DNA from: an uncultured Thermoleophilia bacterium
GTDB lineage: Bacteria > Actinomycetota > Thermoleophilia > UBA2241
Length of the DNA stretch: 64,000 nucleotides
Direction of reading: 5' to 3'
Assembly: GCA_963702475.1 (NCBI GenBank)
Contig: CAVPCT010000003.1
Location: 352,001-416,000, forward strand
The notes beneath the pieces are model-generated. The model did no database searches and was not told the origin of the DNA. It worked only from the letters and a program-made list of their open reading frames with translations. The position numbers and the translations under genes were made by a program. Shown here in pieces: positions 1 to 64,000 of this stretch (positions are counted from its first letter, which is position 1; each line of letters starts with the position of its first letter).

Positions 1-1041
1 GAACCACGGCGTCCGCTCCCCGGCGAAGTAGGGCAGGGCCAGCAGGCCGCCGGCCCCCGCGCCAGCGGCGGCGGACTCGGCGAACAGGTCCGCGAACGGG
101 GGGCCGCCCGTCAGCTCGCGCAGCCATACGGTCAGCGCGCCGGCGGAGCCCACACCCGCGGCTACGTTGTGCGAGCCGGGCGTGAAGCCGACGGTGCGCC
201 AGAGCCGCGGGTCTGCGCGGGCGGGGCTGCCTACCTCGGTGAGGAACATGCTGGTGCCGTAGACCAGCAGCCCGATGCCGGGACCGCGCAATCCCGCGGC
301 GGCTACCTCGGCCCACGAGTCGTTGGAGCCGGCGGCGACGGGCGTGCCTTCGGCGAGGCCGGTGGCCGCGGCCGCCGCCCGCGTCACCCGGCCGCAGGTC
401 TCGTGCGGCCACACCAGCCGTGGCAGGGGGAGACCGGGCGCGGCCACCTCCGCCCAGTCCTGCAGCCACTCGTTGCGCTCGACGTCGTACAGAGGACCCC
501 AGTGACCGGCGCTGTGGTGGTCGAGCACGTACTCGCCGGTGAGGCGCGCGACGAGGTACGAGGCGGAACCGTACGCGCGCCGCGTCGCCGCCCACACCTG
601 CGGCTCCTCGTCGGCCAGCCAGCGAAGCTTGGGGCCGACCGACTGGCTCGTGAGCTGCGCGCCGCAGTGGGAGAGGATCGCCTCCGCGCCCAGCTCCGTG
701 GTGAGCCGTACGATCTGCTCGCGGGCTCGGCTGTCGATGCCGTACAGGATAGCCGGACGCAGGGGCTTGGCGGCTGCGTCCGCCGCGAGCAGGCACGGTC
801 CGAGCCCGCACACACCCACCCCGGCGACCCGGTCTGAGCGCCCGTCCAGGAGGCGACGGCTCACCGCTGCGGCACTCTCCCACCAGTCGCGCCCGGCGTC
901 TTGCTCGGCCCACGCGGGCCGCGGGCGCGAGATGCCGTGCGGCAGCTGCTCGTCGGCCACCCGGTGCCCGGTCTCATCGACGAGCACGCCCCTCGTCCCC
1001 GACGAGCCCACGTCGATGCCCAGAAAGAGTCGCGCTGCCAC
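1..1041 (-). CDS. FGGY-family carbohydrate kinase (xylulokinase-like), 3' end outside the window
   Basis: Manual translation from GTG at 1041 (RBS GAGGAGG): MAARLFLGIDVGSSGTRGVLVDE ... LLALPYFAGERTPWF at the window edge; FGGY signature motifs. Not in the ORF track because the stop lies outside. Confidence 0.9.
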   Translation of the reverse strand, partial: MAARLFLGIDVGSSGTRGVLVDETGHRVADEQLPHGISRPRPAWAEQDAGRDWWESAAAVSRRLLDGRSDRVAGVGVCGLGPCLLAADAAAKPLRPAILYGIDSRAREQIVRLTTELGAEAILSHCGAQLTSQSVGPKLRWLADEEPQVWAATRRAYGSASYLVARLTGEYVLDHHSAGHWGPLYDVERNEWLQDWAEVAAPGLPLPRLVWPHETCGRVTRAAAAATGLAEGTPVAAGSNDSWAEVAAAGLRGPGIGLLVYGTSMFLTEVGSPARADPRLWRTVGFTPGSHNVAAGVGSAGALTVWLRELTGGPPFADLFAESAAAGAGAGGLLALPYFAGERTPWF

Positions 1042-1212
1042 CGTGTCCCCTCCTCGCCCCGGGAGCACCTCGCAACGGCTGGTTCGGGCTCCGTCGGCTT
1101 TGTGCCCGAAACGGCGGGAGTTCAGCCTCGTCGCGGTTGAGCGTGGTGTGACGGGGGTACCCTTGCGTCGGAATCTGCGCGGCCGTACGGCCGCGCCACA
1201 CTCGGAGGGACC

Positions 1213-1722
1213 ATGAGCGACGCACCACTCGACCTGTACATCGCCGGCTACGACGATCCGGACGCTGCCAAAGAGGACTTCGACGCCCTCAAGAAGGCGC
1301 AGCGCGACGGCGTCGTCTTCATCGACGGGGCCGTGCTGATCAGCCGCGATGACGACGGCACCATCCACGTCAAGGAGACCGGCGACCACGACGTGCTCAA
1401 GGGCTCGGTCATCGGCGTCGGCGCCGGCCTCGTCGTAGGCCTGTTCGCGCCGCCGCTGCTCGGCGCCCTGGTCGTGGGCGGCATCATCGGCGGCGTCACC
1501 GGCAAGCTGGTCAAGCACCACCAGGAGAAGAACATCGCCAAGGACGTCGAAGACACGATCCCGCCCGGCACGTCCGGCATCGTCGCCGTCTTCGAAGAGG
1601 TCTGGGTGGACGCGGTCGAAAAGCAGCTCAAGAAGGCCGTCAAGAAGGCCTGCAAGGAGGCCGACAAGGAGACCGCCAAGGAGCTCAAGGCGGCCCTCAA
1701 GGCCGAGGAGGTCGGTTCCTGA
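1213..1722 (+). CDS. DUF1269-family membrane protein
   Basis: RBS GGAGGG; D-AV-I-RD-DG-IHV pattern followed by glycine-zipper TM segment and IPPGTSGIV. Confidence 0.8.
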   Translation: MSDAPLDLYIAGYDDPDAAKEDFDALKKAQRDGVVFIDGAVLISRDDDGTIHVKETGDHDVLKGSVIGVGAGLVVGLFAPPLLGALVVGGIIGGVTGKLVKHHQEKNIAKDVEDTIPPGTSGIVAVFEEVWVDAVEKQLKKAVKKACKEADKETAKELKAALKAEEVGS

Positions 1723-1798
1723 GGCCCGGGCCGGCACAGCGCAGCGCGCGCGGTCACTGTGACCTGGCAAACGGATCTGAACACACAGGGAGAAATGC

Positions 1799-2296
1799 AT
1801 GAGTGAATTGATGGTCCTCGGCTTCGAGGACGAGGCCGCCGCGGACGCGTTCGGCGTCAAGCTCAGCGAGATGCAGAAGGACATGATCGTCCAGCTGCAG
1901 GACGCCGCTATGGTAGTGCGTGACGCCGACGGCAAGCCGCACGTCAAGCACGGTCACGGCATGGTCGGCGCCGGCGCCCTCGGCGGCGCCTTCTTCGGCA
2001 TGCTCTTCGGCCTGCTGTTCTTCGTGCCGTTCCTGGGCTTCGCCATCGGCGCGGGCCTCGGTGCGCTGTTCGGCAAGATGGGCAAGAGCAGCATCGACCA
2101 GCAGGTCCTCGAGCAGATGGGCGACGCGGTACCGCCGGGCAAGGCCGGCTGGTTCCTGCTCATCGGGCAGATGACGGAGGACAAGTTCCTCGCCGAGGTG
2201 GAGGGCACGCACGCCAAGGTCGTGCGCACCAACCTCACGCAGGAGCAGGAGGACGCGCTGAAAGAGGCCTTCGGGGCCGACAAGCACCAGAAGTAG
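1799..2296 (+). CDS. DUF1269-family membrane protein (tandem paralog)
   Basis: MSELMVLGFEDE...DAAMVVRDADGK...GAFFGMLFGLLFFVPFLG...VVRTNLT; classic DUF1269; ends in TAG. Confidence 0.85.
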   Translation: MSELMVLGFEDEAAADAFGVKLSEMQKDMIVQLQDAAMVVRDADGKPHVKHGHGMVGAGALGGAFFGMLFGLLFFVPFLGFAIGAGLGALFGKMGKSSIDQQVLEQMGDAVPPGKAGWFLLIGQMTEDKFLAEVEGTHAKVVRTNLTQEQEDALKEAFGADKHQK

Positions 2297-2324
2297 GACC
2301 ACGCGGTGCGGCTGCGCCGGAAGG

Positions 2325-2368
2325 ACGAGGAGGGGCGCGGAGCCGGCAGGCTCCGCGCCCCTCCTCGT
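2325..2368. terminator. 20-bp perfect inverted repeat between convergent genes
   Basis: ACGAGGAGGGGCGCGGAGCC-ggca-GGCTCCGCGCCCCTCCTCGT. Confidence 0.7.
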
Positions 2369-2419
2369 ACGTGTGCAGCGCCGGCGGTCTGCGCCGCCGC
2401 CGGCCTCACGCTCCCCGGG

Positions 2420-3283
2420 CTATTTCGCCACGTAGTGCGCGAGCGCCGCGCCCTCAGCGTCCCTCAGCCAGAGCTCGTCGCCCTCGATCGTGTAGGTCGC
2501 GGTCAGCGGCAGCGCCGCGAGGTACGCGGCCTCCTGCTCCATCAGCTCGGGGGATCCGGCCATCATGGTCGCGACGATCTCCGCGGCGATGGACATCGTG
2601 TCGCCCGTCGTTGAGTACGTGGTCGAGTACTGGTTGACGGACGCGTTGCCGCTGAGGCTGCCGTCCTCGCCGAACACAGCCGTGATGGTGCTGTCGGCGG
2701 CGAGCGACACCAGGGCCTCCCTGCCGTTGTTGTACGCGAGGGCGTTCCACGTGGTGCCCTCGAGCGCTGTCGGCACGGCGACCTCGTACCTGACCAGCGT
2801 CGCGCCCTGGTCGTCCTTCAGCGTCAGCGAGTCATCGGTGACGGCGAACGATGCGGCTTTGCTGAGCGCGTCGAAGTACGCCTGCTCCTGCGCCATGGCG
2901 TCCTCGGGTCCGGCCATGAGCGTCGCCGCCGCCTGCTCGATGGCGATCCCGTCGGGAGCTTCCGTGGTGTACGCGGCCGTGTAGCGGTTGACGCCGCCGG
3001 AGCCGCTGATGACGCCGTTCTCGAACGTGGCCGTGACCTCGGCCCCGTCGGCGGGCGGCGTGGTCACGCCGGCGATCTCGACGGCCCTCCAGACCCTGTC
3101 ACCGAGGGACGCCGCGGCGTCCGTTGCAGCGTCGTCCGTCGCGGCGTCCGAGCCGCACGCGGACGCCGCGAACGGCAGCGCCACCACGAGCCCCAGAACG
3201 GCGGCCAGGACCATGGATCGAGCGCGGTGTCCGCGCACGGTGGGACTGCGCCGGCGAGCGGCACTGGGGCGATGGGACTCCAT
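2420..3283 (-). CDS. Lipoprotein with two META (HslJ-like) domains
   Basis: RBS GAAGGAGG; lipobox-like ASAC; two repeats with G.ISGSGGVNRY / G.LSGNASVNQY and T.MAG...M.QE.AY..AL. Confidence 0.85.
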   Translation of the reverse strand: MESHRPSAARRRSPTVRGHRARSMVLAAVLGLVVALPFAASACGSDAATDDAATDAAASLGDRVWRAVEIAGVTTPPADGAEVTATFENGVISGSGGVNRYTAAYTTEAPDGIAIEQAAATLMAGPEDAMAQEQAYFDALSKAASFAVTDDSLTLKDDQGATLVRYEVAVPTALEGTTWNALAYNNGREALVSLAADSTITAVFGEDGSLSGNASVNQYSTTYSTTGDTMSIAAEIVATMMAGSPELMEQEAAYLAALPLTATYTIEGDELWLRDAEGAALAHYVAK

Positions 3284-3480
3284 CGATCCTCCTTCAGGAG
3301 ACGCTGACAAGACCGGCGACGCAGCAGAGTGTACCCCGGCGCCGACAGACGAGAGACGCCGCGGGTCACGGGCGCGGCACATGCCTGCGGCCGAAAGGCG
3401 ACGCGCCTGACAGACCGGATCCCGCGACGAGGCGTCGATCTGGACCGCCTCGCCGGTCGCGGACCGCGCGGGGAGCCGGC

Positions 3481-4914
3481 TCAGGGGTCGCAGAGGGTGG
3501 CGGCGTCCTTCTCGAAGCGCATCTTGCACATGGCGTACTCCTCCGGCACCGTGATCGGGTAGTCGCCGTCGAAGCAGGCTCGGCAGAACTGGTTACGAGG
3601 CAGGCCGGTGCTGGCCTGCAGGCCGTCGAGCGTGAGGTAGTGCAGGCTGGTGGCTCCGACCTTGCGGCGGATGTCGTCCACGCTCATGTTGGCGGCGATG
3701 AGCTCCGCCCGCGTCGCCATGTCGATGCCGTAGAAGCAGGGCCACTGGATCGGCGGAGAGCTGATGCGCAGGTGCACCTCGGCGGCCCCGGCGCTGAACA
3801 GCATCTCGACCAGCTTGCTGGTGGTGTTGCCGCGCACGATGGAGTCATCGACCACCACCAGCCGCTTCCCCCGGATGACCTCGGTCAGCGGGTTGAGCTT
3901 CATGCGGATGCCCACCTGCCGCAGCTGGTCGTCGGGCTGGATGAACGTGCGGTGCACGTAGCGGTTCTTGATGAGGCCCTCGGTGTAGGGGATGCCGGAG
4001 GCTGAGGCGTAGCCGATGGCGGCCGGCATGCCCGTGTCGGGCACGGGGATGACGAGGTCGGCCTCGACCGGGGCCTCCATGGCCAGGTGCCTGCCCATCT
4101 CCTGGCGTGCGATGTGCAGGGTCCTGCCGGCCATCACGCTGTCGGGCCGCGCGAAGTAGATGAACTCGAAGATGCACAGGGCCGGGCGCGAGCCCTCGAG
4201 CTCCACGCGCTCGCTGCGCAGGCCGTGTTCCTTGTCGGCGATGACGATCTCGCCGGGCTGGATCTCGCGCACGAAGTGGGCGCCGATGATGTTGAGCCCG
4301 GCCGTCTCGCTGCTGATGACGGGGTGCCCCTCGTACTCGCCAAGACAGAGCGGGCGCACGCCGTAGGGGTCGCGGAAGCCGACCAGGGAGTCGCCGCTCA
4401 TCACGGCCGCCGAGAAGGCGCCGCGGATCTTGGCCACTGCAGTGCGCACGGCGCTGAGCAGGTCGCTGTCGGCCTCGTGGGCGATGAGCGCCGTGATGAC
4501 CTCGGTGTCGGTGGTCCCCGAGAACTTGACGCCCTGGCGCATGAGCTCGTCGCGCAGCTCCGTCGTGTTGACGAGGTTGCCGTTGTGGCCCAGGGCGATG
4601 ACGTCGCCGTTGCGGCTGCGCACCAGCGGCTGGGAGTTGGCCCAGTGGCTCGAGCCCGTGGTGCTGTAGCGCACGTGACCGATGGCGTGCTGACCGCTGA
4701 GGCTCTGCAGCATCTGCTCGTTGAACACCTGGCTGACCAGACCGAGGTCCTTGATGACGGTGATCTGGCCGTCGTCGCTCACGGCGATGCCCGCGCTTTC
4801 CTGCCCGCGGTGTTGCAGCGCGTAAAGCCCGAAGAAGGTGAGGCGCGCGACGTCGTGACCCGGCGCGTGGATGCCGAAGACGCCACAGCTGTCATGGAGG
4901 TGGTCGTTGTGCAC
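3481..4914 (-). CDS. purF: Amidophosphoribosyltransferase
   Basis: CGVFG after a short propeptide, QHRGQESAG, GHVRYST, VVVDDSIVRG PRPP motif, Fe-S cysteines. Confidence 0.97.
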   Translation of the reverse strand: MHNDHLHDSCGVFGIHAPGHDVARLTFFGLYALQHRGQESAGIAVSDDGQITVIKDLGLVSQVFNEQMLQSLSGQHAIGHVRYSTTGSSHWANSQPLVRSRNGDVIALGHNGNLVNTTELRDELMRQGVKFSGTTDTEVITALIAHEADSDLLSAVRTAVAKIRGAFSAAVMSGDSLVGFRDPYGVRPLCLGEYEGHPVISSETAGLNIIGAHFVREIQPGEIVIADKEHGLRSERVELEGSRPALCIFEFIYFARPDSVMAGRTLHIARQEMGRHLAMEAPVEADLVIPVPDTGMPAAIGYASASGIPYTEGLIKNRYVHRTFIQPDDQLRQVGIRMKLNPLTEVIRGKRLVVVDDSIVRGNTTSKLVEMLFSAGAAEVHLRISSPPIQWPCFYGIDMATRAELIAANMSVDDIRRKVGATSLHYLTLDGLQASTGLPRNQFCRACFDGDYPITVPEEYAMCKMRFEKDAATLCDP

Positions 4915-4931
4915 GGTGCTCGTTCTGATGG

Positions 4932-7228
<2,297 letters not shown>

Positions 7229-7232
<4 letters not shown>

Positions 7233-7957
7233 GCCGTCACCTCCGCGCCGCGCAGGGCGTCGATCATGGACTGGAAGAACACGCGCCCGTCGGCGCCGCC
7301 GGCCATCCACTCCTCCACCGAGTTCTCCGGGTGCGGCATCATGCCGAACACGTTGCGGGTGTCGTTGCAGACGCCGGCGATGTCGTCAAGGGAGCCGTTG
7401 GGGTTGGCGCCCGGGGCGCGGTCACCCTCAGCGTTGACGTACCGCACCACGACCTGGTCGTTGGCCACGAGCTGCTCGAACGTCGCCGGGTCGACCGTGT
7501 AGTTGCCCTCGTTGTGCTTGACGACGATGCGCAGCACGTCGCCCTTCGCGCACGCGCGGGTGAACGGCGTGTCCGCCGTCTCGACGCGCAGGTTGACGTA
7601 CTTGCAGACGAACTTGAGGCCCGTGTTCCTGATGAGGCCGCCGGGCAGGAGGCCGGCCTCGATGAGGATCTGGAAGCCGTTGCAGATGCCCATCACGAGG
7701 CCGCCGTCGGCGGCGAACGAGGTGATGGACTCCATGATGGGGCTGAAGCGGGCGATGGCGCCGCAGCGCAGGTAGTCGCCGTAGCTGAACCCGCCGGGGA
7801 TGACGATGCCGTCGACGCCCTTGAGGTCGGTGTCCTTGTGCCACAGGTACTCGGCGGTGACGCCGGGGAAGGTCTCGAGGCCGTGGTGCGTGTCGCCGTC
7901 GGTGTTGATGCCGGGGAAGACGACCACGCCCAGGCGCACGGGGGAAGCGGAGCCCAT
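7229..7957 (-). CDS. purQ: Phosphoribosylformylglycinamidine synthase subunit PurQ (glutaminase)
   Basis: PGGFSYGDYLR, GICNGFQ, MMPHPE motifs. Confidence 0.97.
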
Positions 7958-7964
7958 GCCTGCC

Positions 7965-8216
7965 TCACCCCTCGGTGATCTCGAAGGTGTAGTCCTCGAT
8001 GATCGGGTTGCTGAGCAGCTTGCGGCACATGTCGTCGACCTGGGCGCGGGCGGCCCCTTCGGTGAGGCCCGCGCCCTCGATGCTCAGGTCGATGATCTTG
8101 CCGACCCGCACCCCGCTCACGCCCTCGAAGCCGAGGTTGGGGAGCGAGCGCTCGACGGCCGCGCCCTGGGGGTCGAGGATGCCTTGTTTGGGCGTGACGT
8201 AGACGCGGACGTTCAT
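7965..8216 (-). CDS. purS: Phosphoribosylformylglycinamidine synthase subunit PurS
   Basis: MNVRVYVTPKQGILDPQG...LLSNPIIEDY; directly upstream of purQ. Confidence 0.95.
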   Translation of the reverse strand: MNVRVYVTPKQGILDPQGAAVERSLPNLGFEGVSGVRVGKIIDLSIEGAGLTEGAARAQVDDMCRKLLSNPIIEDYTFEITEG

Positions 8217-8451
8217 CAAGCTCACCTGCCCGTGAGAGGAAGTGCGGGGACCCCCTGAGTCTACCGCAGGACGGACGCGCGCCGTTAGGCTGCCGGCGGA
8301 GTCCTCCCCCTGCCGGGCTGCGTGCTGCCCGCTGCGCCTCACCCGGGGAACCCGATGTGCTCGCCTGCCACGGTCCCGTGCATGGCCAGAGTTTGCCCAC
8401 GGGAATACGGCATGGCAGAGACCACGAACCCCTGGACTACGGAGGACGAGG

Positions 8452-9639
8452 ATGGCGCGAGTACTCATGTACTCCATGGAGTGGTGCCCGTACTGCGCCA
8501 AGGCCAAGGCGCTGATGGGCGCGAAAGGCATCGAGTACGACGAGGTGGACGTCACTCACGACGAGGCGAAGGCGCTCGAGATGATCGAGCGCACCGGCCA
8601 GCGCGGTGTGCCGCAGTTCTTCATCGACGGCCAGTGGATCGGCGGCTACGATAGCCTCGCCTACATGAACGCCACCGGGGCGCTCGACCAGATGTTCGGC
8701 ATCGAGCCCAAGGTGGACCTGCAGCGGGTATGGGACGTGGCGGTGGTGGGCGGCGGACCGGCCGGCCTCTCGGCCGCGCTGTACGCCGCCCGCAAGAACC
8801 TGTCCACGATCCTCATCACCATGGACCTCGGCGGCCAGGTCGGCATCACGCACCTGGTGACCAACTACCCCGGGCTGCCGGTGATCGAGGGCCCGGAGCT
8901 CGTGCGCCTCATGTTCGAGCAGGCGTACATGTACGGGCTCGAGCGCCTCATCGGCGAGCGCGTCACGGGCGTGCGGGTCGAAGGACGCGCCAAGGTCCTC
9001 GAGTTGCAGTCGGGCAAAGAGGTCAAGGCGCGCGCCGTGATCGTCGCCAGCGGCGCCCAGAAGCGCAAGCTGGAGATCCCCGGCGAGGACGAGTTCTCGG
9101 GGCGCGGCGTCGTCTACTGCTCTACGTGCGACGGCCCCTTCTACCGGGACAAGACGATCGCCATCGTGGGCGGCGGCAACTCGGCCATGGAGGCCGCCAT
9201 CGAGATGAGCGGCATCGCGAAGAAGGTCTATGTGGTCAGCCGCAAGGAGTGGACCGGCGACGACGTCCTGGTCGACAAGGCGTCCAGCGCGCCCGGCATC
9301 AAGAAGCTGGTCGGGTACGAGCCGCTCGAGATCGCGGGCAACGAGGTGGTGGAGAAGCTCCGCCTGCGCAACCTCAAGAAGGGTACCGAACGCACGCTCA
9401 GCGTGGACGGGGTCTTCATCGAGGTCGGCCTCTCGCCGAACTCGGAGCCCCTGCTCGACCTGGCCAACACCAACCAGCGCGGCGAGGTCATCGTCGACGC
9501 CATGGGCGACACCGGTGTGCGCGGGGTGTTCGCCGCCGGCGACGTCACGGCGACCAAGGACAAGCAGATCGTCATCGCCGCCGGCGAGGGCGCCAAGGCG
9601 GCCCTGGCGGCGTTCGACTACCTCATCACTCAGCGCTGA
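8452..9639 (+). CDS. Glutaredoxin-thioredoxin reductase fusion (Grx + TrxB-like FAD disulfide reductase)
   Basis: N-terminal WCPYC...VPQFFIDG..IGG Grx domain; GGGPAG FAD motif, YCSTCDG redox centre, GGGNSA, FAAGD. Confidence 0.9.
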   Translation: MARVLMYSMEWCPYCAKAKALMGAKGIEYDEVDVTHDEAKALEMIERTGQRGVPQFFIDGQWIGGYDSLAYMNATGALDQMFGIEPKVDLQRVWDVAVVGGGPAGLSAALYAARKNLSTILITMDLGGQVGITHLVTNYPGLPVIEGPELVRLMFEQAYMYGLERLIGERVTGVRVEGRAKVLELQSGKEVKARAVIVASGAQKRKLEIPGEDEFSGRGVVYCSTCDGPFYRDKTIAIVGGGNSAMEAAIEMSGIAKKVYVVSRKEWTGDDVLVDKASSAPGIKKLVGYEPLEIAGNEVVEKLRLRNLKKGTERTLSVDGVFIEVGLSPNSEPLLDLANTNQRGEVIVDAMGDTGVRGVFAAGDVTATKDKQIVIAAGEGAKAALAAFDYLITQR

Positions 9640-9640
9640 C

Positions 9641-9689
9641 GCGAGGGCGGCGCCGGCCGGCCGCGGGCGCGGGCCGGCGCCGCCCTCGC
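9641..9689. terminator. 18-bp inverted repeat between convergent genes
   Basis: GCGAGGGCGGCGCCGGCC ... GGCCGGCGCCGCCCTCGC. Confidence 0.6.
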
Positions 9690-9730
9690 AAGGTGCGCGC
9701 GCCGCGGCCGCGTGCGTTCGCGGCGCGCTC

Positions 9731-11538
9731 TCACGTCTCCCCGCGGCCGCCCGTGTGCCGCACGATGAACTCCACCGTGCGGCGATCGTAGTCCACGCGG
9801 TGCTCGAGGCCGCTGATCTCGTGACCCTCGTCCTCGTAGATCACCGCCTCACACTCCACGCCCCTTGCCAGGAGGCGCTCCCTCACGTCGCCGATCTGTT
9901 TTGGCGGGCAGCGGGGGTCCAGGCGCCCGCCGAGCAGCAGCAGGGGCGCCTCGATCCGGTCCAGGTGGGTGATCGGAGAGTAGTACTCCAGCTTGGCGCG
10001 GTCCTTGACGATGTCGCCGGTGTTCTCGCGGTCCCACCAGCGCAGGTCGAAGCGGATGTCCGGATCGGTCTGCGCCTCGATGAAGTCGAAGAACGGTACG
10101 CCGGCCACGCCGCAGGCCCAGAGGTCCGGGAATTGCGTGAGCATGGCCATGGTCAGGAAGCCGCCCCAGCTGCGGCCGGTGACGGCGACGCGCGCGGGGT
10201 CACAGCCGTGGGCCACGAGGAAGCGGTGAGCGGCGGCCACATCGAGCGCCTCGCCTTGGCCCATCAGGTAGCGGTTGGCCAGTTGCCAGCGGCGGCCATA
10301 CCCGTCGCTGCCCCGGTAGTTGGGGTGCACGACGGTCAGCCCGGCCGCGACGAACGCCTGTCGAAGGGGGTCCCACTCGTTGGCGTGGTGCCAGGTCGGG
10401 CCGCCGTGGACGAGCACGACCCCGGCGCCTGTGGGCTCGTCGGGCTCGACGAGCAGGGCCGGCACCTCGGCGAGATGGTCGAGGCTCGTGTACCGTGCCG
10501 GGCGGGCGCGGGCGAAGCGCCGCTCGTCGAGGTCCGGGGGCAGCGCCTCGACGAGGCGCACCGGCGGACCGTCGATCGGCACGCGGAAGAGCTCCGGCGG
10601 CCGCCGCGGACCGCTCAGCACCACGAGTAGCGCAGTGCCGTCGGGCGAGAACGACGGCTGGTAGTGGTTTCCCGGCCCCACCGAGAGGTCGCGCAGCTCG
10701 TCGGTCTGGAGATCGAGGAGGACCAGCCCCGTCTCCCCGTCGCGCTCGACGAGGAACGCGAGGCTGCCACCGTCCGGAGCCCACACCGGGTGGTGCGCGT
10801 CGGACTCGCCCTGCCATGCCCAGGTGACTTCCCCGGTCGCCAAGTGGAAGACGCCGATCGCCGGGTGGTCGAACGGGCCGCCGCTGAAGGCGAGTCTCTG
10901 GCCGTCGTGCGCCCAGGACGGGTGGGCGGCGTAGAAGTCGTCCGCGCCGCCCACGATCGTCGGTGGCGCCCCCGCTCACGTCCAGCACAGAGACGGCTGT
11001 GTCTTGCCCGCGCGTGCCGGCCGCCACCGCCACCCGCGTCCCGTCCGGCGACCAGCGCGGCGAGCTCTCCGTGTACGGGAAGTCGATGAGGTGACGCAGG
11101 GCTGCTGCCGCCGGGCGACGCCTCGCACGGCATCAGCGCCACCGAGTAGCCCTCGCCGTGCGACGCGGTCATGGCGAGGGTCGAGCCGTCCGGGGACAGG
11201 TCGAAGTCGGGGAGGGGCGAGAGGTCGGGGGTCTCCGGCAGCAGATTGTCGAGGTCGCCGGTCGCGGGGTCGTAGCGGTAGAAGTCGTAGCACTCCGAGC
11301 CGCGGTCGTCACAGGCGAAGTAGAGCCGCCCGTCGGGCGCGAACTGCGGGCACAGACAGGCGTCGTCGAGGTCGCCCACGCGGCGCAGGTCCCCGCCGTC
11401 CGGACGCGCAAGGAACACCTGCCAGTCGCCGTCGCGGTAGAGCTGCACGGCGAGCGTGGCGCCGTCAGGGGCCACTGAGAACGGTCTGTAGTCCGCGCCC
11501 ACGCAGGGGACGGACGCCAAGCGCTCGATCAAGGTCAT
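9731..11538 (-). CDS. S9-family (prolyl oligopeptidase/acylaminoacyl) peptidase with beta-propeller; two apparent frameshifts (~11105, ~10965)
   Basis: ATG 11538 with RBS AGGAGG; propeller repeats (FAPDG, WSPDG, FSPDG) continue across three frames; HGGP, NYRGS, GRSWGG nucleophile, DPRC, EGH. Confidence 0.85.
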
Positions 11539-11854
11539 CGGCACTCCTCCTGATGTGTGCTGCGATGCCGTGTGCAAGGAGCGGTCGGCGAATGTCGACC
11601 ACCTGTCCCTGGCGCGCTCGTCCTGAGGACCGATGCGGCAGCGGTCCGGATGTGCTGCAGCCGCCGCCCATCTCAACCCCTGGTCCGACGCGACGGCAAG
11701 GTCTGGGCGCTACCCTGGACGCACCGTGAACACCGCGGCGCGGCGCAGTCGCCAAGCCGGGGTGCGTCAGGGGTGTCGCCCGTACTTCCCAGCCCACGAC
11801 GGAGGCCGCGTGCGCGCTCGTCAGCCCAGTCCGCCCCGTACCCGTGCGCTCGCC

Positions 11855-12163
11855 TCAGCCGCGGGTCTCCGCGAACCGCTTGAACTCCGCCAGGTCCCTC
11901 TCGAGGTGAGCACCCACCGCGGCTTCGGCGGCCGCGTCGCCCTCGTAGGTCACCCTGACGGTGACGCGCGTGCGGTCGCCGGGGAGCTTGACCATGGCCA
12001 CCAATGCGCCCTGCTCGGCATCCTCGGCGAGCGACCACTCGATGTCCGCCTCGGTGCTTGTGCGGTAGTGACCCACCAGGCAGCGGAACATGAACTCCGT
12101 CCACTCGTGATCAGCCTTGCTGATGTCCGTGTCCACTTCGATCGAGCGCTCGATGGCCGGCAT
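11855..12163 (-). CDS. Small SRPBCC/cyclase-like protein
   Basis: MPAIERSIEVD...W.EF ... TRVTVRVTY...LERDLAEFKRFAE; RBS GGAGGG. Confidence 0.6.
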   Translation of the reverse strand: MPAIERSIEVDTDISKADHEWTEFMFRCLVGHYRTSTEADIEWSLAEDAEQGALVAMVKLPGDRTRVTVRVTYEGDAAAEAAVGAHLERDLAEFKRFAETRG

Positions 12164-12243
12164 GGTTCCCTCCAGTCCCGTCGGTTGTCCTCGATGCCGT
12201 GTTTGTCCACCGCAGAGACCCCTCAAACGGCGGCGAGACTCCA

Positions 12244-14213
<1,970 letters not shown>

Positions 14214-14240
14214 GGTGTGAAGCCTACCCGAACGCGGGGC

Positions 14241-15778
14241 CTACGGTCTGATGACGACCGGCATGCCCACCACGATGCGGTCGAAGAGGTCGACGGCGTC
14301 CCAGTTGTGCATGCGGATACAGCCGTGCGACGCGTAGGTGCCGATGGAGCCGTCGGCGCTCGGAGGCACGCCGTGGATACCCACGCCCGTGGCGCTCGTG
14401 CCCATCCAGCGAGTGCCGAGCGGGTTCTCGGTGCCGGGCGGGATGGGCTGCGCGTCTTTCGCCCAGTCGGAGTCGGGCGGAAGCCAGGTGGGATCCTCGA
14501 TCTTGTCGACGATGTGGAAGCTGCCGGTCGGTGTGGGGTACGCGGGCGCTCCTGTGGCGACGCGGTAGGTCTTGACGACCTTGCCGTCGCGGTACAGGTA
14601 CAGCCTGAGCTCACCGATGTCGACGACGATCTGCCCCCCAGGGCCGTGAGCACGCTGCCGCCGACGATGCCGTCCGCGGTCATGCCGTACTGGGATTGGA
14701 ACTTCTTGACGGCCTTCTCGGTCTTGTCGTCGTACGTGCCGGTGATGTCGCCGGTATACACGCCGTCGGCGGCGAGCAGTTTCTGGAGCTTCCTGACGTC
14801 CTTGCCCTGGGCGCCCTTCCACATGGTCTTGGAGCCGAAGTGCTCGGTGCTGTCGACGAGAAACGTCTGCTTGCGGGTGACGACGTTGCCGCCCTTGTCC
14901 GAGGCCGTGACGGTGATGGTGTGCTTGCCTTGGGCGAGGCCCTTGAGGTCGATGCGGCCGCGGGACGCGGGACCCGAGTAGTCCACCTCCTCACCGTCCA
15001 CGACGACGGTGACCTTGGGCTCGCCGAGCTGGTCCTGCGCGTTGATGCTGAACTTGAACGAGGCGCGCTTCGCGACCTTGTCCACCGTGGTCGTCTTGAG
15101 CACCGGGGCCTCGGCGTCCACGTACACGTCCATCTGGCGCGCCGTGGAGTTGCCGGCCCGGTCGGTGGTCGTGAGGGTGACGTCAGAGGGGCCGTCCGCG
15201 AGTTTGACGCTGACCGAGTAGTTGCCGGCGGCGTCTGCCTGGCCGGAGGCCTTGATGGCGCCGCTGGTCACCGTGACCAGGGCGTAGGGCTCGGTGGTGC
15301 CGCTGAACGTGGGCGGTGAGGTGTTGAGGCGGCCCTGGCCGCTGGACGCCTCGAGCTTGAGCTTGGGAATGCTGGTGTCGACGGTGAAGCGCCAGGCTTC
15401 GTTCACGGTCCGTCGGATCAGGTTGGAGCTGCGGGCGCTGAACGTGACGGCGTGCTCGCCGTCGCCCAGCTCGCCGGTAGTGAACGTGAGCCTGTCGCCG
15501 TCCCGGCTGGTGCTCGCGGTGATGTTCTTGCCGTCCAGAGTGACGCGGATGTCCTTGAGGTTCGAGAGGCCGTTGATGTCCAGCACCACCTCGGTGGACG
15601 GGTTCCTGACGTACAAGCCCGGGCCCGGCGTGACGGCGGCGACGCGCGGCACGCCGATGACCTGCCAGGCGGCCACGGCTGCCAACAGGCACACCGCCGC
15701 GATGACGATGAAGGGCCAACGGCGGCGGCGCGTGTGTTGAGGCTCTTGCCTGTAGACGGTGTAGCCGGGGGTGGCCAC
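14241..15778 (-). CDS. L,D-transpeptidase (YkuD) with Ig-like and peptidoglycan-binding domains; apparent frameshift at ~14633
   Basis: N-terminal TM, Ig-like D.AGN repeats, PG-binding LQKLL...DGIVG; one-base shift joins QIVVD...GIHG...SHGCIRM catalytic domain. Confidence 0.88.
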
Positions 15779-15807
15779 TACTTCCTTTCTTGGACGATTT
15801 CGGTCCG

Positions 15808-15813
15808 ATTATA
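15808..15813 (-). promoter_or_regulatory. Sigma-70-type -10 box (TATAAT) upstream of the L,D-transpeptidase
   Basis: Minus strand cgggTATAATcggacc, about 30 nt upstream of GTG with RBS AAAGGAAG. Confidence 0.5.
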
Positions 15814-15898
15814 CCCGAGGACCCGGCCGGATGGAACGTTGGATGGCGGAATGTCCCAGAGAGCAGGAAAACGGCGGGCCGCGCGAAATGCGGGCCAC

Positions 15899-16669
15899 AT
15901 GGATGAAACGCTGAGCGACCTGCTGGCGGAGGTGGCCTCCGGCCGCCTCGCGCCGGACGCCGCCGCCGAGCGCCTGCGGCGCTTCGGTTACACGGCGGTG
16001 GGCGACTACGCGCGCCTTGACGTGTCGCGGGCGGCCCGCAAAGGCGTGCCCGAGGTCGTCTATGCCGAGGGCAAGACGGCGGAGCAGCTCGTCGAGATCG
16101 TCGGCCGCTTTCTGCAGCACGGTCCGGCGGTGCTGTGCAGTCGGGTCACGCCGGAGCAGGCAGCCGCACTCCTGGCCGGCGTGGCGGGCGAGCTCGAGCA
16201 TGACGAGCGCAGCCGTGTGGTGATCGCCCGCCGGCCCGGCGAGCAGCCGCCGGCGGGCCGCGGCGTCGTCGGCGTCCTCGCGGCCGGTACCAGCGACGTG
16301 CCCGCGGCCGGGGAGGCCGTCGCCATGTGCCGCGCCATGGGCGTCGCCGTCGTAACCGCTTTCGACGTGGGCGTGGCGGGTCTGCACAGGCTGGCGACCC
16401 CACTGGAGGAGATGCGCGCCGCCGGCGCCGCCGCCCTGGTCGTGGCCGCCGGCATGGAGGGCGCACTGCCGTCGGTCGTCACCGGACTCGCCGACGTGCC
16501 GGTGATCGGCCTTCCCACATCCACCGGCTACGGCCTGGGCGGACGCGGCGAGGCTGCGCTCCTCGGCATGCTCCAGAGTTGCAGCCCCGGCCTTGTCGTC
16601 GTGAACATCGACAACGGCATCGGCGCCGGGGCGACGGCGGCGCTCATCGCCAGGCGGAGCGCCACGTGA
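15899..16669 (+). CDS. larB: Nickel-pincer cofactor biosynthesis protein LarB (AIR-carboxylase-like)
   Basis: PEVVYAEGKT, AGTSD, DVGVAGLHRL, AGMEGALPSV, PTSTGYG, VVNIDNG. Confidence 0.92.
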   Translation: MDETLSDLLAEVASGRLAPDAAAERLRRFGYTAVGDYARLDVSRAARKGVPEVVYAEGKTAEQLVEIVGRFLQHGPAVLCSRVTPEQAAALLAGVAGELEHDERSRVVIARRPGEQPPAGRGVVGVLAAGTSDVPAAGEAVAMCRAMGVAVVTAFDVGVAGLHRLATPLEEMRAAGAAALVVAAGMEGALPSVVTGLADVPVIGLPTSTGYGLGGRGEAALLGMLQSCSPGLVVVNIDNGIGAGATAALIARRSAT

Positions 16670-17094
16670 AGACCGTCGCCCTGATCCTCCGCGACCACCG
16701 CGACGAGCTCTGGCAGGCGTTGTCAGACCGCGTGCGCGACGTCGTCGCGGAGGACTACCACGAGCTCATCGCCAGCCAGGTCGGGCAGCACATGGTGCGC
16801 AGCCTCACCGACGACTTCGTGACGTGCTCCGAGTCCGAGCCGTACGAGCTGCCCGGGTTGTACCGGCAGGCGGAGGAGCGGGTCGCGGGGGAGGCCACAT
16901 CACGCGTCCAGCTCGGCTTCGACCGCATGGACATGGTGCGCACCCTGCAGGGGCTGCGCGGCGCCGCCGTCGACGTGCTGGTCGACGCCATGGCCGCCGG
17001 AGAGGTGCCCTCCTTCGCCGACACCCTCTTCCAGCTCAGGGCCGTCGACGACCTGCTTGACGCGCTCGTGCGCGCCGTGTGGGAGGCGGCCTGA
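16666..17094 (+). CDS. Hypothetical helical protein, RsbRD-N/globin-like
   Basis: GTGA overlap with larB; ...RVQLGF...MVRTLQGLR.A pattern. Confidence 0.55.
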   Translation: MKTVALILRDHRDELWQALSDRVRDVVAEDYHELIASQVGQHMVRSLTDDFVTCSESEPYELPGLYRQAEERVAGEATSRVQLGFDRMDMVRTLQGLRGAAVDVLVDAMAAGEVPSFADTLFQLRAVDDLLDALVRAVWEAA

Positions 17095-17205
17095 CGGGCG
17101 TCGCGCCGGACGGCCGCCGCCGGCCGTCCGGCGATCCGCGCGCTTCTTCCCGCACCGCCGGGGGCTCACTTGCGCCTCTCCGGCGGCGCGGGTAGGGTGG
17201 CCGCG

Positions 17206-18270
17206 ATGCTTCAGCTGGCGCTCATCTACGGCGGCCGCTCGGCCGAGCACGAGATCTCCGTGGCCTCGGCCCGTTTCGTCTCCGCCATGCTCGACCGCGA
17301 CAGGTACGAGGTCGTCCCGGTGGGCATCACGAAAGAGGGTCGGTGGGTCCTGCCGCGTGACCCGGAGGCGGCTCTGGCCGATGGGCTCGAGGCGAGTCCG
17401 TGCGACCCTGTCCACCTCGTCGCCGACCCCGCGCAGCCTGGTCTGCTTGTCGCCGACGGGTCGTTCCGGCCGCTGGACTTCGCCTTTCCCATCATGCACG
17501 GCACGTTCGCCGAGGACGGCACCATCCAGGGGCTCCTGGAGATGGCCGGCCTCGCCTACGCGGGATCCGGCGTGCTGGCGAGCGCGGTCGGCATGGACAA
17601 GGAGATCATGAAGGCCGTCTTCGCCGCGGCCGGGCTGCCGCAGGTGGACCACGTCGTGCTGCGCGACGGCGCTGCCGTGGAGCCCGGCGCCGTCGCGCTG
17701 GTCGAAGACAGGCTCGCCTACCCGGTGTTCGTCAAGCCGGCCAATCTCGGCTCGAGCGTGGGCATGACCAAGGCCCACGACCGCGCCGAGCTCGCTCCGG
17801 CGCTCGGCCTGGCGGCCTCGTACGACCGCAAGGTCATCGTCGAGGCCACCTCGACGGGCCGCGAGATCGAGTGCGCGGTCCTGGGTAATGAGGAGCCGCG
17901 GGCCTCCGTCGCCGGCGAGGTCCTCCCCGTGAACGAGTACTACGACTACGAGTCCAAGTACACAGAGGGGATGATGGAGTTCGTCATCCCCGCCGCCGTC
18001 GACGACACCATCATGGCGCGCGCGCGGGCGCTGGCCCAGGCCGCCTTCTCGGCCATCGATGCCAGCGGGTTCGCGCGCTGTGACTTTTTCCTCGAGTCCG
18101 ACGGGCGTGTGCTCGTGAACGAGATCAACACCATCCCCGGCATGACAGCCATGAGCGGGTTCCCCCGTCTGTGGGCCGCCACGGGGGTCGACGGGCCGGC
18201 GCTGGTCGAGGAGATCGTGCGGCTCGGCCTGGCGCGGCACGAGGCGCGCGCCATCCGCACCGATCACTGA
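17206..18270 (+). CDS. ddl: D-alanine--D-alanine ligase
   Basis: GGRSAEHEIS, HG..AEDGTIQG, VKPANLGSSVG, YDYESKY, NEINTIPG. Confidence 0.96.
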   Translation: MLQLALIYGGRSAEHEISVASARFVSAMLDRDRYEVVPVGITKEGRWVLPRDPEAALADGLEASPCDPVHLVADPAQPGLLVADGSFRPLDFAFPIMHGTFAEDGTIQGLLEMAGLAYAGSGVLASAVGMDKEIMKAVFAAAGLPQVDHVVLRDGAAVEPGAVALVEDRLAYPVFVKPANLGSSVGMTKAHDRAELAPALGLAASYDRKVIVEATSTGREIECAVLGNEEPRASVAGEVLPVNEYYDYESKYTEGMMEFVIPAAVDDTIMARARALAQAAFSAIDASGFARCDFFLESDGRVLVNEINTIPGMTAMSGFPRLWAATGVDGPALVEEIVRLGLARHEARAIRTDH

Positions 18271-18374
18271 GCTACGGAAGAGGGCTCAGCTGACGGGGCG
18301 GCGCAGCGGCACCGGCTACTGAGCTACGGAAGAGGGCTCAGCTGACGGGGCGGCGCAGCGGCACCGGCTACTGA
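18266..18374. repeat. Perfect 52-bp tandem duplication overlapping the ddl stop codon
   Basis: ACTGAGCTACGGAAGAGGGCTCAGCTGACGGGGCGGCGCAGCGGCACCGGCT at 18266-18317 and 18318-18369, then ACTGA. Confidence 0.95.
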
Positions 18375-18413
18375 CCGACGCAGGCGCCGCCACCCAGGGG
18401 CGCCCCGCTCACC

Positions 18414-18827
18414 TCACCGCGAGCTGCGTGTGGCGCTGGGGTTCGTCACCCGTTCGACCCACTCTCTGAGGCCGACGTAGCGGAGGAGCTTGAACGCGCG
18501 CGTCTTGGCGTGGGCCTTCGCCGTGACGGTGAAGACCGCCGACCCGTCGGCCGCCGTGGACACCTCGAAGCCCATGAGCTCCTCGTTCGCGATCACCAGG
18601 GCCTGCTGCGCGGCGAGCTTGGCGGCGGTTGGGCTCTGTGTCTGGACGTACTCGGTCGCGGCCGCGCGAGCCGCGCGCAGGGCGTCGTCCTTGACGCTCT
18701 GGTTCGCCCAGAAGATGGCGAGGCCGTCCAGCACGGCGACGGCGAGGACCACGATGATGACGACGAGCCAGACGATCTCGCGGATGAAGCCGTCCTCTGC
18801 ACGCCAGCGTGCGCTCACCTTGCTCAC
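18414..18827 (-). CDS. Tad/Flp pilus-associated (TadE/TadG-like) small membrane protein
   Basis: RWRAEDG/FIREIVWLVVIIVVLAVAVLD..., A.RAARAAA; RBS GGAGG. Confidence 0.55.
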   Translation of the reverse strand: MSKVSARWRAEDGFIREIVWLVVIIVVLAVAVLDGLAIFWANQSVKDDALRAARAAATEYVQTQSPTAAKLAAQQALVIANEELMGFEVSTAADGSAVFTVTAKAHAKTRAFKLLRYVGLREWVERVTNPSATRSSR

Positions 18828-18858
18828 GCCTCCGTGGTCGCCTGCGGTCCTGTCGCAC

Positions 18859-20151
18859 TCAGTGTACTGCAGGGGGCGTGATGAGGTGGATGCAGAGCAC
18901 TGCCAGGTCGTCGGCGGGAGGCCGGGCCGAGAACGCCTCGCCCTCCTGGAGGAGCCGGTCCACGACCTCCGCTGCCGGGAGGTCGTGGCAGCCCCGCAGG
19001 ACGTCGGGGAGCGCGTCCTCGAAGAACCCGCCGGACGCGTCGCGCAGCTCGGTGAGTCCGTCGGTGAAGAACAGGACCACATCGCCTTGCCGCAGCTCGA
19101 TGGTCTCCTGAGGGTACGGCGCCAGCGCCGCGCCCAACTCGACGCCGATGGCCGGCTCCGTGAGCAGCAGCGGCCTCTCGACGCGGTCGGCGCGCACGAT
19201 GAAGGGCGTGGGGTGCCCGGCGCTGGCGAGCTGAAGGAGCCCACGCGTCACGCTCAGGGTGCCGAAGAGCACGGTGACGAAGCGCTCGAAGTCCCCTACG
19301 AAGTCCGGTTGCTCGAGGAGGGCCGTGCGCAGCTCCTGCAGCGCCTCGCCCGGATGGGTGGGCCACGACAGCTGACCGCCCTGGACGGCGGCGCGCAGCA
19401 CGTACTTCGTCACGAACGTGACGGCCATGGCGTCCACCCCCTTGCCGGCGACGTCGCCGATCGCGAACGCGAGGGCGCCCGGAGAGCGGCTGTAGAAGTC
19501 GACGAAGTCGCCGCCGCTCAAGACGCCGGCACTCGCCGAGCGATACGAGAAGGCGATGTCGAGTCCGTCCAGGCGCGGGGGCTTCTGGGGGAGCAGCTTG
19601 CGCTGCAGGCGGTCGGCGATGTCGGCCTGGACGGCGCAGAACTCGGTGACGCAGCGCCGCCGCTCCCGCACCTCGTCCAGGCGGACCGTAGCCAGGCGGG
19701 CCAGCGCCGCCAGCGCCTGCAGGTCGGCGTCGGTGTACGCCTCGTCCCGGCCGACCGCCACGAGACAGGGCGACGCCTCGGTCGGCGCGAGAGGTACGGC
19801 GGCGGCGTGGGTTACCTCGCCCCCGAAGACCCGCTCCGCCGCCGCGCCGCCGAGGGTCACCGGCGCCCCGCCGGCGCTGCCCGACGCGCCCACCCCAGGC
19901 GGCCACCGTTGGCTGCGGGCAGCCCATCCCTCGGTCTGGCGGTAGCGCTCCTGCGCCTCGGTCGCGCCGGCTTCGCCGCGTGCAACCAGGCCGTGCCCCG
20001 AGCGGGTGAGCCGGCAGGCGGCCTCGACCGTGGCGCGCAGCACGGCGTCGGTCTCGCAGGCCGCCGTCAGAGCGGCGACGGCGTCGAGGGCTCGCACCGT
20101 CGCATCGGCGTCGCTGCACAGGTGCTCGGGCGTTGTGTGGGGCGGCGCCAT
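18859..20151 (-). CDS. GAF + PP2C/SpoIIE (RsbU-like) phosphatase
   Basis: LQRKLLP, GGDFVD, IGDVAGKG, SAGHP, FTDGLTE, DDLAV. Confidence 0.9.
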   Translation of the reverse strand: MAPPHTTPEHLCSDADATVRALDAVAALTAACETDAVLRATVEAACRLTRSGHGLVARGEAGATEAQERYRQTEGWAARSQRWPPGVGASGSAGGAPVTLGGAAAERVFGGEVTHAAAVPLAPTEASPCLVAVGRDEAYTDADLQALAALARLATVRLDEVRERRRCVTEFCAVQADIADRLQRKLLPQKPPRLDGLDIAFSYRSASAGVLSGGDFVDFYSRSPGALAFAIGDVAGKGVDAMAVTFVTKYVLRAAVQGGQLSWPTHPGEALQELRTALLEQPDFVGDFERFVTVLFGTLSVTRGLLQLASAGHPTPFIVRADRVERPLLLTEPAIGVELGAALAPYPQETIELRQGDVVLFFTDGLTELRDASGGFFEDALPDVLRGCHDLPAAEVVDRLLQEGEAFSARPPADDLAVLCIHLITPPAVH

Positions 20152-20158
20152 GACCCGG

Positions 20159-20698
20159 TCAGCCGCGGGGCCGCGAGAGTGCCAGCGTGACCCCTGCCTG
20201 GATGCCGACGGCGACGATCGCCATGAGCAGGGCCCAGCTCATCGGCAGGCCCAGGATGTTCACCACGAACACGAGCGTCACCGCCCACAGGAGCGCACCG
20301 GGGAGGACGTTGCGGACGAGGCGGCGGCGCATGCCGAGCAGGGCGAGGCGCCGCCGCATCCCTTGGCCGCGGGCGGTGTCGTCCAGATAGCTGGCCGCGC
20401 GTGCGTGCAGCCGGGACGTGAGCTCGCTGCCGTCGGTGGCGTACAGACGGCAGTGCAGCGGCAACCCCGAGCGCCGGCGCAGCACTGCGTCCTGCGCCCG
20501 TGCGAAGTACTCCACCAGCGAGAAGAAGCGGTCATCCTGAGAGAGCTTGCCGCTGGCCAGCGTGATGTCCAGGTAGAGGCGGTTCTCCGCGACGTCGTAG
20601 AGGATCGACGAGCGCCAGGCGCGCCTGTCGAAGAACGCCCCGAGAAACCGGTCCAGGTCGGCCGGGATGGTCTCGACGTCCTGCGGTTCTCTCGTCAT
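20159..20698 (-). CDS. Hypothetical protein with two C-terminal TM helices
   Basis: Coding-like ORF, hydrophobic C-terminus, TACAAT 6 nt upstream of ATG. Confidence 0.65.
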   Translation of the reverse strand: MTREPQDVETIPADLDRFLGAFFDRRAWRSSILYDVAENRLYLDITLASGKLSQDDRFFSLVEYFARAQDAVLRRRSGLPLHCRLYATDGSELTSRLHARAASYLDDTARGQGMRRRLALLGMRRRLVRNVLPGALLWAVTLVFVVNILGLPMSWALLMAIVAVGIQAGVTLALSRPRG

Positions 20699-20832
20699 GG
20701 TCTGATTGTACCCGCGGGCGCGCGAGGCGGCAGCCGCAGACCCCGGGTCGGGGCCGGGCGCGGCGATACGGTAGACTACCCGCGGCCATCAACGGGCGGT
20801 CCCGCCCTGCACCCGGATCACAGGAGCTCTTC

Positions 20833-22098
20833 GTGAAGATCGCAGTCATCGGCCTCGGCTACGTCGGCCTGCCGCTGGCCATGGTGTTCGCGGAGGCGGG
20901 CACGCGGGTCGTCGGCATCGAGGCAGTGGCGGCGCGCTGCGACGAGGTCAATGCGGGCCGCAGCTACATCCAGGACGTGTCGTCCGACGCGCTGAAGGCA
21001 GTGGTCGACGCGGGGCTCGTCGGCGCCACCACCGACTACGCTGCGACCGAGGACTGCGACGCCATCATCATCTGCCTGCCCACGCCGCTCAACGCCAACC
21101 GCGAGCCCGACCTCTCGATGGTCAAGGACGCGACGGAGAAGCTGGCCGGGTACCTGCGGCGCGGCCAGCTGGTCACGCTGGAGAGCACCACCTACCCGGG
21201 CACGACGCGCGACGAGCTCGCGCCGATCCTCGAGAAGGGCTCAGGCCTCACCGCGGGCGTCGACTTCCACCTCGCCTTCTCGCCGGAGCGCGTCGACCCC
21301 GGCCGCACCGACTACACCACCAAGACCACGCCCAAGGTCATCGGCGGCCTCACCCCTGCGTGCACGGCGCGGGCGCTTGAGGTGTACGGGCCCGCGCTGG
21401 ACCACGTCGTACCGGTGAGCACCCCAGAGGTCGCGGAGATGACCAAGCTGCTGGAGAACATCTTCCGCAGCGTCAACATCGCCCTCATGAACGAGCTCGC
21501 CATGCTCTGCGACCGCATGAAGGTGGACGTGTGGGAGGTCATCGACGCGGCCGCCACCAAGCCGTTCGGCTTCATGAAGTTCCAGCCGGGACCGGGCCTG
21601 GGCGGCCACTGCATCCCCATCGACCCCTTCTACCTGAGCTGGAAGGCGCGCGCGTTCGACTTCTGGACGGAGTTCATCGAGCTGGCCGGCAAGGTCAACG
21701 AGAACATGCCGTACTTCTGCGTGGAGAAGCTGCACCGCGCGCTCAACACGCGCAACAAGAGTCTGAACGGGGCCAAGGTCCTCGTCCTGGGCGTCGCCTA
21801 CAAGGCGGACATCGACGACCTGCGCGAGAGCCCCGCGCTCAAGGTGATTCGCCTGCTGCGCGAGCACGGCGCCGACGTCGCCTATCACGACAGGTACTGC
21901 CCCGAGCTGGCCGAGTTCGGCCTGAGCTCGGTGCCGCTCGACGAGTATCGGAGCCTCGCCGGATACGACGTCGTGGCCATCGTCACGGCGCACTCGGACG
22001 TGGACTACCGGGCCCTCGTCAACGAGGCCGACCTAGTGGTCGACTTCCGCAACGCCACGGCCGGCATCCCGAGCACGGCCAACGTCTGGAAACTCTGA
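20833..22098 (+). CDS. UDP-N-acetylhexosamine 6-dehydrogenase (WbpA/WecC family)
   Basis: GLGYVG, ESTTYPGTT, SPERVDPG, KLLENIFRSVNIA, GGHCIPIDP, YKADIDDLRESP. Confidence 0.93.
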   Translation: MKIAVIGLGYVGLPLAMVFAEAGTRVVGIEAVAARCDEVNAGRSYIQDVSSDALKAVVDAGLVGATTDYAATEDCDAIIICLPTPLNANREPDLSMVKDATEKLAGYLRRGQLVTLESTTYPGTTRDELAPILEKGSGLTAGVDFHLAFSPERVDPGRTDYTTKTTPKVIGGLTPACTARALEVYGPALDHVVPVSTPEVAEMTKLLENIFRSVNIALMNELAMLCDRMKVDVWEVIDAAATKPFGFMKFQPGPGLGGHCIPIDPFYLSWKARAFDFWTEFIELAGKVNENMPYFCVEKLHRALNTRNKSLNGAKVLVLGVAYKADIDDLRESPALKVIRLLREHGADVAYHDRYCPELAEFGLSSVPLDEYRSLAGYDVVAIVTAHSDVDYRALVNEADLVVDFRNATAGIPSTANVWKL

Positions 22099-22113
22099 GA
22101 GGGAGAACAACCC

Positions 22114-23145
22114 GTGACTGCTGACAAGGTCCGCGTCGGCGTGGTCGGGCTCGGCTACTGGGGCCCCAACCTGGCGCGCAACTTCGACCGTCTGCCCGGC
22201 GCCGATCTGGCGTACTGCTGCGACTTGGACGAGGCCAACCTCGTCAAGGCGCGCAGCCTCTACCCCGAGACCGTGGTCACCGACGACCTCGACCTGCTGC
22301 TCACCGACGACACGCTTGACGCGGTGGTCGTCGCCACCTCCGTGCCCACGCACTACGCGCTCGGCAAGCGCGTGCTGGACGCGGGCAAGCACGCGTTCAT
22401 CGAGAAGCCCATCGCGCTCAAGGCCGTGGACGCGCAGGACCTGCTCGACAGGGCCGAGGCCAACGGCGTCAAGCTCATGGTCGGTCACCTGCTCGAGTAC
22501 CACCCGGCCGTGAACAAGATGAAGGAGCTCGTCGACTCCGGCGAGCTCGGCCGCGTGTTCTACGCCTACGCCAACCGCCTCAACCTGGGCAAGGTGCGCA
22601 CTGACGAGAACGCGCTGTGGAGCCTCGGCCCGCACGACGTCAGCGTGCTCAACTACCTCACCGGCGACGAGCCCGAGGAGGTCAGCGCCCGCGGCGAGTG
22701 CTACCTGCAGGACCAGGTCGAGGACGTGGTGTTCGGGTACATCCGCTACGCGAGCGGGATGGTGGGGCACCTGCACGTGAGCTGGCTCGATCCGCACAAG
22801 AGCCGCAAGATCACCGTGGTCGGCGAGAAGAAGATGGTGGTGTTCGACGACATGGAGTCGGAGCGTAAGCTCACTATCTACGACAAGGGCGCGACCACCA
22901 CGCGCACCAAGTTCGAGACCTACGGCGAGTTCGTCACCCTGCACTTCGGTGACATCCACATCCCCAAGATCGGCAACGACGAGCCGCTGCGCATCGAGTG
23001 CCAGCACTTCATCGATTGCATCGTGGACGACGCGACGCCGCGCAGCGACGGCTACGACGCGCTCAAGGTGGTCAAGGTGCTGGACGCCATGGAACGGAGC
23101 CTGCGCGAGGGCGGCCGCCCGGTGAAGACGGCCGAGCTGTCATGA
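22114..23145 (+). CDS. Gfo/Idh/MocA oxidoreductase (WbpB-like)
   Basis: GLGYWGPNLARN, EKP, GH.L.YHP, LGPHD. Confidence 0.9.
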   Translation: MTADKVRVGVVGLGYWGPNLARNFDRLPGADLAYCCDLDEANLVKARSLYPETVVTDDLDLLLTDDTLDAVVVATSVPTHYALGKRVLDAGKHAFIEKPIALKAVDAQDLLDRAEANGVKLMVGHLLEYHPAVNKMKELVDSGELGRVFYAYANRLNLGKVRTDENALWSLGPHDVSVLNYLTGDEPEEVSARGECYLQDQVEDVVFGYIRYASGMVGHLHVSWLDPHKSRKITVVGEKKMVVFDDMESERKLTIYDKGATTTRTKFETYGEFVTLHFGDIHIPKIGNDEPLRIECQHFIDCIVDDATPRSDGYDALKVVKVLDAMERSLREGGRPVKTAELS

Positions 23146-23861
23146 TGCTCTCGGGGGGTGTCTCCGAGCGCGCTCACAACCTGCTGCTCGGCGAGAACGT
23201 GCGCATCGGCGAGGGCGTCGTGTTCGGCGCCAACGTCGTGGTGTACGACGACACCGTCATCGGCGACGGCTGCTTCATCCAGGACGGCGCCGTGCTGGGC
23301 AAGGTGCCGTCCCTCTCGCCGACCAGCACCGCCAAGCGCGGGGAGCTCGCTCCGCTGGTGCTCGGCGCCGGCTGCGTGGTCAGCACCGGCGCGGTGGCCT
23401 ACCGCGGTACCACGCTCGGCGCCGGCTGCATCCTCGGCGACTACGCCGGCGTGCGCGAGCGCTGCACGCTTGGCGAGCGTGTCGTCGTCGGCCGCGGTAG
23501 CGTCGTCGAGAACGACACCACCATCGGCGACGGTACCAAGATCCAGACCAACGTGTACATCACCGCCTACATGACGATCGAGGACCGCTGCTTCATCGCC
23601 CCGTGCGTGCAGACCACCAACGACAACTTCATGGGGCGCACCGAGAAGCGGCATGCGCTCATCAAGGGCGCGACCATCCGCCGCGGCGCCCGCGTCGGCG
23701 GCGGCGTGGTGCTCTGCCCCGGCATCGAGATCGGCGAAGAGGCGTTCATCGCCGCCGGCGCCGTGGTCACGAAGGACGCGCCGGCCCGCAAGGTGCTCAT
23801 GGGCGTGCCGGCGCGCGTCGTGCGCGACGTGTACGAGGACGAGTTGCTCGAGAACCAGTAG
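23142..23861 (+). CDS. Hexapeptide-repeat N-acetyltransferase (WbpD-like)
   Basis: IGxG hexapeptide repeats, TND, AGAVVTKD, GVPAR; overlaps the upstream stop. Confidence 0.88.
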   Translation: MMLSGGVSERAHNLLLGENVRIGEGVVFGANVVVYDDTVIGDGCFIQDGAVLGKVPSLSPTSTAKRGELAPLVLGAGCVVSTGAVAYRGTTLGAGCILGDYAGVRERCTLGERVVVGRGSVVENDTTIGDGTKIQTNVYITAYMTIEDRCFIAPCVQTTNDNFMGRTEKRHALIKGATIRRGARVGGGVVLCPGIEIGEEAFIAAGAVVTKDAPARKVLMGVPARVVRDVYEDELLENQ

Positions 23862-23873
23862 TCTCGCCGCCCT

Positions 23874-25178
23874 TCAGGGCTCTGCAAGCGAGGACAGGTG
23901 CGTGGCGAGGCTTGGCCCGCCCTTGGGCAGTCCCAGCTTGCGGCGGATGCCCGCGCGGTGGAACGACACCGCGGAGCGTGAGACGTGCAGCGCCTCGGCG
24001 ATCTCGGCGCTCGTCTTGCCGAGGCGCACCAGGTTGGCCACCTCGCGCTCGCGGCGCGTGAGCGGCTCGCCGCCGCTGCCCGGTAAGCTCAGGTGCTGCC
24101 CGAACGGCCCGACGATCTCGCGCAGGTTCACACGAAGTGCCTCGAGCTCGAGACGCTCGGGCCGGTGCCGCAGCGCCCGGCCGAGGCGCTCGATGGTCGG
24201 CTCGAGCAGCTGCTCCACGTTGTGCACGACACGCTGCTCGAGCTCGCGGTTGTCCTGCTCGCGCTGCTCCAGAAGCACGCGCAAGGCCGTGTTGCGCTCG
24301 TCGAGGATGGTCGCCTGACGGCGGAGCGCCCGCTCGGAACGGGCCAGGTCGTCCTGCATCGCCTTCTGCTCCGTGATGTCCGTGCCGAGCAGGAAGTGCG
24401 CCCTGCGGCCCTCGATGTGGCAGGGGATCACGGTGAGCAGCAGGCTCTTCTTCTCGCCGTGTACGTCAGACTCCACCTCGAGCTCGGTCGTGACCTCGGG
24501 ATCCTCCCGGTAGCCCGTGACGAGGTCGACGACCTCGGGCGGAAAGTCATCGCGCACCGAGCAGCGGAGCATCTCCTCGCGCGAGCGGCGGAAGAACGAG
24601 AGTGCATAGGCGTCGGCGTCCACGTAGGCGCCCGACCCGTCGACCTGCAGGGCCGGGCTCGGTAGCCGGAAGAGCACGCTGCGCAGCTCCTCGACCTCGC
24701 GGGCCATGTCCCGGGCGCGCAGCTCGTGCGTGACGTCTCGCATGGCGCCGATCATGTTGGTCGGACGGCCGCCGCGGCCCGTGAGGAGCACGGCCTGGTC
24801 GCTGAAGACGAGCCAGCGGCCGTCCCTGTGCTGCATGCGGTACTCGGCGTGGAACGGCCTGCCGCCCTCAATGCTGCCGGCCAGCCCATCCATGACAGCC
24901 TCTCGGTCGTCGGAGTGGACGCATTCGAGCCAGCCGTCCAGGGCCCGCGGAAAGGCGCCGGGGTCGAGGCCGAGGAGCTCGTCGATCTGCTCCGAGAACG
25001 AGATCGCACCTGTCTCGAGATCCCAGTCGTAGAGGACGTCGAACGTGACCTGCAGGAAGGCCTGGAGGCGAGGGTCCTTCGCGGTGATGGGAGGGCGCGA
25101 TCGTTGCCCGTCCACAGCTGGGCGGTCTCGGGCACGGAGGATCCGGCGGAGCGCAGGAGGCACGTGGATACTAGGCAT
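23874..25178 (-). CDS. PAS-PAS-LuxR transcriptional regulator
   Basis: PAS/PAC (VHSDD, EYRM, G...DVT, DITEQK), coiled coil NTALRVLL, LTRREREVA...IRRKLGL. Confidence 0.88.
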   Translation of the reverse strand: MPSIHVPPALRRILRARDRPAVDGQRSRPPITAKDPRLQAFLQVTFDVLYDWDLETGAISFSEQIDELLGLDPGAFPRALDGWLECVHSDDREAVMDGLAGSIEGGRPFHAEYRMQHRDGRWLVFSDQAVLLTGRGGRPTNMIGAMRDVTHELRARDMAREVEELRSVLFRLPSPALQVDGSGAYVDADAYALSFFRRSREEMLRCSVRDDFPPEVVDLVTGYREDPEVTTELEVESDVHGEKKSLLLTVIPCHIEGRRAHFLLGTDITEQKAMQDDLARSERALRRQATILDERNTALRVLLEQREQDNRELEQRVVHNVEQLLEPTIERLGRALRHRPERLELEALRVNLREIVGPFGQHLSLPGSGGEPLTRREREVANLVRLGKTSAEIAEALHVSRSAVSFHRAGIRRKLGLPKGGPSLATHLSSLAEP

Positions 25179-25339
25179 AACCTGGTAGTCACCTCGTAGT
25201 TTACTGGTCTTGCTCCCGGCGATTCTGGCGATAGATTGCGAGCAAGTCAACGCAGCGACATCGCTCCTTCCCGGGCATTTGTCCCGACTCCGGCACCAGA
25301 GCGGCAGGACACCGTACAACGGCGCGATGGGAGGCAGAC

Positions 25340-25686
25340 ATGGAGCTACACCACGTATCCGCGGCGGAGATCGCGACAGAGCCCCTGGACGTGGGGCCCG
25401 ACAGCAAGCTGCAGCTGGTGGACATCTTCGACCGTACCCAGGGGGCTCCGTTCTGCGCCGGGGTCTGCGAGGTGTTCCTGGCGCCCCCGTGGACTTCGAC
25501 TACGACGACGATGCCGCAGCGTGCTACATGCTGGAGGGCGACATCCTCCTCAGCGAGAACGGGGAGACGCGGGCGTTCAAGCCCGGGGACGTGGTCTACA
25601 TCCCCCAGAAGAAGGGCCTGGTCGTGTACTGGAGCACTGAGTCCTACGGCCGCTTCTTCTACGTCACGTATCCGCACTGGCGATGA
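25340..25686 (+). CDS. EutQ-like cupin; apparent one-base frameshift at ~25478
   Basis: RBS GGAGG; MELHHV...CAGVCEVF joins PGAPVDFDYDDD...LEG...PGDVVYIP...FFYVTYPHWR. Confidence 0.75.
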
Positions 25687-25773
25687 GGCGGGCGCCCGTC
25701 GTCGCGCGCGGAAGGCGGTCGCCGGTGACAGCTCGCGCGCAGTCCGTTCAGCCATCACTCACGGGGGGTAGCC

Positions 25774-27450
25774 GTGGCAACGGAACCTGAGCATCACGCC
25801 ACCACATGTTCCACGACGAGATGGACGCGCAGCACAAGCGCGACACCGAGCAGTTGGCCAAGTTCGGCTACACCCAGGAGCTCAAGCGCTCGCTCGGCTT
25901 CTTCTCCACCTTCGCCATCGCCTTCAGCTTCATCTCGGCGACCAACGGCTTCTACGCGCTCTTCTACTTCGGCCTGGACGTCGGCGGCCCGGCCGGCCTG
26001 ATCTGGCAGTGGCCGATGATCGTGTTCGGCCAGTTCATGGTCGCTCTGGTGTTCGCCGAGGCCGCCTCGCATTACCCGCTGGCCGGCGGTGTGTACCAGT
26101 GGGCCAAGCGGTTCATGGGCGGGAGCTATGGCTGGTTCGTGGCCTGGCTGTTCGCGGCGGCGCTTCTGGTGACGGTCGCGGCGGTCGCCTTCGGAGTGGC
26201 GCCGATCGTCTGCTCGCTCATGGGCTGGGATGCAAGCAACGCCACCACGCTGCTCTGGATCGCCATCGCCTTCGCCCTTGGCCCGATGATCCTGAACATC
26301 CTGAGCGTCAAGGTGACGGCCTTCTTCAACAACATCGGGACCGTCACCGAGATCATCGGGCTGGTGGTCATCGCCATCGCGTTGTACGCCGCCGTCATCT
26401 TCGGCAAGGGCGACCATCAGACCCTGGGCGTACTCTTCGATACCACGCCGGCGCCGGCCCCGGAGCCCTGTTCGGGTACGGCAGCATCTTCCTTGCGAGC
26501 ATGCTCACGGGCGCGTGGGTGCTGTACGGGTTCGACTCGGCGGGCGGTCTCGCCGAGGAGACCGTCAACCCGACACGTGAGGTGCCGCGGGCCATGCTGT
26601 TCGCGATCGGCATCACCGCCGTGCTCAGCGCGTTCTGGCTGGTTTCTATGGTCCTGGCCATCCCGGACGTCGCCGAGACGCAGGCGCAGGGGACGGGCGC
26701 GATCGCGTACATCTTCGATGCGCACTTCCCGACCTGGGTCACGGACCTCTTTCTCGTGGCGGTGATTGTGGCGATCTTCGTGTGCTGCCTGGCGATCCAA
26801 GCTGCTACGACGCGCCTGCTGTTCGCCTACGGTCGTGACAAGATGATCCCCGCCTCCAGGTTCTTCGCCTACGTGCATCCCAGCACGCGCACGCCGATGA
26901 CCTCTGCCATCTTCGTGGCCGTGGCCGCAGTCGTGGTGCTGCTCTACGTGAACCTCGGCGGCAGCGACCCCTTCCTCGCCATCGCCCGCGTCACCGCGTG
27001 GGCCACCGCAGGCACCTACATCGCCTACCAGATGGTCGTCTTCGGCGGCCTCGTGGCGAGATCAAGGGCTGGCCCAAGGAGAAGGCGTACTTCAACCTCA
27101 AGGGTTGGGGCTGGCCGGTCAACATCCTCGCGCTCATCTACGGCGTCTTCATGATCATCAATCTGGCGTGGCCGCGGACGCCCGACGCTGCCTGGTACGA
27201 CAACTACCTGGTCGTCGTCTCGCTGGCCGTCGTGCTCATCGCCGGCATCATCGTGTACGTCATCCAGCGGGCGCGTGGCGTCGACCTGAGCGTGACCATC
27301 CACGAGATCGACGAGTCGCCGGCCGAAGCCGTCGCGGTCGAGGCGATGGCGGCAGGTGAAGCCGGCCGCATGCTGAACACCGATGTGGTCACAGAGATGC
27401 AGCAGATGTCCGCAGACGACGATCCTGGGAAGGGAGGGATCACTTCGTAG
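25774..27450 (+). CDS. APC-family amino acid/amine permease; apparent frameshifts (~25800, ~26445, ~27062)
   Basis: GYTQELKRSL.FFS.FA.AFS, YPLAGGVYQW, YGFD.A..LAEET.NP, RLLFAYGRD, TP across three frames. Confidence 0.85.
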
Positions 27451-27661
27451 CGGTCGTGTGAGCGGGTCGGGGCGAGCGGCCGTCGGGCCGCCTCGCCGGC
27501 GTTCCGGCCCACGACAACGCCGCCTCAGGGCGGCGGGACGGAGGTGCGGCGGGCGGCGGCCGGATGGCCGCCGCCCCCGCGTCGGGGCCGGGCGGCATGA
27601 GTGCGCAGCTCACGCCGCCCGGCCCCGGGCACCTCCGCGGACACCGCCTCCGCCTTGCGTT

Positions 27662-27847
27662 TACGACGACGACGCTGCCGTCTGCTACATGCTCGAAGGC
27701 GACATCAGCCTCACCGAGGACGGTGAGTCGCGGTCCTTCCAGCCTGGGGACATCGTGTACATCCCTCAGCAGAAGGGGCTGGTCGTCTACTGGAGCACGC
27801 AGACGTACGGCAGGTTCTTCTACGTCACGTATCCTCACTGGCGCTGA
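27662..27847 (+). pseudogene. C-terminal half of a second EutQ-like cupin
   Basis: YDDDAAVCYMLEGDISLTEDGESRSFQPGDIVYIPQQKGLVVYWSTQTYGRFFYVTYPHWR closely matches the 25340 cupin; no N-terminal half or start upstream. Confidence 0.75.
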
Positions 27848-27870
27848 CGCGGTCCGGCGCGTGAGGCCGA

Positions 27871-27909
27871 GGGCGGGCGGGGGAGCGGTGTACGCTCCCC
27901 CGTCCGCCC
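27871..27909. terminator. GC hairpin after the cupin fragment
   Basis: GGGCGGGCGGGGGAGCG-gtgta-CGCTCCCCCGTCCGCCC (one G-T pair). Confidence 0.55.
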
Positions 27910-28070
27910 CGCGTATTCCGCGATTCCCCAACGCGCTGTCTGGCGCGTCCCGCCGTCGCCACCGCTCCATCGTCCCATCGTCGGTCGCACTCCACTGAGC
28001 ACTCCCGCGTTCCTTGCGTTAGAGTGCGTGTACACTCGAAACGCGGTCACGAGAGGCGGGTGGAGACGGG

Positions 28071-28862
28071 ATGGATGAGCAGCGGGTGGAGCGCGACGAC
28101 CGGCTCCGGGAAGGCGTCGGGCAGGATGGTCCCCTGACGGACGAATCCCAAGGCACTTCGGAGGCGCACGACGGAGCGGATGTCAAGGCCCCGCCGCGCA
28201 TGACGATGCGGTTCTCGCGCAAGCGCGTGCTCGTGCTCGGCGGCGCTTGTGCGGCCGGACTCGTCGGCGTGGTCGCGGGGCTGAGAGCCCTGGGCGGCTC
28301 GGCCGGCTCGGCGGTCTCCTCCGTCGGCGAAGCGGTGAAGGACAGGTTCGGTCCGTTCCCGGTGCGCAGCGTGGACGAGATCGACGAGACGCCCATCTCG
28401 AGGTGGACGGTGCAGGTCGACGGGCTGGTGGACACGCCGCTCACCGTCGACCACGCGCTGTGGACCACGCTGCCGCGACTGGACGAGACGGTCGACTTCC
28501 ACTGCGTCGAGGGCTGGAGCGTGGCGAACGTGAAGTGGGGCGGCGTGGCGCCCAGCGTCCTGCTGGACAGGGCCGGCGTACACCCCGAGGCCAAGTACGT
28601 GATCGTGCACGCGGAATCCGGTGTGTACGTGAGCACGCTCCCGCTCGAGCTCATGCGGGACCCGCAGACCGTGCTCGCCGATATGCTCGCCGAGGAGCCC
28701 CTCCCGCTCAAGCACGGCGGCCCCCTGCGGCTCGTGGTGCCCAAGCAGCTCGGCTACAAGAACGTGAAGTGGGTCTCCCGCCTCGAGGTCACGGACAAGC
28801 CGCAGGCCGGCTACTGGGAGAGCCGCGGCTATCCTGAGGACGCTCCGGCAGGAGCCGGTTGA
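28071..28862 (+). CDS. Sulfite-oxidase-family molybdopterin-dependent oxidoreductase (MsrP-like), exported
   Basis: DFHCVEGWS, WGGV, HGGPLRLVVP..LGYKNVKW, GYWESRGY; SRKR plus hydrophobic Tat-like signal. Confidence 0.88.
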   Translation: MDEQRVERDDRLREGVGQDGPLTDESQGTSEAHDGADVKAPPRMTMRFSRKRVLVLGGACAAGLVGVVAGLRALGGSAGSAVSSVGEAVKDRFGPFPVRSVDEIDETPISRWTVQVDGLVDTPLTVDHALWTTLPRLDETVDFHCVEGWSVANVKWGGVAPSVLLDRAGVHPEAKYVIVHAESGVYVSTLPLELMRDPQTVLADMLAEEPLPLKHGGPLRLVVPKQLGYKNVKWVSRLEVTDKPQAGYWESRGYPEDAPAGAG

Positions 28863-29030
28863 AGAGGTCAGATGCGCCCCAACCTGCCCAAGCTGTAGCG
28901 CTCGGGTGGAGCTCCGGGCGAGGCGCCGTGCCGGGGAGATAGCCATGCGTCGTGGGCTGCATCCCGGGTCTCGCGAAGAGCCGTGGCGGGGTACACTGTG
29001 CGGCGAGTCCACGAGCGTGGGGAGGCCCTG

Positions 29031-29195
29031 ATGAAGTACGTCTGCACCGTCTGTGACTACGTCTACGACCCTGAAGTGGGCGACCCGGACAACGGCATCG
29101 AGCCGGGTACCGCGTTCGAAGACCTGCCGGACGACTGGGTGTGCCCCGAGTGCGGCGTGGAGAAGGAAGAGTTCGCGCCCTTCGTGGAGGATTGA
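29031..29195 (+). CDS. Rubredoxin
   Basis: [14 protein letters not shown]...[14 protein letters not shown]; RBS GGAGG. Confidence 0.97.
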
Positions 29196-29267
29196 CCGAC
29201 TGATCATCTTGGGTGGGGTCAACGCGCGGGGCGCCGGGCCGCAGGCGCCTCGCCGCCCCTCGCGCGT

Positions 29268-30500
29268 TCAGGGGGTCGCGGATGCGGCCGGCGACGCAGT
29301 CGCCCCGGCCGTGAGCTGCTCGAAGCCCTCGGCCAGCGACAGGAGCTCCTGGCGGGTGAGGGCGCCGGTGACGTAGACGGCCCGGCGTCCGTTGCCGACC
29401 AGCAGCGTCGGTCCGGTGGCCGCGTACCACGTGGCGGCGGTCCGCCCGGCGAAGACCCCGTACTCGAGCGGCGTCTGCTCGAACGACAGCGCCGTGGCGC
29501 GCGCGGTCTCCAGGGCGCTCTCGAAGGCGGCTGGAGACGTCGTCGGGCCGACCTGGCGGACCTCGAACCAGGTGAGGCCGCGCGTGAACAGCTGGACTAT
29601 CTGGCGCGCGGAGCCGGCTCCCGTACTCCCGCCTGTCTCGGAGCCCCACACCGCCGGCGCGTCGCCGGCCGCCGCCGTGGCGACCGCGGCCTGCACGAAG
29701 CCGTCGGGCGCGAGGCTGGAGACGAGCGGGTCGAAGCCGGCGGCCTCGCCGGCGGCCGCCGAGGACCGCTCGTAGGTGTAGGTGCGGTCCACCGTGACGG
29801 TGGCCGGAGCGGTGGTCCCCAGAGTCGAGGCGCCGGGCGAGGGCGTGCCGTCGAGAGTCGCCCAGTCGACGCCGGCGGCGAACGTGGAGGAACCGTCGGT
29901 CCACCAGGTCACGAGTCCGGACGACTGGTCCACGACCAGCTCCTGGGTCGCGCCGTCGAGCTTCAGCGCGGCACGCCACACCTCGCGCCCATCCTGTTCG
30001 AGCGGTTTGATGCCGACGCTCGTGTCGCCGTCCTCGACTGCCGCTCTGACGATGGCGGACAGGCCCTGGAGCTCGAGTGGCGAGTGAGTACTCAGGCGCC
30101 AGACGGGGGGCCAGGCGCCGACGGTGACGGCGCCGCCGCGCTCCGCCCCGTCCACGGTGGTCCATTCGCTGCGTCTTCCGGCGTCGTAGGAGGATGAGAC
30201 CAGAGCGGTGCTCTCGTCGTCCGGGCGGAACGCACCGGTCGCGTCCCCTCCGGCGGTCGCCGCGAACGCGCCCCCGCCGGCGCGCCCTGCTCCGTCAGCG
30301 GACGCGCTCTGCCACGTGTAGGTCCCGCTCGCACTGCGCAGGACGGGCGCCGGCGGCTGCGGCGGCGTCCGGATGATGAAGACGTAGGCCAGCACGAACA
30401 GCACTGAGAACGCCAGCAGCATGGTGGAGAGGCCGTGTGGGCGGGTGTGCGCCCGGGCCGCCCGGATGCGCTGGCTGGTACGGCGCGGTGGTTCGATCAT
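29268..30500 (-). CDS. Membrane-anchored extracytoplasmic protein, LolA/RseB-like (paralog of the 35199 protein)
   Basis: N-terminal TM helix; C-terminal blocks align with the anti-sigma candidate at 35199-36620. Confidence 0.7.
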   Translation of the reverse strand: MIEPPRRTSQRIRAARAHTRPHGLSTMLLAFSVLFVLAYVFIIRTPPQPPAPVLRSASGTYTWQSASADGAGRAGGGAFAATAGGDATGAFRPDDESTALVSSSYDAGRRSEWTTVDGAERGGAVTVGAWPPVWRLSTHSPLELQGLSAIVRAAVEDGDTSVGIKPLEQDGREVWRAALKLDGATQELVVDQSSGLVTWWTDGSSTFAAGVDWATLDGTPSPGASTLGTTAPATVTVDRTYTYERSSAAAGEAAGFDPLVSSLAPDGFVQAAVATAAAGDAPAVWGSETGGSTGAGSARQIVQLFTRGLTWFEVRQVGPTTSPAAFESALETARATALSFEQTPLEYGVFAGRTAATWYAATGPTLLVGNGRRAVYVTGALTRQELLSLAEGFEQLTAGATASPAASATP

Positions 30501-30536
30501 GGCGTGACGCGGGCGTGCGGACCGCTCGGCGGGCGC

Positions 30537-30677
30537 TCAGCGCCCGCTCTTCGACCCGCCGACGAAGAACAGCGGAAGGAAGAGGAACGTGAACCCGAAC
30601 TTGCGCGAGACGAAGAGCGTGAGGGCGGCGATGAGGAGCGCCGCGCCCAGCATGACGAGCGTGCGGTTCAGGTCCAT
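30537..30677 (-). CDS. 46-aa small two-TM membrane protein
   Basis: Manual translation MDLNRTLVMLGAALLIAALTLFVSRKFGFTFLFLPLFFVGGSKSGR*; strong GC3 bias; below the ORF-track cutoff. Confidence 0.7.
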   Translation of the reverse strand: MDLNRTLVMLGAALLIAALTLFVSRKFGFTFLFLPLFFVGGSKSGR

Positions 30678-30950
30678 GGCGACAGCGTGACGGGCGCGGC
30701 GGCGCTACGCAAGCCGCGCCTCCGCGGGAGCGCTGTCGGCGACGTCGCGCCGGGCGCTGTGAGGTGCATGCTTCTTCCGCCCCGGCCCAGGCATCATCAC
30801 CCCGTCGGCATCCTCAGCGTTCGTTGCAGAATACAACCATCGCAGAGGCGTCTGACGTCGAGTCTGCTGGGTCTGCCGGTGGCGGCGCGACCGCGGCGTG
30901 TGATTACCTTGGGGTCAGTCTCAGTGGCACCCGCCCCGAGGAGGAAGGGC

Positions 30951-32420
30951 GTGAAACGCAATCTGTTCGCGGGCCAGCGCCGCACCAGCGGCATCGGCCT
31001 CACCATGTTCAGCGACGACGAGCTCCGTATGATCCACCGCGGCACGCTCGTCGTCCTCGAGCGCACCGGCATCTGGGTGGAGCTGGACGAGGCGCTCGAC
31101 ATCTTCAGCGACGGCGGCTGCAGGGTCGACCGGGAGTCGCACATCGTCAGGATCCCGCCGCACATCGTGGAGGACTGCATCGCCGCCGCCCCCGAGGCCG
31201 TGGCGCTGTGCGGCCGCGACCCGAGGAACGACATCCTGCTCGAGCCCGGGCGCGTGGGCTTCAGCAACTTCGGCGAGGGCATCAAGGTCATCGATCCCTA
31301 CACCGGTGAGCTGCGGCCGTCCACCAAGAAGGACCTCGGCCAGATCGCCCGCCTGGTCGACGCGCTGCCCGACATCGACGTGTTCGAGATGGCCGTGGTC
31401 AGCGGCGACAAGCCGCCCGAGACGTTCTCGCTGCACAACCACGAGGCGGCGATCGTCAATCAGACGAAGCCCATCTCCGGCGGGGCCCAGGATGGCCGCG
31501 CCGTGCACACCACCGTCGAGATGCTGGCGGCCGTGCAGGGCAGCGAGGATGCGGTGCGCGAGCGCCCCATGATGGTCATGGGCACCTGCCCGGTGAGCCC
31601 GCTCAAGCTGGTCAAGGACTTCTGCGAGATCGTCATCGAGGCGGCGCGCGTCGGGCTGCCGTCCTGCGTGCTCAGCATGGCGATGGCCGGCGGCTCGTCG
31701 CCGGTGACGCTGGCCGGGACGCTCGTGACGCACAACGCCGAGGTGCTGGCCGGCCTCGTGCTCGCGCAGCTGACCGAGCGCGGCAGCAAGGTCCTGTACG
31801 GCTCGTCCACCACGGCCATGGACCTGCGGCTGGTCACGGCCTCCGTCGGCTCCCCCGAGTGCGCTCTCATCAGCGCCGGAGCGGCCGCGCTCGCGAAGCA
31901 GTACCGCCTGCCCAGCTACATCGCCGGGATGTAGGGCGACGGCAAGACCAGTGACGTGCAGACCGGTCACGAGAAGACCCTCACGGCTCTGATGGCGGCG
32001 TTGGCAGGGACCAACCTCATCTACGGGTCGGGCATGATCGAGTCGGGCGTCACCTTCGACTTCGCGCAGCTGGTCATCGACGACGAGATCGCGCGCATGG
32101 TCAAGCAGGTGGTCGGCGGCGTGCGCGTGGACGACGAGACGCTGGCGGTGGACGACATCGCCTCGGTCGGCTCGTTCGGCGACTTCCTCAGCCTGGACGC
32201 GACCATGGCGCACATGCGCGAGCAGTCGCAGCCCCGGCTCATGGACAGGCGCGTGCGCGAGGAGTGGGAAGAGGCGGGGAGCCCCGGCATGTACGAGCGC
32301 GCCCACGCCAGGGCACGCGACATCCTCGAGAACCACAGGCCGGAGCCGCTGCCCGACGACGTGCGGCAGCGGGTCCGCGACATCGTCGACCGTGAGGACA
32401 GGGCGGCCGGCAGGGCCTGA
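30951..32420 (+). CDS. mttB: Trimethylamine:corrinoid methyltransferase MttB, predicted pyrrolysine at the in-frame TAG 31932-31934 (codon 328; 489 aa)
   Basis: RBS GAGGAGGAAGG; MKRNLFAG...FSDDEL..IH..TL.VL, SPL, MAMAGGSSPVTLAGTLVTHNAEVLAG, GSPE..LIS, AGM*GDGK...GHEKTLT, G.N.IYGSGM; frame continues after TAG. Confidence 0.95.
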
Positions 32421-32639
32421 CGGGCGCGCCGGTGAGGGGGCCGGGCGGCGCCTTGCGGCGCCACCCGAAGCATCGTCCTACTGCGGCCGCCGCCGGGGCC
32501 GCCGCGGCCGCGCCCCCGGCGGCGGCCGCCGACGTGTCCGACCCGCTGCAGGCGGCGAGGACGAGCGCCGCCGCGGCTTCGAGGCCGGCGCTCATGGCCA
32601 CTCCCCGGCGGAGTCTCGATCCCCATCGTCAGCGCATGA

Positions 32640-33674
32640 CTACTTCGCCTTCACGATCACTCCCGCCCAGACCCACGTGTCGCCCGGCGCGAGAGGGCGC
32701 CGCTCCATGAAGTGCCAGAAGGCGCAGTAGTAGAGATCCGCACATGCGCCCGACCCCGAGGACGTCCAGTACTGGAAGTGCTCGATCCCGCCGGGCCCGC
32801 GCACAGCCGTCGATCCGAGGTCCTCCCAAGCCCCGTCCTTGGTGGTCAGGGTGGACCACGAGGAGGAATCGATGCTGCCGTCGCGTCGCCGGTGGCCGAT
32901 CTCCTCGATGAAGCCTTCAAGCCGGCCGCTCACGCGCGGGTCCGACTGCTCGAGGTCAAGGATCCAAGGATCCGAGGTGTCGTATGCCGTCTGTCTCATG
33001 GTGGCGATGCCGACGACCGGCGTCCAGTTCGCCGGCGCCGTGCCGGGGCCGGGGGCCGGCGGCACCGGGCTCCCGTCGGTCGTCTCGATCCAGCCCGCGC
33101 CGACGTACTTGGTACTGGGATTCACCCAGCCCGCGCCGGCCTCCGGGAACCACCAGCACCCGCGCGTGACGAGGCCTGCGTAGTCGCCCGTCCCCCTCGC
33201 GCTGCGGTGGGCGGGTTGGCCTCCCATGTCCGCCGCGCGGCCAGCGATGCCGCCCGTCCACCTGCCCAGCCAGGTCCCGCCCTGGTTGCGCAGGCGCCAC
33301 GTGCCCCGCATGCGGGCGCTCCCGCCTTGGCGCGCTTCGAGGTAGATCACTATGTCGACCCTGCCGCTCAGGCGCGGATCGGAGCTCTCCTGGCGGAGTG
33401 TGCAGACGGTGTACCATTGTCTGCGGCCGCCGATCTGCTTGAAGTCTTCGCGCCTACCGGTCTGCGACTGCGTCCAGACGTAGGGGAGCATGCCGTGGAA
33501 CTCGTGGACGGACGCAGAAGGCGTGACTGCGGCGGACGTGCTGCTCGCCGCCGCCGGCCCTGAGGCCACTCCGCCGGCCGTGCTCGCGCACGCCGTCGCG
33601 CACGCCGTCACCGCTGCCGTGCCCACCAAAAGGCACAGCAGGCTCACCATCCTCGATGCGACCCGGTCCTTCAT
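32640..33674 (-). CDS. Putative lipoprotein with duplicated beta-rich domain (SDPRxSG repeat)
   Basis: Signal with ACA/ACAS; two internal repeats; paralog of the 33762-34799 protein; RBS AGGAAGGAG. Confidence 0.75.
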   Translation of the reverse strand: MKDRVASRMVSLLCLLVGTAAVTACATACASTAGGVASGPAAASSTSAAVTPSASVHEFHGMLPYVWTQSQTGRREDFKQIGGRRQWYTVCTLRQESSDPRLSGRVDIVIYLEARQGGSARMRGTWRLRNQGGTWLGRWTGGIAGRAADMGGQPAHRSARGTGDYAGLVTRGCWWFPEAGAGWVNPSTKYVGAGWIETTDGSPVPPAPGPGTAPANWTPVVGIATMRQTAYDTSDPWILDLEQSDPRVSGRLEGFIEEIGHRRRDGSIDSSSWSTLTTKDGAWEDLGSTAVRGPGGIEHFQYWTSSGSGACADLYYCAFWHFMERRPLAPGDTWVWAGVIVKAK

Positions 33675-33761
33675 GCTCACTCCTTCCTGCTGCCGGACCA
33701 TGTCCTGCGCAACGTGGCGCGGCCGGGCGGCGCCCCCAGGGGCCGCCCGGCTGCGCAGCCG

Positions 33762-34799
33762 TCACTCGGTCTTCTCGACCCAGCCCGTGTACACGAACGT
33801 GTCGCCGGGCACGATGTCGCGCGGCTCGGGGAAGAACCAGAAGCCGTGGTACGTGAGCCCCACGTAGGCGCCCGACCCGGCCGCCGTCCAGGACATGAAG
33901 TGCTCGAACCGCGGACCGGGGCCACGCACGTCGAGCTCCGCCGGCGCCTTCCAGGATCCGTCCTGGTTCCTGACGGTGCTCCACGAGCGATAGTCGATGC
34001 TGCCGTCCGTGCGCGGGTAGCCGATCTCCTCCACCTCACCCTCCACGCGGCCGCTCAGGCGCGGATCCGACTGCTCGACGTCCCAGACCCAGGGCTGGTC
34101 GTCGTCGTAGGACGTGCGCACCGTGGTCGCGATGCCGACGACGGGCCTCCAGTCCACCGGCGTCGTGCCGGGCCCCGGGGTGGGCGGCACCGGGCTGCCG
34201 TCGGCCGTCTCGATCCGGCCCGCGTACACGATCTCGATGTCGGGCGTGAAGCCCTCGCCTGCCTCCACGAACGTCGCCGTCGCGCGATAGACGAGGCCGG
34301 TGTACTCCCCGGTCCCCTTCATCGTCAGGCGCAGGTAGTGCACGTCGCCGCCGGCGGCGACGCCCCCCGTCCACTTCCCGGTCCAGGCGCCGGCCGCGTT
34401 GCGCACGACGCTGGTGCCCCGGAGGGCGGCGCTCATGTCCGCCTGGCGCTGGTCGACGTTGATCACGACGACGTGGTTGCCGCTCAGGCGGGGGTCGGAG
34501 CTCTTCTGCAGCAGCTTCCACTGGGCGTGACGCATGCGCTTGACCCCGTCGACCGTCGTGACGCTCCGGTAGTCTCCGGTGTCGTACACCCTGCCGATGC
34601 AGACGACCGGCAGCATGCCGCGGAACTCCGCGACGGGTGCCGGCGGCGCGCTCGCGACCGGCGTGGCGCCGGCCGCCACCGGCGCGGAGGCTGCGCCCCC
34701 GCCGGTGGTGCCGCACGCCGACAGACCGGCGGTCGCCAGAGCAGCGGCCAGCAGCGCGTATAGCGCGAACAGCGTCCCCCACAAGGCCCTTCCAGACAT
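33762..34799 (-). CDS. Putative lipoprotein with duplicated beta-rich domain (SDPRLSG x2)
   Basis: Lipobox LSAC; RBS GAGGAGAGG; paralog of the 32640-33674 protein. Confidence 0.8.
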   Translation of the reverse strand: MSGRALWGTLFALYALLAAALATAGLSACGTTGGGAASAPVAAGATPVASAPPAPVAEFRGMLPVVCIGRVYDTGDYRSVTTVDGVKRMRHAQWKLLQKSSDPRLSGNHVVVINVDQRQADMSAALRGTSVVRNAAGAWTGKWTGGVAAGGDVHYLRLTMKGTGEYTGLVYRATATFVEAGEGFTPDIEIVYAGRIETADGSPVPPTPGPGTTPVDWRPVVGIATTVRTSYDDDQPWVWDVEQSDPRLSGRVEGEVEEIGYPRTDGSIDYRSWSTVRNQDGSWKAPAELDVRGPGPRFEHFMSWTAAGSGAYVGLTYHGFWFFPEPRDIVPGDTFVYTGWVEKTE

Positions 34800-34839
34800 G
34801 GCCTCTCCTCCCTCTCGGCGGAGAGGTTCTCCGCTCACC

Positions 34840-34872
34840 CAGACAGACCGGGAGGCCGGGCCGCTTCTTCGC
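34840..34872 (-). promoter_or_regulatory. Putative ECF-sigma promoter, copy 1
   Basis: GCGAAGAAGCGG-N8-CCCGGTCTGTCTG; the same motif and spacing occur at 37338-37370. Confidence 0.65.
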
Positions 34873-34969
34873 CGCCGCCGTTGGCCGGGGGGTTGGCTCG
34901 TGTGCGGCAGGGAGTGCTGGTCGATCAAGGGGTTGGGAGCCCGCTACCCGCGGGCGCACTCCACCTTTC

Positions 34970-35205
34970 AGTCCGCCTCGCGCGGGGCCCTCTCGGGCCG
35001 CGAATCGCTCAACAGCACTCCGGCGGCTTCGCACGCTACGGGCGTTAGTCCGCCTCGCGCGGGGCCCTCTCGGGCCGCGAGTCGCTCACTAGCGCTACGG
35101 CAACTGCGTCGCCTGCGGGCATTAGTCCGCCTCGCGCGGGGCCCTCTCGGGCCGCGAATCGCTCAACAGCACTCCGGCGGCTTCGCACGCTACGGGCGTT
35201 AGTCC
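34970..35205. repeat. Three 77-bp tandem structured repeats (units 1 and 3 identical, unit 2 variant)
   Basis: AGTCCGCCTCGCGCGGGGCCCTCTCGGGCCGCGA starts at 34970, 35047 and 35124; partial AGTCC at 35201. Confidence 0.95.
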
Positions 35206-36620
35206 TGGGTCGCCGGAGCCGCCGGGTACGCCTGCAGCGAGTTCGCGACCTCGAGGAGCTCCTCGGCCGTGGCCGCTCCCGCGATCGTCAGGAGGACGCC
35301 TTCCTTGACGGCCCAGAGGTGAGGCGCGGACGACGTGGTCGCGACCACGATGCTCGCCGTCTGGCCGGCGAAGGCGCCGGAGGTGATCGGGGCCCGCGTG
35401 AGGACCAGCGCGGTCCAGGAGGGGTCGTACGCGTCCACCGGGTCCTCGCGCGCCGTGTAGTACGGGTCGGCGATGGTGCGCGTGGAGACCGTGAGCGCGT
35501 CGAAGCCGTGCGTGTACTGCAGCTCGAAGATGTGACGCGTGCGGACGAGGTGGTTCGCCGTGAGTGCCTCCTCCGCCACTGCCGCGGCGGCCAGGCTGAA
35601 GCCGGACGGCACGAACCCAGGCACGAGCGGCGTCACTCCCGGGAGCCCGCCCGCCTCCTCCAAGGTGACGCGCCGGAAGCCCGCGTCCATGTGCCGGACC
35701 GGCCGCCTCTCGGCCGCCGGCAGCGAGAACGCGTTCGCCGGCAGTGGCTCGTTGTAGCGGACGTCCAGGTACCGCAGGTCGGCGATGAGCACCCCTCCTT
35801 CGATTTGCTGGAAGCGAAGGGGGAGCCACGTGCGCTTGTCGACCGTGACCTTGTAGACGGGCCAGTCGACGGTCGAGCCGGAGACCGCTCGCTTGCCGAT
35901 GTCCCCCTTCGTGCAGGTCACCGTCCAGGCCGGACGGCCGTCCACCACGGTGTCCTCGAGGGTGAAGGCGCCGGCCGCCTCCATGGCGCGCCCGCCGCTC
36001 CCGAAGTCGACCCCCGTCAGCGGGTCGGCGGGCGCGTCCGGCGGCCCGAGCGGGACGTTGCGCGTGACGACCAGTCCTCGTCCTGCGCGGTAGTGGCCGA
36101 GGACGCTTGTCTTGGCGTCGTAGACGAGGACGTCGGTCGGCTGCGCGGAAGCGGACGCGCCGGACCCGCCGTGGCGGGTCCGCCCCAGCTGGGTGAGGCG
36201 GTAGCTGCCGTCGGCGCTCTGCAGCAGGTGGTAGCGGAGGTAGTCGTAGTGGTAGCCGATCAGGGACCGGTTCCAGTCGGTGGCCTTGAGCGTCACGTCG
36301 GCCTGCCAGGTGCGTCCAGACGACGAGGCGGTCAGCACGCGCTTGAGTATCGTGCCGGCGTCGACGGGCTCCGGGCCGCGAGAGCGCGGCAGACCGAAGA
36401 GGACGGCCGCGGCGGCCACCGCGACGACGGCGGTGGCGACGGCGGCGAGGCGCAGGCGCCGGCCGCCGAGGGTGGCGCGCAGTCGTTGTGCGAGACTGGG
36501 GTGCGGTTCTGCGGCGGCGCGAAGCTGCAGGCGGAGCCGATCCCAGTAGTCCGGCGCGTGGTCCGGCTCGGCGATGCTCTCGAGCCGGCGTCCGAGCTCG
36601 ATGTCGCGCTGCTCGTTCAC
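35199..36620 (-). CDS. Putative anti-sigma factor: cytoplasmic N-terminus, TM helix, LolA/RseB-like extracellular domain
   Basis: GTGA overlap with the ECF sigma gene; ELGRRL...DH.PDYW..L, single TM, VDKRTWLP...YNEPLP..F. Confidence 0.75.
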   Translation of the reverse strand: MNEQRDIELGRRLESIAEPDHAPDYWDRLRLQLRAAAEPHPSLAQRLRATLGGRRLRLAAVATAVVAVAAAAVLFGLPRSRGPEPVDAGTILKRVLTASSSGRTWQADVTLKATDWNRSLIGYHYDYLRYHLLQSADGSYRLTQLGRTRHGGSGASASAQPTDVLVYDAKTSVLGHYRAGRGLVVTRNVPLGPPDAPADPLTGVDFGSGGRAMEAAGAFTLEDTVVDGRPAWTVTCTKGDIGKRAVSGSTVDWPVYKVTVDKRTWLPLRFQQIEGGVLIADLRYLDVRYNEPLPANAFSLPAAERRPVRHMDAGFRRVTLEEAGGLPGVTPLVPGFVPSGFSLAAAAVAEEALTANHLVRTRHIFELQYTHGFDALTVSTRTIADPYYTAREDPVDAYDPSWTALVLTRAPITSGAFAGQTASIVVATTSSAPHLWAVKEGVLLTIAGAATAEELLEVANSLQAYPAAPATQD

Positions 36621-37315
36621 GGCTCCAGCTCACGGCCGACTGTGGCGCCGAGGCTGTGGCGTAGCCTGGCTCGTGCCGAGGACAGGCGCGAGGCCAAGGT
36701 CCCCATGGGTACGCCGAGGATGTCCGCCGCCGCCGAGTAGTCGAAGCCCTCGCGGTCGACCAGCAGGACGGCCAGACGTTGTTCGGGCGACAGGGCGGAC
36801 AGGGCCGCCGCGAGTGCCTCGCGGACCGCCAGCGCGTCGGCGGGGTCCGGGTCACAGTCGTCTGGCTCGGGCATCTCCTCCGGAGGTAGAGGGACCAGCC
36901 GCCTGGACCGCGCTACGGCGTCGCAGCAGGCGCGGTAGGTGATGCGGCAGAGCCAGGTGCTCAGCGACGCCTCCCCGCGAAAGCCGGCGAGCGAGCGGTA
37001 GACCCTGAGCGAGACCTCCTGGAGGACGTCGTCCATCAGCTGGCGGTCCGCCAGCGTGTGATAGGCGACGATGCGCAGGCGGCGGTCGTAGTGCCGCATG
37101 ACGGCGATGAACGCCTCGCCGTCGCCGGCTGCGGCCGCGGCGAGGACGCTCGGGTCGATCTCCTCGGTCCTCCGGGCCACGGCAGACACGGCCGCCCCTC
37201 CCTCCGGACGCCTGACCCTCCTCTGGATGAACGTACCACTCCCGGGGAGTCGCAGGCCCGTTGCCGCGAGGGCGCTGTCGGCCCCAACACGAGCCGCGAC
37301 CGTCGTCGCGTGCAT
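36617..37315 (-). CDS. ECF RNA polymerase sigma factor (alternative start GTG 37189)
   Basis: GD.EAF, DDVLQEV.LR.YR.L..FRGE.S..TWL.RI, L.PEQR.AV.L...EG.DY...A.ILGVP.GT..SRL..AR. Confidence 0.92.
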   Translation of the reverse strand: MHATTVAARVGADSALAATGLRLPGSGTFIQRRVRRPEGGAAVSAVARRTEEIDPSVLAAAAAGDGEAFIAVMRHYDRRLRIVAYHTLADRQLMDDVLQEVSLRVYRSLAGFRGEASLSTWLCRITYRACCDAVARSRRLVPLPPEEMPEPDDCDPDPADALAVREALAAALSALSPEQRLAVLLVDREGFDYSAAADILGVPMGTLASRLSSARARLRHSLGATVGRELEP

Positions 37316-37337
37316 GGCTCCTCTCCCTCCTCTCGGT

Positions 37338-37370
37338 CAGATAGACCGGGGAAGGGCACCGTTTCTTCGC
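37338..37370 (-). promoter_or_regulatory. Putative ECF-sigma promoter, copy 2 (autoregulatory)
   Basis: GCGAAGAAACGG-N8-CCCGGTCTATCTG, 22 nt upstream of the sigma ATG. Confidence 0.65.
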
Positions 37371-37430
37371 GGGGGAGAAAGGGCGAGAGCCAACCGAAGG
37401 TGGGCGGTGCCCTGTGGCGCCACCCGGGAT

Positions 37431-38123
37431 TCAGTTCCCCGAGAGCACCCAGTCCTTGGCGGCTGCCAGGTGCACCTTGAGGGTGTACCCTGCGCCGCCG
37501 TCGGTGACGGAGTACGCGAAGTCGCCGTTGCCCGTCCCCTGCGCCATGGGCGCGTGCGTCCAGGGGTTCTGCGGCCACACGGGCACGCCGGGCTGCAGGC
37601 CGACCGCGCCGGCGGCGCCCAGGTCGGCCCCGGCCGGCGGCGTGCCGCCGTGGCCGGCCCTCCACGCCTCGACATAGCTCTGCAGCAGCGCCAGGCCGGC
37701 CTTGCTCGCGTCGTCGCGGTCGGTCTTGAGCCACGCCGGGACGCCCCCGGTGAGCTTGTAGTCGCCGCTCGACAGGTGGCCGATGAGCGTGTAGCCGGTG
37801 CCGTCGGCTTTCAATCTGTAGGTGTAGGTGCCCCTGCTGGTGCCCGGAGCCATGGTCTTGCCGGTCCACGGGTTGCCCGGCCACACCGGCGCCACCAGGG
37901 CGCCGCCCTTCTTGACGTCGGCGACAGCGGGGTAGGTGAAGCCGTCCTTCTCCGCCTGGGTGTTGACGTAGCCCTGCAACAGCAGGACGTTCATCTGCAC
38001 CTGCTTGTCGACGAAGCTCGGGGCGGCGGCGGCCTGCTGCGGCAGCGCCGCGGCCGTGAAGAAGGAGAGCGCCGCGGCCGCGAGCACCGCGGCGCCGCGC
38101 CTCAGCGGGACATGTTTCGGCAT
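37431..38123 (-). CDS. Secreted protein with two pilin/GspG-head-like WPxNP domains
   Basis: RR-containing signal ending AAA; repeats WPGNPWTG..M..G...G.YTY and WPQNPWT..PM..G...G.FAY. Confidence 0.75.
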   Translation of the reverse strand: MPKHVPLRRGAAVLAAAALSFFTAAALPQQAAAAPSFVDKQVQMNVLLLQGYVNTQAEKDGFTYPAVADVKKGGALVAPVWPGNPWTGKTMAPGTSRGTYTYRLKADGTGYTLIGHLSSGDYKLTGGVPAWLKTDRDDASKAGLALLQSYVEAWRAGHGGTPPAGADLGAAGAVGLQPGVPVWPQNPWTHAPMAQGTGNGDFAYSVTDGGAGYTLKVHLAAAKDWVLSGN

Positions 38124-38259
38124 GGGTGCCTCCTCGAAACGCCTCGGAGTGTCGTCTCAGTGTCTCCGCCCCGCCTCTCCGCGGTCAACCGCGGCGGCGA
38201 CCTGTGCCATGGTGTGCGGTCCGGTGCCGGGCTACTGCATTTGGTCTAGGATGCGGGGC

Positions 38260-39648
38260 ATGGAACCCCGCTTCCCCACCCGCATGGGCGACGGCTTCAT
38301 GGTCGAGAGGACGCGCAGCGAGCTGCGCGCCGACATCGAGGACGCGACGCGTGAGGCGGCGCGCAAGGCCAAGGCGCCGCCACTTGCCTCCGACGAGCAA
38401 GAACACCTGCTCGACATCTACGCCTCTCGCGCGGCCTTCACGGCCGTCGACATCGGCGACCAGGTCGTGCTGAGCTGCGATGGCGGCGGCAGCAAGATGA
38501 CCGGCACCGACCTGCTCGACCTCCTGGAGAGCGAACAGCGTCTGGGCCAGGACATCCTCGAGCTGTGGCACATCGAGTACAGCTACAAGGCCATCAAGAC
38601 GATCCTGCCGTTCCAGCAGCAGGTGATGCAGAACGTCCAGCTGATGCTCACCGCTCCGGTGCAGTACGGCGCCCAGCCCAACCTCGCCTTCTACAGCCGG
38701 CCGGACGGGCCGTGCGAGAACTGGTTCGAGCTGCTGCCGCGTGGCGACGTGGCGGGCGCCCGCGCGGCCGTCGAGGAGGCCATGGAGTACGCCACGCAGG
38801 ACTTCGTGTACGTGGCGGACGGCATGATCGAGGCCGGCGCCGACGGCGTGGACTTCGACACCACCGGAGGCGCCGGCGACGCCGACCTCTTCAGCACCCT
38901 CCGCGCCGTGAAGCACGTCCGCGAGCGGTACCCGGAGGCCGGCGTGGAGCTCGGCATGGCCGGAGAGTTCGTGATCGGCGTGCACGGCGAGCTCGCCTGG
39001 GACGGCCGGCGGCTCGCCGGCCTCTGGCCCAAGGGCCAGCTCGAGGTCGCGCAGGACGCCGGCGCCACCATCTTCGGACCGGCCGTCAACATCCGCACCG
39101 GCCGGTCCTGCTGCTGGAACACGGCGTACTCGCTCACCGTCATCAAGCCGTGTATGGAGGTAGCGCGCATCCCCGTCCACGTGAACGTGGGCGAAGGGGT
39201 CTGCGGCGTGCCCGTGAACGGCTACCCGCCCGAGGACGCGTCGTCACGGGCGGCCAAGGCGCACGTGGAGATCCTCGGCTGCGACGGCTTGTAGGTCGGC
39301 TCGGGTGACTCCAGGGGCATGGACGTCACCCACGCGCTCGCCGCGGGCATGGGCGGCATGCGCACGGCCGGAGACCTGGTCGCGCGCCTGCAGATGTCCC
39401 GGGGCATGCGCCTCACGGAGGCGAAACGGTACGTCGCGGAACGGCTGGCTTGCTCGGTCGGTGATCTGAGCGACAGCTACGCGATGGAGCAGCTGCGCGG
39501 CGAGCTGGGTCTGGGGCGGATCCTCGACCACTCGAACCTGCACCCCGGCAAGCCGAACGCGCTGGCGGCGAAGTTCCGTATCGCTGAACTGCTCGGCCTG
39601 CGGATCAACTCGGTGGAGCGCTTTCGGGAGCTGGCGGGGCTGGCGTGA
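38260..39648 (+). CDS. mtbB: Dimethylamine:corrinoid methyltransferase MtbB, predicted pyrrolysine at the in-frame TAG 39292-39294 (codon 345; 462 aa)
   Basis: TRMGDG, EL.HIEYSYK, YGAQPNL..Y..PDGP.EN, GADGVDFDTTG.AGDAD, GMAGE.V.G.HG.L..DG..LAGLWP, FGP.VN, DGL*VGSGD..GM, GMR.AGDLVAR, INS. Confidence 0.95.
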
Positions 39649-40120
39649 CGGCGGCGCGGCGGGCGGCGCGCATGGCCGCGCCGACGGTCAGCGAGGCCAG
39701 CCCGATCGGCACCAGCAGGATGCCCGTGAGCAACGTCAGGTAGAGGCCCAGACCTGGCCGGTACAGGTCGATCATCGAATCGGCCGCCGCGACCGACTCC
39801 ACCGCGTATACCGCGCCGGCAGCCACGACGACGAGGCTCAACGCGATCGTGACGCGCCGCGGCCCCAGCACGAGCAGCAGGACGGCCGCAGCCAGCGCCG
39901 CGAGCGCGGCCGCCAGCACCGGTGGCCCCCACTGCGTCTGCAGCACGCCGACCACCTCGGGCGGCTTGCTGAGGCCGAAGTTCACGGACTGCTCCGTGTA
40001 GTGGTTGGCCCACGGCAGGAAGAGCGAGACCACGCCGACGGCGCCGCCGGCGATCATCAGGGCGGCGTAGCCGACCCAGTCGGCGCGGGTGAAGCGGTGT
40101 CTGCGGCGCGCGAGCTTCAT
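39605..40120 (-). CDS. Hypothetical multi-pass membrane protein
   Basis: RBS GGAGGAGAAGG; SLFLPW and PGLGLYL motifs, 4 TM helices; overlaps the mtbB 3' end convergently. Confidence 0.7.
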   Translation of the reverse strand: MKLARRRHRFTRADWVGYAALMIAGGAVGVVSLFLPWANHYTEQSVNFGLSKPPEVVGVLQTQWGPPVLAAALAALAAAVLLLVLGPRRVTIALSLVVVAAGAVYAVESVAAADSMIDLYRPGLGLYLTLLTGILLVPIGLASLTVGAAMRAARRAAVTPAPPAPESAPPS

Positions 40121-40251
40121 GGTCCCGACCTTCTCCTCCCGGGCTGGATACCGCTCAAGGCGGTTCCGCCAAACGCCAGACCGCACAGATGGCTGCAGGA
40201 TGAGTCCGGAGCGGCCGATAGTCCACCTGACACCTGCGAGGGAGGAGCGAG

Positions 40252-40629
40252 ATGAGACGATCCGTGATCTGCCTGGCCGCCGCGCTGGCCGTGCTCGCGC
40301 TCGCGGCGGCACTCGGCGCCTGTGGCTCCGAGGACATCCAGACACCGACCGACACCATCGACATCGCCAAGGACCAGGCCGTCAAGGCGCAGATCATGAT
40401 GATCAAGACGGGCGTGACTGCCTACGTCCAGCTGAACGGCGTGGCGCCTGCGAACGCGTCCGCGGAGACGCTCGGGAGCTTCGTGCAGCCCTGGCCGGAC
40501 AACCCCTTCACGCAGGCGCCGATGAAGCAGGGCAAGGAGCCGGGCGACATCGCCTATGCGCCCGGCGCCGGCACGGCCTACACCCTCGGCGTGGTGGTGT
40601 CCGACGGCAGCGTGTACAACGCGCCGTGA
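40252..40629 (+). CDS. Lipoprotein with pilin/GspG-head-like WPxNP domain
   Basis: Lipobox LGAC; KDQAVKAQI..I..GV.AY...WPDNPFT..PM. Confidence 0.78.
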   Translation: MRRSVICLAAALAVLALAAALGACGSEDIQTPTDTIDIAKDQAVKAQIMMIKTGVTAYVQLNGVAPANASAETLGSFVQPWPDNPFTQAPMKQGKEPGDIAYAPGAGTAYTLGVVVSDGSVYNAP

Positions 40630-40663
40630 GGTGAGATGTCGCCGCCCGGTAGAGCTCGCGCGG

Positions 40664-40765
40664 GTCGTGCCGGAGGATGGCGCCGCGGCCGACGAACTGC
40701 TGGCTTCGGGCGACGACGCTCTCTACAGGGCCAAGCACGAGGGCCGAGACAGAGTGTGCGTCGCG
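40664..40765 (+). pseudogene. Remnant of a GGDEF-domain C-terminus
   Basis: VVPEDGAAADELLASGDDALYRAKHEGRDRVCVA matches the D.ALY.AK..GR.RV end of GGDEF domains; no GGDEF core upstream. Confidence 0.6.
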
Positions 40766-40875
40766 AGGGGGCTCGCCGCCGAGGGCGGCGCCGGCGCGAC
40801 TCTCGATCGCCTGCCGGCTCCTGCCCCGCAGCCGGCTGGTTCCGAGGCTCGTCCCGGCGGCAGCGCGACGCGGCG

Positions 40876-42252
40876 TCACGCCCCTATGAGGCGCTTCACG
40901 TAGGTCGCCCGCCTGCTGGGCCGGCCGCTGGCCAGCTCGGTCTCGTCGGCGCTGCTCATGGCCCGCAACGCGGCGTTGACCCCGAGCCAGCGCAGCGGTT
41001 CGCGCTCCCAGAGCGGCGACCGGTGGTCTGCCCAGGGCAGGTCCGTCAGGGGGGTCCTCCGGTCCAGGATCAGGTCGCGAAGCGTGCGGCCGGCGAGGTT
41101 GGTGGTCGCCACGCCGTCACCGATGTAGCCGCCTGCCCACGCCATACCGGTGCCGCGGTCGAGACCCACCGAGGAGTACCAGTCGCGCGGCGCCGCGACG
41201 GCGCCGCCCCAGTGGTGCGTCACGCGCACGCCGCTGAGCGCCGGGAAGAGCTCGGCGAGCAGCTCCGTGAGGTGCCGGCGCACGTGCTCGTCCCGCTCGA
41301 AGCGTTCGTTCAGCCGCGAGCCGGCGTGGTAGGGGGCGCCGCGCCCACCCAGCGCGATGCGGCCGTCGTCGGTGCGTGCCGCATAGTAGATGAGGTAGCG
41401 GAAGTCGCCGAACACCTCGCGTCCGGCCCAGCCGATCTCGTCCCATGCCTGGGCCGGGAGCGGCTCGGTGCCGATCATCAGCGAGTAGATCGGCACTACC
41501 GTGCGCGCGCACCCGGGGAGCTGCGGCGTGAACGCCTCGGTGGCGCGGACGATCACCTCGGCGCGCACCGCGCCGCACGGCGTGTGGGCGCACCGCGGCT
41601 CCAGGCGCGTGACCGGGGTGCGCTCGTAGATGCGCACCCCCCGTCGCTCGACGGCCGCGGCCAGGCCGCGCGCCAGTCTGGCCGGGTCCACGCACGCCGC
41701 GTGCGGCGAGTAGCCGGCGCCCAGGCAGCCGGCCACGCGCACGCGTGCGCGCGCTTCGGCCGCCGCGAGCTGACGGTAGTCCTCCTCGCCGAAGCCCCAT
41801 GACCGCTCCCACGCCACGGCGTCGCGCAGGCGCAGCAGCTGTACCGGCGTGGCCGCCAGGTCGAGGGTCCCGCCGCGGTGGAAACGCGCCTCGATGCCCT
41901 CCTCGGCGACCACGCGACCGATCTCGTCCACGGTCGCGTGCAGGGCGCGCTGCTGATCGACGACCTTCTGGCGCCCGTGACGCCGAGCGGCCTTCTCGCG
42001 AGAGCCGGGGAACGTGGTGTGGCACCAGCCGCCGTTGCGCCCCGAGGCTCCGAACCCGGCGATCTCCCGCTCCAGCACCGCGATGCGCAGGTGGGGGTCG
42101 GCCCCGGCCAGGTAGTACGCCGTCCACAGTCCCGTGAACCCGGCCCCCACGATGGCCACGTCGACGTCCAGGTCCCCCGGCAGGGACGGCCGTGGCGTGA
42201 GGCTCTCTTCCAGACCGTCGAGCCAGAGACTGCGTGCGCGGTAGTCGGTCAA
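40876..42252 (-). CDS. FAD-dependent amine oxidoreductase (DAO/PuuB-like)
   Basis: TTG start with RBS GAGGAG; GAGFTGLWTAY, GASGRNGGW, GGY.GDGV. Confidence 0.88.
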   Translation of the reverse strand: MTDYRARSLWLDGLEESLTPRPSLPGDLDVDVAIVGAGFTGLWTAYYLAGADPHLRIAVLEREIAGFGASGRNGGWCHTTFPGSREKAARRHGRQKVVDQQRALHATVDEIGRVVAEEGIEARFHRGGTLDLAATPVQLLRLRDAVAWERSWGFGEEDYRQLAAAEARARVRVAGCLGAGYSPHAACVDPARLARGLAAAVERRGVRIYERTPVTRLEPRCAHTPCGAVRAEVIVRATEAFTPQLPGCARTVVPIYSLMIGTEPLPAQAWDEIGWAGREVFGDFRYLIYYAARTDDGRIALGGRGAPYHAGSRLNERFERDEHVRRHLTELLAELFPALSGVRVTHHWGGAVAAPRDWYSSVGLDRGTGMAWAGGYIGDGVATTNLAGRTLRDLILDRRTPLTDLPWADHRSPLWEREPLRWLGVNAALRAMSSADETELASGRPSRRATYVKRLIGA

Positions 42253-42271
42253 GGTGCGCTCCTCGACGTGA

Positions 42272-43231
42272 TCAGGGGACGAGCACGAGCCGGCCCAGGG
42301 CGGGCCGCTCCATGATGTGACGGTGTGCGCGGGGGGCGTCGGCCAGGGCCATCTCACGCCCTACGACCGGTCGAAGCCAGCCCTCGCGAAGACCCGCGGC
42401 CACGGCGGAATCGGCCTCGGCCGTCTCTTGCGGAGTGGACAGAGAGGCCATCACGCCGAACACGGCGCCCTCCACGTTCATGAGGTCGCGAGGGTTGACC
42501 TCCACCGTGCCGCGGTTGCCGACCACCATCACACGGCCGTTCCGTGCCAGGGCGGTGAAGTCCGCGCCGAGGTTCACGTTGGCCAGGAGCTCGACGATCA
42601 TCTGGAAGCCGAGCCGACCGGTGCCCGCGAACGCCGCCGCCAGGTGGTCGGGGTCGTGATGGTCGAAGGTGCGCACGTCACCCTGTGCTGCCACGAGCTC
42701 GCGGCCGGCCTCGCTGCCGGCCGTACCCATCACGTGGAGGCCGGCGGCCAGGGCGAGCTGGACGGTGGCGATGCCGACCGCGCCGCTCGCTCCGTGTACG
42801 AGCACCTTCTCTCCCGCCCTGGCCCGGCCGCGCTGGAAGAGCGCCCGGAAGGCCGTGGTGTACGGGACGCCCAGCGCGGCGCCCTGCGGATACGAGAGCG
42901 TGTCGGGTAGCGCGTGGACGTCCTCGGCGCGGCAGAGGGCGGACTCGGCGTAGGTCCCGCCCAAGGAGTCGGTGACGTAGACGCGTGCTCCCGGTTCGAG
43001 GTCCACGCCGGGGCCGGCCTGCGTGACGACGCCGGCCCCGTCCACGCCGGGCGTGTACGGGAGCGCGGGCAGGCTGCGGTAGTTGCCCGCGCGCACGTAG
43101 GTCTCGTAGGGGTTCACTCCCGCCGCCTGGATGCGGACGACCACCTCGCCCTCGACGGGCGCCGGCGCCGGCACCTCCTCGAGGCGCAGGACGTCCGGGT
43201 CGCCGAACTCGTGCACGCGGATCGCTCGCAT
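42272..43231 (-). CDS. NADPH:quinone reductase (zeta-crystallin, MDR family)
   Basis: AAGVNP, PYTPG.DGAG, VHGASGAVG. Confidence 0.92.
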   Translation of the reverse strand: MRAIRVHEFGDPDVLRLEEVPAPAPVEGEVVVRIQAAGVNPYETYVRAGNYRSLPALPYTPGVDGAGVVTQAGPGVDLEPGARVYVTDSLGGTYAESALCRAEDVHALPDTLSYPQGAALGVPYTTAFRALFQRGRARAGEKVLVHGASGAVGIATVQLALAAGLHVMGTAGSEAGRELVAAQGDVRTFDHHDPDHLAAAFAGTGRLGFQMIVELLANVNLGADFTALARNGRVMVVGNRGTVEVNPRDLMNVEGAVFGVMASLSTPQETAEADSAVAAGLREGWLRPVVGREMALADAPRAHRHIMERPALGRLVLVP

Positions 43232-43325
43232 CTCTGCCTCCGGTGTGGCGGGGGGACCGTGTCATGGTATCGAGCGCCGAGTCGGCGGTCGAGGTGGCAG
43301 GCGCCGGGGCCGCGCCCGAGACAGA

Positions 43326-43360
43326 GCGGCGGCGGGGGCGCCTCGCGCCCCCGCCGCCGC
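43326..43360. terminator. 15-bp GC hairpin downstream of the 43389 gene
   Basis: GCGGCGGCGGGGGCG-cctcg-CGCCCCCGCCGCCGC. Confidence 0.55.
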
Positions 43361-43388
43361 CGGTCCTCCGGCTTCTCGCCGGCGCCCG

Positions 43389-44465
43389 TCAGGGAACCGT
43401 GTACGTGAGGCCGCCGGACACGTAGCCCGTGAGCCGGTAGCCGGCGCCGCCGTTGAGCTGCTCGTAGATGTACGCGCCCGGACTGGTCCCCGGATTCATC
43501 GGCTGACCGTCGTACGGGTTCGTGGGCCACGGATCCACAAACTGGGCGACGTCACCGTCTTGGGTGACGTCTTGCGGCGCGGGATACAGGCCGTTGTTGT
43601 TCGTCGACCAGGTCATGATGCCCGCCTGGATGCGGTCGATGCCGTCGATGACCTGCTGGGCCTCTGCCGACTGCGTCGGGGTCGGGCTCGCGGTCGGTGA
43701 CGAGGTCGGCGAGAGAGTGGGCGATGGGGAGACCGTCGGGGACGGCGAGCTGCTGGGGGTGACCGGTACCAGGGCCGGCACGCGGCCCAGGGGCATGCTG
43801 ATGGTGGTCTCGTTCGCTCCCGTCACGCTCATCGTGATCTCGTCGCCATCCGCCCCGGGGCTGAGCGTGACGTCGTAGGGGCCGGGGATGCCGGCCAGTG
43901 ACGCGGACGTCTCCAGTGCGAACGTGAGGTCCTCGCCCTCTGCGGCCGCGACGGCCGAACCCAGTACGCGCACCATCGTGTCGTACACAGTGATCTGGTA
44001 CTCACCCGAGGTGCGCTGCACCACGATGCCTCCGCCGCTGCCGTCGGTGGGTGCCCAGGCGCCAACCCAGGCGAACGCGACGGTTGGCGTCGGTGTGGGC
44101 GTCGGCGCCGGCTCGGCGCCCTGGTCACGGATGAGGAAGTACCAGGCCGCGGCCGCAGCCGCCAGCGCGACGAGGATGACGATCACGACGATCCAGCCCG
44201 CGGATGAGCCCTCCCGGGGCGGGCGCGACGACATCACCAGCGTCGGCGCCGGGCCGGGCGACGGGGGCGCGGCTCCGCCGGCCGGCATGACCCGGGTGGG
44301 CTCGGCGAGCTCACCCGCCATCACCCGGGTGGCGTCCTCGGGCGGCACGACCGAGGTCGGGTCGTCGTCGGGGCCGGTATCCCCCGGCCACGCCCGCGTG
44401 GCCTCGGTGTCCTGGTCTGGTGCACCCGCCTGTCCTTCGGGCGTCCCCTCGATGTCGTCGTCCAT
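43389..44465 (-). CDS. Membrane-anchored protein: ATRV-repeat cytoplasmic tail, TM, beta domain, S/P/T linker, C-terminal WPxNP pilin-head-like domain
   Basis: EATRA/DATRV/EPTRV repeats, TM helix, WPTNPYDG.PM..G...G.Y.Y. Confidence 0.78.
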   Translation of the reverse strand: MDDDIEGTPEGQAGAPDQDTEATRAWPGDTGPDDDPTSVVPPEDATRVMAGELAEPTRVMPAGGAAPPSPGPAPTLVMSSRPPREGSSAGWIVVIVILVALAAAAAAWYFLIRDQGAEPAPTPTPTPTVAFAWVGAWAPTDGSGGGIVVQRTSGEYQITVYDTMVRVLGSAVAAAEGEDLTFALETSASLAGIPGPYDVTLSPGADGDEITMSVTGANETTISMPLGRVPALVPVTPSSSPSPTVSPSPTLSPTSSPTASPTPTQSAEAQQVIDGIDRIQAGIMTWSTNNNGLYPAPQDVTQDGDVAQFVDPWPTNPYDGQPMNPGTSPGAYIYEQLNGGAGYRLTGYVSGGLTYTVP

Positions 44466-44525
44466 GCTCGCCCTCCCCGGCCGGGTGACGTGAGTGGTGG
44501 TTTCGTGACCCTGTATTTGCCCCGT

Positions 44526-45869
44526 TCAGTCCGTTCCCTGTTCCAGCTGCGCCCACAGGTCGAAGAACTCCGGACAGGTCTTGCGCACGCAACCCGGGTC
44601 GTCGATCAGGACCCCCGGCGTGCGCAGCCCCAGCACCGTGAACGCCATGGCGATGCGGTGGTCACCGTGAGGGTCGACATGTCCGCCGTGGGGTGGACCG
44701 GGGAACACGCGCAGGTGGTCCGGCCCGGACTCCGTTCGCACCCCGAGCCGTCGCAGGTTCCCCTCCATGGCGGCGATGCGGTCGGACTCCTTGACTCTGA
44801 CGTTGGCGATGCCGGTCGCGGTGACGGGCGCGGCGGCGAAGGGAGCGATCGCGGCGAGGGTCATGAACGTGTCCGAGATGTCGCTCATGTCGACGGTGAG
44901 GCCCTGCAGCACCGCCGGGCCGGAAGCGCAGGAGCGCGTCGCCGAGCCGCCGACGGCGACGCCGTCCGCACCTTCGCCGATCTCGCAGCCCATGGCCTCG
45001 AGCACGTCGAGGAAGCGCACGTCGCCCTGCAGGGCATCGCGCCGGCGAAGCCCGGCGACGCACACACGCCCGCCCGTCACCGCGGCGGCGGCGAAGAAGT
45101 ACGAGGCCGTCGAGGCGTCCGGCTCCACGTCGTACTCGCGCGCCCTGTACGTGCCCGGCACAACGCGGAAGGCGCGGTGGCCGTCGCGTTCGGCCTCGTT
45201 GCCGAACTCGGCCATCATCCGCAGGGTCATGTCGACGTAGGGGCGGCTCACGAGCCCGTCGACGACGATCTCCAGCGGCTCCCTCGCGAGAGGCGCAGCC
45301 ATGAGCAGGGCGGAGACGAACTGGCTCGAGGTGTCGCCCGGCAGGCGCACACTCCCGCCCCGGAGACCGCCGGCCAGCAGGGTGAACGGCAGGCACTCCG
45401 CGTCCTGTGGGTCAGTGCGCGCGCCCTGCGCGCGCAGCACCTCGAGCAGCTGCGCCAGCGGGCGCCGCCGGAGCTGGGGCGAGGCGTCGAAGCGATACTC
45501 GCCCTCGCCGGCGGCGCAGGCCGCCAGCAGGAACCGCGCGGCTGTGCCGGCGTCGGCGCAGTACACGTCGGCGCGGCGCTCGGGGACCGGCCCGCCGCGC
45601 CCCTCGACGCGCCATGCGCCTGGCCCGGCGGGCTCGACCGGCACGCCGAGCGCCCGGACGCCGCCGGCGAAGGCCGCCGTGTCGTCGGCGTCGAGCACGC
45701 CGCGCAGGGTCGACGGGCCGTCCGCCAGGGCGGCCAGCAGGAGCGCCCGGTTGGTGATGCTCTTGGAGCCGGGCACGCGGACCATCACGTCGAGGTCCGC
45801 CCGCGCCGGCCGCACGAGCCGCGGTGCCGGGTCGCCCCCGCCCGCGGCCCTCACGTGGTCCCCGCCCAC
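44526..45869 (-). CDS. aroA: 3-phosphoshikimate 1-carboxyvinyltransferase
   Basis: PGSKSITNR, AGTAARF, SSQFVS, KESDR, DHRIAM, KTCPEF. Confidence 0.96.
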   Translation of the reverse strand: MGGDHVRAAGGGDPAPRLVRPARADLDVMVRVPGSKSITNRALLLAALADGPSTLRGVLDADDTAAFAGGVRALGVPVEPAGPGAWRVEGRGGPVPERRADVYCADAGTAARFLLAACAAGEGEYRFDASPQLRRRPLAQLLEVLRAQGARTDPQDAECLPFTLLAGGLRGGSVRLPGDTSSQFVSALLMAAPLAREPLEIVVDGLVSRPYVDMTLRMMAEFGNEAERDGHRAFRVVPGTYRAREYDVEPDASTASYFFAAAAVTGGRVCVAGLRRRDALQGDVRFLDVLEAMGCEIGEGADGVAVGGSATRSCASGPAVLQGLTVDMSDISDTFMTLAAIAPFAAAPVTATGIANVRVKESDRIAAMEGNLRRLGVRTESGPDHLRVFPGPPHGGHVDPHGDHRIAMAFTVLGLRTPGVLIDDPGCVRKTCPEFFDLWAQLEQGTD

Positions 45870-45872
45870 CCC

Positions 45873-46811
45873 TCAGCCGCCCGCGAGCGCTTTGGCGTAC
45901 AGCTCGTACGTGAAGGTGAGGCGCATACCGGCGCGCTCGTAGAGCAGCAGCGGCTGCGTCTTGCCCTCGGCGTCCACGCCGAGCTCCACGCGCCGTTGCC
46001 CGCGAGCGGCGAGCGCGGCGAGCGCCGTGGTGAGCAAGGCCAGGCCGATTCCGCGCCGGCGCCAGGGGCGCCGCACGGCGAGACCCTGCACGTAGGCGAG
46101 GTCGTCGTAGTTGAAGCAGATGAGCCCCCCGGCCGGCTGCTCGCCGTCCCAGGCGATGAACCAGAGGTCCGGGTCGAAGGTGGGGTGACCGAGCAGGCGC
46201 TGCCTCCAGGCGTCGAACGGCTCCTCGCTGTGCCGGAAATGGTCCGCGAAGGCTTCGTTCATGGTGTCGCGCATCACCGCCGCCTGCTCCTCGCGGAACG
46301 ACCGGATCGCGATGCCCTCGGGAGGAGCCTGTGCGGGCGCGTCGGCGGTGAGGTCCATGCCCATCCGGTACACGGTGCGGCGCACCTCGTAGCCACGCCG
46401 GCGGAGCACGTCACGCTTCGTGTGGTCGAGGCTGATGCAGAAGATGTCGAGCGCCGCCGCGTGGTAGGCCCTCTCGCGCGCGAGCTCGTGCCCGCGCCCC
46501 TCAGCCAGCGCCAGAAGACGGTCGAGCAACGCCGGCTCGTGGTGCTCCGGGTGGACCCACACGTCGCTCTCCAGCTCGCCGGTGTGGAGCTGGTCGCCGG
46601 TGTACGCGTAGCCGGTCACGCCGCTCGGGACCTCCGCCAGCCACGTGTCTCGAGCCAGGTCGAAGCCGGCCAGGTTCCAGTCGCCCTCGATGTCGCTCGC
46701 GTCGGTGTCGGGCACGCCCATGGTGGCGACGTCGCAGGCGATGAGCAGGTCGAGTATCTCCGGGAGGTCGCCGCGCGTGGCGGGGCGGATGTGGCTGGGG
46801 CTGCCTGTCAT
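45873..46811 (-). CDS. Tandem GNAT acetyltransferase (MshD-like fold)
   Basis: VHPEH..., LAV...WRRRGIG.ALL, LGVD, LYERAG. Confidence 0.85.
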   Translation of the reverse strand: MTGSPSHIRPATRGDLPEILDLLIACDVATMGVPDTDASDIEGDWNLAGFDLARDTWLAEVPSGVTGYAYTGDQLHTGELESDVWVHPEHHEPALLDRLLALAEGRGHELARERAYHAAALDIFCISLDHTKRDVLRRRGYEVRRTVYRMGMDLTADAPAQAPPEGIAIRSFREEQAAVMRDTMNEAFADHFRHSEEPFDAWRQRLLGHPTFDPDLWFIAWDGEQPAGGLICFNYDDLAYVQGLAVRRPWRRRGIGLALLTTALAALAARGQRRVELGVDAEGKTQPLLLYERAGMRLTFTYELYAKALAGG

Positions 46812-46818
46812 GACCCCG

Positions 46819-47397
46819 TCAGTCTACCTTGGTGAGTACGAGCGAACGCTCGTCCAGGCTCACCTTGATGACCCCGACGAAGGTCCCCTCCACGGTCAGC
46901 CTGAGGTGCGCCTGGTCCTGTGGCGCGAAGACCAGGCGGAAGTCCTTCACGTAGGCCGCAAAGGCGTTGCGTACGCGCTGCGCGTCCGCCACGTCGCCGG
47001 CCGCGTCGGCGAAGTCCTCGGCGGTGATCACGAGGTCGTCGCCGTCCAGATGGGCGCGGACGGTGAACGTCTGCGGAGTGCCCGAGGTGGCGTTGCCGCT
47101 GAAGATCGCCTCGATGCGGCGGCCGGGCCCGGCGATCACGACCCGGCCGATGGGCGCGTCCGCCGGAGCCGCCCACGTGCCGGCGAACGGGTTGCCCGGA
47201 TCGCGGATGAAGAGCAACCACACGAGCACGGCGGCGGCGACCGCCGCGGCGACGATGACCAGAGCGCGGCGCGGCACGGAGCGCCGGCGCTCGCGCCGCG
47301 GCCTGGGCGGCCTGGGCGGCGCGGCCCGCGGAGGCGGCGCGCCGCCTCCGCCCAGCGGCTTGACCAGCGGAAGAGGTGTCTCCTGGCGGTCCATCAC
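46819..47397 (-). CDS. Hypothetical membrane-anchored protein
   Basis: Pro/Arg-rich N-terminus, TM helix, F.GTW beta domain. Confidence 0.65.
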   Translation of the reverse strand: MMDRQETPLPLVKPLGGGGAPPPRAAPPRPPRPRRERRRSVPRRALVIVAAAVAAAVLVWLLFIRDPGNPFAGTWAAPADAPIGRVVIAGPGRRIEAIFSGNATSGTPQTFTVRAHLDGDDLVITAEDFADAAGDVADAQRVRNAFAAYVKDFRLVFAPQDQAHLRLTVEGTFVGVIKVSLDERSLVLTKVD

Positions 47398-47511
47398 GCG
47401 AGCTCCGCGCGTCGCTTGAGCAGGGTCAAGACTGCGGCCGCTGCGGGCGTGGTACGTTTCACGGTAGTCCCGTCACGGCGCGAGGGCCGTCCGCCCGTTC
47501 GAGGAGGAGCG

Positions 47512-47772
47512 ATGGACATCCACCGCTGTCCCGGCCAGGACCGCAGCAACTGGACCCCGGACGACATCTTCGAGATCCGCTGTCCGCAGTGCGGCGGCGA
47601 CATCGAGTACTTCAAAGACGACCAGCGCCGGCGCTGCCCTCATTGCGGCGCCGTCGTGGAGAACCCGCGCTTCGACAACGGGTGCGCGAGGTGGTGCGCC
47701 GCCGCGGAGAGCTGCTCGATCATGCGCGGCGTCGTGCCCGAGGAGCCTCTCGAAGGGGCCACGACGACCTGA
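47512..47772 (+). CDS. Small Cys-rich double zinc-ribbon protein
   Basis: RBS GAGGAGGAG; CPGQD, CPQCG..IEYFKDD..RRCPHCG, CARWC....C. Confidence 0.8.
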   Translation: MDIHRCPGQDRSNWTPDDIFEIRCPQCGGDIEYFKDDQRRRCPHCGAVVENPRFDNGCARWCAAAESCSIMRGVVPEEPLEGATTT

Positions 47773-47805
47773 CGGTCCCGTCGGTTCACTCGCGCGCCGG
47801 CCTCC

Positions 47806-49107
47806 CTAGAACTCCAGGTCCTCCAGCCGGGCGAAGATCACGTCGCGCCCGGCCTTGTACTGGTCCGGGTCGAGCGCCGCGTCCACGTCGGCCGCCGTGA
47901 GCACCGCCATGGCCTCGGCGTCGACCTTCACCACGTCGCCGAAGTCGACGCCCTCGCGCCAGGCCTTCATGGCGGAGTCCTGGACCACGCGGTAGGCGTC
48001 CTCGCGCAGCATGCCCTTGTCCACGAGTACGAGCAGCAGCGTGCCGCTGAACACCAGGCGGTGGCTGATGGCGAAGTTGGCCAGCATGCGCTGCGGGTCG
48101 ACCACGAGGTTGTCCATGAGCTTCGTGAACTTCTGCAGCATGTAGTCGAGCAGGATGCAGCTGTCGGGCAGCACGATGCGCTCGGCGGAGCTGTGGCTGA
48201 TGTCGCGCTCGTGCCACAGGGCGTTGTTCTCCATCCCGACCAGGGCGTTGCCGCGCAGCACGCGGGCGCAGCCGGCCATACGCTCGCTGAGGATGGGGTT
48301 GCGCTTGTGGGGCATGGCCGAGGACCCTTTCTGTCCCTTGCCGAACGCCTCTTCGGCCTCCCGCACCTCGGTGCGCTGCAGGTGGCGGATCTCCGTGGCG
48401 AACTTCTCGATGCTCGACCCGGTCACGGCGAGCGCGTTCAGGAAGGTGGCGTGGCGGTCGCGCTGCACAACCTGGTTGCTGATGGGCTCACGGCCGATGT
48501 CGAGCATCTCGCAGACGAGGTCCTCCACCCTCGGGTCGATGTTGTTGTAGGCGCCCACGGCGCCGCTGATCTTGCCGACGGCGGCCATGCTGGTGGCGAG
48601 GCGCAGGCGCTTGAGGTCGCGGCTGACCTCGAAGGCCCACATGCCGAGCTTCATGCCGAAGGTGATGGGCTCGGCGTGGATGCCGTGGGTACGGCCCACC
48701 TGCACGGCGTCGCGGAACTCGAAGGCGCGCCGCTTGAGCACCTGCCCCAGCGCGACGAGGTCGCGCTCCAGCAGGCGCCCGGCGCGCTTGATCTGCAGCG
48801 CCAGCCCGGTATCGAGCATGTCGCTGCTCGTCATGCCGTAGTGCACGTACTTGCTGGCGTCGCCCACGTATTCCGCGACGTTGGTGAGGAAGGCGATCAC
48901 GTCGTGGTTGGTGGTCGCCTCGATCTCCTGCACGCGGGCTACGTCGAACGACGCCTTGGCGACGATCTCCTTCACGGCGGCGTGCGGGACCTTGCCGAGC
49001 TCGTTCCAGGCCTTGACCGCGGCGATCTCCACGTCCAGCCAGGCCTGCATCTTGGCCTCTTCGGTCCAGACCGCGCCCATCTCCGGGAGCGTGTAGCGCT
49101 CGATCAT
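47806..49107 (-). CDS. purB: Adenylosuccinate lyase
   Basis: MIERYT, HDVIAF, GRTHG.HAEP, GSSAMPHKRNP, HERDISHSS; ends in TAG. Confidence 0.97.
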   Translation of the reverse strand: MIERYTLPEMGAVWTEEAKMQAWLDVEIAAVKAWNELGKVPHAAVKEIVAKASFDVARVQEIEATTNHDVIAFLTNVAEYVGDASKYVHYGMTSSDMLDTGLALQIKRAGRLLERDLVALGQVLKRRAFEFRDAVQVGRTHGIHAEPITFGMKLGMWAFEVSRDLKRLRLATSMAAVGKISGAVGAYNNIDPRVEDLVCEMLDIGREPISNQVVQRDRHATFLNALAVTGSSIEKFATEIRHLQRTEVREAEEAFGKGQKGSSAMPHKRNPILSERMAGCARVLRGNALVGMENNALWHERDISHSSAERIVLPDSCILLDYMLQKFTKLMDNLVVDPQRMLANFAISHRLVFSGTLLLVLVDKGMLREDAYRVVQDSAMKAWREGVDFGDVVKVDAEAMAVLTAADVDAALDPDQYKAGRDVIFARLEDLEF

Positions 49108-49251
49108 GACGTGCCTCCGTGGTCGTGACGCCGCCGATTCTCTCACACGTCTTGGGCCGGCCGGCGGAGCCGTTTCCGGCAGCGCGCCGTCCGGCCGGGA
49201 GTAGACTTGCAGGTGAGGCGCATCGGGGAGGCACCGAGACCGGAGGAGGGG

Positions 49252-49539
49252 ATGATGGCGACCGACGAGGAACTGCGCAACCACGCGATCAAGGTGATCA
49301 AGAAGAAGCGGGAGTTCTGGGGCCACGTGGCCGCCTACGTCATCGTCAACGCCTTTCTGGTGGTGGTCTGGTACTTCTTCACCGGGGCGGGCTACTTCTG
49401 GCCCGGCTGGGTGATGGCCGGCTGGGGCATCGGCCTGGCCTTCAACGCCTGGGACGCGTACGGCCGTGGAAATCGGCCCATCAGCGAGGACGAGATCCAG
49501 CGGGAGATGCAGCGCCAGAAGGGGTCCGGCGCCTCCTGA
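49252..49539 (+). CDS. 2TM-domain protein
   Basis: F..H..AY.IVN, YFWP.W...GWGIGL, E.EI.REM. Confidence 0.85.
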   Translation: MMATDEELRNHAIKVIKKKREFWGHVAAYVIVNAFLVVVWYFFTGAGYFWPGWVMAGWGIGLAFNAWDAYGRGNRPISEDEIQREMQRQKGSGAS

Positions 49540-49545
49540 GAAGAG

Positions 49546-49594
49546 CGAGCGGCCGAGGCCGGGGCGGCGCTGCCGCCCCGGCCTCGGCCGCTCG
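49546..49594. terminator. 23-bp inverted repeat, probable bidirectional terminator
   Basis: CGAGCGGCCGAGGCCGGGGCGGC-gct-GCCGCCCCGGCCTCGGCCGCTCG between convergent genes. Confidence 0.7.
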
Positions 49595-49635
49595 AGGCTC
49601 CGTCCCCGCACAGCGGGTTCCGCCGCCCGCCGGTG

Positions 49636-50013
49636 TCAGCGCATGGCGATGGCCTCGATCTCCACGCGCAGGTCCTTGGGCAGGCGCGCCACCTCCACGG
49701 TCGAGCGCGCCGGGTAGGGCTCGCTGAAGAACTCGGCGTACACTTCGTTGACCGCGCCGAAGTCGTCCATGTCCTTCAGGAAGATCGTCGTCTTGACCAC
49801 GTTGTCGAGGGTCAGGCCCGCCGCGCCCAGGGTCGCGACCATGTTCTCGAGCGCCTTGCGGGTCTGCTCTTTGGGCGTGGGGCCGACGATCCTGCCGCTC
49901 GAGTCCAGGGCGATCTGGCCGGAGACGAAGACGAAGCCGCCCGCTCCCAGCGCCGCCGAGTACGGTCCCACGGCGGGCGCGCCCTCCGGTGAAGCGTACG
50001 CTTGCTTGTCCAT
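49636..50013 (-). CDS. ridA: RidA/YjgF-family deaminase
   Basis: P.AVGPYS, SGQI, VVKTTIFL, F..VN.VY..FF, PARS.V, VEIEAIA. Confidence 0.92.
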   Translation of the reverse strand: MDKQAYASPEGAPAVGPYSAALGAGGFVFVSGQIALDSSGRIVGPTPKEQTRKALENMVATLGAAGLTLDNVVKTTIFLKDMDDFGAVNEVYAEFFSEPYPARSTVEVARLPKDLRVEIEAIAMR

Positions 50014-50058
50014 GCCGGCTCCTCTCGTCCACGCTGTGCGCGGTGGTGGGTGTGTCGG

Positions 50059-50436
50059 TCAGTAGCGTACCGCGACGGCTGCGACCTGCAGCAGCGCGCC
50101 GCCCGGCAGCCAGGCGGCGCCGACGACGCTGCGCGCCGGGAAGGGCGCGCTGAAACACTCGCGGAGGACGTCGTCGACCGCCGTCAGGTCGTCAGGGTCG
50201 GTGAGGTACACGGTGAGCTCGGCCACGCTCTCGAGACCGAGGCCGGTGGCGCGGAGTTGGTGGGCGAGGTGGGCCAGAGCCCGGCGCGCCTGCCCGGCGG
50301 CGTCGCCGCCGGGCTCCTCGCCGGGCCCGAACGGCAGCTGTGCCGAGACGAACACGAGGCGACCGGCCGAGACCGCCGCCGAGAAGGGCCCGCGCGGCGG
50401 CGGCACGAGCGCAGAGGTGAAGCCGTGGACCACCAT
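50059..50436 (-). CDS. Divergent Rid-family protein
   Basis: GPFS, SAQLP, PFPARSVVG, LP.GA..QVAAVA. Confidence 0.8.
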   Translation of the reverse strand: MVVHGFTSALVPPPRGPFSAAVSAGRLVFVSAQLPFGPGEEPGGDAAGQARRALAHLAHQLRATGLGLESVAELTVYLTDPDDLTAVDDVLRECFSAPFPARSVVGAAWLPGGALLQVAAVAVRY

Positions 50437-50549
50437 GCTCGAAGTGTCCCCGCGACGAGCGAAGCTCACGCCGCGGGGCGCAGGGACTGCGCGCGTGGGT
50501 CCGCGCGCGGCTACGGGCGCTGCCCGGCCGCCGCGGTCGCGGCCCGCGC

Positions 50550-50999
50550 TCAGACGTCCAGGATCTTCGCCGCCAGAATCGCGGCGTTGCGGGCGCCGTT
50601 GATGGCAACGCACGCCACGGGCACGCCGGGCGGCATCTGCACGATGCTGAGCAGCGAGTCCAGGCCGCCCAGGTCGCTCGTCTTGATCGGCACGCCGATC
50701 ACGGGGACGTTGGTGTAGGCGGCCAGCACGCCCGGCAGCGCCGCGGCCTTGCCGGCGCCACCGATGAGCACCTTGATGCCGCGCGACTGGGCCGTCTTCG
50801 CGTAGTGCGCTACCTTGTCCGGGTCGCGGTGGGCGGAGAGCACGCTGATCTCGTACTTGATCTTGCGCTCGTCGAGCTCCTTGCAGGCCCCCTCCATGAC
50901 CTCGCGATCACTCTCGCTGCCCATGACGATGCCCACCAGCACGGGCTCCAGCTCGATGCCCTGCAGAAGGGCCTCGACCTCGGTACTCGTCCTCTCCAC
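50550..50999 (-). CDS. purE: PurE (N5-CAIR mutase/AIR carboxylase)
   Basis: [33 protein letters not shown]. Confidence 0.95.
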
Positions 51000-51056
51000 T
51001 GCTCGGCTCCTGTCTCGTGGGTGTTCGGGGTACGCGGCGCGCGGGTGTGGTGACTA

Positions 51057-52376
51057 TCAGTCGGCCGTCCCGAGATGCGGGAACAGATCCAGCGTGCCGG
51101 CCTGTGCCCTGACGGCCCGCTCGGCGATGTCGGGCCGCACCTGCATGCCGTCGAAGGCGATCCTTGAGATGCCCTCATAGGCGCGCGCCCGGGCGGCGGG
51201 GAAGCCGTCGCCGAGCGCGCTGACCGCGAGCACGCGGCCGCCGGCGGTGACCACCTGACCGTCGTGCAGAGCCGTGCCGGCGTGGTAGACGCTCACGCCT
51301 TCCAGGCCGGCCGCCGCGTCCAGCCCGGTGATGACATCGCCCTTGTGGCTGCTTGCCGGGTAACCGGCCGAGGCCATCACGACCGTGACGCACTCCTGCG
51401 GCTTCCAGGCGGCGGAGACGCCGGCGAGCTCGCCGGCCGCCGCCGCCGCGCACAGCTCCAGCAGGTCGCTGTCCAGGCGTGGCAGCACCGCCTGCGTCTC
51501 GGGGTCACCGAAGCGGCAGTTGAACTCCAGCACCTTGACGCCGTCGGCAGTGACGATGAGGCCGGCGTACATGACGCCCTTGTAGGCGATGCCGCGCGCC
51601 TTGAGCGCGGCCATGGTTGGCTCCACGACCGTCGCCATGGCCGCGTCGATCGCCCTCTGCTCGAAGCCCGGCACGGGGCAGTAGCTGCCCATGCCGCCGG
51701 TATTGGGGCCCTGGTCGCCGGCGAAGATGCGCTTGTAGTCCTGCGCCGGCGCCAGCGGCACGGCGTTGACGCCGTCGCAGAGCACCAGCAGCGAGACCTC
51801 CGAGCCCTGCAGGAACTCCTCCACGATGACCACGTCGCCGGCGGCGCCGAAGGCGCGGTCGACGAAACAGCTCTCGACCGCGGCCCGCGCCGCCTCGTAG
51901 TCCTCGCAGATCATGACGCCCTTGCCGGCGGCGAGGCCGTCGGCCTTCACCACGAGCGGGTACGTGTCTTGCAGCGTGAGGCACTCGAGGGCCGTCTCCA
52001 GGCTCTCGTGCCGCCGGTACAGCCCCGTCACCACGCCACCCTCGCGCATGATCTCCTTGGCGAAGACCTTGCTGCCCTCGAGCCGGGCGCCATCGATGTT
52101 CGGCCCGAACACGGCCAGCCCGTGCTCCTCGAAGAGGTCGGTGAGGCCGGCGACCAGCGGCGCCTCCGGGCCGACCACGGTGAGGTCGACCTGCTCGCGG
52201 CTGGCGAAGTCGAGCAACGCCGGCAGGTCCTCGGCGCTGAGGGGTATGTTGTCGGCCTCGGCGGCGGTGCCGGCGTTGCCCGGCGCCACGAAGATGCGCT
52301 CTGCAAGCGGGGACTGGGCGAACGAGTGGACGAGGGCGTGCTCCCGGCCACCGCCGCCGACAACGAGCACGCGCAT
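51057..52376 (-). CDS. purD: Phosphoribosylamine--glycine ligase
   Basis: GGREHAL, GPEAPL, KADGLAAGKGV, GPNTGGMG, EFNCRFGDPE. Confidence 0.97.
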   Translation of the reverse strand: MRVLVVGGGGREHALVHSFAQSPLAERIFVAPGNAGTAAEADNIPLSAEDLPALLDFASREQVDLTVVGPEAPLVAGLTDLFEEHGLAVFGPNIDGARLEGSKVFAKEIMREGGVVTGLYRRHESLETALECLTLQDTYPLVVKADGLAAGKGVMICEDYEAARAAVESCFVDRAFGAAGDVVIVEEFLQGSEVSLLVLCDGVNAVPLAPAQDYKRIFAGDQGPNTGGMGSYCPVPGFEQRAIDAAMATVVEPTMAALKARGIAYKGVMYAGLIVTADGVKVLEFNCRFGDPETQAVLPRLDSDLLELCAAAAAGELAGVSAAWKPQECVTVVMASAGYPASSHKGDVITGLDAAAGLEGVSVYHAGTALHDGQVVTAGGRVLAVSALGDGFPAARARAYEGISRIAFDGMQVRPDIAERAVRAQAGTLDLFPHLGTAD

Positions 52377-52529
52377 AGACGCCTCCCGTGTGTGTCTGAA
52401 GTGGAGCCGGGCCGGGCAGGCTACGCCGCCGCCCCCGGCAGTACCGTGCGAGTCTACCCGCGCGCGGCGTGCTTGGGGAGGGGCAGCCGGCGCGTCACGC
52501 GCCGAGCTGCCCGGCCGGGAAGCGGCGCC

Positions 52530-55105
<2,576 letters not shown>

Positions 55106-55109
55106 CGCC

Positions 55110-56240
55110 GTGGGCGAGCTGTCGGCGATCGTGCTGGCCGCCGGCGCCTCGTCGCGCATGGGGTCGCCCAAGCCGCTGCTGACGGCCGGCGGCCGCACCC
55201 TGCTCGCGTGGGCCGTCGGCAGGCTCGGCGCCGCCGGGGTCGAGGACGTCGTCGTGGTGACCGGCCACCGCGGAGACGACGTGGGCGCGGCGGCCGCGGC
55301 GCTCGGCGTCCGGTCCGTTCGCAACCCGCGGTATGAGGACGGCATGTTCTCCTCGGTCCGGGCCGGCGCCGCGGCCGTCTCGGAGGGGCGGAGCTTCTTC
55401 CTGCTGCCCGTCGACTGCCCGCTCGTGCGCCCGGAGACGGTCGGCCGGCTGGCAAGGGTGGGAACCACGCGCGGCTCTCCGGTGACAGTGCCCGTCCACG
55501 GCGACGTGCCCGGCCATCCGCCGCTGCTCGGACCCGGGCTCCTCGCCGAGATCCTGGCGGAGCATCCATCCGGAGGGCTGCGCGAGCTGCTCCTGTCCCA
55601 TCCGGACCGGGTGTCGCGCGTGTCGGTGGACGACCCGGGCGTGTTGGACGACGCCGACACGCCCGCGGACCTGGAGGCGCTGAACGCGCGGGCGGTGCGC
55701 GAGGAACTGCCGCCGCAGCCCCGCTGCCTCGAGTTGCTGCGGGAGCACGGCGCCGGTGAGGCGCTCGTCGCGCACTCTGTGGCCGTAGCCGCCGCGGCTA
55801 CGGCGCTCGCGGCGGCCTTGAACGAGCGGCAACAGCACCTGTGCCTGCCGCTCGTGACCACCGCCGCGCTGCTCCACGACGTCGCGCGCGACGCGCCCGG
55901 GCACGCCAACGCGGGCGCGGCCCTGCTCGTGCGGCTCGGATACCCGCGGCTGGCCCCGGTGGTCCGGAGCCACATGCACCTTGGCGACGCCGCCGGCGCC
56001 GGGATCGACGAGACTCAGGTCGTCTACCTCGCCGACAAGCTGGTGCTGGCCGACCGCTTCGCAGGCCTGGAGGAGCGCTTCGCCGCGCGGCTGCGGCAGG
56101 TCGGCGGCGACGAGGCGACGCGGACGGCGGTCCTTCGGCGTCGCGACGAGGCCTCGCGCGTGCTGGCGCGCATCGACGCCGTGCTCGGGGGCGCCGCGGA
56201 ACAGACCGCGGCGGTGGCGCTGACGTCAGCCGGCGGCTGA
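55110..56240 (+). CDS. MocA-like nucleotidyltransferase fused to an HD domain
   Basis: LAAG.SSRMG..K, GMFSS, LPVDCP, GHP, DADTP.D; HS..VA, LLHDV, YLADK. Confidence 0.88.
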   Translation: MGELSAIVLAAGASSRMGSPKPLLTAGGRTLLAWAVGRLGAAGVEDVVVVTGHRGDDVGAAAAALGVRSVRNPRYEDGMFSSVRAGAAAVSEGRSFFLLPVDCPLVRPETVGRLARVGTTRGSPVTVPVHGDVPGHPPLLGPGLLAEILAEHPSGGLRELLLSHPDRVSRVSVDDPGVLDDADTPADLEALNARAVREELPPQPRCLELLREHGAGEALVAHSVAVAAAATALAAALNERQQHLCLPLVTTAALLHDVARDAPGHANAGAALLVRLGYPRLAPVVRSHMHLGDAAGAGIDETQVVYLADKLVLADRFAGLEERFAARLRQVGGDEATRTAVLRRRDEASRVLARIDAVLGGAAEQTAAVALTSAGG

Positions 56241-57638
56241 CCGGCCGCCCAGGATGCTCCGCGCGGCGAGCACACCGGCCGCTGAGGCTTGCACAAGCCC
56301 GCGCGTGACGCCGGCGCCGTCGCCGACGGCGTACAGGTCGCGGACCGGCGTCTGCAGGCCGGCGTCCATCTCGGGCCGCGCAGAGTAGAACTTCACCTCC
56401 ACGCCGTACAGCAGCGTGTCGCGGCCGTTGACGCCCGGGGCGAGGTTGTCCATCGCCTCGAGCATGTCGAGGATGTCGCGCAGGTGGCGATACGGCAGCA
56501 CGAAGGCGAGGTCGCCGGCCGTGGCGCCCTTCAGCGACGGTTGCACCGTCCCGCGCCCGATGCGGTCCATCGTGCTGCGGTGGCCCTGGTGCAGGTCGCC
56601 CAGCCGCTGCACGATGATGTCCTCGCCGAGCAGGTTGGCCAGCCGCGCGATGCTCTTGCCGTAGGCCAGCGGATCGTCGAAGGGTTCGGTGAAGTCGGTG
56701 CTCACCAGCAGAGCGAAGTTGGTGCGGTCGGTCTTCATGTCGGCGTAGCTGTGGCCGTTCACAGTGACCACGTCGCCGTAGTTCTCCAGCGAGACTTCGC
56801 CGTAGGGGTTCATGCAGAAGGTGCGCACCGGGTCGTCGAAGCTCGGCGTGTAGTAGACGAGCTTGCTCTCGTACAGGGCCGTGGTGAGCGGCTCCATGAT
56901 GGAGGCGGCCACCTCCACGCGCACGCCGATGTCCACCGGGTTGGTGCGCAGCTTGATGTGCAGACGCCGGCATTCCTCCGCGAGCCAGCCGGCGCCCTCC
57001 CGTCCGGGAGCCACGATGACGGCGCCGGCGCGGATCCGCGTGCCGTCCTCGAGCACCACGCCGGTGGCGCGCAGGGCACTCGCGCCGGCGGGCTTCTCCG
57101 TGAGGATGCGGTCGACGCGCGTGCCCGTCTGCACGGCGATGCGCTCCTGCAGCTCCTCGCGCATGCGCGTGAGGCTCTCGTAGGAGCGCTCGGTGCCCAT
57201 GTGTCGCACCGGCGACTCGATCAGCGTCATGCCGTGCAGCAGAGCCTGCCGGCGGATCTTGTCGGCTCGCTTGCCACCACCGTGGACCTCGGGCGTGGCG
57301 CCGTACTCGAGCCAGATGCCGTCGACGTACTCGATGAGCCCGGTGAGCTCCTGGCGCGAGACGAACCTGTCGAGCCAGCCGCCGACGTCGGGAGACAGGG
57401 TGAGCTTGCCGTCGCTGAAGGCGCCGGCGCCGCCCCAGCCGCAGGTGATGTCGCAGGGCTCGCAGCCGCTGCACACGCCGGTGGCGCGCGCGGGGCAGCT
57501 GCGGCGGCCGATGTCGGGGCCGCGCTCGACGAGCAGCACGTCGAGGCCGTCGCGGCGCACCAGTTCCAGGGCGGCGAAGATGCCGGCCGGACCGGCGCCC
57601 ACGATGATCACGTCGTATGAGCTGCGGTCAGCGTTCAT
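56226..57638 (-). CDS. NAD(P)/FAD-dependent oxidoreductase
   Basis: GAGPAG, G.GGAGAFSDGK, RHMGT, RTFCMNP, EVKFY, GDGAG.TRGL. Confidence 0.88.
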   Translation of the reverse strand: MNADRSSYDVIIVGAGPAGIFAALELVRRDGLDVLLVERGPDIGRRSCPARATGVCSGCEPCDITCGWGGAGAFSDGKLTLSPDVGGWLDRFVSRQELTGLIEYVDGIWLEYGATPEVHGGGKRADKIRRQALLHGMTLIESPVRHMGTERSYESLTRMREELQERIAVQTGTRVDRILTEKPAGASALRATGVVLEDGTRIRAGAVIVAPGREGAGWLAEECRRLHIKLRTNPVDIGVRVEVAASIMEPLTTALYESKLVYYTPSFDDPVRTFCMNPYGEVSLENYGDVVTVNGHSYADMKTDRTNFALLVSTDFTEPFDDPLAYGKSIARLANLLGEDIIVQRLGDLHQGHRSTMDRIGRGTVQPSLKGATAGDLAFVLPYRHLRDILDMLEAMDNLAPGVNGRDTLLYGVEVKFYSARPEMDAGLQTPVRDLYAVGDGAGVTRGLVQASAAGVLAARSILGGRSAAG

Positions 57639-57709
57639 GGGTGAGGACGGGGGAGGGTCGGGAACAGGGCGAAAGCGGTTCCCTGGCGGGATGATAGTCG
57701 CGCGGCGTC

Positions 57710-57759
57710 CGCATGACAAACGCGCGGTGCGCGCGGGGCCGCGAACGCATGACAAACGC
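57710..57759. promoter_or_regulatory. Direct repeat CGCATGACAAACGC x2 in a divergent intergenic region
   Basis: Copies at 57710-57723 and 57746-57759 (36-bp period). Confidence 0.5.
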
Positions 57760-57828
57760 TGCGCGTCTCGAATCTCGTGTGTGGCGCCCTGCGCGGAGGG
57801 CCGGGGCGTGGCGACGCGGGAGGCGGTC

Positions 57829-58269
57829 ATGACGCTCCGGGTTACGTGGCGACAGGCGGGATCGGTGGCGGTCGTGCTGGCGGTGGCTGTGACGGCCGCC
57901 GGGCTGCTGGCCGCCTGCGGCGGCGAGAGCGGCTCCTCGGGTCAGACAGTACGGCTCAGTCCGGATCCCGAAGGCTCGACGAGCGTCACGGTCAAGGTCG
58001 GCGACACGGTGGTGGTCAGTCTCGCGGCCAACGCCACCACGGGCTACGAGTGGCAGTTCACCGCCGGCGACACGTTCGTGATCGAGAGCAGCGAGTACGT
58101 GCCCGACCCCAACCCGTCGGGCCTGGTGGGCGTCGGGGGCAAGCAGGTGGTGACGCTCGAGGTGACCGAGGCCGGGAGCTCCGACCTCCTCGGCTTCTAC
58201 GTGCGGCCCTGGGAGACACCGTCGCCGGATCCGCAGCCGGACTTCCAGATGACGGTCGTGAGCGAGTGA
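57829..58269 (+). CDS. Chagasin (I42) protease-inhibitor lipoprotein
   Basis: Lipobox LAAC; N.TTGY.W, G.GG, Y.RPWE. Confidence 0.88.
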   Translation: MTLRVTWRQAGSVAVVLAVAVTAAGLLAACGGESGSSGQTVRLSPDPEGSTSVTVKVGDTVVVSLAANATTGYEWQFTAGDTFVIESSEYVPDPNPSGLVGVGGKQVVTLEVTEAGSSDLLGFYVRPWETPSPDPQPDFQMTVVSE

Positions 58270-58317
58270 AGGCAGCCGGTCCCGGCGGCGCAGCCGCTCC
58301 GGGACCGGGCCCGTGAG

Positions 58318-58370
58318 ACGGGCAGGGCGGGCGGCTCGGCCGGCCCAGCGGAGCCGCCCGCCCTGCCCGT
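58318..58370. terminator. 20-bp inverted repeat
   Basis: ACGGGCAGGGCGGGCGGCTC ... GAGCCGCCCGCCCTGCCCGT. Confidence 0.65.
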
Positions 58371-58428
58371 ACGCCGTCGCCGTCCGGCTTGTCTCCCGTC
58401 GTGCGCCCGGGTAGCCTCCGAGGCATCC

Positions 58429-58932
58429 ATGCACGACCCCGTCTTCAGCCGCCGCAGCATCCGCAGGTACACGGACGAGCCCGTGTCCGACGAGCACGTC
58501 GAGCGGCTGCTGCGGGCGGGCATGGCGGCGCCGTCGGCCGGCAACCAGCAGCCGTGGAGCTTCGTCGTCGTGCGCGACCGCGCGAGCCTGGGCGCGGTGC
58601 CCGGGTTCCACCCGTACGCCGCCATGATGCCCAACGCTCCGGTCGCACTCGTGGTGTGCGGCCACCCCGGGAGCTGCAAGTGGCCGCAGATGTGGGTCCA
58701 GGACTGCTCCGCGGCCACCGAGAACATCCTCGTGGAGGCAGCGGCGCTCGGGCTCGGCGCCGTGTGGCTGGGCGTGCATCCCCTCGCGGAGCGCGAGTGC
58801 GGCCTGCGCGCCCTCCTCGGCATCCCCGACGACGTCGTGCCGTTCGCGATCGTCCCCATCGGGCACCCGGTGGAGGCCAAGGGGCCGTCGGACCGCTACG
58901 ACCCGGGGCGGGTGCACGTCGAACGCTGGTGA
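58429..58932 (+). CDS. Nitroreductase family protein
   Basis: RRSIRRY, APSAGNQQPW, QDCSAATEN, LGAVWLG. Confidence 0.92.
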   Translation: MHDPVFSRRSIRRYTDEPVSDEHVERLLRAGMAAPSAGNQQPWSFVVVRDRASLGAVPGFHPYAAMMPNAPVALVVCGHPGSCKWPQMWVQDCSAATENILVEAAALGLGAVWLGVHPLAERECGLRALLGIPDDVVPFAIVPIGHPVEAKGPSDRYDPGRVHVERW

Positions 58933-59053
58933 ACGTCTGGCGCCGGTCTTCCGCTGCGGCCCCTGAGCACGCGGCACGCGCGGCCTGAACGGTACCGGCG
59001 CGCCGTCCGCGGGTAGGCAGAGGCTGTCGGGGAGTCGCAGATCGGAGGCAGCC

Positions 59054-59560
59054 ATGGAGGATCCCGTCCTTGAGCGGCGCAGCATCCGCAAGTTCACCGA
59101 CCGGCCGGTGCCCGAGGACCACGTGACGACACTGCTCAAGGCGGGCATGAGTGCCCCCTCGGCCGGCAACGAACGCCCTTGGCACTTCGTCGTCATCCGC
59201 GAGCGTTCGTTGCTCGACGCCGTCGCCACGTTCCATCCCTACGCGCGCATGATCACACAGGCGCCCCTGGCGATCCTCGTGTGCGGTGACCCCGAGCTGG
59301 AGAGGAGCAAGGGCTTCTGGGTCGAGGACTGCTCCGCGGCCACCGAGAACATCCTGATCGAGGCGCAGGCCATCGGTCTCGGCAGCGTGTGGCTCGGCAT
59401 CTACCCGCGCGAGGACCGGGTCGAGAACATGCGGCGCATCATCGCGGGGATGCCCGAGCACGTCGTGCCCTTCGCGCTCCTTCCCATCGGCTACCCGGGC
59501 GAGATCAAGCGCCCGTCGGACCGCTGGGACGACTCGCGCGTGCACCGCGGGCGCTGGTGA
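59054..59560 (+). CDS. Nitroreductase family protein (tandem paralog)
   Basis: RRSIRKF, APSAGNERPW, DCSAATEN, LGSVWLG. Confidence 0.92.
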   Translation: MEDPVLERRSIRKFTDRPVPEDHVTTLLKAGMSAPSAGNERPWHFVVIRERSLLDAVATFHPYARMITQAPLAILVCGDPELERSKGFWVEDCSAATENILIEAQAIGLGSVWLGIYPREDRVENMRRIIAGMPEHVVPFALLPIGYPGEIKRPSDRWDDSRVHRGRW

Positions 59561-59729
59561 GGTGGCGCGGCGCCGATCGTGGCCGCGCCGCAGTTTGCGG
59601 GGTCCCCGGCACGGGTACTTCCGCTAGCGACCCGCGACGCGGCGGGTGCCGCCCGGGGGCCCGGCGCCACCGAGACAGGCTCCGCCCCGCGGGTCGTGGA
59701 CTGGAGCAAGCGGTTCGGAAGGGGTGACA

Positions 59730-60059
59730 GTGGCCGGACCTGAGTGGGTCCCTACCATCGACGACACGAAGATCAAGGACGGCGCGTACGTGGCCGTCTA
59801 TCCCAAGGGCTTGAGCGTCCTGCTCGTGCGCGTCGAGGGTGAGCTGCATGCCGTGGCCAACAAGTGCGCCCACATGGCCTGTCCGCTCGAGGGCGGCGAG
59901 CTCTCGGGCGCGGTGATCACGTGCCCCTGCCACGACTGGCGCTTCGACGTCCGCAGCGGGGAGTTCCTTGACGCGCCCGAGCTGGGCATCGCCACCTTCC
60001 CGACTCGCGTGGAGGACGGCAAGGTCCTCGTGCGGATCGGAGGGCGCGGCGATGGTTGA
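59730..60059 (+). CDS. Rieske [2Fe-2S] ferredoxin
   Basis: CAH...CPCH.WRFD.RSG. Confidence 0.9.
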   Translation: MAGPEWVPTIDDTKIKDGAYVAVYPKGLSVLLVRVEGELHAVANKCAHMACPLEGGELSGAVITCPCHDWRFDVRSGEFLDAPELGIATFPTRVEDGKVLVRIGGRGDG

Positions 60060-60312
60060 CGACGTCTACGTGTACGCCCTGAGCACCTGTCCGTGGTGTC
60101 GCAAGACCAGGCAGTGGCTGGAAGACAGCAGTATCGCCTACGAGTGGGTCGAGGTGGACAAGCTGCCTCAGGACGAACAGGACAAGGCCGCCGAGAAGGC
60201 CTACCAGCTCAGCGGCGGCCGCCGCTACCCCGTGGTCGTCATCAACGGCGAGGTCGTGGTCGGCTACAGCCCCGACAAGTTCCTCGAACACCTCAAGGGC
60301 TGGGGAGGGTGA
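60052..60312 (+). CDS. Glutaredoxin (NrdH-like)
   Basis: YALSTCPWC, YPVVVI...VVGY. Confidence 0.9.
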   Translation: MVDDVYVYALSTCPWCRKTRQWLEDSSIAYEWVEVDKLPQDEQDKAAEKAYQLSGGRRYPVVVINGEVVVGYSPDKFLEHLKGWGG

Positions 60313-60314
60313 GC

Positions 60315-60647
60315 ATGGGCTCAGAGGCGCGCAAAGAGTCGATGCGCTACCTGTACGAGAGGGTCGTGGGTCCACTCGGCTTCAAGTTCACCCCCGACGA
60401 GGGGCTCGTCGACTTCCTCCTGGAGCAGGAGGTCAAGCTGGAGCAGGACCTGGGCGCGCCGTTCTGCCCGTGTCAGGGCCGCAGCGGCGTGCGGGCTGAG
60501 GACATGCTGATCGTGTGCCCCTGCATCCCCTTTCACCGCGCCCACTTCGACAGGATGAAGCGGTGCTGGTGCGGGCTGTTCGTGCACGCCGACGTCACCG
60601 ACCCCGACAGCCTCCCGCAACTCGAGCCGGAGGAGGGTGAAGCCTGA
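60315..60647 (+). CDS. Ferredoxin:thioredoxin reductase catalytic subunit (FTR-c)
   Basis: CPC...CPC...CWCGLF Fe-S/disulfide motif. Confidence 0.88.
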   Translation: MGSEARKESMRYLYERVVGPLGFKFTPDEGLVDFLLEQEVKLEQDLGAPFCPCQGRSGVRAEDMLIVCPCIPFHRAHFDRMKRCWCGLFVHADVTDPDSLPQLEPEEGEA

Positions 60648-61036
60648 TGTGGCACGAGGTAGCCAAGATGGACGACATCGCTCCCGGCGGGATGAAGTAC
60701 GTGCGTGCCGCCGACCGTGAGATCTGCCTCTGCGAGTTCGACGGCGACATCTACGCCGTCAGCCGTCGCTGCGGCCACGAGAACGCCCCACTCGACCAGG
60801 GCTCCCTGGAGGGCTGGATCATCACCTGTCCCCTCCACAATGGGCAGTTCGACATCCGCAGCGGCGTGAACCTCAGCTGGCCGCTGGACCACGACATGGG
60901 CCCGCAGGAAGACATCCCCGAGCCGGTCAAGCGCTGGTTCAAGCTGCAGAAGCGGCTGGAGTGGAAGACCCGTGTGCACGACCTGCACACGTACAACGTG
61001 CGCGTCACCGACGGCGCCATAGAAGTCGAGATCTGA
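60647..61036 (+). CDS. Rieske [2Fe-2S] ferredoxin with an insertion
   Basis: CGH...CPLH..QFDIRSG; about 30-aa insertion before L.TY.V. Confidence 0.88.
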   Translation: MWHEVAKMDDIAPGGMKYVRAADREICLCEFDGDIYAVSRRCGHENAPLDQGSLEGWIITCPLHNGQFDIRSGVNLSWPLDHDMGPQEDIPEPVKRWFKLQKRLEWKTRVHDLHTYNVRVTDGAIEVEI

Positions 61037-61076
61037 GCGACACAGCGCGTCGCACCCCGACCATCAAGGAGGACCT

Positions 61077-61673
61077 ATGGCCTTCGAACTGCCGCCCCTG
61101 CCCTACGCCGACGACGCTCTCGAGCCCGACTACTCGGCCAACACCATCAGCTTCCACTACGGCAAGCACCACAAGACCTACGTCGACACCCTCAACAAGC
61201 TCGTGGACGGCACCGACCTCGCGGACAAGAGTCTCGAGGAGGTCATCGCGGCTGTCGCCGGCAACGCCGAGAAGCAGGCCGTGTTCAACAACGCCGCCCA
61301 GGTGTGGAACCACACCTTCTTCTGGAACGGCATGAAGCCGGGCGGCGGCGGAGCGCCGGGCGGCGCCCTGGGAGACAAGATCACGGCCACGTGGGGCGGC
61401 TACGCTGACTTCGTGGAGGCCTTCAAGGCCGCGGCCGTGGGTCGCTTCGGCAGCGGCTGGGCATGGCTCGTGGCCGACGGCGGCGAGCTCAAGATCGTGA
61501 GCACGCCCAACGCCGAGCAGCCGGCGGCCGGCACGCCGCTTCTCGTGGTCGACGTGTGGGAGCATGCCTACTACCTCGACTACCAGAACCTGCGTCCCAA
61601 GTACACGGAGACGTTCTTCGAGAAGCTCGCCAACTGGGAGTTCGCGGCCGCCAACTACGCCGCCGCGAAGTAA
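61077..61673 (+). CDS. sodB: Fe/Mn superoxide dismutase (Fe-type signature)
   Basis: HYGKHH, FNNAAQVWNH, FGSGW, DVWEHAYY. Confidence 0.93.
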   Translation: MAFELPPLPYADDALEPDYSANTISFHYGKHHKTYVDTLNKLVDGTDLADKSLEEVIAAVAGNAEKQAVFNNAAQVWNHTFFWNGMKPGGGGAPGGALGDKITATWGGYADFVEAFKAAAVGRFGSGWAWLVADGGELKIVSTPNAEQPAAGTPLLVVDVWEHAYYLDYQNLRPKYTETFFEKLANWEFAAANYAAAK

Positions 61674-61730
61674 CGACCGGGGCGTTGGGTCGCGACGCTG
61701 TGCCGTCGTCCCATCGCAGGTGGGTGCACC

Positions 61731-61768
61731 GGCCAGGGCCGGAGGGCGAGAGCCCTCCGGCCTTGGCC
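61731..61768. terminator. Hairpin with GAGA tetraloop downstream of sod
   Basis: GGCCAGGGCCGGAGGGC-gaga-GCCCTCCGGCCTTGGCC. Confidence 0.6.
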
Positions 61769-61996
61769 GCGTACGGCCCCGGCAGCACCGCGGCCGCGCC
61801 AGGCCGTCGCCCGCGGGCTGCGGCAGCACGTCGTCGCCCACCGCCAGCTCACGGTGTGCACGACCACCACCGGTGGCGCGGCAAGGCGACGTCGCCGAAC
61901 GGCGGTCTCTGGTAGGGAGCCGGGTTTGCGGCCAGAATCAGTGCGCGAGAGCCGAGGCCGTAGCGGCGCCGGCGACCGTCTTACCAAGGAGGAGCG

Positions 61997-62410
61997 ATGT
62001 TCAAGGGGTTCCGTGAGTTCATCATGCGCGGCAACGTCGTCGACCTGGCCGTGGCGGTGGTCATCGGCGCCGCCTTCGGGGCCGTGGTCAAGGCCTTCGT
62101 CGACAACATCATCACGCCCATCATCGCGGCGATCTTCGGGCAGCCGGACTTCGCCGCCCTCAAGTTCACCGTCAACGGGAGCGTGTTCCAGTACGGGCTC
62201 TTCATCAACGCGCTGGTCTCGTTCGTGCTGATCGCTCTCGCGGTCTACTACGTCGTCATCGTCCCGATGAACAAGATGAACGAGCTGAAGGCTCGCGGCA
62301 AGGCGCCGGAGGATCCGACCACCAAGCAGTGCCCCGAGTGCCTGAGCGAGATCCCCATCGCGGCACGCAAGTGCGCCTTCTGCGCGTCGCCGCAGGACAC
62401 GGCGGCCTGA
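61997..62410 (+). CDS. mscL: Large-conductance mechanosensitive channel with C-terminal zinc ribbon
   Basis: F.EFIMRGNVVDLAVAVVIGAAF; CPEC.S.IP..A.KC.FC tail. Confidence 0.95.
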   Translation: MFKGFREFIMRGNVVDLAVAVVIGAAFGAVVKAFVDNIITPIIAAIFGQPDFAALKFTVNGSVFQYGLFINALVSFVLIALAVYYVVIVPMNKMNELKARGKAPEDPTTKQCPECLSEIPIAARKCAFCASPQDTAA

Positions 62411-62414
62411 GGTC

Positions 62415-63968
62415 ATGGCCACCTTCGCGGAGGCGATGGCCGCGGCGTACGCGGCGCAGGGGCCGGCGCTCGACCTGGGCCGCGGCGTGTACCAGGGCGC
62501 CGTGGTGCCCGACGCGGTCGTTACGGTGCCGCTGGCGATGATGAACCGCCACGGTCTCGTGGCCGGCGCCACCGGCACCGGCAAGACCAAGACCCTGCAG
62601 GTCATGGCGGAGCAGCTGTCCGCAGCCGGCGTGCCGGTCTTCGTCGCCGACGTGAAGGGCGACCTCTCGGGCCTCGCCGCACCGGGAGGGACAGAGGGTC
62701 CGGCGGTCAAGCGCGCCGCCGACCTGGGCATCCCGTTCGCGCCCGTGGCGTTCCCTGTGGAGTTCCTCTCGCTGGGAGGGATCGGGCCTGGCGTGCCCGT
62801 ACGCGCCACGGTGTCGGACTTCGGCCCCCAGCTGCTGGCCAGGATCCTGGGGGCCAACGAGACGCAGGCGCAGAGCCTCGGCCTCGTGTTCCGCTACGCC
62901 GACCAGAGGGCCCTCCCGCTGCTCGACCTCAGCGACCTGCGGGCACTGCTCACGTTCCTCGACTCGAAGAGCGGAAACGCCGAGCTGGCCGGCATCGGCG
63001 GCCTCTCCTCGGCCACGGTCGGCGTGTTGCTGCGCGCGCTCGTGGGCCTCGAGGACGGTGGCGGAAACGAGCTCTTCGGGGAGCCGCAGTTCGACATCGC
63101 CGACCTGCTGCGCCTGGCTCCGGACGGCCGCGGCGTGATCTCCTGTCTCGAGCTGCCCGCCGTGCAGGACAAGCCGGCGCTGTTCTCCACGGCGCTCATG
63201 TGGCTGCTTGCTGAGCTCTTCGAGGAGCTGCCGGAGGTCGGCGATCTGGAGAAGCCCAAGCTCGTGTTCTTCTTCGACGAGGCGCACCTGCTGTTCGACG
63301 GCGCGACGAAGGCGTTCGTGGACGCCGTTGCCCAGACCGTGCGCCTCGTGCGCTCAAAGGGCGTCGGCGTGTTCTTCGTGACGCAGGTGCCCAAGGACGT
63401 GCCGGCGGACGTGCTGGGGCAGCTGGGCAACCGCGTGCAGCACGCGTTGCGCGCCTTCACCCCCGACGACGCGAAGGCGCTCAAGGCGGCGGTGTCCACG
63501 TACCCCACCTCGGAGTTCTACGATATCGCCGCGCTGCTCACGCAGATGGGCATCGGCGAGGCGGCGGTGACCATCCTCTCGCCGAGAGGCGTGCCGACCC
63601 CGGTGGTGCACACGTGCGTGCGGCCGCCCATGTCGCGCATGGCGCCGGCCGACGACGTGCAGGCGGCCGCCCTGGCGTCGCCGCTGTGGGCCAGGTACGG
63701 GGCGCGCGTGGACGCGGTGAGCGCGCGCGAGATGCTGGCCGCACGCCTGCAGCCGCCGGTGCTCCCTCCGCCGGCGCCGCTGCCGCGGGTTGAGCCGGAC
63801 GCGCCGCCGCGGCCGGCGCCGCGGCCGACCGCCCGGCAGAAGCAGGCGGGCCGGGCAGTTGCCGGCGGTGTGGACGTGCTGGGTGACTTCCTCAACTCAC
63901 GCCAGGGCAAGGCGGTGCAGCGAGAGGTGGTGCGCGGGCTCTTCGGGCTGCTCAAGAGGTCGCTGTAG
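62415..63968 (+). CDS. HerA-like ATPase (DUF853)
   Basis: NRHGL.AGATGTGKT, DVKGDLSG, LPEVGD..KPKLVFFFDEAH, RSKGVG, QHALRAFTP. Confidence 0.93.
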   Translation: MATFAEAMAAAYAAQGPALDLGRGVYQGAVVPDAVVTVPLAMMNRHGLVAGATGTGKTKTLQVMAEQLSAAGVPVFVADVKGDLSGLAAPGGTEGPAVKRAADLGIPFAPVAFPVEFLSLGGIGPGVPVRATVSDFGPQLLARILGANETQAQSLGLVFRYADQRALPLLDLSDLRALLTFLDSKSGNAELAGIGGLSSATVGVLLRALVGLEDGGGNELFGEPQFDIADLLRLAPDGRGVISCLELPAVQDKPALFSTALMWLLAELFEELPEVGDLEKPKLVFFFDEAHLLFDGATKAFVDAVAQTVRLVRSKGVGVFFVTQVPKDVPADVLGQLGNRVQHALRAFTPDDAKALKAAVSTYPTSEFYDIAALLTQMGIGEAAVTILSPRGVPTPVVHTCVRPPMSRMAPADDVQAAALASPLWARYGARVDAVSAREMLAARLQPPVLPPPAPLPRVEPDAPPRPAPRPTARQKQAGRAVAGGVDVLGDFLNSRQGKAVQREVVRGLFGLLKRSL

Positions 63969-64000
63969 CACGGGCGGGGGCCGACGGCGCGACGACCGCC

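What the first reader, a model, noticed from the sequence alone, without database searches (positions are those of the whole stretch)
25340..42252. Candidate pyrrolysine-based methylamine-utilisation system in a Thermoleophilia-like actinobacterium, with dispersed organisation
Seen: two non-homologous Pyl-type methyltransferases lie about 6 kb apart as stand-alone genes. No cognate corrinoid protein, RamA activator, corrinoid:THF methyltransferase or pyl operon is present in the 64 kb window. Amine-related genes are nearby (APC permease, EutQ-like cupins, DAO-family oxidoreductase), along with anaerobe-type genes (rubredoxin; FTR-c and MocA-HD further along). Independent ambers at the right column in two unrelated enzymes are very unlikely by chance. 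Inference: sequential TMA to DMA to MMA demethylation feeding a THF methyl branch, in a lineage where genetic-code expansion is poorly documented. The taxonomy is my inference.
Basis: inference. Interest (0 to 1): 0.85.

Follow-up and report, generated by a model that had tools for sequence, protein, structure and literature searches.

The report
Pyrrolysine methylamine methyltransferases in a Thermoleophilia genome
Two genes for methylamine-demethylating enzymes that need the rare 22nd amino acid pyrrolysine are real, and the same genome carries the full machinery to make and insert it, so this soil or sediment actinobacterium very likely reads some UAG stop codons as pyrrolysine; related genomes have been reported to do this.

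Summary
The window has an MttB-type gene (31005-32420, TAG at 31932-31934) and an MtbB-type gene (38260-39648, TAG at 39292-39294). Both pass NCBI's equivalog cut-offs. The MttB TAG aligns with the pyrrolysine of the solved Methanosarcina MttB (7xcl). The MtbB TAG sits where database homologues are cut off.

The same 1.14-Mb contig carries pylB, pylC, pylD, tRNA-Pyl(CUA), pylSn and pylSc, 225-270 kb downstream. The genome also has:
- 15 TAG-bearing MttB loci, 10 MtbB loci and 1 MtmB locus
- a canonical mtmBC/mtbBC/mttBC cluster
- about 27 corrinoid-protein loci and RamA-like activators
- ACS, MTHFR, FTHFS and RF1

TAG still ends 15% of long ORFs.

The two window genes are not scattered at random. 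They sit in a locus conserved in congeners (PAS-LuxR, cupin, APC permease, Mo-oxidoreductase, MttB, MtbB, DAO oxidoreductase), always without a corrinoid gene.

PylSc is family-wide: 51 of 55 sampled same-family genomes. Named relatives are Thermoleophilia MAGs, including UBA2241.

Prior print exists. Guo 2022 lists a Thermoleophilia PylS. Ellenbogen 2023 reports Actinobacteriota expressing Pyl-type mttB/mtbB. Verdict: a real, new member of a known kind.

The parts
23874..25319 (-). PAS-PAS-LuxR(GerE) transcription regulator, at the edge of the conserved locus
   Evidence: Pfam PAS_3, PAS_4 and GerE. Syntenic in G020, G015 and G013 at 55-77% identity.
25340..25686 (+). Small cupin gene, frameshifted in this assembly by a 1-base deletion near 25476
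   Evidence: The N-terminal part is in the frame of ORF 25340. The cupin C-terminus ('...GDVVYIPQKKG...') is in the frame of ORF 24373-25686. The gene is in one frame in G020. The deletion is seen against G020 and G013.
25806..27450 (+). APC-family amino-acid/amine permease, broken by 1-base deletions near 26449 and 27061
   Evidence: Pfam AA_permease_2 on two frames. NCBIfam's best hit is the 'permease, urea carboxylase system' family, below cut-off. The gene is in a single frame in G020, G015 and G013. Deletions lie in homopolymer contexts.
27383..27847 (+). EutQ-like cupin
   Evidence: Pfam EutQ E 1.8e-7, Cupin_3.
28071..28862 (+). Molybdopterin-binding oxidoreductase (MsrP/sulfite-oxidase type)
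   Evidence: Pfam Oxidored_molyb E 6e-35. Syntenic in 4 congeners.
29031..29195 (+). Rubredoxin (54 aa)
   Evidence: ORF '[14 protein letters not shown]...[15 protein letters not shown]'. The CxxC...CPxC motif is recognised from recall; no family scan was run.
29268..30500 (-). Conserved membrane-anchored protein of unknown function
   Evidence: No Pfam or NCBIfam hit. Syntenic at 43-55% identity in 4 congeners.
31005..32420 (+). Pyl-type trimethylamine:corrinoid methyltransferase (MttB), 471 codons
   Evidence: PF06253. TIGR02369 665.6 bits against cut-off 525. 7xcl/7xcm E 1e-109. Orthologues at 82-92% identity in G020, G022 and G013.
31932..31934 (+). In-frame TAG of mttB, read as pyrrolysine (residue 310)
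   Evidence: Aligns to X in 7xcl. Same column as the TAG of 13 other paralogues.
32640..34928 (-). Two paralogous secreted/lipoprotein-like unknowns. They are part of an insert between mttB and mtbB.
   Evidence: No family hit. Only weak matches (32-36%) in G020; none in G022 or G013.
35199..37315 (-). ECF sigma factor (36617-37315) and a putative anti-sigma factor (35199-36620), also part of the insert
   Evidence: Sigma70_r2/r4_2. Present in G020. No match in the 20-kb stretches of G015, G022 and G013.
37431..38123 (-). Secreted repeat protein (two 'WPxNPWT..PM..G..Y.Y' modules). It lies next to mtbB in G020, G022 and G013, and between mttB and mtbB in the two where they are close.
   Evidence: Translation. 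Syntenic, with tandem copies in G013. No family hit.
38260..39648 (+). Pyl-type dimethylamine:corrinoid methyltransferase (MtbB), 462 codons. It is the most divergent full-length copy in the genome.
   Evidence: PF09505 E 1.4e-152. TIGR02368 389.8 bits against cut-off 369.1. Orthologues at 84-91% identity in 24 of 30 congeners; at most 59% identity to other paralogues.
39292..39294 (+). In-frame TAG of mtbB, read as pyrrolysine (residue 345)
   Evidence: Database homologues stop here. The orthologues and paralogues listed in congeners keep one TAG each, apart from one contig-end partial.
39605..40629 (.). A membrane protein (39605-40345, -) and a small secreted repeat protein (40252-40629, +). 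Both are syntenic.
   Evidence: Translations. Synteny.
40876..42357 (-). DAO-family FAD oxidoreductase (amine/amino-acid oxidase type)
   Evidence: PF01266 E 2.5e-56. NCBIfam's best hit is 'putative aminophosphonate oxidoreductase', 228 bits, below its 633-bit cut-off. Adjacent in G015 and G022.

Best explanation
The window holds two working genes for pyrrolysine-dependent methylamine methyltransferases: an MttB (trimethylamine type) and an MtbB (dimethylamine type). The host is an anaerobic Thermoleophilia bacterium, probably of family UBA2241, that decodes selected UAG codons as pyrrolysine.

Shown:
- Both genes are intact across the TAG.
- The TAG sits at the catalytic Pyl position.
- The same contig encodes PylB, PylC and PylD (Pyl synthesis from lysine), tRNA-Pyl(CUA), and a split bacterial-type synthetase (PylSn + PylSc).
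- RF1 is kept and TAG still ends 15% of long ORFs, so UAG is ambiguous, as in other Pyl bacteria.

Inferred:
- Each enzyme moves a methyl group from its amine to the Co(I) of a corrinoid protein encoded elsewhere. None lies within 250 kb on this contig, but about 27 loci exist in the genome.
- RamA-type activators re-reduce oxidised corrinoid.
- An MT2 passes the methyl to tetrahydrofolate.
- The methyl is then oxidised or fed to acetyl-CoA synthase.

The two genes form a conserved accessory locus with a PAS-LuxR regulator, cupins, an APC permease and a DAO-type oxidoreductase. The genome's canonical mtmBC/mtbBC/mttBC cluster lies on another contig.
For: Gene identity and TAG position.

Pyl machinery on contig C3, all above curated cut-offs:
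- pylB, 438 bits against cut-off 348
- pylC, 322.7 against 248
- pylD, 209 against 150
- tRNA-Pyl cta at C3:641046-641118
- pylSn, 126 against 51
- pylSc, 314.6 against 178; it aligns end to end with Desulfitobacterium PylSc 3dsq/2zni, E 3e-92

Methyltransferase repertoire:
- 15 of 75 MttB-family matches bear TAG.
- 7 full-length plus 3 fragmented MtbB loci.
- 1 MtmB with TAG.
- 33 corrinoid-protein matches, about 27 loci.
- 3 RACo/RamA genes.
- URO-D and pterin-binding MT2 candidates.
- ACS, MTHFR, FTHFS, RF1 at 477 bits against cut-off 423.

Codon usage and specificity of read-through:
- Of 2267 confident ORFs of 200 aa or more, 1858 end in TGA, 349 in TAG and 60 in TAA.
- A blind scan for coding signal on both sides of a TAG recovered 24 methyltransferase loci.
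- 20 other candidates were scanned; in 15 the two sides carry separate Pfam domains or only one side has a hit (for example secY then adk), 5 had no hit, and no domain spans a TAG.

Selection and distribution:
- Orthologues of the window MtbB at 84-91% identity, with the TAG kept and the C-terminal part aligned, occur in 24 of 30 congeners.
- Locus synteny is seen in 4 congeners.
- PylSc is above cut-off in 23 of 24 congeners and in 51 of 55 sampled same-family genomes.
Against: - There is no direct evidence of expression or of Pyl in a peptide. No RNA run is on record for this stretch.
- No corrinoid, activator or MT2 gene lies in the window or in the 20-kb syntenic stretches of 4 congeners, so the partners are assumed.
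- The window MtbB is the most divergent full-length copy and clears the equivalog cut-off by only 20 bits.
- The cupin and permease next door carry 1-base deletions. This may mean decay of the locus in this strain, or long-read assembly errors.
- The genome is a MAG (93.8% complete, 6.5% contamination).
- The identity of the MT2 and the fate of the methyl group are inferred from gene presence only.
Confidence: 0.85

Rival explanations
1. The two window genes are neofunctionalised Pyl-methyltransferase paralogues. They act on some other methylated amine taken up by the adjacent APC permease, not on TMA or DMA. The DAO oxidoreductase and cupins process the demethylated product.
For: - Synteny of regulator, cupin, permease, MttB, MtbB and DAO is conserved across congeners, always without a corrinoid gene.
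- The window MtbB forms its own orthologue group: 84-91% identity within it, at most 59% to the other copies. It is near the family cut-off.
- The genome holds 15 TAG-MttB and 10 MtbB loci, more than one substrate each would seem to need.
- A separate canonical mtmBC/mtbBC/mttBC cluster already covers TMA, DMA and MMA.
Against: - Both proteins pass NCBI's equivalog cut-offs for the TMA and DMA enzymes.
- The MttB is about 50% identical to the solved TMA enzyme over its whole length, by eye from the alignment.
- No Pyl-type methyltransferase with another substrate is known to me (recall).
- Several genes between the permease and the methyltransferases look unrelated to amines (secreted repeat proteins, ECF sigma), so the synteny may not mark an operon.
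Confidence: 0.2
2. The TAGs are true stops. The genes are pseudogenes, or encode truncated proteins, left over from a Pyl-using ancestor or donor.
For: TAG is a common stop here: 349 of 2267 long ORFs. Neighbouring genes show frameshifts. Several other MtbB and MttB copies in the genome are fragmented.
Against: - HMM and structure-sequence alignments run through the TAG to the C-terminus.
- GC3 after the TAG is 0.95 and 0.89.
- The C-terminal parts are conserved at 84-92% identity in congeners, with the TAG retained.
- The complete Pyl machinery is present.
Confidence: 0.04
3. The contig is misbinned or recently transferred from a classical Pyl lineage (Firmicutes, Deltaproteobacteria), so the trait is not actinobacterial.
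For: The genome has 6.5% contamination. Three of the 28 nearest PylSc loci bear non-actinobacterial titles: Deltaproteobacteria, Zixibacteria, Peptococcaceae.
Against: - The contig is 1.14 Mb, a quarter of the genome. Its GC is 0.703, against 0.695-0.709 for the other eight contigs.
- It carries housekeeping genes: the purine pathway and ddl in the window, RF1 and FTHFS.
- TAG-bearing methyltransferases lie on 7 of the 9 contigs.
- Same-genus genomes share the locus synteny.
- 51 of 55 sampled same-family genomes have PylSc.
Confidence: 0.02

Closest known systems
Methanosarcina barkeri MttB (PDB 7xcl/7xcm/7xcn) with its corrinoid protein MttC
   Same: Full-length homology, E 1e-109. The pyrrolysine position is identical, inside the conserved 'LPSY[IV]AG-x-Pyl-[SG]D[AG]K' stretch. 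The window protein passes the same NCBIfam equivalog.
   Different: The host is bacterial. There is no adjacent mttC, and no corrinoid gene within 250 kb on the contig. The methyl acceptor downstream is presumably tetrahydrofolate, not coenzyme M (inferred).
Bacterial Pyl systems with split PylSn + PylSc (Desulfitobacterium hafniense; Acetohalobium arabaticum; Olavius delta1 symbiont)
   Same: PylS is split. PylSc aligns end to end with D. hafniense PylSc, E 3e-92. TAG is kept as a frequent stop alongside Pyl, as Zhang and Gladyshev 2007 noted for D. hafniense (passages).
   Different: The gene order differs: pylBCD-pylT, then pylSn 1.1 kb on, and pylSc 15 kb away on the other strand beside an mtbB. 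The usual compact cassette order is recalled, not taken from a call. The host is an actinobacterium. The repertoire is much larger, 26 TAG-bearing methyltransferase loci against 8 in the delta1 symbiont, which was the bacterial record in 2007. I did not search for later counts.
Thermoleophilia/UBA2241 MAGs already in print
   Same: - Guo et al. 2022 list a 'Thermoleophilia bacterium' PylSc among two actinobacterial PylRS (main-text passage and supplementary tables).
- Ellenbogen et al. 2023 report that some Actinobacteriota MAGs of a thawing permafrost mire express Pyl-encoding mttB and mtbB. They name genus Bog-752, which their tables place in Thermoleophilia/UBA2241, among the most active methylotrophs (passages and supplements).
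   Different: In the passages and tables I read, those papers do not describe the pyl gene set, tRNA-Pyl, the paralogue counts, the family-wide spread or this conserved orphan locus. Guo's table has no PylSn entry for the Thermoleophilia record, whereas this genome has one.

Membership tests
Pyrrolysine genetic-code expansion system | Pyrrolysyl-tRNA synthetase catalytic part (PylSc) | tested here: met
   TIGR02367 314.6 bits against cut-off 178. Aligns end to end with 3dsq/2zni.
Pyrrolysine genetic-code expansion system | PylSn (N-terminal tRNA-binding part, a separate gene in bacteria) | tested here: met
   TIGR03912 126.2 bits against cut-off 51, at C3:642228-642485.
Pyrrolysine genetic-code expansion system | tRNA-Pyl with CUA anticodon | tested here: met
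   ARAGORN finds tRNA-Pyl (cta) at C3:641046-641118, 70 bases after pylD. Its special structural features were not examined.
Pyrrolysine genetic-code expansion system | Biosynthesis genes pylB, pylC and pylD | tested here: met
   438.1 bits against 348, 322.7 against 248, 209.1 against 150. The genes are contiguous at C3:637885-640975.
Pyrrolysine genetic-code expansion system | Pyl actually inserted at UAG in protein | not testable with these tools
   Needs proteomics. No RNA run is on record either.
MttB, Pyl-type trimethylamine methyltransferase (TIGR02369 / PF06253) | Family score above the curated equivalog cut-off | tested here: met
   665.6 bits against 525.
MttB, Pyl-type trimethylamine methyltransferase (TIGR02369 / PF06253) | In-frame UAG at the catalytic Pyl position | tested here: met
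   Opposite X of 7xcl. Same column in 14 of 14 TAG-bearing paralogues aligned.
MttB, Pyl-type trimethylamine methyltransferase (TIGR02369 / PF06253) | Cognate corrinoid protein gene (mttC) adjacent | tested here: not met
   None in the window or in 4 syntenic loci. The nearest on the contig is 259 kb away. Adjacency is usual but does not define the enzyme family.
MttB, Pyl-type trimethylamine methyltransferase (TIGR02369 / PF06253) | TMA:corrinoid methyl transfer activity | not testable with these tools
   Needs an enzyme assay.
MtbB, Pyl-type dimethylamine methyltransferase (TIGR02368 / PF09505) | Family score above the curated equivalog cut-off | tested here: met
   389.8 bits against 369.1, a narrow pass. 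Pfam gives 508.9 bits.
MtbB, Pyl-type dimethylamine methyltransferase (TIGR02368 / PF09505) | In-frame UAG at the family's conserved position | tested here: met
   Homologues called by pipelines end at this residue. There is one TAG in each of the 7 full-length copies here and in 149 of the 150 listed matches in congeners. A UBA2241 MAG gene in Ellenbogen's BLAST table ends at residue 355 of M. barkeri MtbB. That Pyl is residue 356 there is recalled.
MtbB, Pyl-type dimethylamine methyltransferase (TIGR02368 / PF09505) | Cognate corrinoid protein gene (mtbC) adjacent | tested here: not met
   The nearest corrinoid gene is 252 kb away. None lies in the syntenic loci.
Methyl-THF / Wood-Ljungdahl route for the methyl group | Methylcorrinoid:THF methyltransferase (MT2) for methylamines | tested here: inconclusive
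   There are 11 URO-D-family matches, several beside corrinoid genes, and 3 pterin-binding matches. Which one serves these enzymes is unknown.
Methyl-THF / Wood-Ljungdahl route for the methyl group | MTHFR, FTHFS and acetyl-CoA synthase present | tested here: met
   PF02219 151.6 bits. PF01268 834.5 bits. CdhC/ACS 211.9 bits, with RACo and a pterin-binding gene nearby at C5:445-453 kb.

The most novel reading that the evidence does not exclude
The UBA2241 family of Thermoleophilia is a large, vertically inherited Pyl-decoding bacterial clade. Its Pyl-methyltransferases have radiated (15 TAG-bearing MttB and 10 MtbB loci in one genome) onto substrates beyond TMA and DMA. The window locus would then be a conserved orphan MttB-MtbB pair, with its own regulator, permease and FAD oxidase, that takes up and demethylates a so far unrecognised methylated amine, borrowing corrinoid proteins in trans.
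Probability: 0.2. Interest if true: 0.7.

Novelty: new member of a known kind. Interest (0 to 1): 0.45.

Why it matters
Pyrrolysine use in bacteria has been documented mainly in Firmicutes and Deltaproteobacteria. The 2022 census that I read counted two actinobacterial PylRS among 81 bacterial ones.

This genome and its relatives show that a whole family of uncultured, high-GC, anaerobic Thermoleophilia carries the trait: 51 of 55 sampled species-level genomes. These organisms are common in peat, lake sediment and wet soil, going by the titles of related records. The methyltransferase repertoire is unusually large.

Such bacteria would compete with methylotrophic methanogens for methylamines and so bear on methane budgets. 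Ellenbogen et al. 2023 raised this point.

For annotation, standard gene callers cut these genes at the TAG. Most listed database homologues of the window's MtbB are such truncated entries of about 344 aa.

Tried and rejected
- **RNA evidence.** The look-up of sequencing runs listed no RNA holder. The four runs that hold part of the stretch are contigs of unknown kind from one study.
- **Laid contigs.** Laying those contigs gave sparse, short, low-depth pieces, 95-99% alike, evidently from relatives and paralogues. They show no indel rows at 25476, 26449 or 27061, but cover is too thin to say whether the frameshifts are assembly errors. No conclusion drawn.
- **Selenocysteine at the Pyl column.** Two MttB-family matches with an in-frame TGA (C3:1129658, C6:1622) were checked. 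The TGAs lie at the edges of the matches (alignment columns 28 and 537, against the Pyl column 360), so they are gene ends or upstream sequence.
- **Pyl outside methyltransferases.** I scanned 20 of the 78 non-methyltransferase candidates from the blind scan, chosen by size. In 15 the two sides carry separate Pfam domains or only one side has a hit; 5 had no hit. No domain spans a TAG. The other 58 were not examined.
- **MtbB structure.** No solved structure matches by sequence.
- **One odd homologue.** One full-length database homologue (P0103, 47% identity) has Q at the Pyl column. I did not follow it up.
- **Unknown proteins.** Pfam and NCBIfam gave nothing for 29268-30500, 32640-34928, 35199-36620, 37431-38123 and 39605-40629.

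Full report
**1. What is in the window**

The window is G+C-rich (0.67-0.75). I picked real genes by third-position GC.

Reading TAG through joins two pairs of ORFs:
- 30435-31934 + 31935-32420. With the likely start at 31005, this gives a 471-codon protein.
- 37972-39294 + 39295-39648. With the likely start at 38260, this gives a 462-codon protein.

The first is an MttB:
- Pfam PF06253, E 4e-88.
- NCBIfam TIGR02369 'trimeth_pyl', 665.6 bits against a curated 525.

The second is an MtbB:
- PF09505, E 1.4e-152.
- TIGR02368, 389.8 bits against 369.1.

The two families are unrelated in sequence. GC3 remains 0.95 and 0.89 downstream of the two TAGs.

**2. Are the ambers at the right place, and beyond chance?**

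For MttB, the phmmer alignment to the solved Methanosarcina enzyme (7xcl, E 5e-109) puts the TAG codon exactly opposite the chain's X. The stretch reads 'lpsyiagm-O-gdgk' against 'lpsyvags-X-sdak'.

The genome has 75 matches to the MttB family. I aligned the 54 longest:
- 14 carry an in-frame TAG, all in a single alignment column.
- 40 carry none.

For MtbB there is no solved structure. The evidence is comparative:
- Most of the 120 listed database homologues are about 344 aa and cover 71-74% of the query. Three that I aligned end at '...DG[LY]', the residue before the TAG. This is what gene callers produce when they stop at an amber.
- All 7 full-length MtbB copies of this genome have exactly one TAG.
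- In 30 of 30 sampled congeners MtbB is present. 149 of the 150 listed matches have one TAG; the exception is a partial at a contig end. 66 further matches were not listed.

Chance is excluded.

**3.

The window is G000:C3:352001-416000, in a 4.31-Mb, 9-contig genome that is 93.8% complete with 6.5% contamination.

On the same 1.14-Mb contig lie:
- pylB at C3:637885-638913
- pylC
- pylD at 640193-640975
- tRNA-Pyl with anticodon CUA at 641046-641118
- pylSn at 642228-642485
- a corrinoid protein at 643673-644248
- a second TAG-bearing mtbB at 655986-657347
- pylSc at 657647-658372 on the minus strand

All five proteins score above NCBI's curated cut-offs. PylSc aligns end to end with Desulfitobacterium hafniense PylSc (E 3e-92). 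The control genomes behaved as expected: only Methanosarcina passes.

So the Pyl machinery is present and physically linked to the window.

**4. The rest of the methylamine system**

- MtmB: one copy with a TAG (C9:301399-302748) and four without.
- Corrinoid proteins: 33 matches, about 27 loci.
- RamA/RACo-type activators: three genes.
- MT2 candidates: 11 URO-D-family matches, several next to corrinoid genes, and 3 pterin-binding matches.
- C1 pathway: acetyl-CoA synthase, MTHFR, FTHFS.

Contig C9 has a textbook cluster:
- mtmB(TAG)-corrinoid at 301399-303426
- mtbB(TAG)-corrinoid at 308746-310800
- mttB(TAG)-corrinoid at 316310-318377

These copies have the highest family scores.

Orphan copies are also common. 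7 of 15 TAG-MttB loci and 7 of 10 MtbB loci have no corrinoid gene within 10 kb. The window's two genes are among them; the nearest corrinoid gene on the contig is 252-259 kb away.

**5. How UAG is used genome-wide**

Among 2267 ORFs of at least 200 codons with a coding GC signature, 1858 end in TGA, 349 in TAG and 60 in TAA. RF1 is present. TAG is therefore an ordinary stop as well.

A blind scan for coding signal on both sides of a TAG gave 102 candidates, of which 24 are the methyltransferase loci. I scanned 20 of the remaining 78 against Pfam:
- In 15, the two sides carry separate domains or only one side has a hit, as expected for two adjacent genes in the same frame (secY then adk, plsX then acpP, toxin-antitoxin pairs).
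- 5 had no hit.
- No domain spans a TAG.

I found no sign of Pyl outside the methyltransferases, but 58 candidates were not examined.

**6. The locus is conserved, not random**

A tblastn of the window's proteins on 20-kb stretches of four congeners shows this order: PAS-LuxR regulator, cupin, APC permease, Mo-oxidoreductase, a membrane protein, MttB(TAG), a secreted repeat protein, MtbB(TAG), two small membrane/secreted proteins, DAO oxidoreductase.

- G020, G022 and G013 have this order in full as far as their stretches reach; the DAO gene was matched in G015 and G022 only.
- G015 has the same order but lacks the MttB.
- In G022 and G013, mttB and mtbB are only about 1.3 kb apart.
- The 6-kb gap in the window comes from two paralogous secreted proteins and an ECF sigma/anti-sigma pair. 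These have matches only in G020, and the secreted proteins match there only weakly (32-36%).
- None of these stretches, nor the window, holds a corrinoid protein gene.

The window's MtbB has orthologues at 84-91% identity in 24 of 30 congeners. It is at most 59% identical to any other paralogue. It is therefore an old, separately maintained copy.

**7. Blemishes**

Relative to G020 and G013, the window has single-base deletions at about 25476 (cupin), 26449 and 27061 (permease). All are in short homopolymer contexts, and all break the frames that are intact in the relatives. Several other MtbB and MttB copies in the genome are also split between frames.

This looks like long-read consensus error, but real decay cannot be excluded. 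The laid contigs were too sparse to tell.

**8. Who is it?**

I took the 28 loci in species-representative genomes that encode the nearest PylSc (53-73% identity). Their titles divide as follows:
- 20 'Thermoleophilia bacterium', one of them UBA2241
- 5 Actinomycetota or Actinomycetes
- 3 otherwise: Deltaproteobacteria, Zixibacteria, Peptococcaceae

Coordinates of some titled loci coincide with PylSc matches of same-genus and same-family handles. The titles therefore apply to the window's own kin. The family is most likely GTDB UBA2241 (inference).

PylSc is above cut-off in:
- 23 of 24 congeners
- 51 of 55 sampled genomes of the same family
- 9 of 55 genomes of a second family
- 0 of 190 genomes of ten other families of the class

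These are a sample, and kin are not independent.

**9. What is already in print**

- Guo et al. 2022 (PMC9630628; one main-text passage and two supplementary tables) found PylRS in two Actinobacteria among 81 bacterial genomes. One is a 'Thermoleophilia bacterium', with no PylSn listed.
- Ellenbogen et al. 2023 (PMC10805028; passages and supplementary tables) state that some Actinobacteriota MAGs in a thawing permafrost mire express Pyl-encoding mttB and mtbB. They name genus Bog-752 among the most active methylotrophs, and their tables place it in Thermoleophilia; UBA2241. Their BLAST table shows a Bog-752 gene whose match to M. barkeri MtbB ends at residue 355.
- McDaniel et al. 2020 (PMC7438021; passages) describe the order UBA2241 as anaerobic, hgcA-bearing Thermoleophilia and suspect methylotrophy. 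The passages I read say nothing of pyrrolysine.
- Zhang and Gladyshev 2007 (PMC1976440; passages) called 8 Pyl proteins in one deltaproteobacterium the bacterial record of that time.

Full-text searches found nothing further:
- 'Thermoleophilia' + 'pyrrolysine': one unrelated soil paper
- 'Thermoleophilia' + 'mttB'
- 'UBA2241'
- 'Bog-752'
- 'pyrrolysine' + 'Actinomycetota' or 'Actinobacteriota'

Subscription journals are not covered.

**10. Verdict**

It is not a first: the lineage's Pyl-type genes and a PylS have been reported.

What this analysis adds:
- the complete, linked pyl gene set with tRNA-Pyl and PylSn
- the size of the repertoire (26 TAG-bearing methyltransferase loci, 21 of them full-length in one frame)
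- the family-wide spread
- the conserved, corrinoid-less MttB-MtbB locus with its permease and oxidase

I did not test it.

Noticed in passing
window 25476, 26449, 27061: Single-base deletions relative to two congeners, in homopolymer contexts. They frameshift the cupin gene (25340-25686) and the APC permease (25806-27450), which are intact in the relatives. Either assembly error or real decay.
   Followed up: partly
window 37431-38123 (-), 40252-40629 (+), 43389-44465 (-): A lineage-specific family of secreted proteins sharing a module like 'WPxNP[WF]T..PM..G...G.Y.Y....GY.L'. There are no Pfam or NCBIfam hits. Copies flank mtbB in the congeners, and G013 has tandem copies.
   Followed up: partly
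window 32640-37315: Two paralogous lipoprotein-like unknowns and an ECF sigma/anti-sigma pair sit between mttB and mtbB. They have matches only in G020 (the lipoproteins only weakly) and look like an insertion into the locus.
   Followed up: partly
G000, whole genome: The MttB superfamily is greatly expanded: 75 matches, at least 54 near-full-length, 40 of those without Pyl. About 30 lie on contig C4 alone. This suggests broad quaternary-amine demethylation capacity.
   Followed up: partly
G000:C5:571067-572416, C4:65316-66659, C9:248475-249818, C2:42577-43938: Four MtmB-family genes without any TAG. Each lies within 170 bases of a corrinoid-protein gene. These are non-Pyl MtmB homologues of unknown substrate.
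   Followed up: no
G000:C3:167171-167268: A tRNA-Sec (tca) is predicted, so the genome may use both the 21st and the 22nd amino acids. Selenoprotein genes were not looked for.
   Followed up: no
G000:C3:1126031-1128084 and C5:930963-933026: Two similar mttB(TAG)-corrinoid pairs. In both, the corrinoid gene is split at the same point (profile positions about 140-145), with a TGA in the second piece. This could be a duplicated locus with a shared frameshift or a repeated assembly artefact.
   Followed up: no
G000:C5:747049-748995 (L066): secY ends in TAG and is followed in the same frame by adk. This is a housekeeping example of TAG serving as a true stop in a Pyl-decoding genome.
   Followed up: yes
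G000:C6:44799-46178 (L067): A carbon-nitrogen hydrolase gene ending in TAG is followed in frame by a small B12-binding-domain protein.
   Followed up: no
P0103 (database protein, 468 aa): A full-length MtbB homologue (47% identity) with Q at the pyrrolysine column. It may be a non-Pyl variant or a translation made under a code that reads TAG as Q.
   Followed up: no

Follow-up and report, generated by a model that had tools for sequence, protein, structure and literature searches.

The window analysed here is a stretch of 64,000 nucleotides (C3:352001-416000) from a 4.31-Mb draft genome that consists of nine contigs and is 93.8% complete, with an estimated contamination of 6.5%. It carries a gene, mttB, which is predicted to encode a pyrrolysine (Pyl)-type trimethylamine:corrinoid methyltransferase (Table 1). 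The original prediction claimed that this frame is interrupted by a single TAG at 31932-31934, codon 328, and that it continues for about 160 codons to a TGA. Translation of 30951-32420 on the forward strand gave exactly this picture, since the 490 positions contain codon 328 as the sole internal stop, within the sequence ...LPSYIAGM*GDGKTSDVQTGHEKTLT..., and 161 sense codons were counted between the TAG and the terminal TGA at 32418-32420. The GTG at 30951 is the right start codon, because the orthologues and the MttB of Methanosarcina barkeri align with the product from residue 1-3 onward. The G+C content at the three codon positions (GC1 0.71, GC2 0.49, GC3 0.90) follows the pattern of a true gene in a genome of 70% G+C, and the read-through frame matches the Pfam family MTTB (PF06253) with 309.5 bits (E 3.4e-92) over profile positions 31-497 of 500. 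It forms a monocistronic unit flanked by a divergent gene upstream and a convergent, lipoprotein-like gene downstream.

Table 1. Features at the mttB locus (positions in the window) and pyrrolysine-related genes on the same contig (positions on C3).
Feature	Position	Strand	Remarks
Divergent neighbour, product matching no Pfam family	29271..30536	-	conserved beside mttB of this orthologue group
Shine-Dalgarno-like GAGGAGG	30938..30944	+	6 nt ahead of the GTG start; read directly from the sequence
mttB, predicted Pyl-type trimethylamine:corrinoid methyltransferase gene	30951..32420	+	489 codons + TGA, one UAG read through
In-frame TAG, codon 328, predicted pyrrolysine codon	31932..31934	+	aligned to Pyl334 (X) of 7xcl_A
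Rfam RF02510 (PYLIS_3, mttB) match	31932..32031	+	60.8 bits against a gathering score of 38; begins exactly at the TAG
mttB part 3' of the UAG, 161 codons	31935..32417	+	median dN/dS 0.217 (codons 329-468)
pylB	C3 637885-638913		438.1 bits (cut-off 348)
pylC	C3, directly after pylB		322.7 bits (cut-off 248)
pylD	C3 640193-640975		209 bits (cut-off 150)
tRNA-Pyl, anticodon CTA	C3 641046-641118		aragorn
pylSn	C3 642228-642485		126.2 bits (cut-off 51)
Corrinoid protein	C3 643673-644248		219.9 bits
UAG-bearing mtbB	C3 655986-657347		581.1 bits
pylSc	C3 657647-658372	opposite to the other pyl genes	314.6 bits (cut-off 178)

The claim that the TAG occupies the pyrrolysine position was borne out by the comparison with M. 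barkeri MttB, the best match in a PDB sequence search (7xcm 398.7 bits, 7xcl 396.1 bits). Residues 2-485 of the product are colinear with residues 3-491 of the archaeal enzyme, and codon 328 falls on residue 334 of 7xcl_A, which is printed X and is pyrrolysine, while the glycine betaine enzyme MtgB (9yce, 2qne) reached 228 bits. The motif AG-x-Pyl-x-D-x-K...D-x-Q-x-GHEKT is common to M. barkeri MttB (PDB 7XCL, 7XCM, 7XCN) and the MttB of the window. Among the active-site residues named in the available part of the structure paper (PMC9842639), Gly110, Met249, Pyl334 and Tyr364 correspond to Gly108, Met243, UAG328 and Tyr358, respectively, whereas Thr111 is replaced by Glu109. According to the same part of that paper, Gly110 and Tyr364 are fully conserved among 66 Pyl-MttBs and the role of Thr111 is ascribed to its backbone (PMC9842639). 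The portion of mttB at 31935..32417 contains Tyr358, the equivalent of Tyr364, as well as the dimerisation loop region. The two systems also differ in their hosts, since the window belongs to a soil or sediment bacterium of the Actinomycetota and not to a methanogen. The non-Pyl members of the MttB superfamily, such as MtgB (glycine betaine), MtcB (carnitine), MtpB (proline betaine) and MtyB (gamma-butyrobetaine), share the same Pfam family and TIM-barrel fold family; however, these demethylases act on quaternary amines and carry a sense codon in the Pyl column, whereas the gene in the window has TAG there.

An in-frame TAG could also be the mark of a pseudogene, a nonsense mutation in a former MttB gene from which at most an N-terminal piece of 327 residues would be made. 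A reading under table 11 does stop at codon 328, the public gene calls of relatives end at 327 aa, and genuine stops in this genome are often TAG. Conservation across the TAG argues against such a decay and makes it very improbable. An orthologue with 76-86% identity over 483-488 residues was found in 14 same-genus genomes, and codon 328 is TAG in 15 of the 15 orthologue sequences (the window and these 14 genomes); since the same codon in the same column is kept in all of them, the TAG is no chance event. The TAG stands at the catalytic Pyl column not only in these orthologues but also in 13 of 13 TAG-bearing paralogues, and the genome holds a complete Pyl machinery. Within the first 468 codons, compared ungapped, none of the 15 sequences has a further stop. 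In this same set the median Nei-Gojobori dN/dS of the 105 pairs was 0.178 for codons 1-327 and 0.217 for codons 329-468, values that the strong GC3 bias may inflate in both parts and that are alike in kind on the two sides. The check on both sides of the TAG thus detected no relaxed selection downstream, and purifying selection acts on the mttB sequence 3' of the UAG. When 30 relatives were searched in six frames, matches with exactly one TAG appeared in 18 of 18 same-genus genomes, and one match of this kind was seen in 1 of 12 genomes belonging to other families within the class.

The same pattern was observed in protein databases. In a collection of 5.8 billion proteins, 71 of the 120 matches listed, with 64-94% identity, extend from the query's start over just 57-67% of its length, and most of these 71 have exactly 327 residues, as would be expected had gene calling halted at this TAG. 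The remaining 49 of the 120 listed matches have a query coverage of 82-100% at 45-59% identity; in the 14 of them that were aligned, the residue at the Pyl column is Leu (8), Trp (2), Val (2), Ser (1) or Ile (1). Close relatives with a sense codon at this place were therefore not encountered: among the matches listed, all those at least 60% identical carry TAG, and sense codons occur only at 59% identity or below. Taken with the selection downstream and the complete Pyl cassette, the TAG kept in 15/15 orthologues supports the original prediction, which had called this a genuine gene rather than a pseudogene.

A split gene was considered as well, in which a polypeptide of residues 1-327 and a second one of 154 residues would form a Pyl-free enzyme. 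An ORF of 154 aa does open at GTG 31956, eight codons past the TAG. Nevertheless, D330, K332 and D335, which are sited between the TAG and GTG 31956, are invariant in a 17-sequence alignment, and the stretch between the two codons is therefore translated; besides, the break would lose the catalytic residue aligned to Pyl334. We regard the two-polypeptide enzyme as extremely improbable.

It could further be argued that the gene is a non-Pyl MttB with a sense codon at this place, turned into TAG by faulty sequencing or assembly, given that the genome is a draft of nine contigs with 6.5% estimated contamination and that the reads gave no clean support. The best sequencing run contained 0.39 of the sampled words and none reached half, and the Logan contigs on mttB are short and partly from relatives, some of them 88-95% alike. 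Only one listed record bridges the TAG with at least 31 letters on each side (X1 record 7, with 9 differences), and among the rows listed no difference was seen at 31932-31934. However, 14 further species of the genus, assembled independently, show the same TAG, and database proteins from many sources likewise end at 327 aa, so that an error of this kind is next to negligible. Contigs from an RNA library are only 88-95% alike on mttB and therefore cannot show transcription of the copy in the window. Even when pseudogene, split gene and assembly error are considered all together, they remain highly improbable.

A second line of evidence is the presence of a complete Pyl set on the contig of mttB itself, at 637.9-658.4 kb of C3, 240-290 kb distant from the gene, in which every protein model scored above its curated cut-off. 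The arrangement is the bacterial split-synthetase layout, with separate pylSn and pylSc genes. Acetohalobium arabaticum and Bilophila wadsworthia are further bacteria whose Pyl systems have a split PylS. As far as the available parts of the sources go, Desulfitobacterium hafniense and the Olavius delta1 symbiont have, like this genome, split pylSn/pylSc and clustered pylBCD and pylT (PMC9630628, PMC1976440). Unlike in these split-PylS bacteria, pylSc lies here about 15 kb from pylBCD-pylT-pylSn and on the other strand. Beyond tRNA-Pyl, no second tRNA with a CTA anticodon was present among the 51 tRNA genes found in the genome; a tRNA-Sec gene was likewise detected. The distribution of PylSc in sampled genomes of the class is uneven, with 22 of 25 in the family of the window, 2 of 25 in a second family and 0 of 99 in the remaining families.

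The genome has 21 full-length UAG-bearing methyltransferase genes (13 MttB, 7 MtbB and 1 MtmB), and TAG retains its ordinary use beside them. On crude gene calls made with a GC3-based ORF filter, 423 of 2961 ORFs (14%) end in TAG, 2451 in TGA and 87 in TAA. A genome-wide reassignment of UAG was rejected on this account, as TAG closes 423 of the 2961 crude ORFs; with about 14% of ORFs ending in TAG, there would be competition at individual UAGs and no genome-wide change of code. Coding-like sequence continues in frame past 68 TAG-ended ORFs, most of which looks like the next gene in the same frame. In D. hafniense and the Olavius symbiont, as the available text of the sources describes them, TAG likewise still serves often as a stop and Pyl occurs solely in methylamine methyltransferases, as is the case here (PMC9630628, PMC1976440).

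An RNA element acting in insertion was considered at the site where the Rfam PYLIS model matched, and it was rejected. Several base pairs of the RF02510 helices are non-canonical in the sequence of the window, and no stable fold was found in the 100 nt after the TAG. The minimum free energy of this stretch is -28.6 kcal/mol, whereas its shuffled versions average -33.8 (z = +1.43), and 189 of 200 of them reached an energy as low or lower. Because of these non-canonical pairs and a fold like that of shuffled sequences, we read the match as coding-sequence homology to Pyl-type mttB.

The position of the gene within the superfamily was studied using all the copies of the genome. There are 75 MTTB matches, of which 51 are near full length; 13 of these 51 carry one TAG and 38 are non-Pyl members of the superfamily. 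The TAG falls in one alignment column in 13 of the 13 TAG-bearing genes, in the motif AG-x-UAG-x-D-x-K...D-x-Q-x-(G/A)-(H/Y)-EKT. A quick IQ-TREE tree of 72 rows was built from the 51 paralogues, 8 UAG-bearing sequences from relatives and 13 of the 14 aligned sense-codon database proteins, P0075 being omitted for its identity to one of the genome's own paralogues. The tree is unrooted and has no archaeal MttB among its rows; the relationship to M. barkeri is based on the PDB comparison instead. In this tree a single clade of 36 rows (SH-aLRT 99) takes in all 21 TAG rows, including the gene of the window, which answers the phylogenetic check proposed earlier in favour of the Pyl clade. Nested among the TAG rows of this clade are 15 sense-codon rows, and a minimum of 4 state changes is required by the starred branches; of the non-Pyl paralogues in the genome, the other 36 fall outside. 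The mttB of the window belongs to a 4-row orthologue clade in which every row has TAG (SH-aLRT 100).

From the conserved TAG, the selection on both sides of it and the Pyl cassette we infer the insertion of pyrrolysine itself, and the mttB of the window is very probably a working, pyrrolysine-decoded gene. The substrate is probably trimethylamine, as suggested by homology and by the conserved active-site residues. The statement as a whole, that is, a full-length MttB decoded with pyrrolysine in a genome that has the machinery for it, with trimethylamine as the substrate, is given a probability of roughly 0.78.

The mttB of the window departs from the canonical mttB-mttC arrangement. Unlike in the M. 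barkeri system, neither an mttC corrinoid gene nor a permease gene adjoins it; no corrinoid-protein gene was found in the 64-kb window, and the 25 matches of the genome all lie elsewhere. The neighbourhoods of relatives were compared at 99 loci, with some records present twice. At the 38 orthologue-type loci (at least 75% identity), a corrinoid gene within 1.5 kb was found in none, and a homologue of the divergent neighbour stands beside mttB in 28; at the 61 paralogue-type loci the corresponding counts are 38 and 0. An adjoining corrinoid gene is usual, yet it is not a defining trait of Pyl-MttB, and for a conserved orphan mttB with no corrinoid gene beside it the partner must be encoded elsewhere.

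These observations allow another interpretation, in which the gene encodes a genuine Pyl-MttB of an orphan group that acts on another methylated amine, or that is a specialised isozyme with a different corrinoid partner; the 13-fold expansion of paralogues would then reflect substrate diversification. The identity among the genome's 13 TAG-bearing paralogues, measured against the copy of the window, is only 49-59%, and therefore a common substrate for all of them is not required. The equivalent of Gly110, a residue fully conserved among the 66 Pyl-MttBs in the available part of the structure paper (PMC9842639), is Asp or Ala in 5 of the 13 TAG-bearing copies. The orthologue group has its own conserved neighbourhood, with a corrinoid gene in 0 of 38 loci, and the copy of the window has Glu at the Thr111 position. 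Against another amine or a specialised role, the copy of the window retains Gly108, Met243, Pyl328 and Tyr358, and it is the second nearest to M. barkeri MttB of the four TAG paralogues of the genome that were scored against 7xcm: its 398.7 bits compare with 410.9 for the paralogue on C7, 373.6 for that on C9 and 318.4 for the one at C6:373684. A Leu variant reached 340.7 bits and a copy from another family of the class Thermoleophilia 460.1. To our knowledge, every characterised Pyl-MttB is a trimethylamine enzyme. In the available part of a study of methylamine use, Pyl-MttB is likewise treated as trimethylamine-specific (PMC10805028). A different amine or a specialised isozyme is therefore unlikely for the copy of the window, though it deserves consideration.

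For a trimethylamine enzyme, we hypothesize the following working. The UAG at codon 328 would be translated as pyrrolysine by tRNA-Pyl(CUA) charged by the split PylSn/PylSc synthetase, giving a product of 489 residues, and the pyrrolysine would be synthesised by PylB, PylC and PylD. If it works like its M. barkeri homologue, the enzyme may add trimethylamine at the pyrroline imine of Pyl328, possibly assisted by Tyr358 and the backbone carbonyl of Gly108 via a bound water. The activated methyl group would then pass to Co(I) of a corrinoid protein, leaving dimethylamine, and the partner is presumably one of the approximately 25 corrinoid proteins encoded elsewhere in the genome. The transfer of the methyl group to coenzyme M, as in M. 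barkeri, is impossible here, and the genes present point instead to a folate and Wood-Ljungdahl fate. The methyl-Co(III) corrinoid could donate the group to tetrahydrofolate via a methyltransferase of the URO-D or pterin-binding type, from where methyl-tetrahydrofolate would enter the Wood-Ljungdahl pathway, and RACo-type activases may repair the oxidised corrinoid. The genome has 8 matches to URO-D-family methyltransferases, 3 to pterin-binding proteins and 4 to RACo-type corrinoid activases, the latter at 3 places; a gene for AcsB (acetyl-CoA synthase) adjoins one RACo and one pterin-binding gene.

Pyrrolysine genes of Actinobacteria have already been published, and the mttB of the window is therefore not the first of its sort. 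According to the available part of Guo et al. (2022), two of the 81 bacterial genomes with PylRS are actinobacterial (PMC9630628). Ellenbogen et al. (2023, mSystems) reported, in the part of their paper available to us, that Pyl-encoding mttB and mtbB are expressed by some of the Actinobacteriota MAGs obtained from thawing permafrost, and that the Pyl genes were recognised by truncation at the amber codon (PMC10805028). The phylum and the kind of gene are the same as in the window; unlike the present work, the available sections of that study contain no analysis of single residues, of selection or of the Pyl cassette. The number of Pyl genes in the genome is more notable than the single mttB, and the set is unusually large. 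In the accessible part of Zhang and Gladyshev (2007), the 8 Pyl proteins of a deltaproteobacterial symbiont were the bacterial maximum at that time (PMC1976440); the 8 TAG-bearing methyltransferase genes of this Olavius delta1 symbiont compare with 21 in the present genome. No description of a large Pyl-MttB expansion in Actinomycetota was found in the literature covered, which comprised main texts outside subscription journals. Tentatively, this family of Thermoleophilia may have the largest bacterial Pyl proteome so far, with Pyl-MttB paralogues, the orphan group included, that diversified to other methylated amines while UAG still ends about one in seven ORFs, a proposal that we consider rather doubtful as a whole. 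If it were true, the lineage would need means to limit the harm of read-through, with UAG still ending that share of its ORFs.

These findings matter for annotation and for ecology. Standard annotation cuts a working mttB-type enzyme in two, as seen in the 71 of 120 listed protein records that hold only the N-terminal 57-67%, and trimethylamine use by soil and sediment Actinomycetota is therefore hidden, a gap that concerns methylamine cycling as well as the competition with methylotrophic methanogens. With 21 Pyl genes in one genome, a patchy cassette across families and nested sense-codon variants, the lineage is a natural test bed that could help to answer how bacteria discriminate a Pyl-UAG from a stop-UAG, by what route Pyl disappears or gives way to another residue, and whether substrates beyond tri-, di- and monomethylamine are also handled by Pyl chemistry. 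The best 80 loci in species-representative genomes come nearly all from uncultured Thermoleophilia, Actinomycetes or Actinomycetota MAGs, and one record among them bears the label Deltaproteobacteria.

In addition to the mttB gene, the window carries a second gene dependent on pyrrolysine (Pyl), predicted to encode the dimethylamine methyltransferase MtbB and interrupted by a single in-frame TAG (table below). The Rfam model PYLIS_2 (mtbB) matched this gene with 56 bits, and the match begins precisely at the TAG. As for the window mttB, no corrinoid gene adjoins it. The genome has seven full-length mtbB genes with a UAG, this one included, and across contigs C2-C9 it encodes 21 full-length, UAG-bearing methylamine methyltransferases (13 MttB, 7 MtbB and 1 MtmB). 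Its 4.3 Mb also hold a tRNA-Sec gene and genes for about 25 corrinoid proteins, as well as 38 near-full-length non-Pyl MttB and four non-Pyl MtmB homologues.

Features of the window and of two further MttB loci of the genome (contig C4)
Feature	Position	Strand	Profile match
Amino-acid permease, two overlapping frames	25806-27154	+	AA_permease_2
Lipoprotein-like gene, tandem paralogue 1	32595-33761	-	
Lipoprotein-like gene, tandem paralogue 2	33765-34967	-	
Membrane-anchored protein, 476 residues, after the sigma factor	35202-36629	-	no Pfam match
ECF-type sigma factor	36620-37336	-	Sigma70_r2 + r4_2
Secreted protein with common C-terminal module	37434-38156	-	
mtbB, dimethylamine methyltransferase (predicted)	38251/38260-39648	+	Dimeth_Pyl, 508 bits
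In-frame TAG of mtbB	39292-39294	+	
Secreted protein with common C-terminal module	40231-40626	+	
Secreted protein with common C-terminal module	43392-44525	-	
MttB paralogue L040, Leu at Pyl column	C4:42554-43939	+	
MttB paralogue L041, Leu at Pyl column	C4:59973-61358	-	

Two MttB paralogues, L040 and L041, fall within the Pyl clade of the MttB tree and retain the GHEKT motif, and they read AGG-L-G/S-D-G-K, with Leu at the column where other members have UAG. Database relatives carry Leu, Trp, Val, Ser or Ile at this same column, and together these cases suggest that Pyl has been exchanged for a sense codon repeatedly. Among the 13 UAG-bearing MttB paralogues of the genome, five lack the equivalent of Gly110 of M. 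barkeri MttB (the column of window residue 108), with Asp in L029 and L039 and Ala in L034, L036 and L037; one copy, L038, has Ile at the Met249 position. The M. barkeri MttB structure paper describes Gly110 as 100% conserved in Pyl-MttBs (PMC9842639).

A coding-like GC pattern continues in frame for at least 60 codons beyond the TAG in 68 of the 423 TAG-ended ORFs of the crude, GC3-filtered set. Known methyltransferases account for about 20 of these, and many of the remaining continuations are probably the next gene sharing the frame; additional Pyl proteins, if any, would fall among the 68. Elsewhere in the genus, genome G004 (93% complete) gave three full-length, one-TAG MttB matches, and despite them a search for PylSc, one half of the split pyrrolysyl synthetase, found no match there, nor in the small genomes G031 and G032 (98% complete, 1.7-1.8 Mb). 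Gaps in the assemblies could explain these absences, as could a loss of the Pyl system in some members of the genus.

Regarding the other genes of the window, the permease seems to be split between frames: that of 25806-26765 matches AA_permease_2 profile positions 1-172 and that of 26009-27154 matches positions 189-380, possibly through a frameshift or an assembly error. Neither lipoprotein-like gene has a Pfam match, and the two have long motifs in common, including ...TADGSPVPP.PGPGT...SDPR.SGR.EG..EEIG.... The three secreted proteins, likewise with no Pfam match, have in common a short module in the C-terminal part, P-W-P-x-N-P-[WFY]...P-M...G-T-x-x-G-x-[YF]-x-Y...G-Y-T-L, which from its sequence looks like a small unnamed domain family dispersed around the Pyl genes. 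The 476-residue protein is probably the anti-sigma factor of the neighbouring ECF-type sigma factor, and this pair is situated between mttB and mtbB.

Follow-up and report, generated by a model that had tools for sequence, protein, structure and literature searches.

A pyrrolysine-type MtbB-family methyltransferase gene with an in-frame UAG in a Thermoleophilia genome

The 64-kb window (the whole stretch of DNA analyzed, 64,000 nucleotides) contains an MtbB-family methyltransferase gene, an MttB-family gene, and a gene for an FAD-dependent oxidoreductase (Table 1). The TAG at 39292-39294 is the sole internal stop of the plus-strand frame 38260-39648, and translation table 11 yields two ORFs (38005..39294 and 39319..39648) that share this frame. 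A sequence-only reading of this DNA had described a single frame split by the TAG in the context GCDGL*VGSGDSRGM, with the N-terminal RMGDG block and the C-terminal GDLVAR and INS blocks intact. Translation of 38260-39648 bears this out, and all of these blocks are present. The expected alignment to the Pfam Dimeth_Pyl family was also found. PF09505 matches the MtbB copy along its full length (E 1.3e-152; 509 bits against a cut-off of 25; residues 5-457 on profile positions 3-462 of 463), and the NCBIfam MtbB equivalog TIGR02368 scores 389.9 bits against a cut-off of 369.1. The start methionine is shared by the orthologues of this copy.

Table 1. Features of the methyltransferase locus, in window coordinates.
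Feature	Position	Strand	Basis and remarks
MtbB-family (Dimeth_Pyl) methyltransferase gene	38260..39648	+	462 codons plus TGA, one TAG read through; PF09505, TIGR02368
In-frame TAG, codon 345, proposed pyrrolysine codon	39292..39294	+	Paralogue column, related loci, PYLIS_2 positions 1-3
mRNA structure conserved immediately after the UAG	39292..39399	+	PYLIS_2 39292-39391; consensus fold 39289-39399
MttB (trimethylamine methyltransferase family), TAG 31932-31934	30951..32420	+	PF06253, TIGR02369, PYLIS_3
FAD-dependent oxidoreductase (DAO family)	40876..42252	-	PF01266, E 2e-56

The position of the TAG is conserved both within the genome and among related genomes. Seven full-length MtbB paralogues, including this copy, each have a single TAG in one shared column, within the pattern DG[LF]-TAG-[VA]G.GD; the copy is 43-59% identical to the other six. 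Among 58 related loci in public genomes, seven fall short of the site, and all 51 that span it have TAG there, with TAA or TGA in none. These 51 comprise 41 loci read in frame and 10 assigned by motif (seven with assembly frame breaks and three partial). That the TAG occupies the pyrrolysine (Pyl) column of the family, as had been proposed, agrees with its place as the UAG that starts PYLIS_2 and with the column shared by the six paralogues, a match that rests on the Rfam and NCBIfam models. Predicted proteins among the best 120 database relatives stop, almost without exception, at 336-346 residues, indicating that gene callers cut them at the same TAG. In the relatives P0102 and P0124 (468 aa each), the TAG column is filled by an amino acid. 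A protein search with residues 340-462 alone yielded six proteins, all of them unnamed.

In two further database relatives (P0058 and P0048), the TAG column is occupied by W, and the frame breaks in seven related loci indicate that some of these assemblies contain errors. Both features could be taken to suggest that the TAG is itself an artifact of sequencing or assembly in place of a sense codon (TGG, CAG, or AAG, for instance). The probability of this explanation is negligible. By comparison across genomes, a sequencing error is excluded because all 51 of the independent assemblies that span the site carry the TAG. In addition, the same column holds a TAG in seven paralogues of this genome, and each PF09505 match over more than 400 profile positions, among those listed, has exactly one TAG. 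Contigs assembled from two public sequencing runs also cross the codon, namely X2 (39095-39338, two differences) and X18, from an RNA library (39210-39327, six differences). Among the listed contigs of other runs aligned to the site, none shows a change at 39292-39294; this is a weak test of the base call, made by comparing contigs from runs that each contain at most 0.37 of the sampled words.

The TAG may otherwise be a genuine stop codon, in which case the gene would be truncated or a pseudogene with a 344-residue product, perhaps followed by a separate 109-residue ORF from 39319. Table 11 and the public gene callers do split the locus at this codon, and four more MtbB copies in this genome appear damaged or incomplete (C7:37364-38577, C4:76-1430, C5:362180-363436, and C6:6123). 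Moreover, TAG is not avoided in this genome, where 485 of 3551 crudely called genes (13.7%) end with it, as do 24 of 31 orthologues of the mtbB copy. However, in pairwise comparisons of 32 ungapped sequences, codon differences after the TAG amount to 0.096 (non-synonymous) and 0.207 (synonymous), compared to 0.118 and 0.183, respectively, before it. Purifying selection acts on the stretch after the TAG and is at least as strong there as upstream. The family-invariant residues G349, D350, and G353 are encoded between the TAG and the next ATG, and neither of the other two stop codons takes the place of the TAG in any of the 51 spanning loci. The conserved RNA element that begins on the TAG and the complete pyl system of the genome, both described below, likewise speak against termination at this site, which we consider most improbable. 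The continued selection past the TAG, together with its retention in all spanning loci, upholds the earlier view that the gene does not look decayed. This is an intact methylamine methyltransferase gene, and its in-frame TAG almost certainly codes for pyrrolysine, the rare 22nd amino acid.

Since TAG is a common terminator, UAG must also act as a stop in this genome. A coding-like continuation in frame was found for 81 of the 485 genes that end in TAG and for 263 of the 3066 that end in TGA or TAA. This read-through screen is confounded by neighbour genes in the same frame and was not used to size the Pyl proteome. A genetic code in which every TAG specifies Pyl was considered and rejected, given that TAG ends 13.7% of the called genes and that most of these lack a coding continuation.

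The region directly downstream of the UAG has the characteristics of a conserved RNA element. The Rfam model for the mtbB pyrrolysine insertion sequence, PYLIS_2 (RF02509), the consensus of which opens with UAG AUa GGu guc GGc Gac CCu, matches from the UAG over all 100 model positions (56.0 bits; gathering score 36). The Rfam PYLIS models span coding sequence and partly score homology alone, and PYLIS_3 also matches MttB homologues that have no TAG. Consensus folding of 32 orthologues with RNAalifold gave -47.8 kcal/mol, the lowest value of 61 windows along the gene (mean -14.7, sd 9.0), and none of 200 codon-column shuffles was as low (z = -6.2). The 3' hairpin, which contains the codons for A-G-D-L-V, is formed, with compensatory changes at three pairs among the orthologues. 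The 5' (first) hairpin of the PYLIS_2 consensus is not formed in this copy, the model alignment of which has non-standard pairs there. In its place, the orthologue group has an invariant hairpin of its own, GGUGACUCC/GGACGUCACC, and the z-score of -6.2 strongly supports a structure particular to this group.

For the other MtbB groups, the corresponding z-scores are -2.6 and -4.6/-6.0, with a control window of the second group also at -6.5. For MttB, no comparable post-UAG signal was obtained (z -1.4 and -2.1, with control windows down to -3.3), and these values do not support a post-UAG structure common to all Pyl genes. This pattern in MttB is consistent with the available portion of a 2013 paper. 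Folding of the single sequence of 105 nt after the TAG was unremarkable (-54.9 versus a mean of -45.2, sd 7.5). Synonymous-site conservation was discarded as an indicator of RNA structure. Downstream of the TAG, the value falls to 0.14-0.16 (gene mean 0.223), but lower values, 0.08-0.09, are reached at codons 91-125. The structure that starts at the UAG would probably favor insertion over termination.

A genome-wide search for pylT, pylSn/pylSc, and pylBCD, by which the sequence-only reading had proposed to check its interpretation, found the full set on contig C3, the contig of the mtbB copy itself, at a distance of 250-270 kb. All five protein-coding genes exceed their family cut-offs: pylB (TIGR03910, 438.1 versus 348.2 bits), pylC (TIGR03909, 323.8 bits summed versus 248.3), pylD (TIGR03911, 209.1 versus 150.05), pylSn (TIGR03912, 126.2 versus 51.15), and pylSc (TIGR02367, 314.6 versus 178.15). 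ARAGORN places a tRNA-Pyl(cta) at C3:641046-641118. Its anticodon stem of 6 bp, variable loop of 3 nt, and small D loop are hallmarks of tRNA-Pyl. The genes are arranged as pylB-pylC-pylD-pylT, with pylSn 1.1 kb further on and pylSc 15 kb away, convergent with another mtbB. The genome is a bin with an estimated contamination of 6.49%, and this matters little because a single 1.14-Mb contig carries both the mtbB copy and the pyl genes.

These genes suggest a route by which pyrrolysine would be made from lysine by PylB, PylC, and PylD and attached to the tRNA by a split pyrrolysyl-tRNA synthetase composed of PylSn and PylSc. The UAG at codon 345 would then be decoded by tRNA-Pyl through its CUA anticodon. 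We infer Pyl insertion at this codon from the gene complement and the conserved site. In all likelihood, the product is a full-length Pyl-containing methyltransferase of the MtbB family, with its UAG decoded by the Pyl system of the same genome. The sequence-only reading is supported, every one of its proposed checks that was run having turned out in its favor.

Further TAG-bearing methyltransferase genes lie in the window and elsewhere in the genome. Both halves of the MttB-family gene are matched by PF06253 in one frame, and when its TAG is read as Pyl, the product scores 692.8 bits with TIGR02369 (cut-off 525). PYLIS_3 matches at 31932-32031 (60.8 versus 38 bits). In related genomes, 0-2 kb separate the orthologues of this MttB gene from those of the mtbB copy. 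The DAO-family oxidoreductase gene, for which no NCBIfam family reaches its cut-off, is, as judged by gene order, a conserved neighbor of the mtbB copy; 40 of the 58 related loci have it next to their mtbB orthologue (median 75% identity). Across the genome, the TAG-bearing genes comprise seven intact MtbB, 13 near-full-length MttB, and one MtmB. The genome also has a canonical mtmB-mtbB-mttB cluster, accompanied by genes for corrinoid proteins and permeases, and the canonical mtbB on contig C9 has a B12-binding_2 corrinoid gene directly downstream.

The predicted structure of the MtbB copy (pLDDT 89.8, pTM 0.92) suggests a TIM barrel with Pyl in the last strand, residue 345 lying in the strand E343-346. 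Residues 65-401 of the model align with the barrels of MetH (1q7m, Z 18.2), Methanosarcina MtaA (4ay7, Z 17.7), UroD, and BHMT. Foldseek returned generic TIM barrels only (best BHMT 1umy, E 8e-6), and a sequence search of PDB chains gave no match to the copy and no solved MtbB structure. By analogy with the Methanosarcina enzymes, Pyl may bind and activate a methylamine, the methyl group of which would then be taken up by a corrinoid protein at Co(I). How Pyl acts in catalysis, which corrinoid protein serves as partner, and which amine is the substrate are likewise inferred. The B12-binding_2 matches of the genome, 28 in number, all lie outside the window, and no B12 domain is present in the 61 genes scanned there. 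An adjacent MtbC-type corrinoid gene is the usual context for such enzymes rather than a strict requirement.

As regards the family, the earlier assignment of the gene to MtbB is supported by both profiles. The case for dimethylamine is weaker for this particular copy than the family name suggests, and its substrate is uncertain, since no other paralogue diverges as far and a neighboring corrinoid gene is lacking. One possibility is a Pyl enzyme with a changed substrate, acting on a methylated amine other than dimethylamine with a corrinoid protein encoded elsewhere. Such a change would be compatible with Pyl decoding. The copy has the lowest scores of the seven paralogues with both TIGR02368 (21 bits over the cut-off; the others reach 396.9-543.5 bits) and PF09505 (505 bits, compared to 523-653 for the others), and it is 43-59% identical to them. 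After the Pyl position, its clade has VGSGDSRGM, kept in all 41 orthologues read in frame, compared to GDP-x-GM or GDI-x-GM in the other copies. The adjacent corrinoid gene and permease of the canonical mtbB on C9 are missing here, and the orthologue group (80-89% identity over 58 loci) has a synteny of its own, with the Pyl-MttB paralogue and the DAO-family oxidoreductase. However, the copy still passes the curated equivalog cut-off for dimethylamine methyltransferases, and several MtbB isozymes for one substrate also occur in Methanosarcina, according to the portion of PMC2933860 available. A changed substrate is thus a tentative and rather unlikely reading. A broader proposal is that the GDSR-motif clade without a corrinoid gene represents a neofunctionalized Pyl enzyme for another methylated amine, kept in dozens of Thermoleophilia species. 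It would be one of many Pyl enzymes that radiated within an actinobacterial family common in soils and sediments, in which a conserved mRNA structure on the UAG, and not avoidance of TAG, tells insertion from termination. We hold this to be doubtful and less probable still. The preferred reading, a UAG-decoding MtbB-family enzyme, is the one considered in the following comparisons.

The suspected actinobacterial origin of the DNA is in line with the related loci, most of which come from genomes labeled 'Thermoleophilia bacterium'. The sequence-only reading had also regarded a Pyl-containing MtbB as rare outside methanogens and a few bacteria, and this does not hold for the lineage. Among 56 genomes of the source's family, 51 have a PylSc above the cut-off, as do 60 of 301 sampled Thermoleophilia genomes, and PF09505 matches with a TAG occur in 21 of 121 genomes. 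On the evidence of gene content, Pyl decoding is near universal in one Thermoleophilia family and is linked there with a large expansion in the number of Pyl enzymes. Bacterial Pyl decoding, as this genome shows, is not confined to a few Firmicutes and Deltaproteobacteria. Standard annotation cuts the gene in two, as it does hundreds of its relatives, and since gene calls end at the TAG, this actinobacterial lineage, common in soils and sediments, is under-counted as a user of methylamines. These findings bear on the competitors of methanogens for methylamines. The locus also offers a natural test case in which UAG would mean Pyl at one place and stop at another within one mRNA.

For a permafrost mire, Ellenbogen et al. 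(2023, mSystems; PMC10805028) reported expressed Pyl-type mtbB and mttB genes in MAGs of Actinobacteriota. Because that report already has the trait, it is not new for Actinobacteriota, and the UAG-decoding MtbB described here is a confirmation and detailing of a reported trait, not a discovery. The Thermoleophilia and pyrrolysine literature that was accessible contained no relevant report, and the accessible text of PMC13695967 makes no mention of Pyl in Actinomycetota. The permafrost MAGs resemble the present genome in phylum and in the two amber-bearing families, which were spotted there by truncated gene calls. In the available text of PMC10805028, the trait takes up one sentence and a methods note; unlike the present analysis, that text does not cover pyl genes, paralogue expansion, the PYLIS region, or the spread in Thermoleophilia.

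Among other bacteria, the portion of PMC2933860 available describes a split pylSn and pylSc in Desulfitobacterium hafniense, Acetohalobium arabaticum, and the Olavius symbiont, as found here. The systems of Firmicutes and Deltaproteobacteria similarly combine pyl genes with amber-containing methylamine methyltransferases and nearby corrinoid proteins. The order pylScBCDSn typical of Gram-positives (PMC2933860) differs from that on contig C3, as does the phylum. The symbiont of the Olavius worm also has many Pyl genes per genome, as stated in the accessible part of PMC1976440. For bacteria, the methyl acceptor after the corrinoid protein is suggested to be a pterin rather than coenzyme M (PMC2933860, available portion).

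The closest known counterparts are MtbB1-3 of Methanosarcina barkeri, which belong to the same family; both curated cut-offs are passed by the present copy. As compared via the family models, the enzymes share one UAG at the Pyl column in DG-x-O-[IV]G-x-GD. In both cases, several paralogues occur per genome, and a PYLIS_2-type region follows the UAG. In contrast to M. barkeri, the host here is an uncultured, high-GC bacterium and not a methanogen, and the copy lies near the equivalog cut-off (by the 21 bits given above), has no adjoining mtbC-like gene, and carries GDSR in place of GDP.

The gene at 38260-39648 on the plus strand (mtbB) is a single frame of 462 codons ending in TGA, and its sole internal stop is the TAG at 39292-39294 (codon 345; context GCDGL*VGSGDSRGM). 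The sequence-only reading had noted that the ORF track divides mtbB into 38005..39294 and 39319..39648, in a common frame, and both ORFs were found so under translation table 11. The start at 38260 matches those of the orthologues (MEA[KR]IPTRMGDG), and a further in-frame ATG is located at 38251. With K used in place of pyrrolysine (Pyl, O) for profile searches, the product matches PF09505 (Dimeth_Pyl, Pfam) end to end (E 1.3e-152; residues 5-457 on profile positions 3-462 of 463) and scores 389.9 bits against the NCBIfam equivalog TIGR02368 ([dimethylamine--corrinoid protein] Co-methyltransferase; cut-off 369.1), which upholds the earlier assignment to MtbB. Dimethylamine may be the substrate, as the family name suggests. 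A sequence search of solved structures returned zero matches. In an AlphaFold2 model (27 aligned sequences; pLDDT 89.8, pTM 0.92), residue 345 sits in strand E343-346. A Foldseek search with this model returned generic TIM barrels only, and a full VIA-align scan placed methyl-transfer enzyme barrels at the top, namely MetH (1q7m; Z 18.2, rmsd 3.3, 248 residues aligned) followed by Methanosarcina MtaA (4ay7; Z 17.7), then UroD and BHMT.

For the position of the TAG, the genome itself provides a comparison. Seven full-length PF09505 genes are present, with exactly one TAG apiece; the six others share only 43-59% identity with the one in the window. In a MAFFT alignment of these seven paralogues, all TAGs share one column within DG[LF]-TAG-[VA]G.GD. 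The Rfam model PYLIS_2 (RF02509; the mtbB region 3' of UAG) matches 39292-39391 at 56.0 bits (gathering score 36) over 100/100 model positions. Its opening UAG aligns with the window TAG, and its consensus frame beyond reads O-I-G-V-G-D-P, in agreement with the Methanosarcina context given in the sequence-only reading (IGVGDP after O). Moreover, two distantly related full-length proteins of 468 aa in public collections (P0102 and P0124; 47% and 42% identical) have Q at the Pyl column, where TAG was probably read as Q under the code chosen by the gene callers. These three indirect tests agree in placing the TAG at the Pyl column. Two other database relatives, P0058 and P0048 (~80% identity over the C-terminal part), have W at this column (..YDGLWVGSGDSRGM..). 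The start of each is an internal Met, and P0058 is in addition missing a piece of its interior. Possible explanations are an error, decay of the copies, or a derivative that does without Pyl.

Related loci were sought in one genome per species, and 58 were found at 80-89% identity. The site is spanned by 51 of these, and TAG is present in 51/51. Among the 48 near-full-length loci, 41 were read directly in frame; the seven with assembly frame breaks and three partial loci were checked by motif. The codons 3' of the TAG evolve like those 5' of it: among 32 ungapped sequences, the differences per codon pair are 0.096 (non-synonymous) and 0.207 (synonymous) on the 3' side, and 0.118 and 0.183, respectively, on the 5' side. 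Furthermore, G349, D350, and G353, which are invariant family-wide, are encoded after the TAG but before the following ATG, so a gene split at the TAG would leave these residues untranslated.

The genome contains pylT, pylSn, pylSc, and pylBCD, all on C3, the 1.14-Mb contig of which the window takes up positions 352001-416000. Because a single contig bears both, binning errors could not separate the window mtbB from the decoding system. The tRNA-Pyl has an anticodon stem of 6 bp, a variable loop of 3 nt, and a small D loop. The layout of the pyl genes on C3 is unusual: in C3:637885-658372 (L011 and L012), pylB-pylC-pylD-pylT come first, then an oppositely oriented gene with a Germane/Gmad2 domain, and after it pylSn and the gene for a corrinoid protein. 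pylSc lies 15 kb beyond the latter two and is convergent with another mtbB, itself preceded by a TetR/BetI-type regulator. C3 also carries a tRNA-Sec gene, so this genome would use both the 21st amino acid and the 22nd. Taken together, the in-frame amber is confirmed as an observation, and the reading of a Pyl-containing MtbB in an actinobacterial genome is supported at the level of sequence.

Features of the window, contig C3, and the incomplete MtbB copies (positions without a contig number are those of the window)
Feature	Position	Strand	Remarks
Pyl-type MttB	30951-32420	plus	TAG 31932-31934; TIGR02369 692.8 bits, cut-off 525
Small protein	39605-40120	minus	in 35/58 related loci
121-aa protein	40264-40629		in 50/58 related loci
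DAO-family FAD oxidoreductase	40876-42252		in 40/58 related loci, ~75% identity
tRNA-Sec (tca)	C3:167171-167268
pylB	C3:637885-638913		438.1 bits, cut-off 348.2
pylC	C3:638955-640109		323.8 bits, cut-off 248.3
pylD	C3:640193-640975		209.1 bits, cut-off 150.05; ends in TAG
tRNA-Pyl(cta) (pylT)	C3:641046-641118
pylSn	C3:642228-642485		126.2 bits, cut-off 51.15
pylSc	C3:657647-658372	minus	314.6 bits, cut-off 178.15
Incomplete MtbB	C7:37364-38577
Incomplete MtbB	C4:76-1430
Incomplete MtbB	C5:362180-363436
Incomplete MtbB	C6:6123-6362

Most of the related loci come from MAG records titled 'Thermoleophilia bacterium'; some are labelled 'Actinomycetota' or 'Actinomycetes', and one 'Deltaproteobacteria'. 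PylSc exceeds the cut-off in 60 of 301 genomes sampled from the class, distributed as 51/56 in the same family, 9/55 in a second family, and 0 in others. Similarly, PF09505 (E <= 1e-30) is present in 21 of 121 genomes from the class (18/20 of the same family plus the genome studied here, 2/20 of the second family, and 0/80 elsewhere), with one to 13 matches per positive genome; among the matches listed, each covering >400 profile positions has one TAG. G110, a genome of the same genus (93% completeness), has three full-length TAG-bearing MtbB genes and a PylSc match under the cut-off (best E 1.6e-5); its pylSc is either absent from the bin or lost. Expression of Pyl-type mtbB and mttB has already been reported for Actinobacteriota MAGs (Ellenbogen et al. 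2023, mSystems, PMC10805028). JGI already labels truncated relatives as dimethylamine--corrinoid methyltransferase. In the literature search, which covered its sources in part, we found no paper linking Thermoleophilia and pyrrolysine in substance.

Besides the seven intact copies, the genome has four incomplete MtbB copies (see the table). Their sequences appear distributed over more than one frame or truncated by a contig end, and an in-frame TGA occurs in one of them. Each has a PYLIS_2 match, and they could be assembly frameshifts or decaying genes. In total, 11 PYLIS_2 matches exceed the gathering score, each at an MtbB TAG. The MttB family has 75 matches, of which 13 are near-full-length with one TAG and most have no TAG; for MtmB, there are one gene with TAG and four homologues without. 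The large set of TAG-less relatives presumably acts on quaternary or other amines. The single PYLIS_1 match is under the gathering score and lies at the MtmB TAG. Some of the 18 PYLIS_3 matches are in MttB homologues without TAG, so the PYLIS models score coding homology in part. The region C9:298776-320370 (L138 and L139) looks like a canonical methylamine locus. It begins with a GAF histidine kinase and a LuxR-type regulator, followed by mtmB(TAG)-corrinoid-permease-Usp, mtbB(TAG)-corrinoid-SSF symporter, a PAS protein, and mttB(TAG)-corrinoid-permease-Usp.

The window copy has the lowest TIGR02368 score among the paralogues (the other six have 543.5, 502.4, 468.4, 431.5, 426.9, and 396.9 bits), and its motif after Pyl is GDSR, whereas the others have GDP-x or GDI-x. 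Nevertheless, its orthologue group is well conserved, with a synteny of its own (see the table). A match to PYLIS_3 covers 31932-32031 in the window MttB (60.8 bits, gathering score 38). The mtbB and mttB orthologues of relatives are 0-2 kb apart on one contig; in the window, the distance is 6 kb, with an ECF sigma factor gene, 5' of mtbB, and unnamed genes in between. No corrinoid gene was found among the Pfam domains of the 64-kb window, and the 28 B12-binding_2 matches of the genome are all elsewhere. The other window content includes purine-biosynthesis and other housekeeping genes. Based on Pfam domains, purF, purL, purQ, purS, purB, purE, purD, and purA are located on both sides (3481-8216 and 47806-53813), such that the two Pyl genes lie amid housekeeping genes, outside any methylamine island.

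UAG also serves as a stop in this genome. According to our own crude gene caller, 485 of 3551 genes end in TAG, 2961 in TGA, and 105 in TAA. Among 31 orthologues (L020-L069), the terminal stop at codon 462 is TAG in 24 and TGA in seven, and the next in-frame stop is 9-190 codons further on. These patterns indicate that the code is ambiguous rather than reassigned, and that a single mRNA would have one UAG for read-through and one for termination. RNA structure on the internal UAG may be a candidate discriminator between insertion and termination. When RNAalifold was applied to 111-nt windows slid along mtbB in 32 orthologues, the window beginning 3 nt 5' of the TAG had the lowest energy of 61 (-47.8 kcal/mol; mean -14.7, sd 9.0). 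Compensatory changes were also most numerous in that window (five pairs), although such counts are not independent events because the sequences are kin. Pairing cells in this structure reach 98.8%, compared with 95.5% in shuffles (0/500 as high), and the covariation score is 0.091, compared with 0.037 (0/500). Sliding the partners by 1-3 columns lowers the pairing cells to 29-40%. Relative to alignments in which entire codon columns were shuffled, so that conservation and composition are preserved, the structure has a z of -6.2 (0/200 as low). Among 23 windows tiled over mtbB, 21 have a z between -1.9 and +1.9; the only exceptions are the two that include the stretch after the TAG, at -6.65 and -5.6. 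Single-sequence folding of this stretch is unremarkable, and synonymous conservation 3' of the TAG is not the strongest within mtbB. Other MtbB paralogue groups have a weaker signal (n=7, z -2.6) or a strong one (n=23, z -4.6 and -6.0). The latter, group B (L084-L106), also has a control window at alignment columns 300-410, distant from the TAG, whose z of -6.5 equals the post-TAG signal of that group in strength. Two MttB groups have no special post-TAG signal (z -1.4 and -2.1, controls to -3.3). According to a 2013 study, the mtmB and mtbB regions allow a canonical structure to be drawn and the mttB region does not; our results for the paralogue groups are consistent with it.
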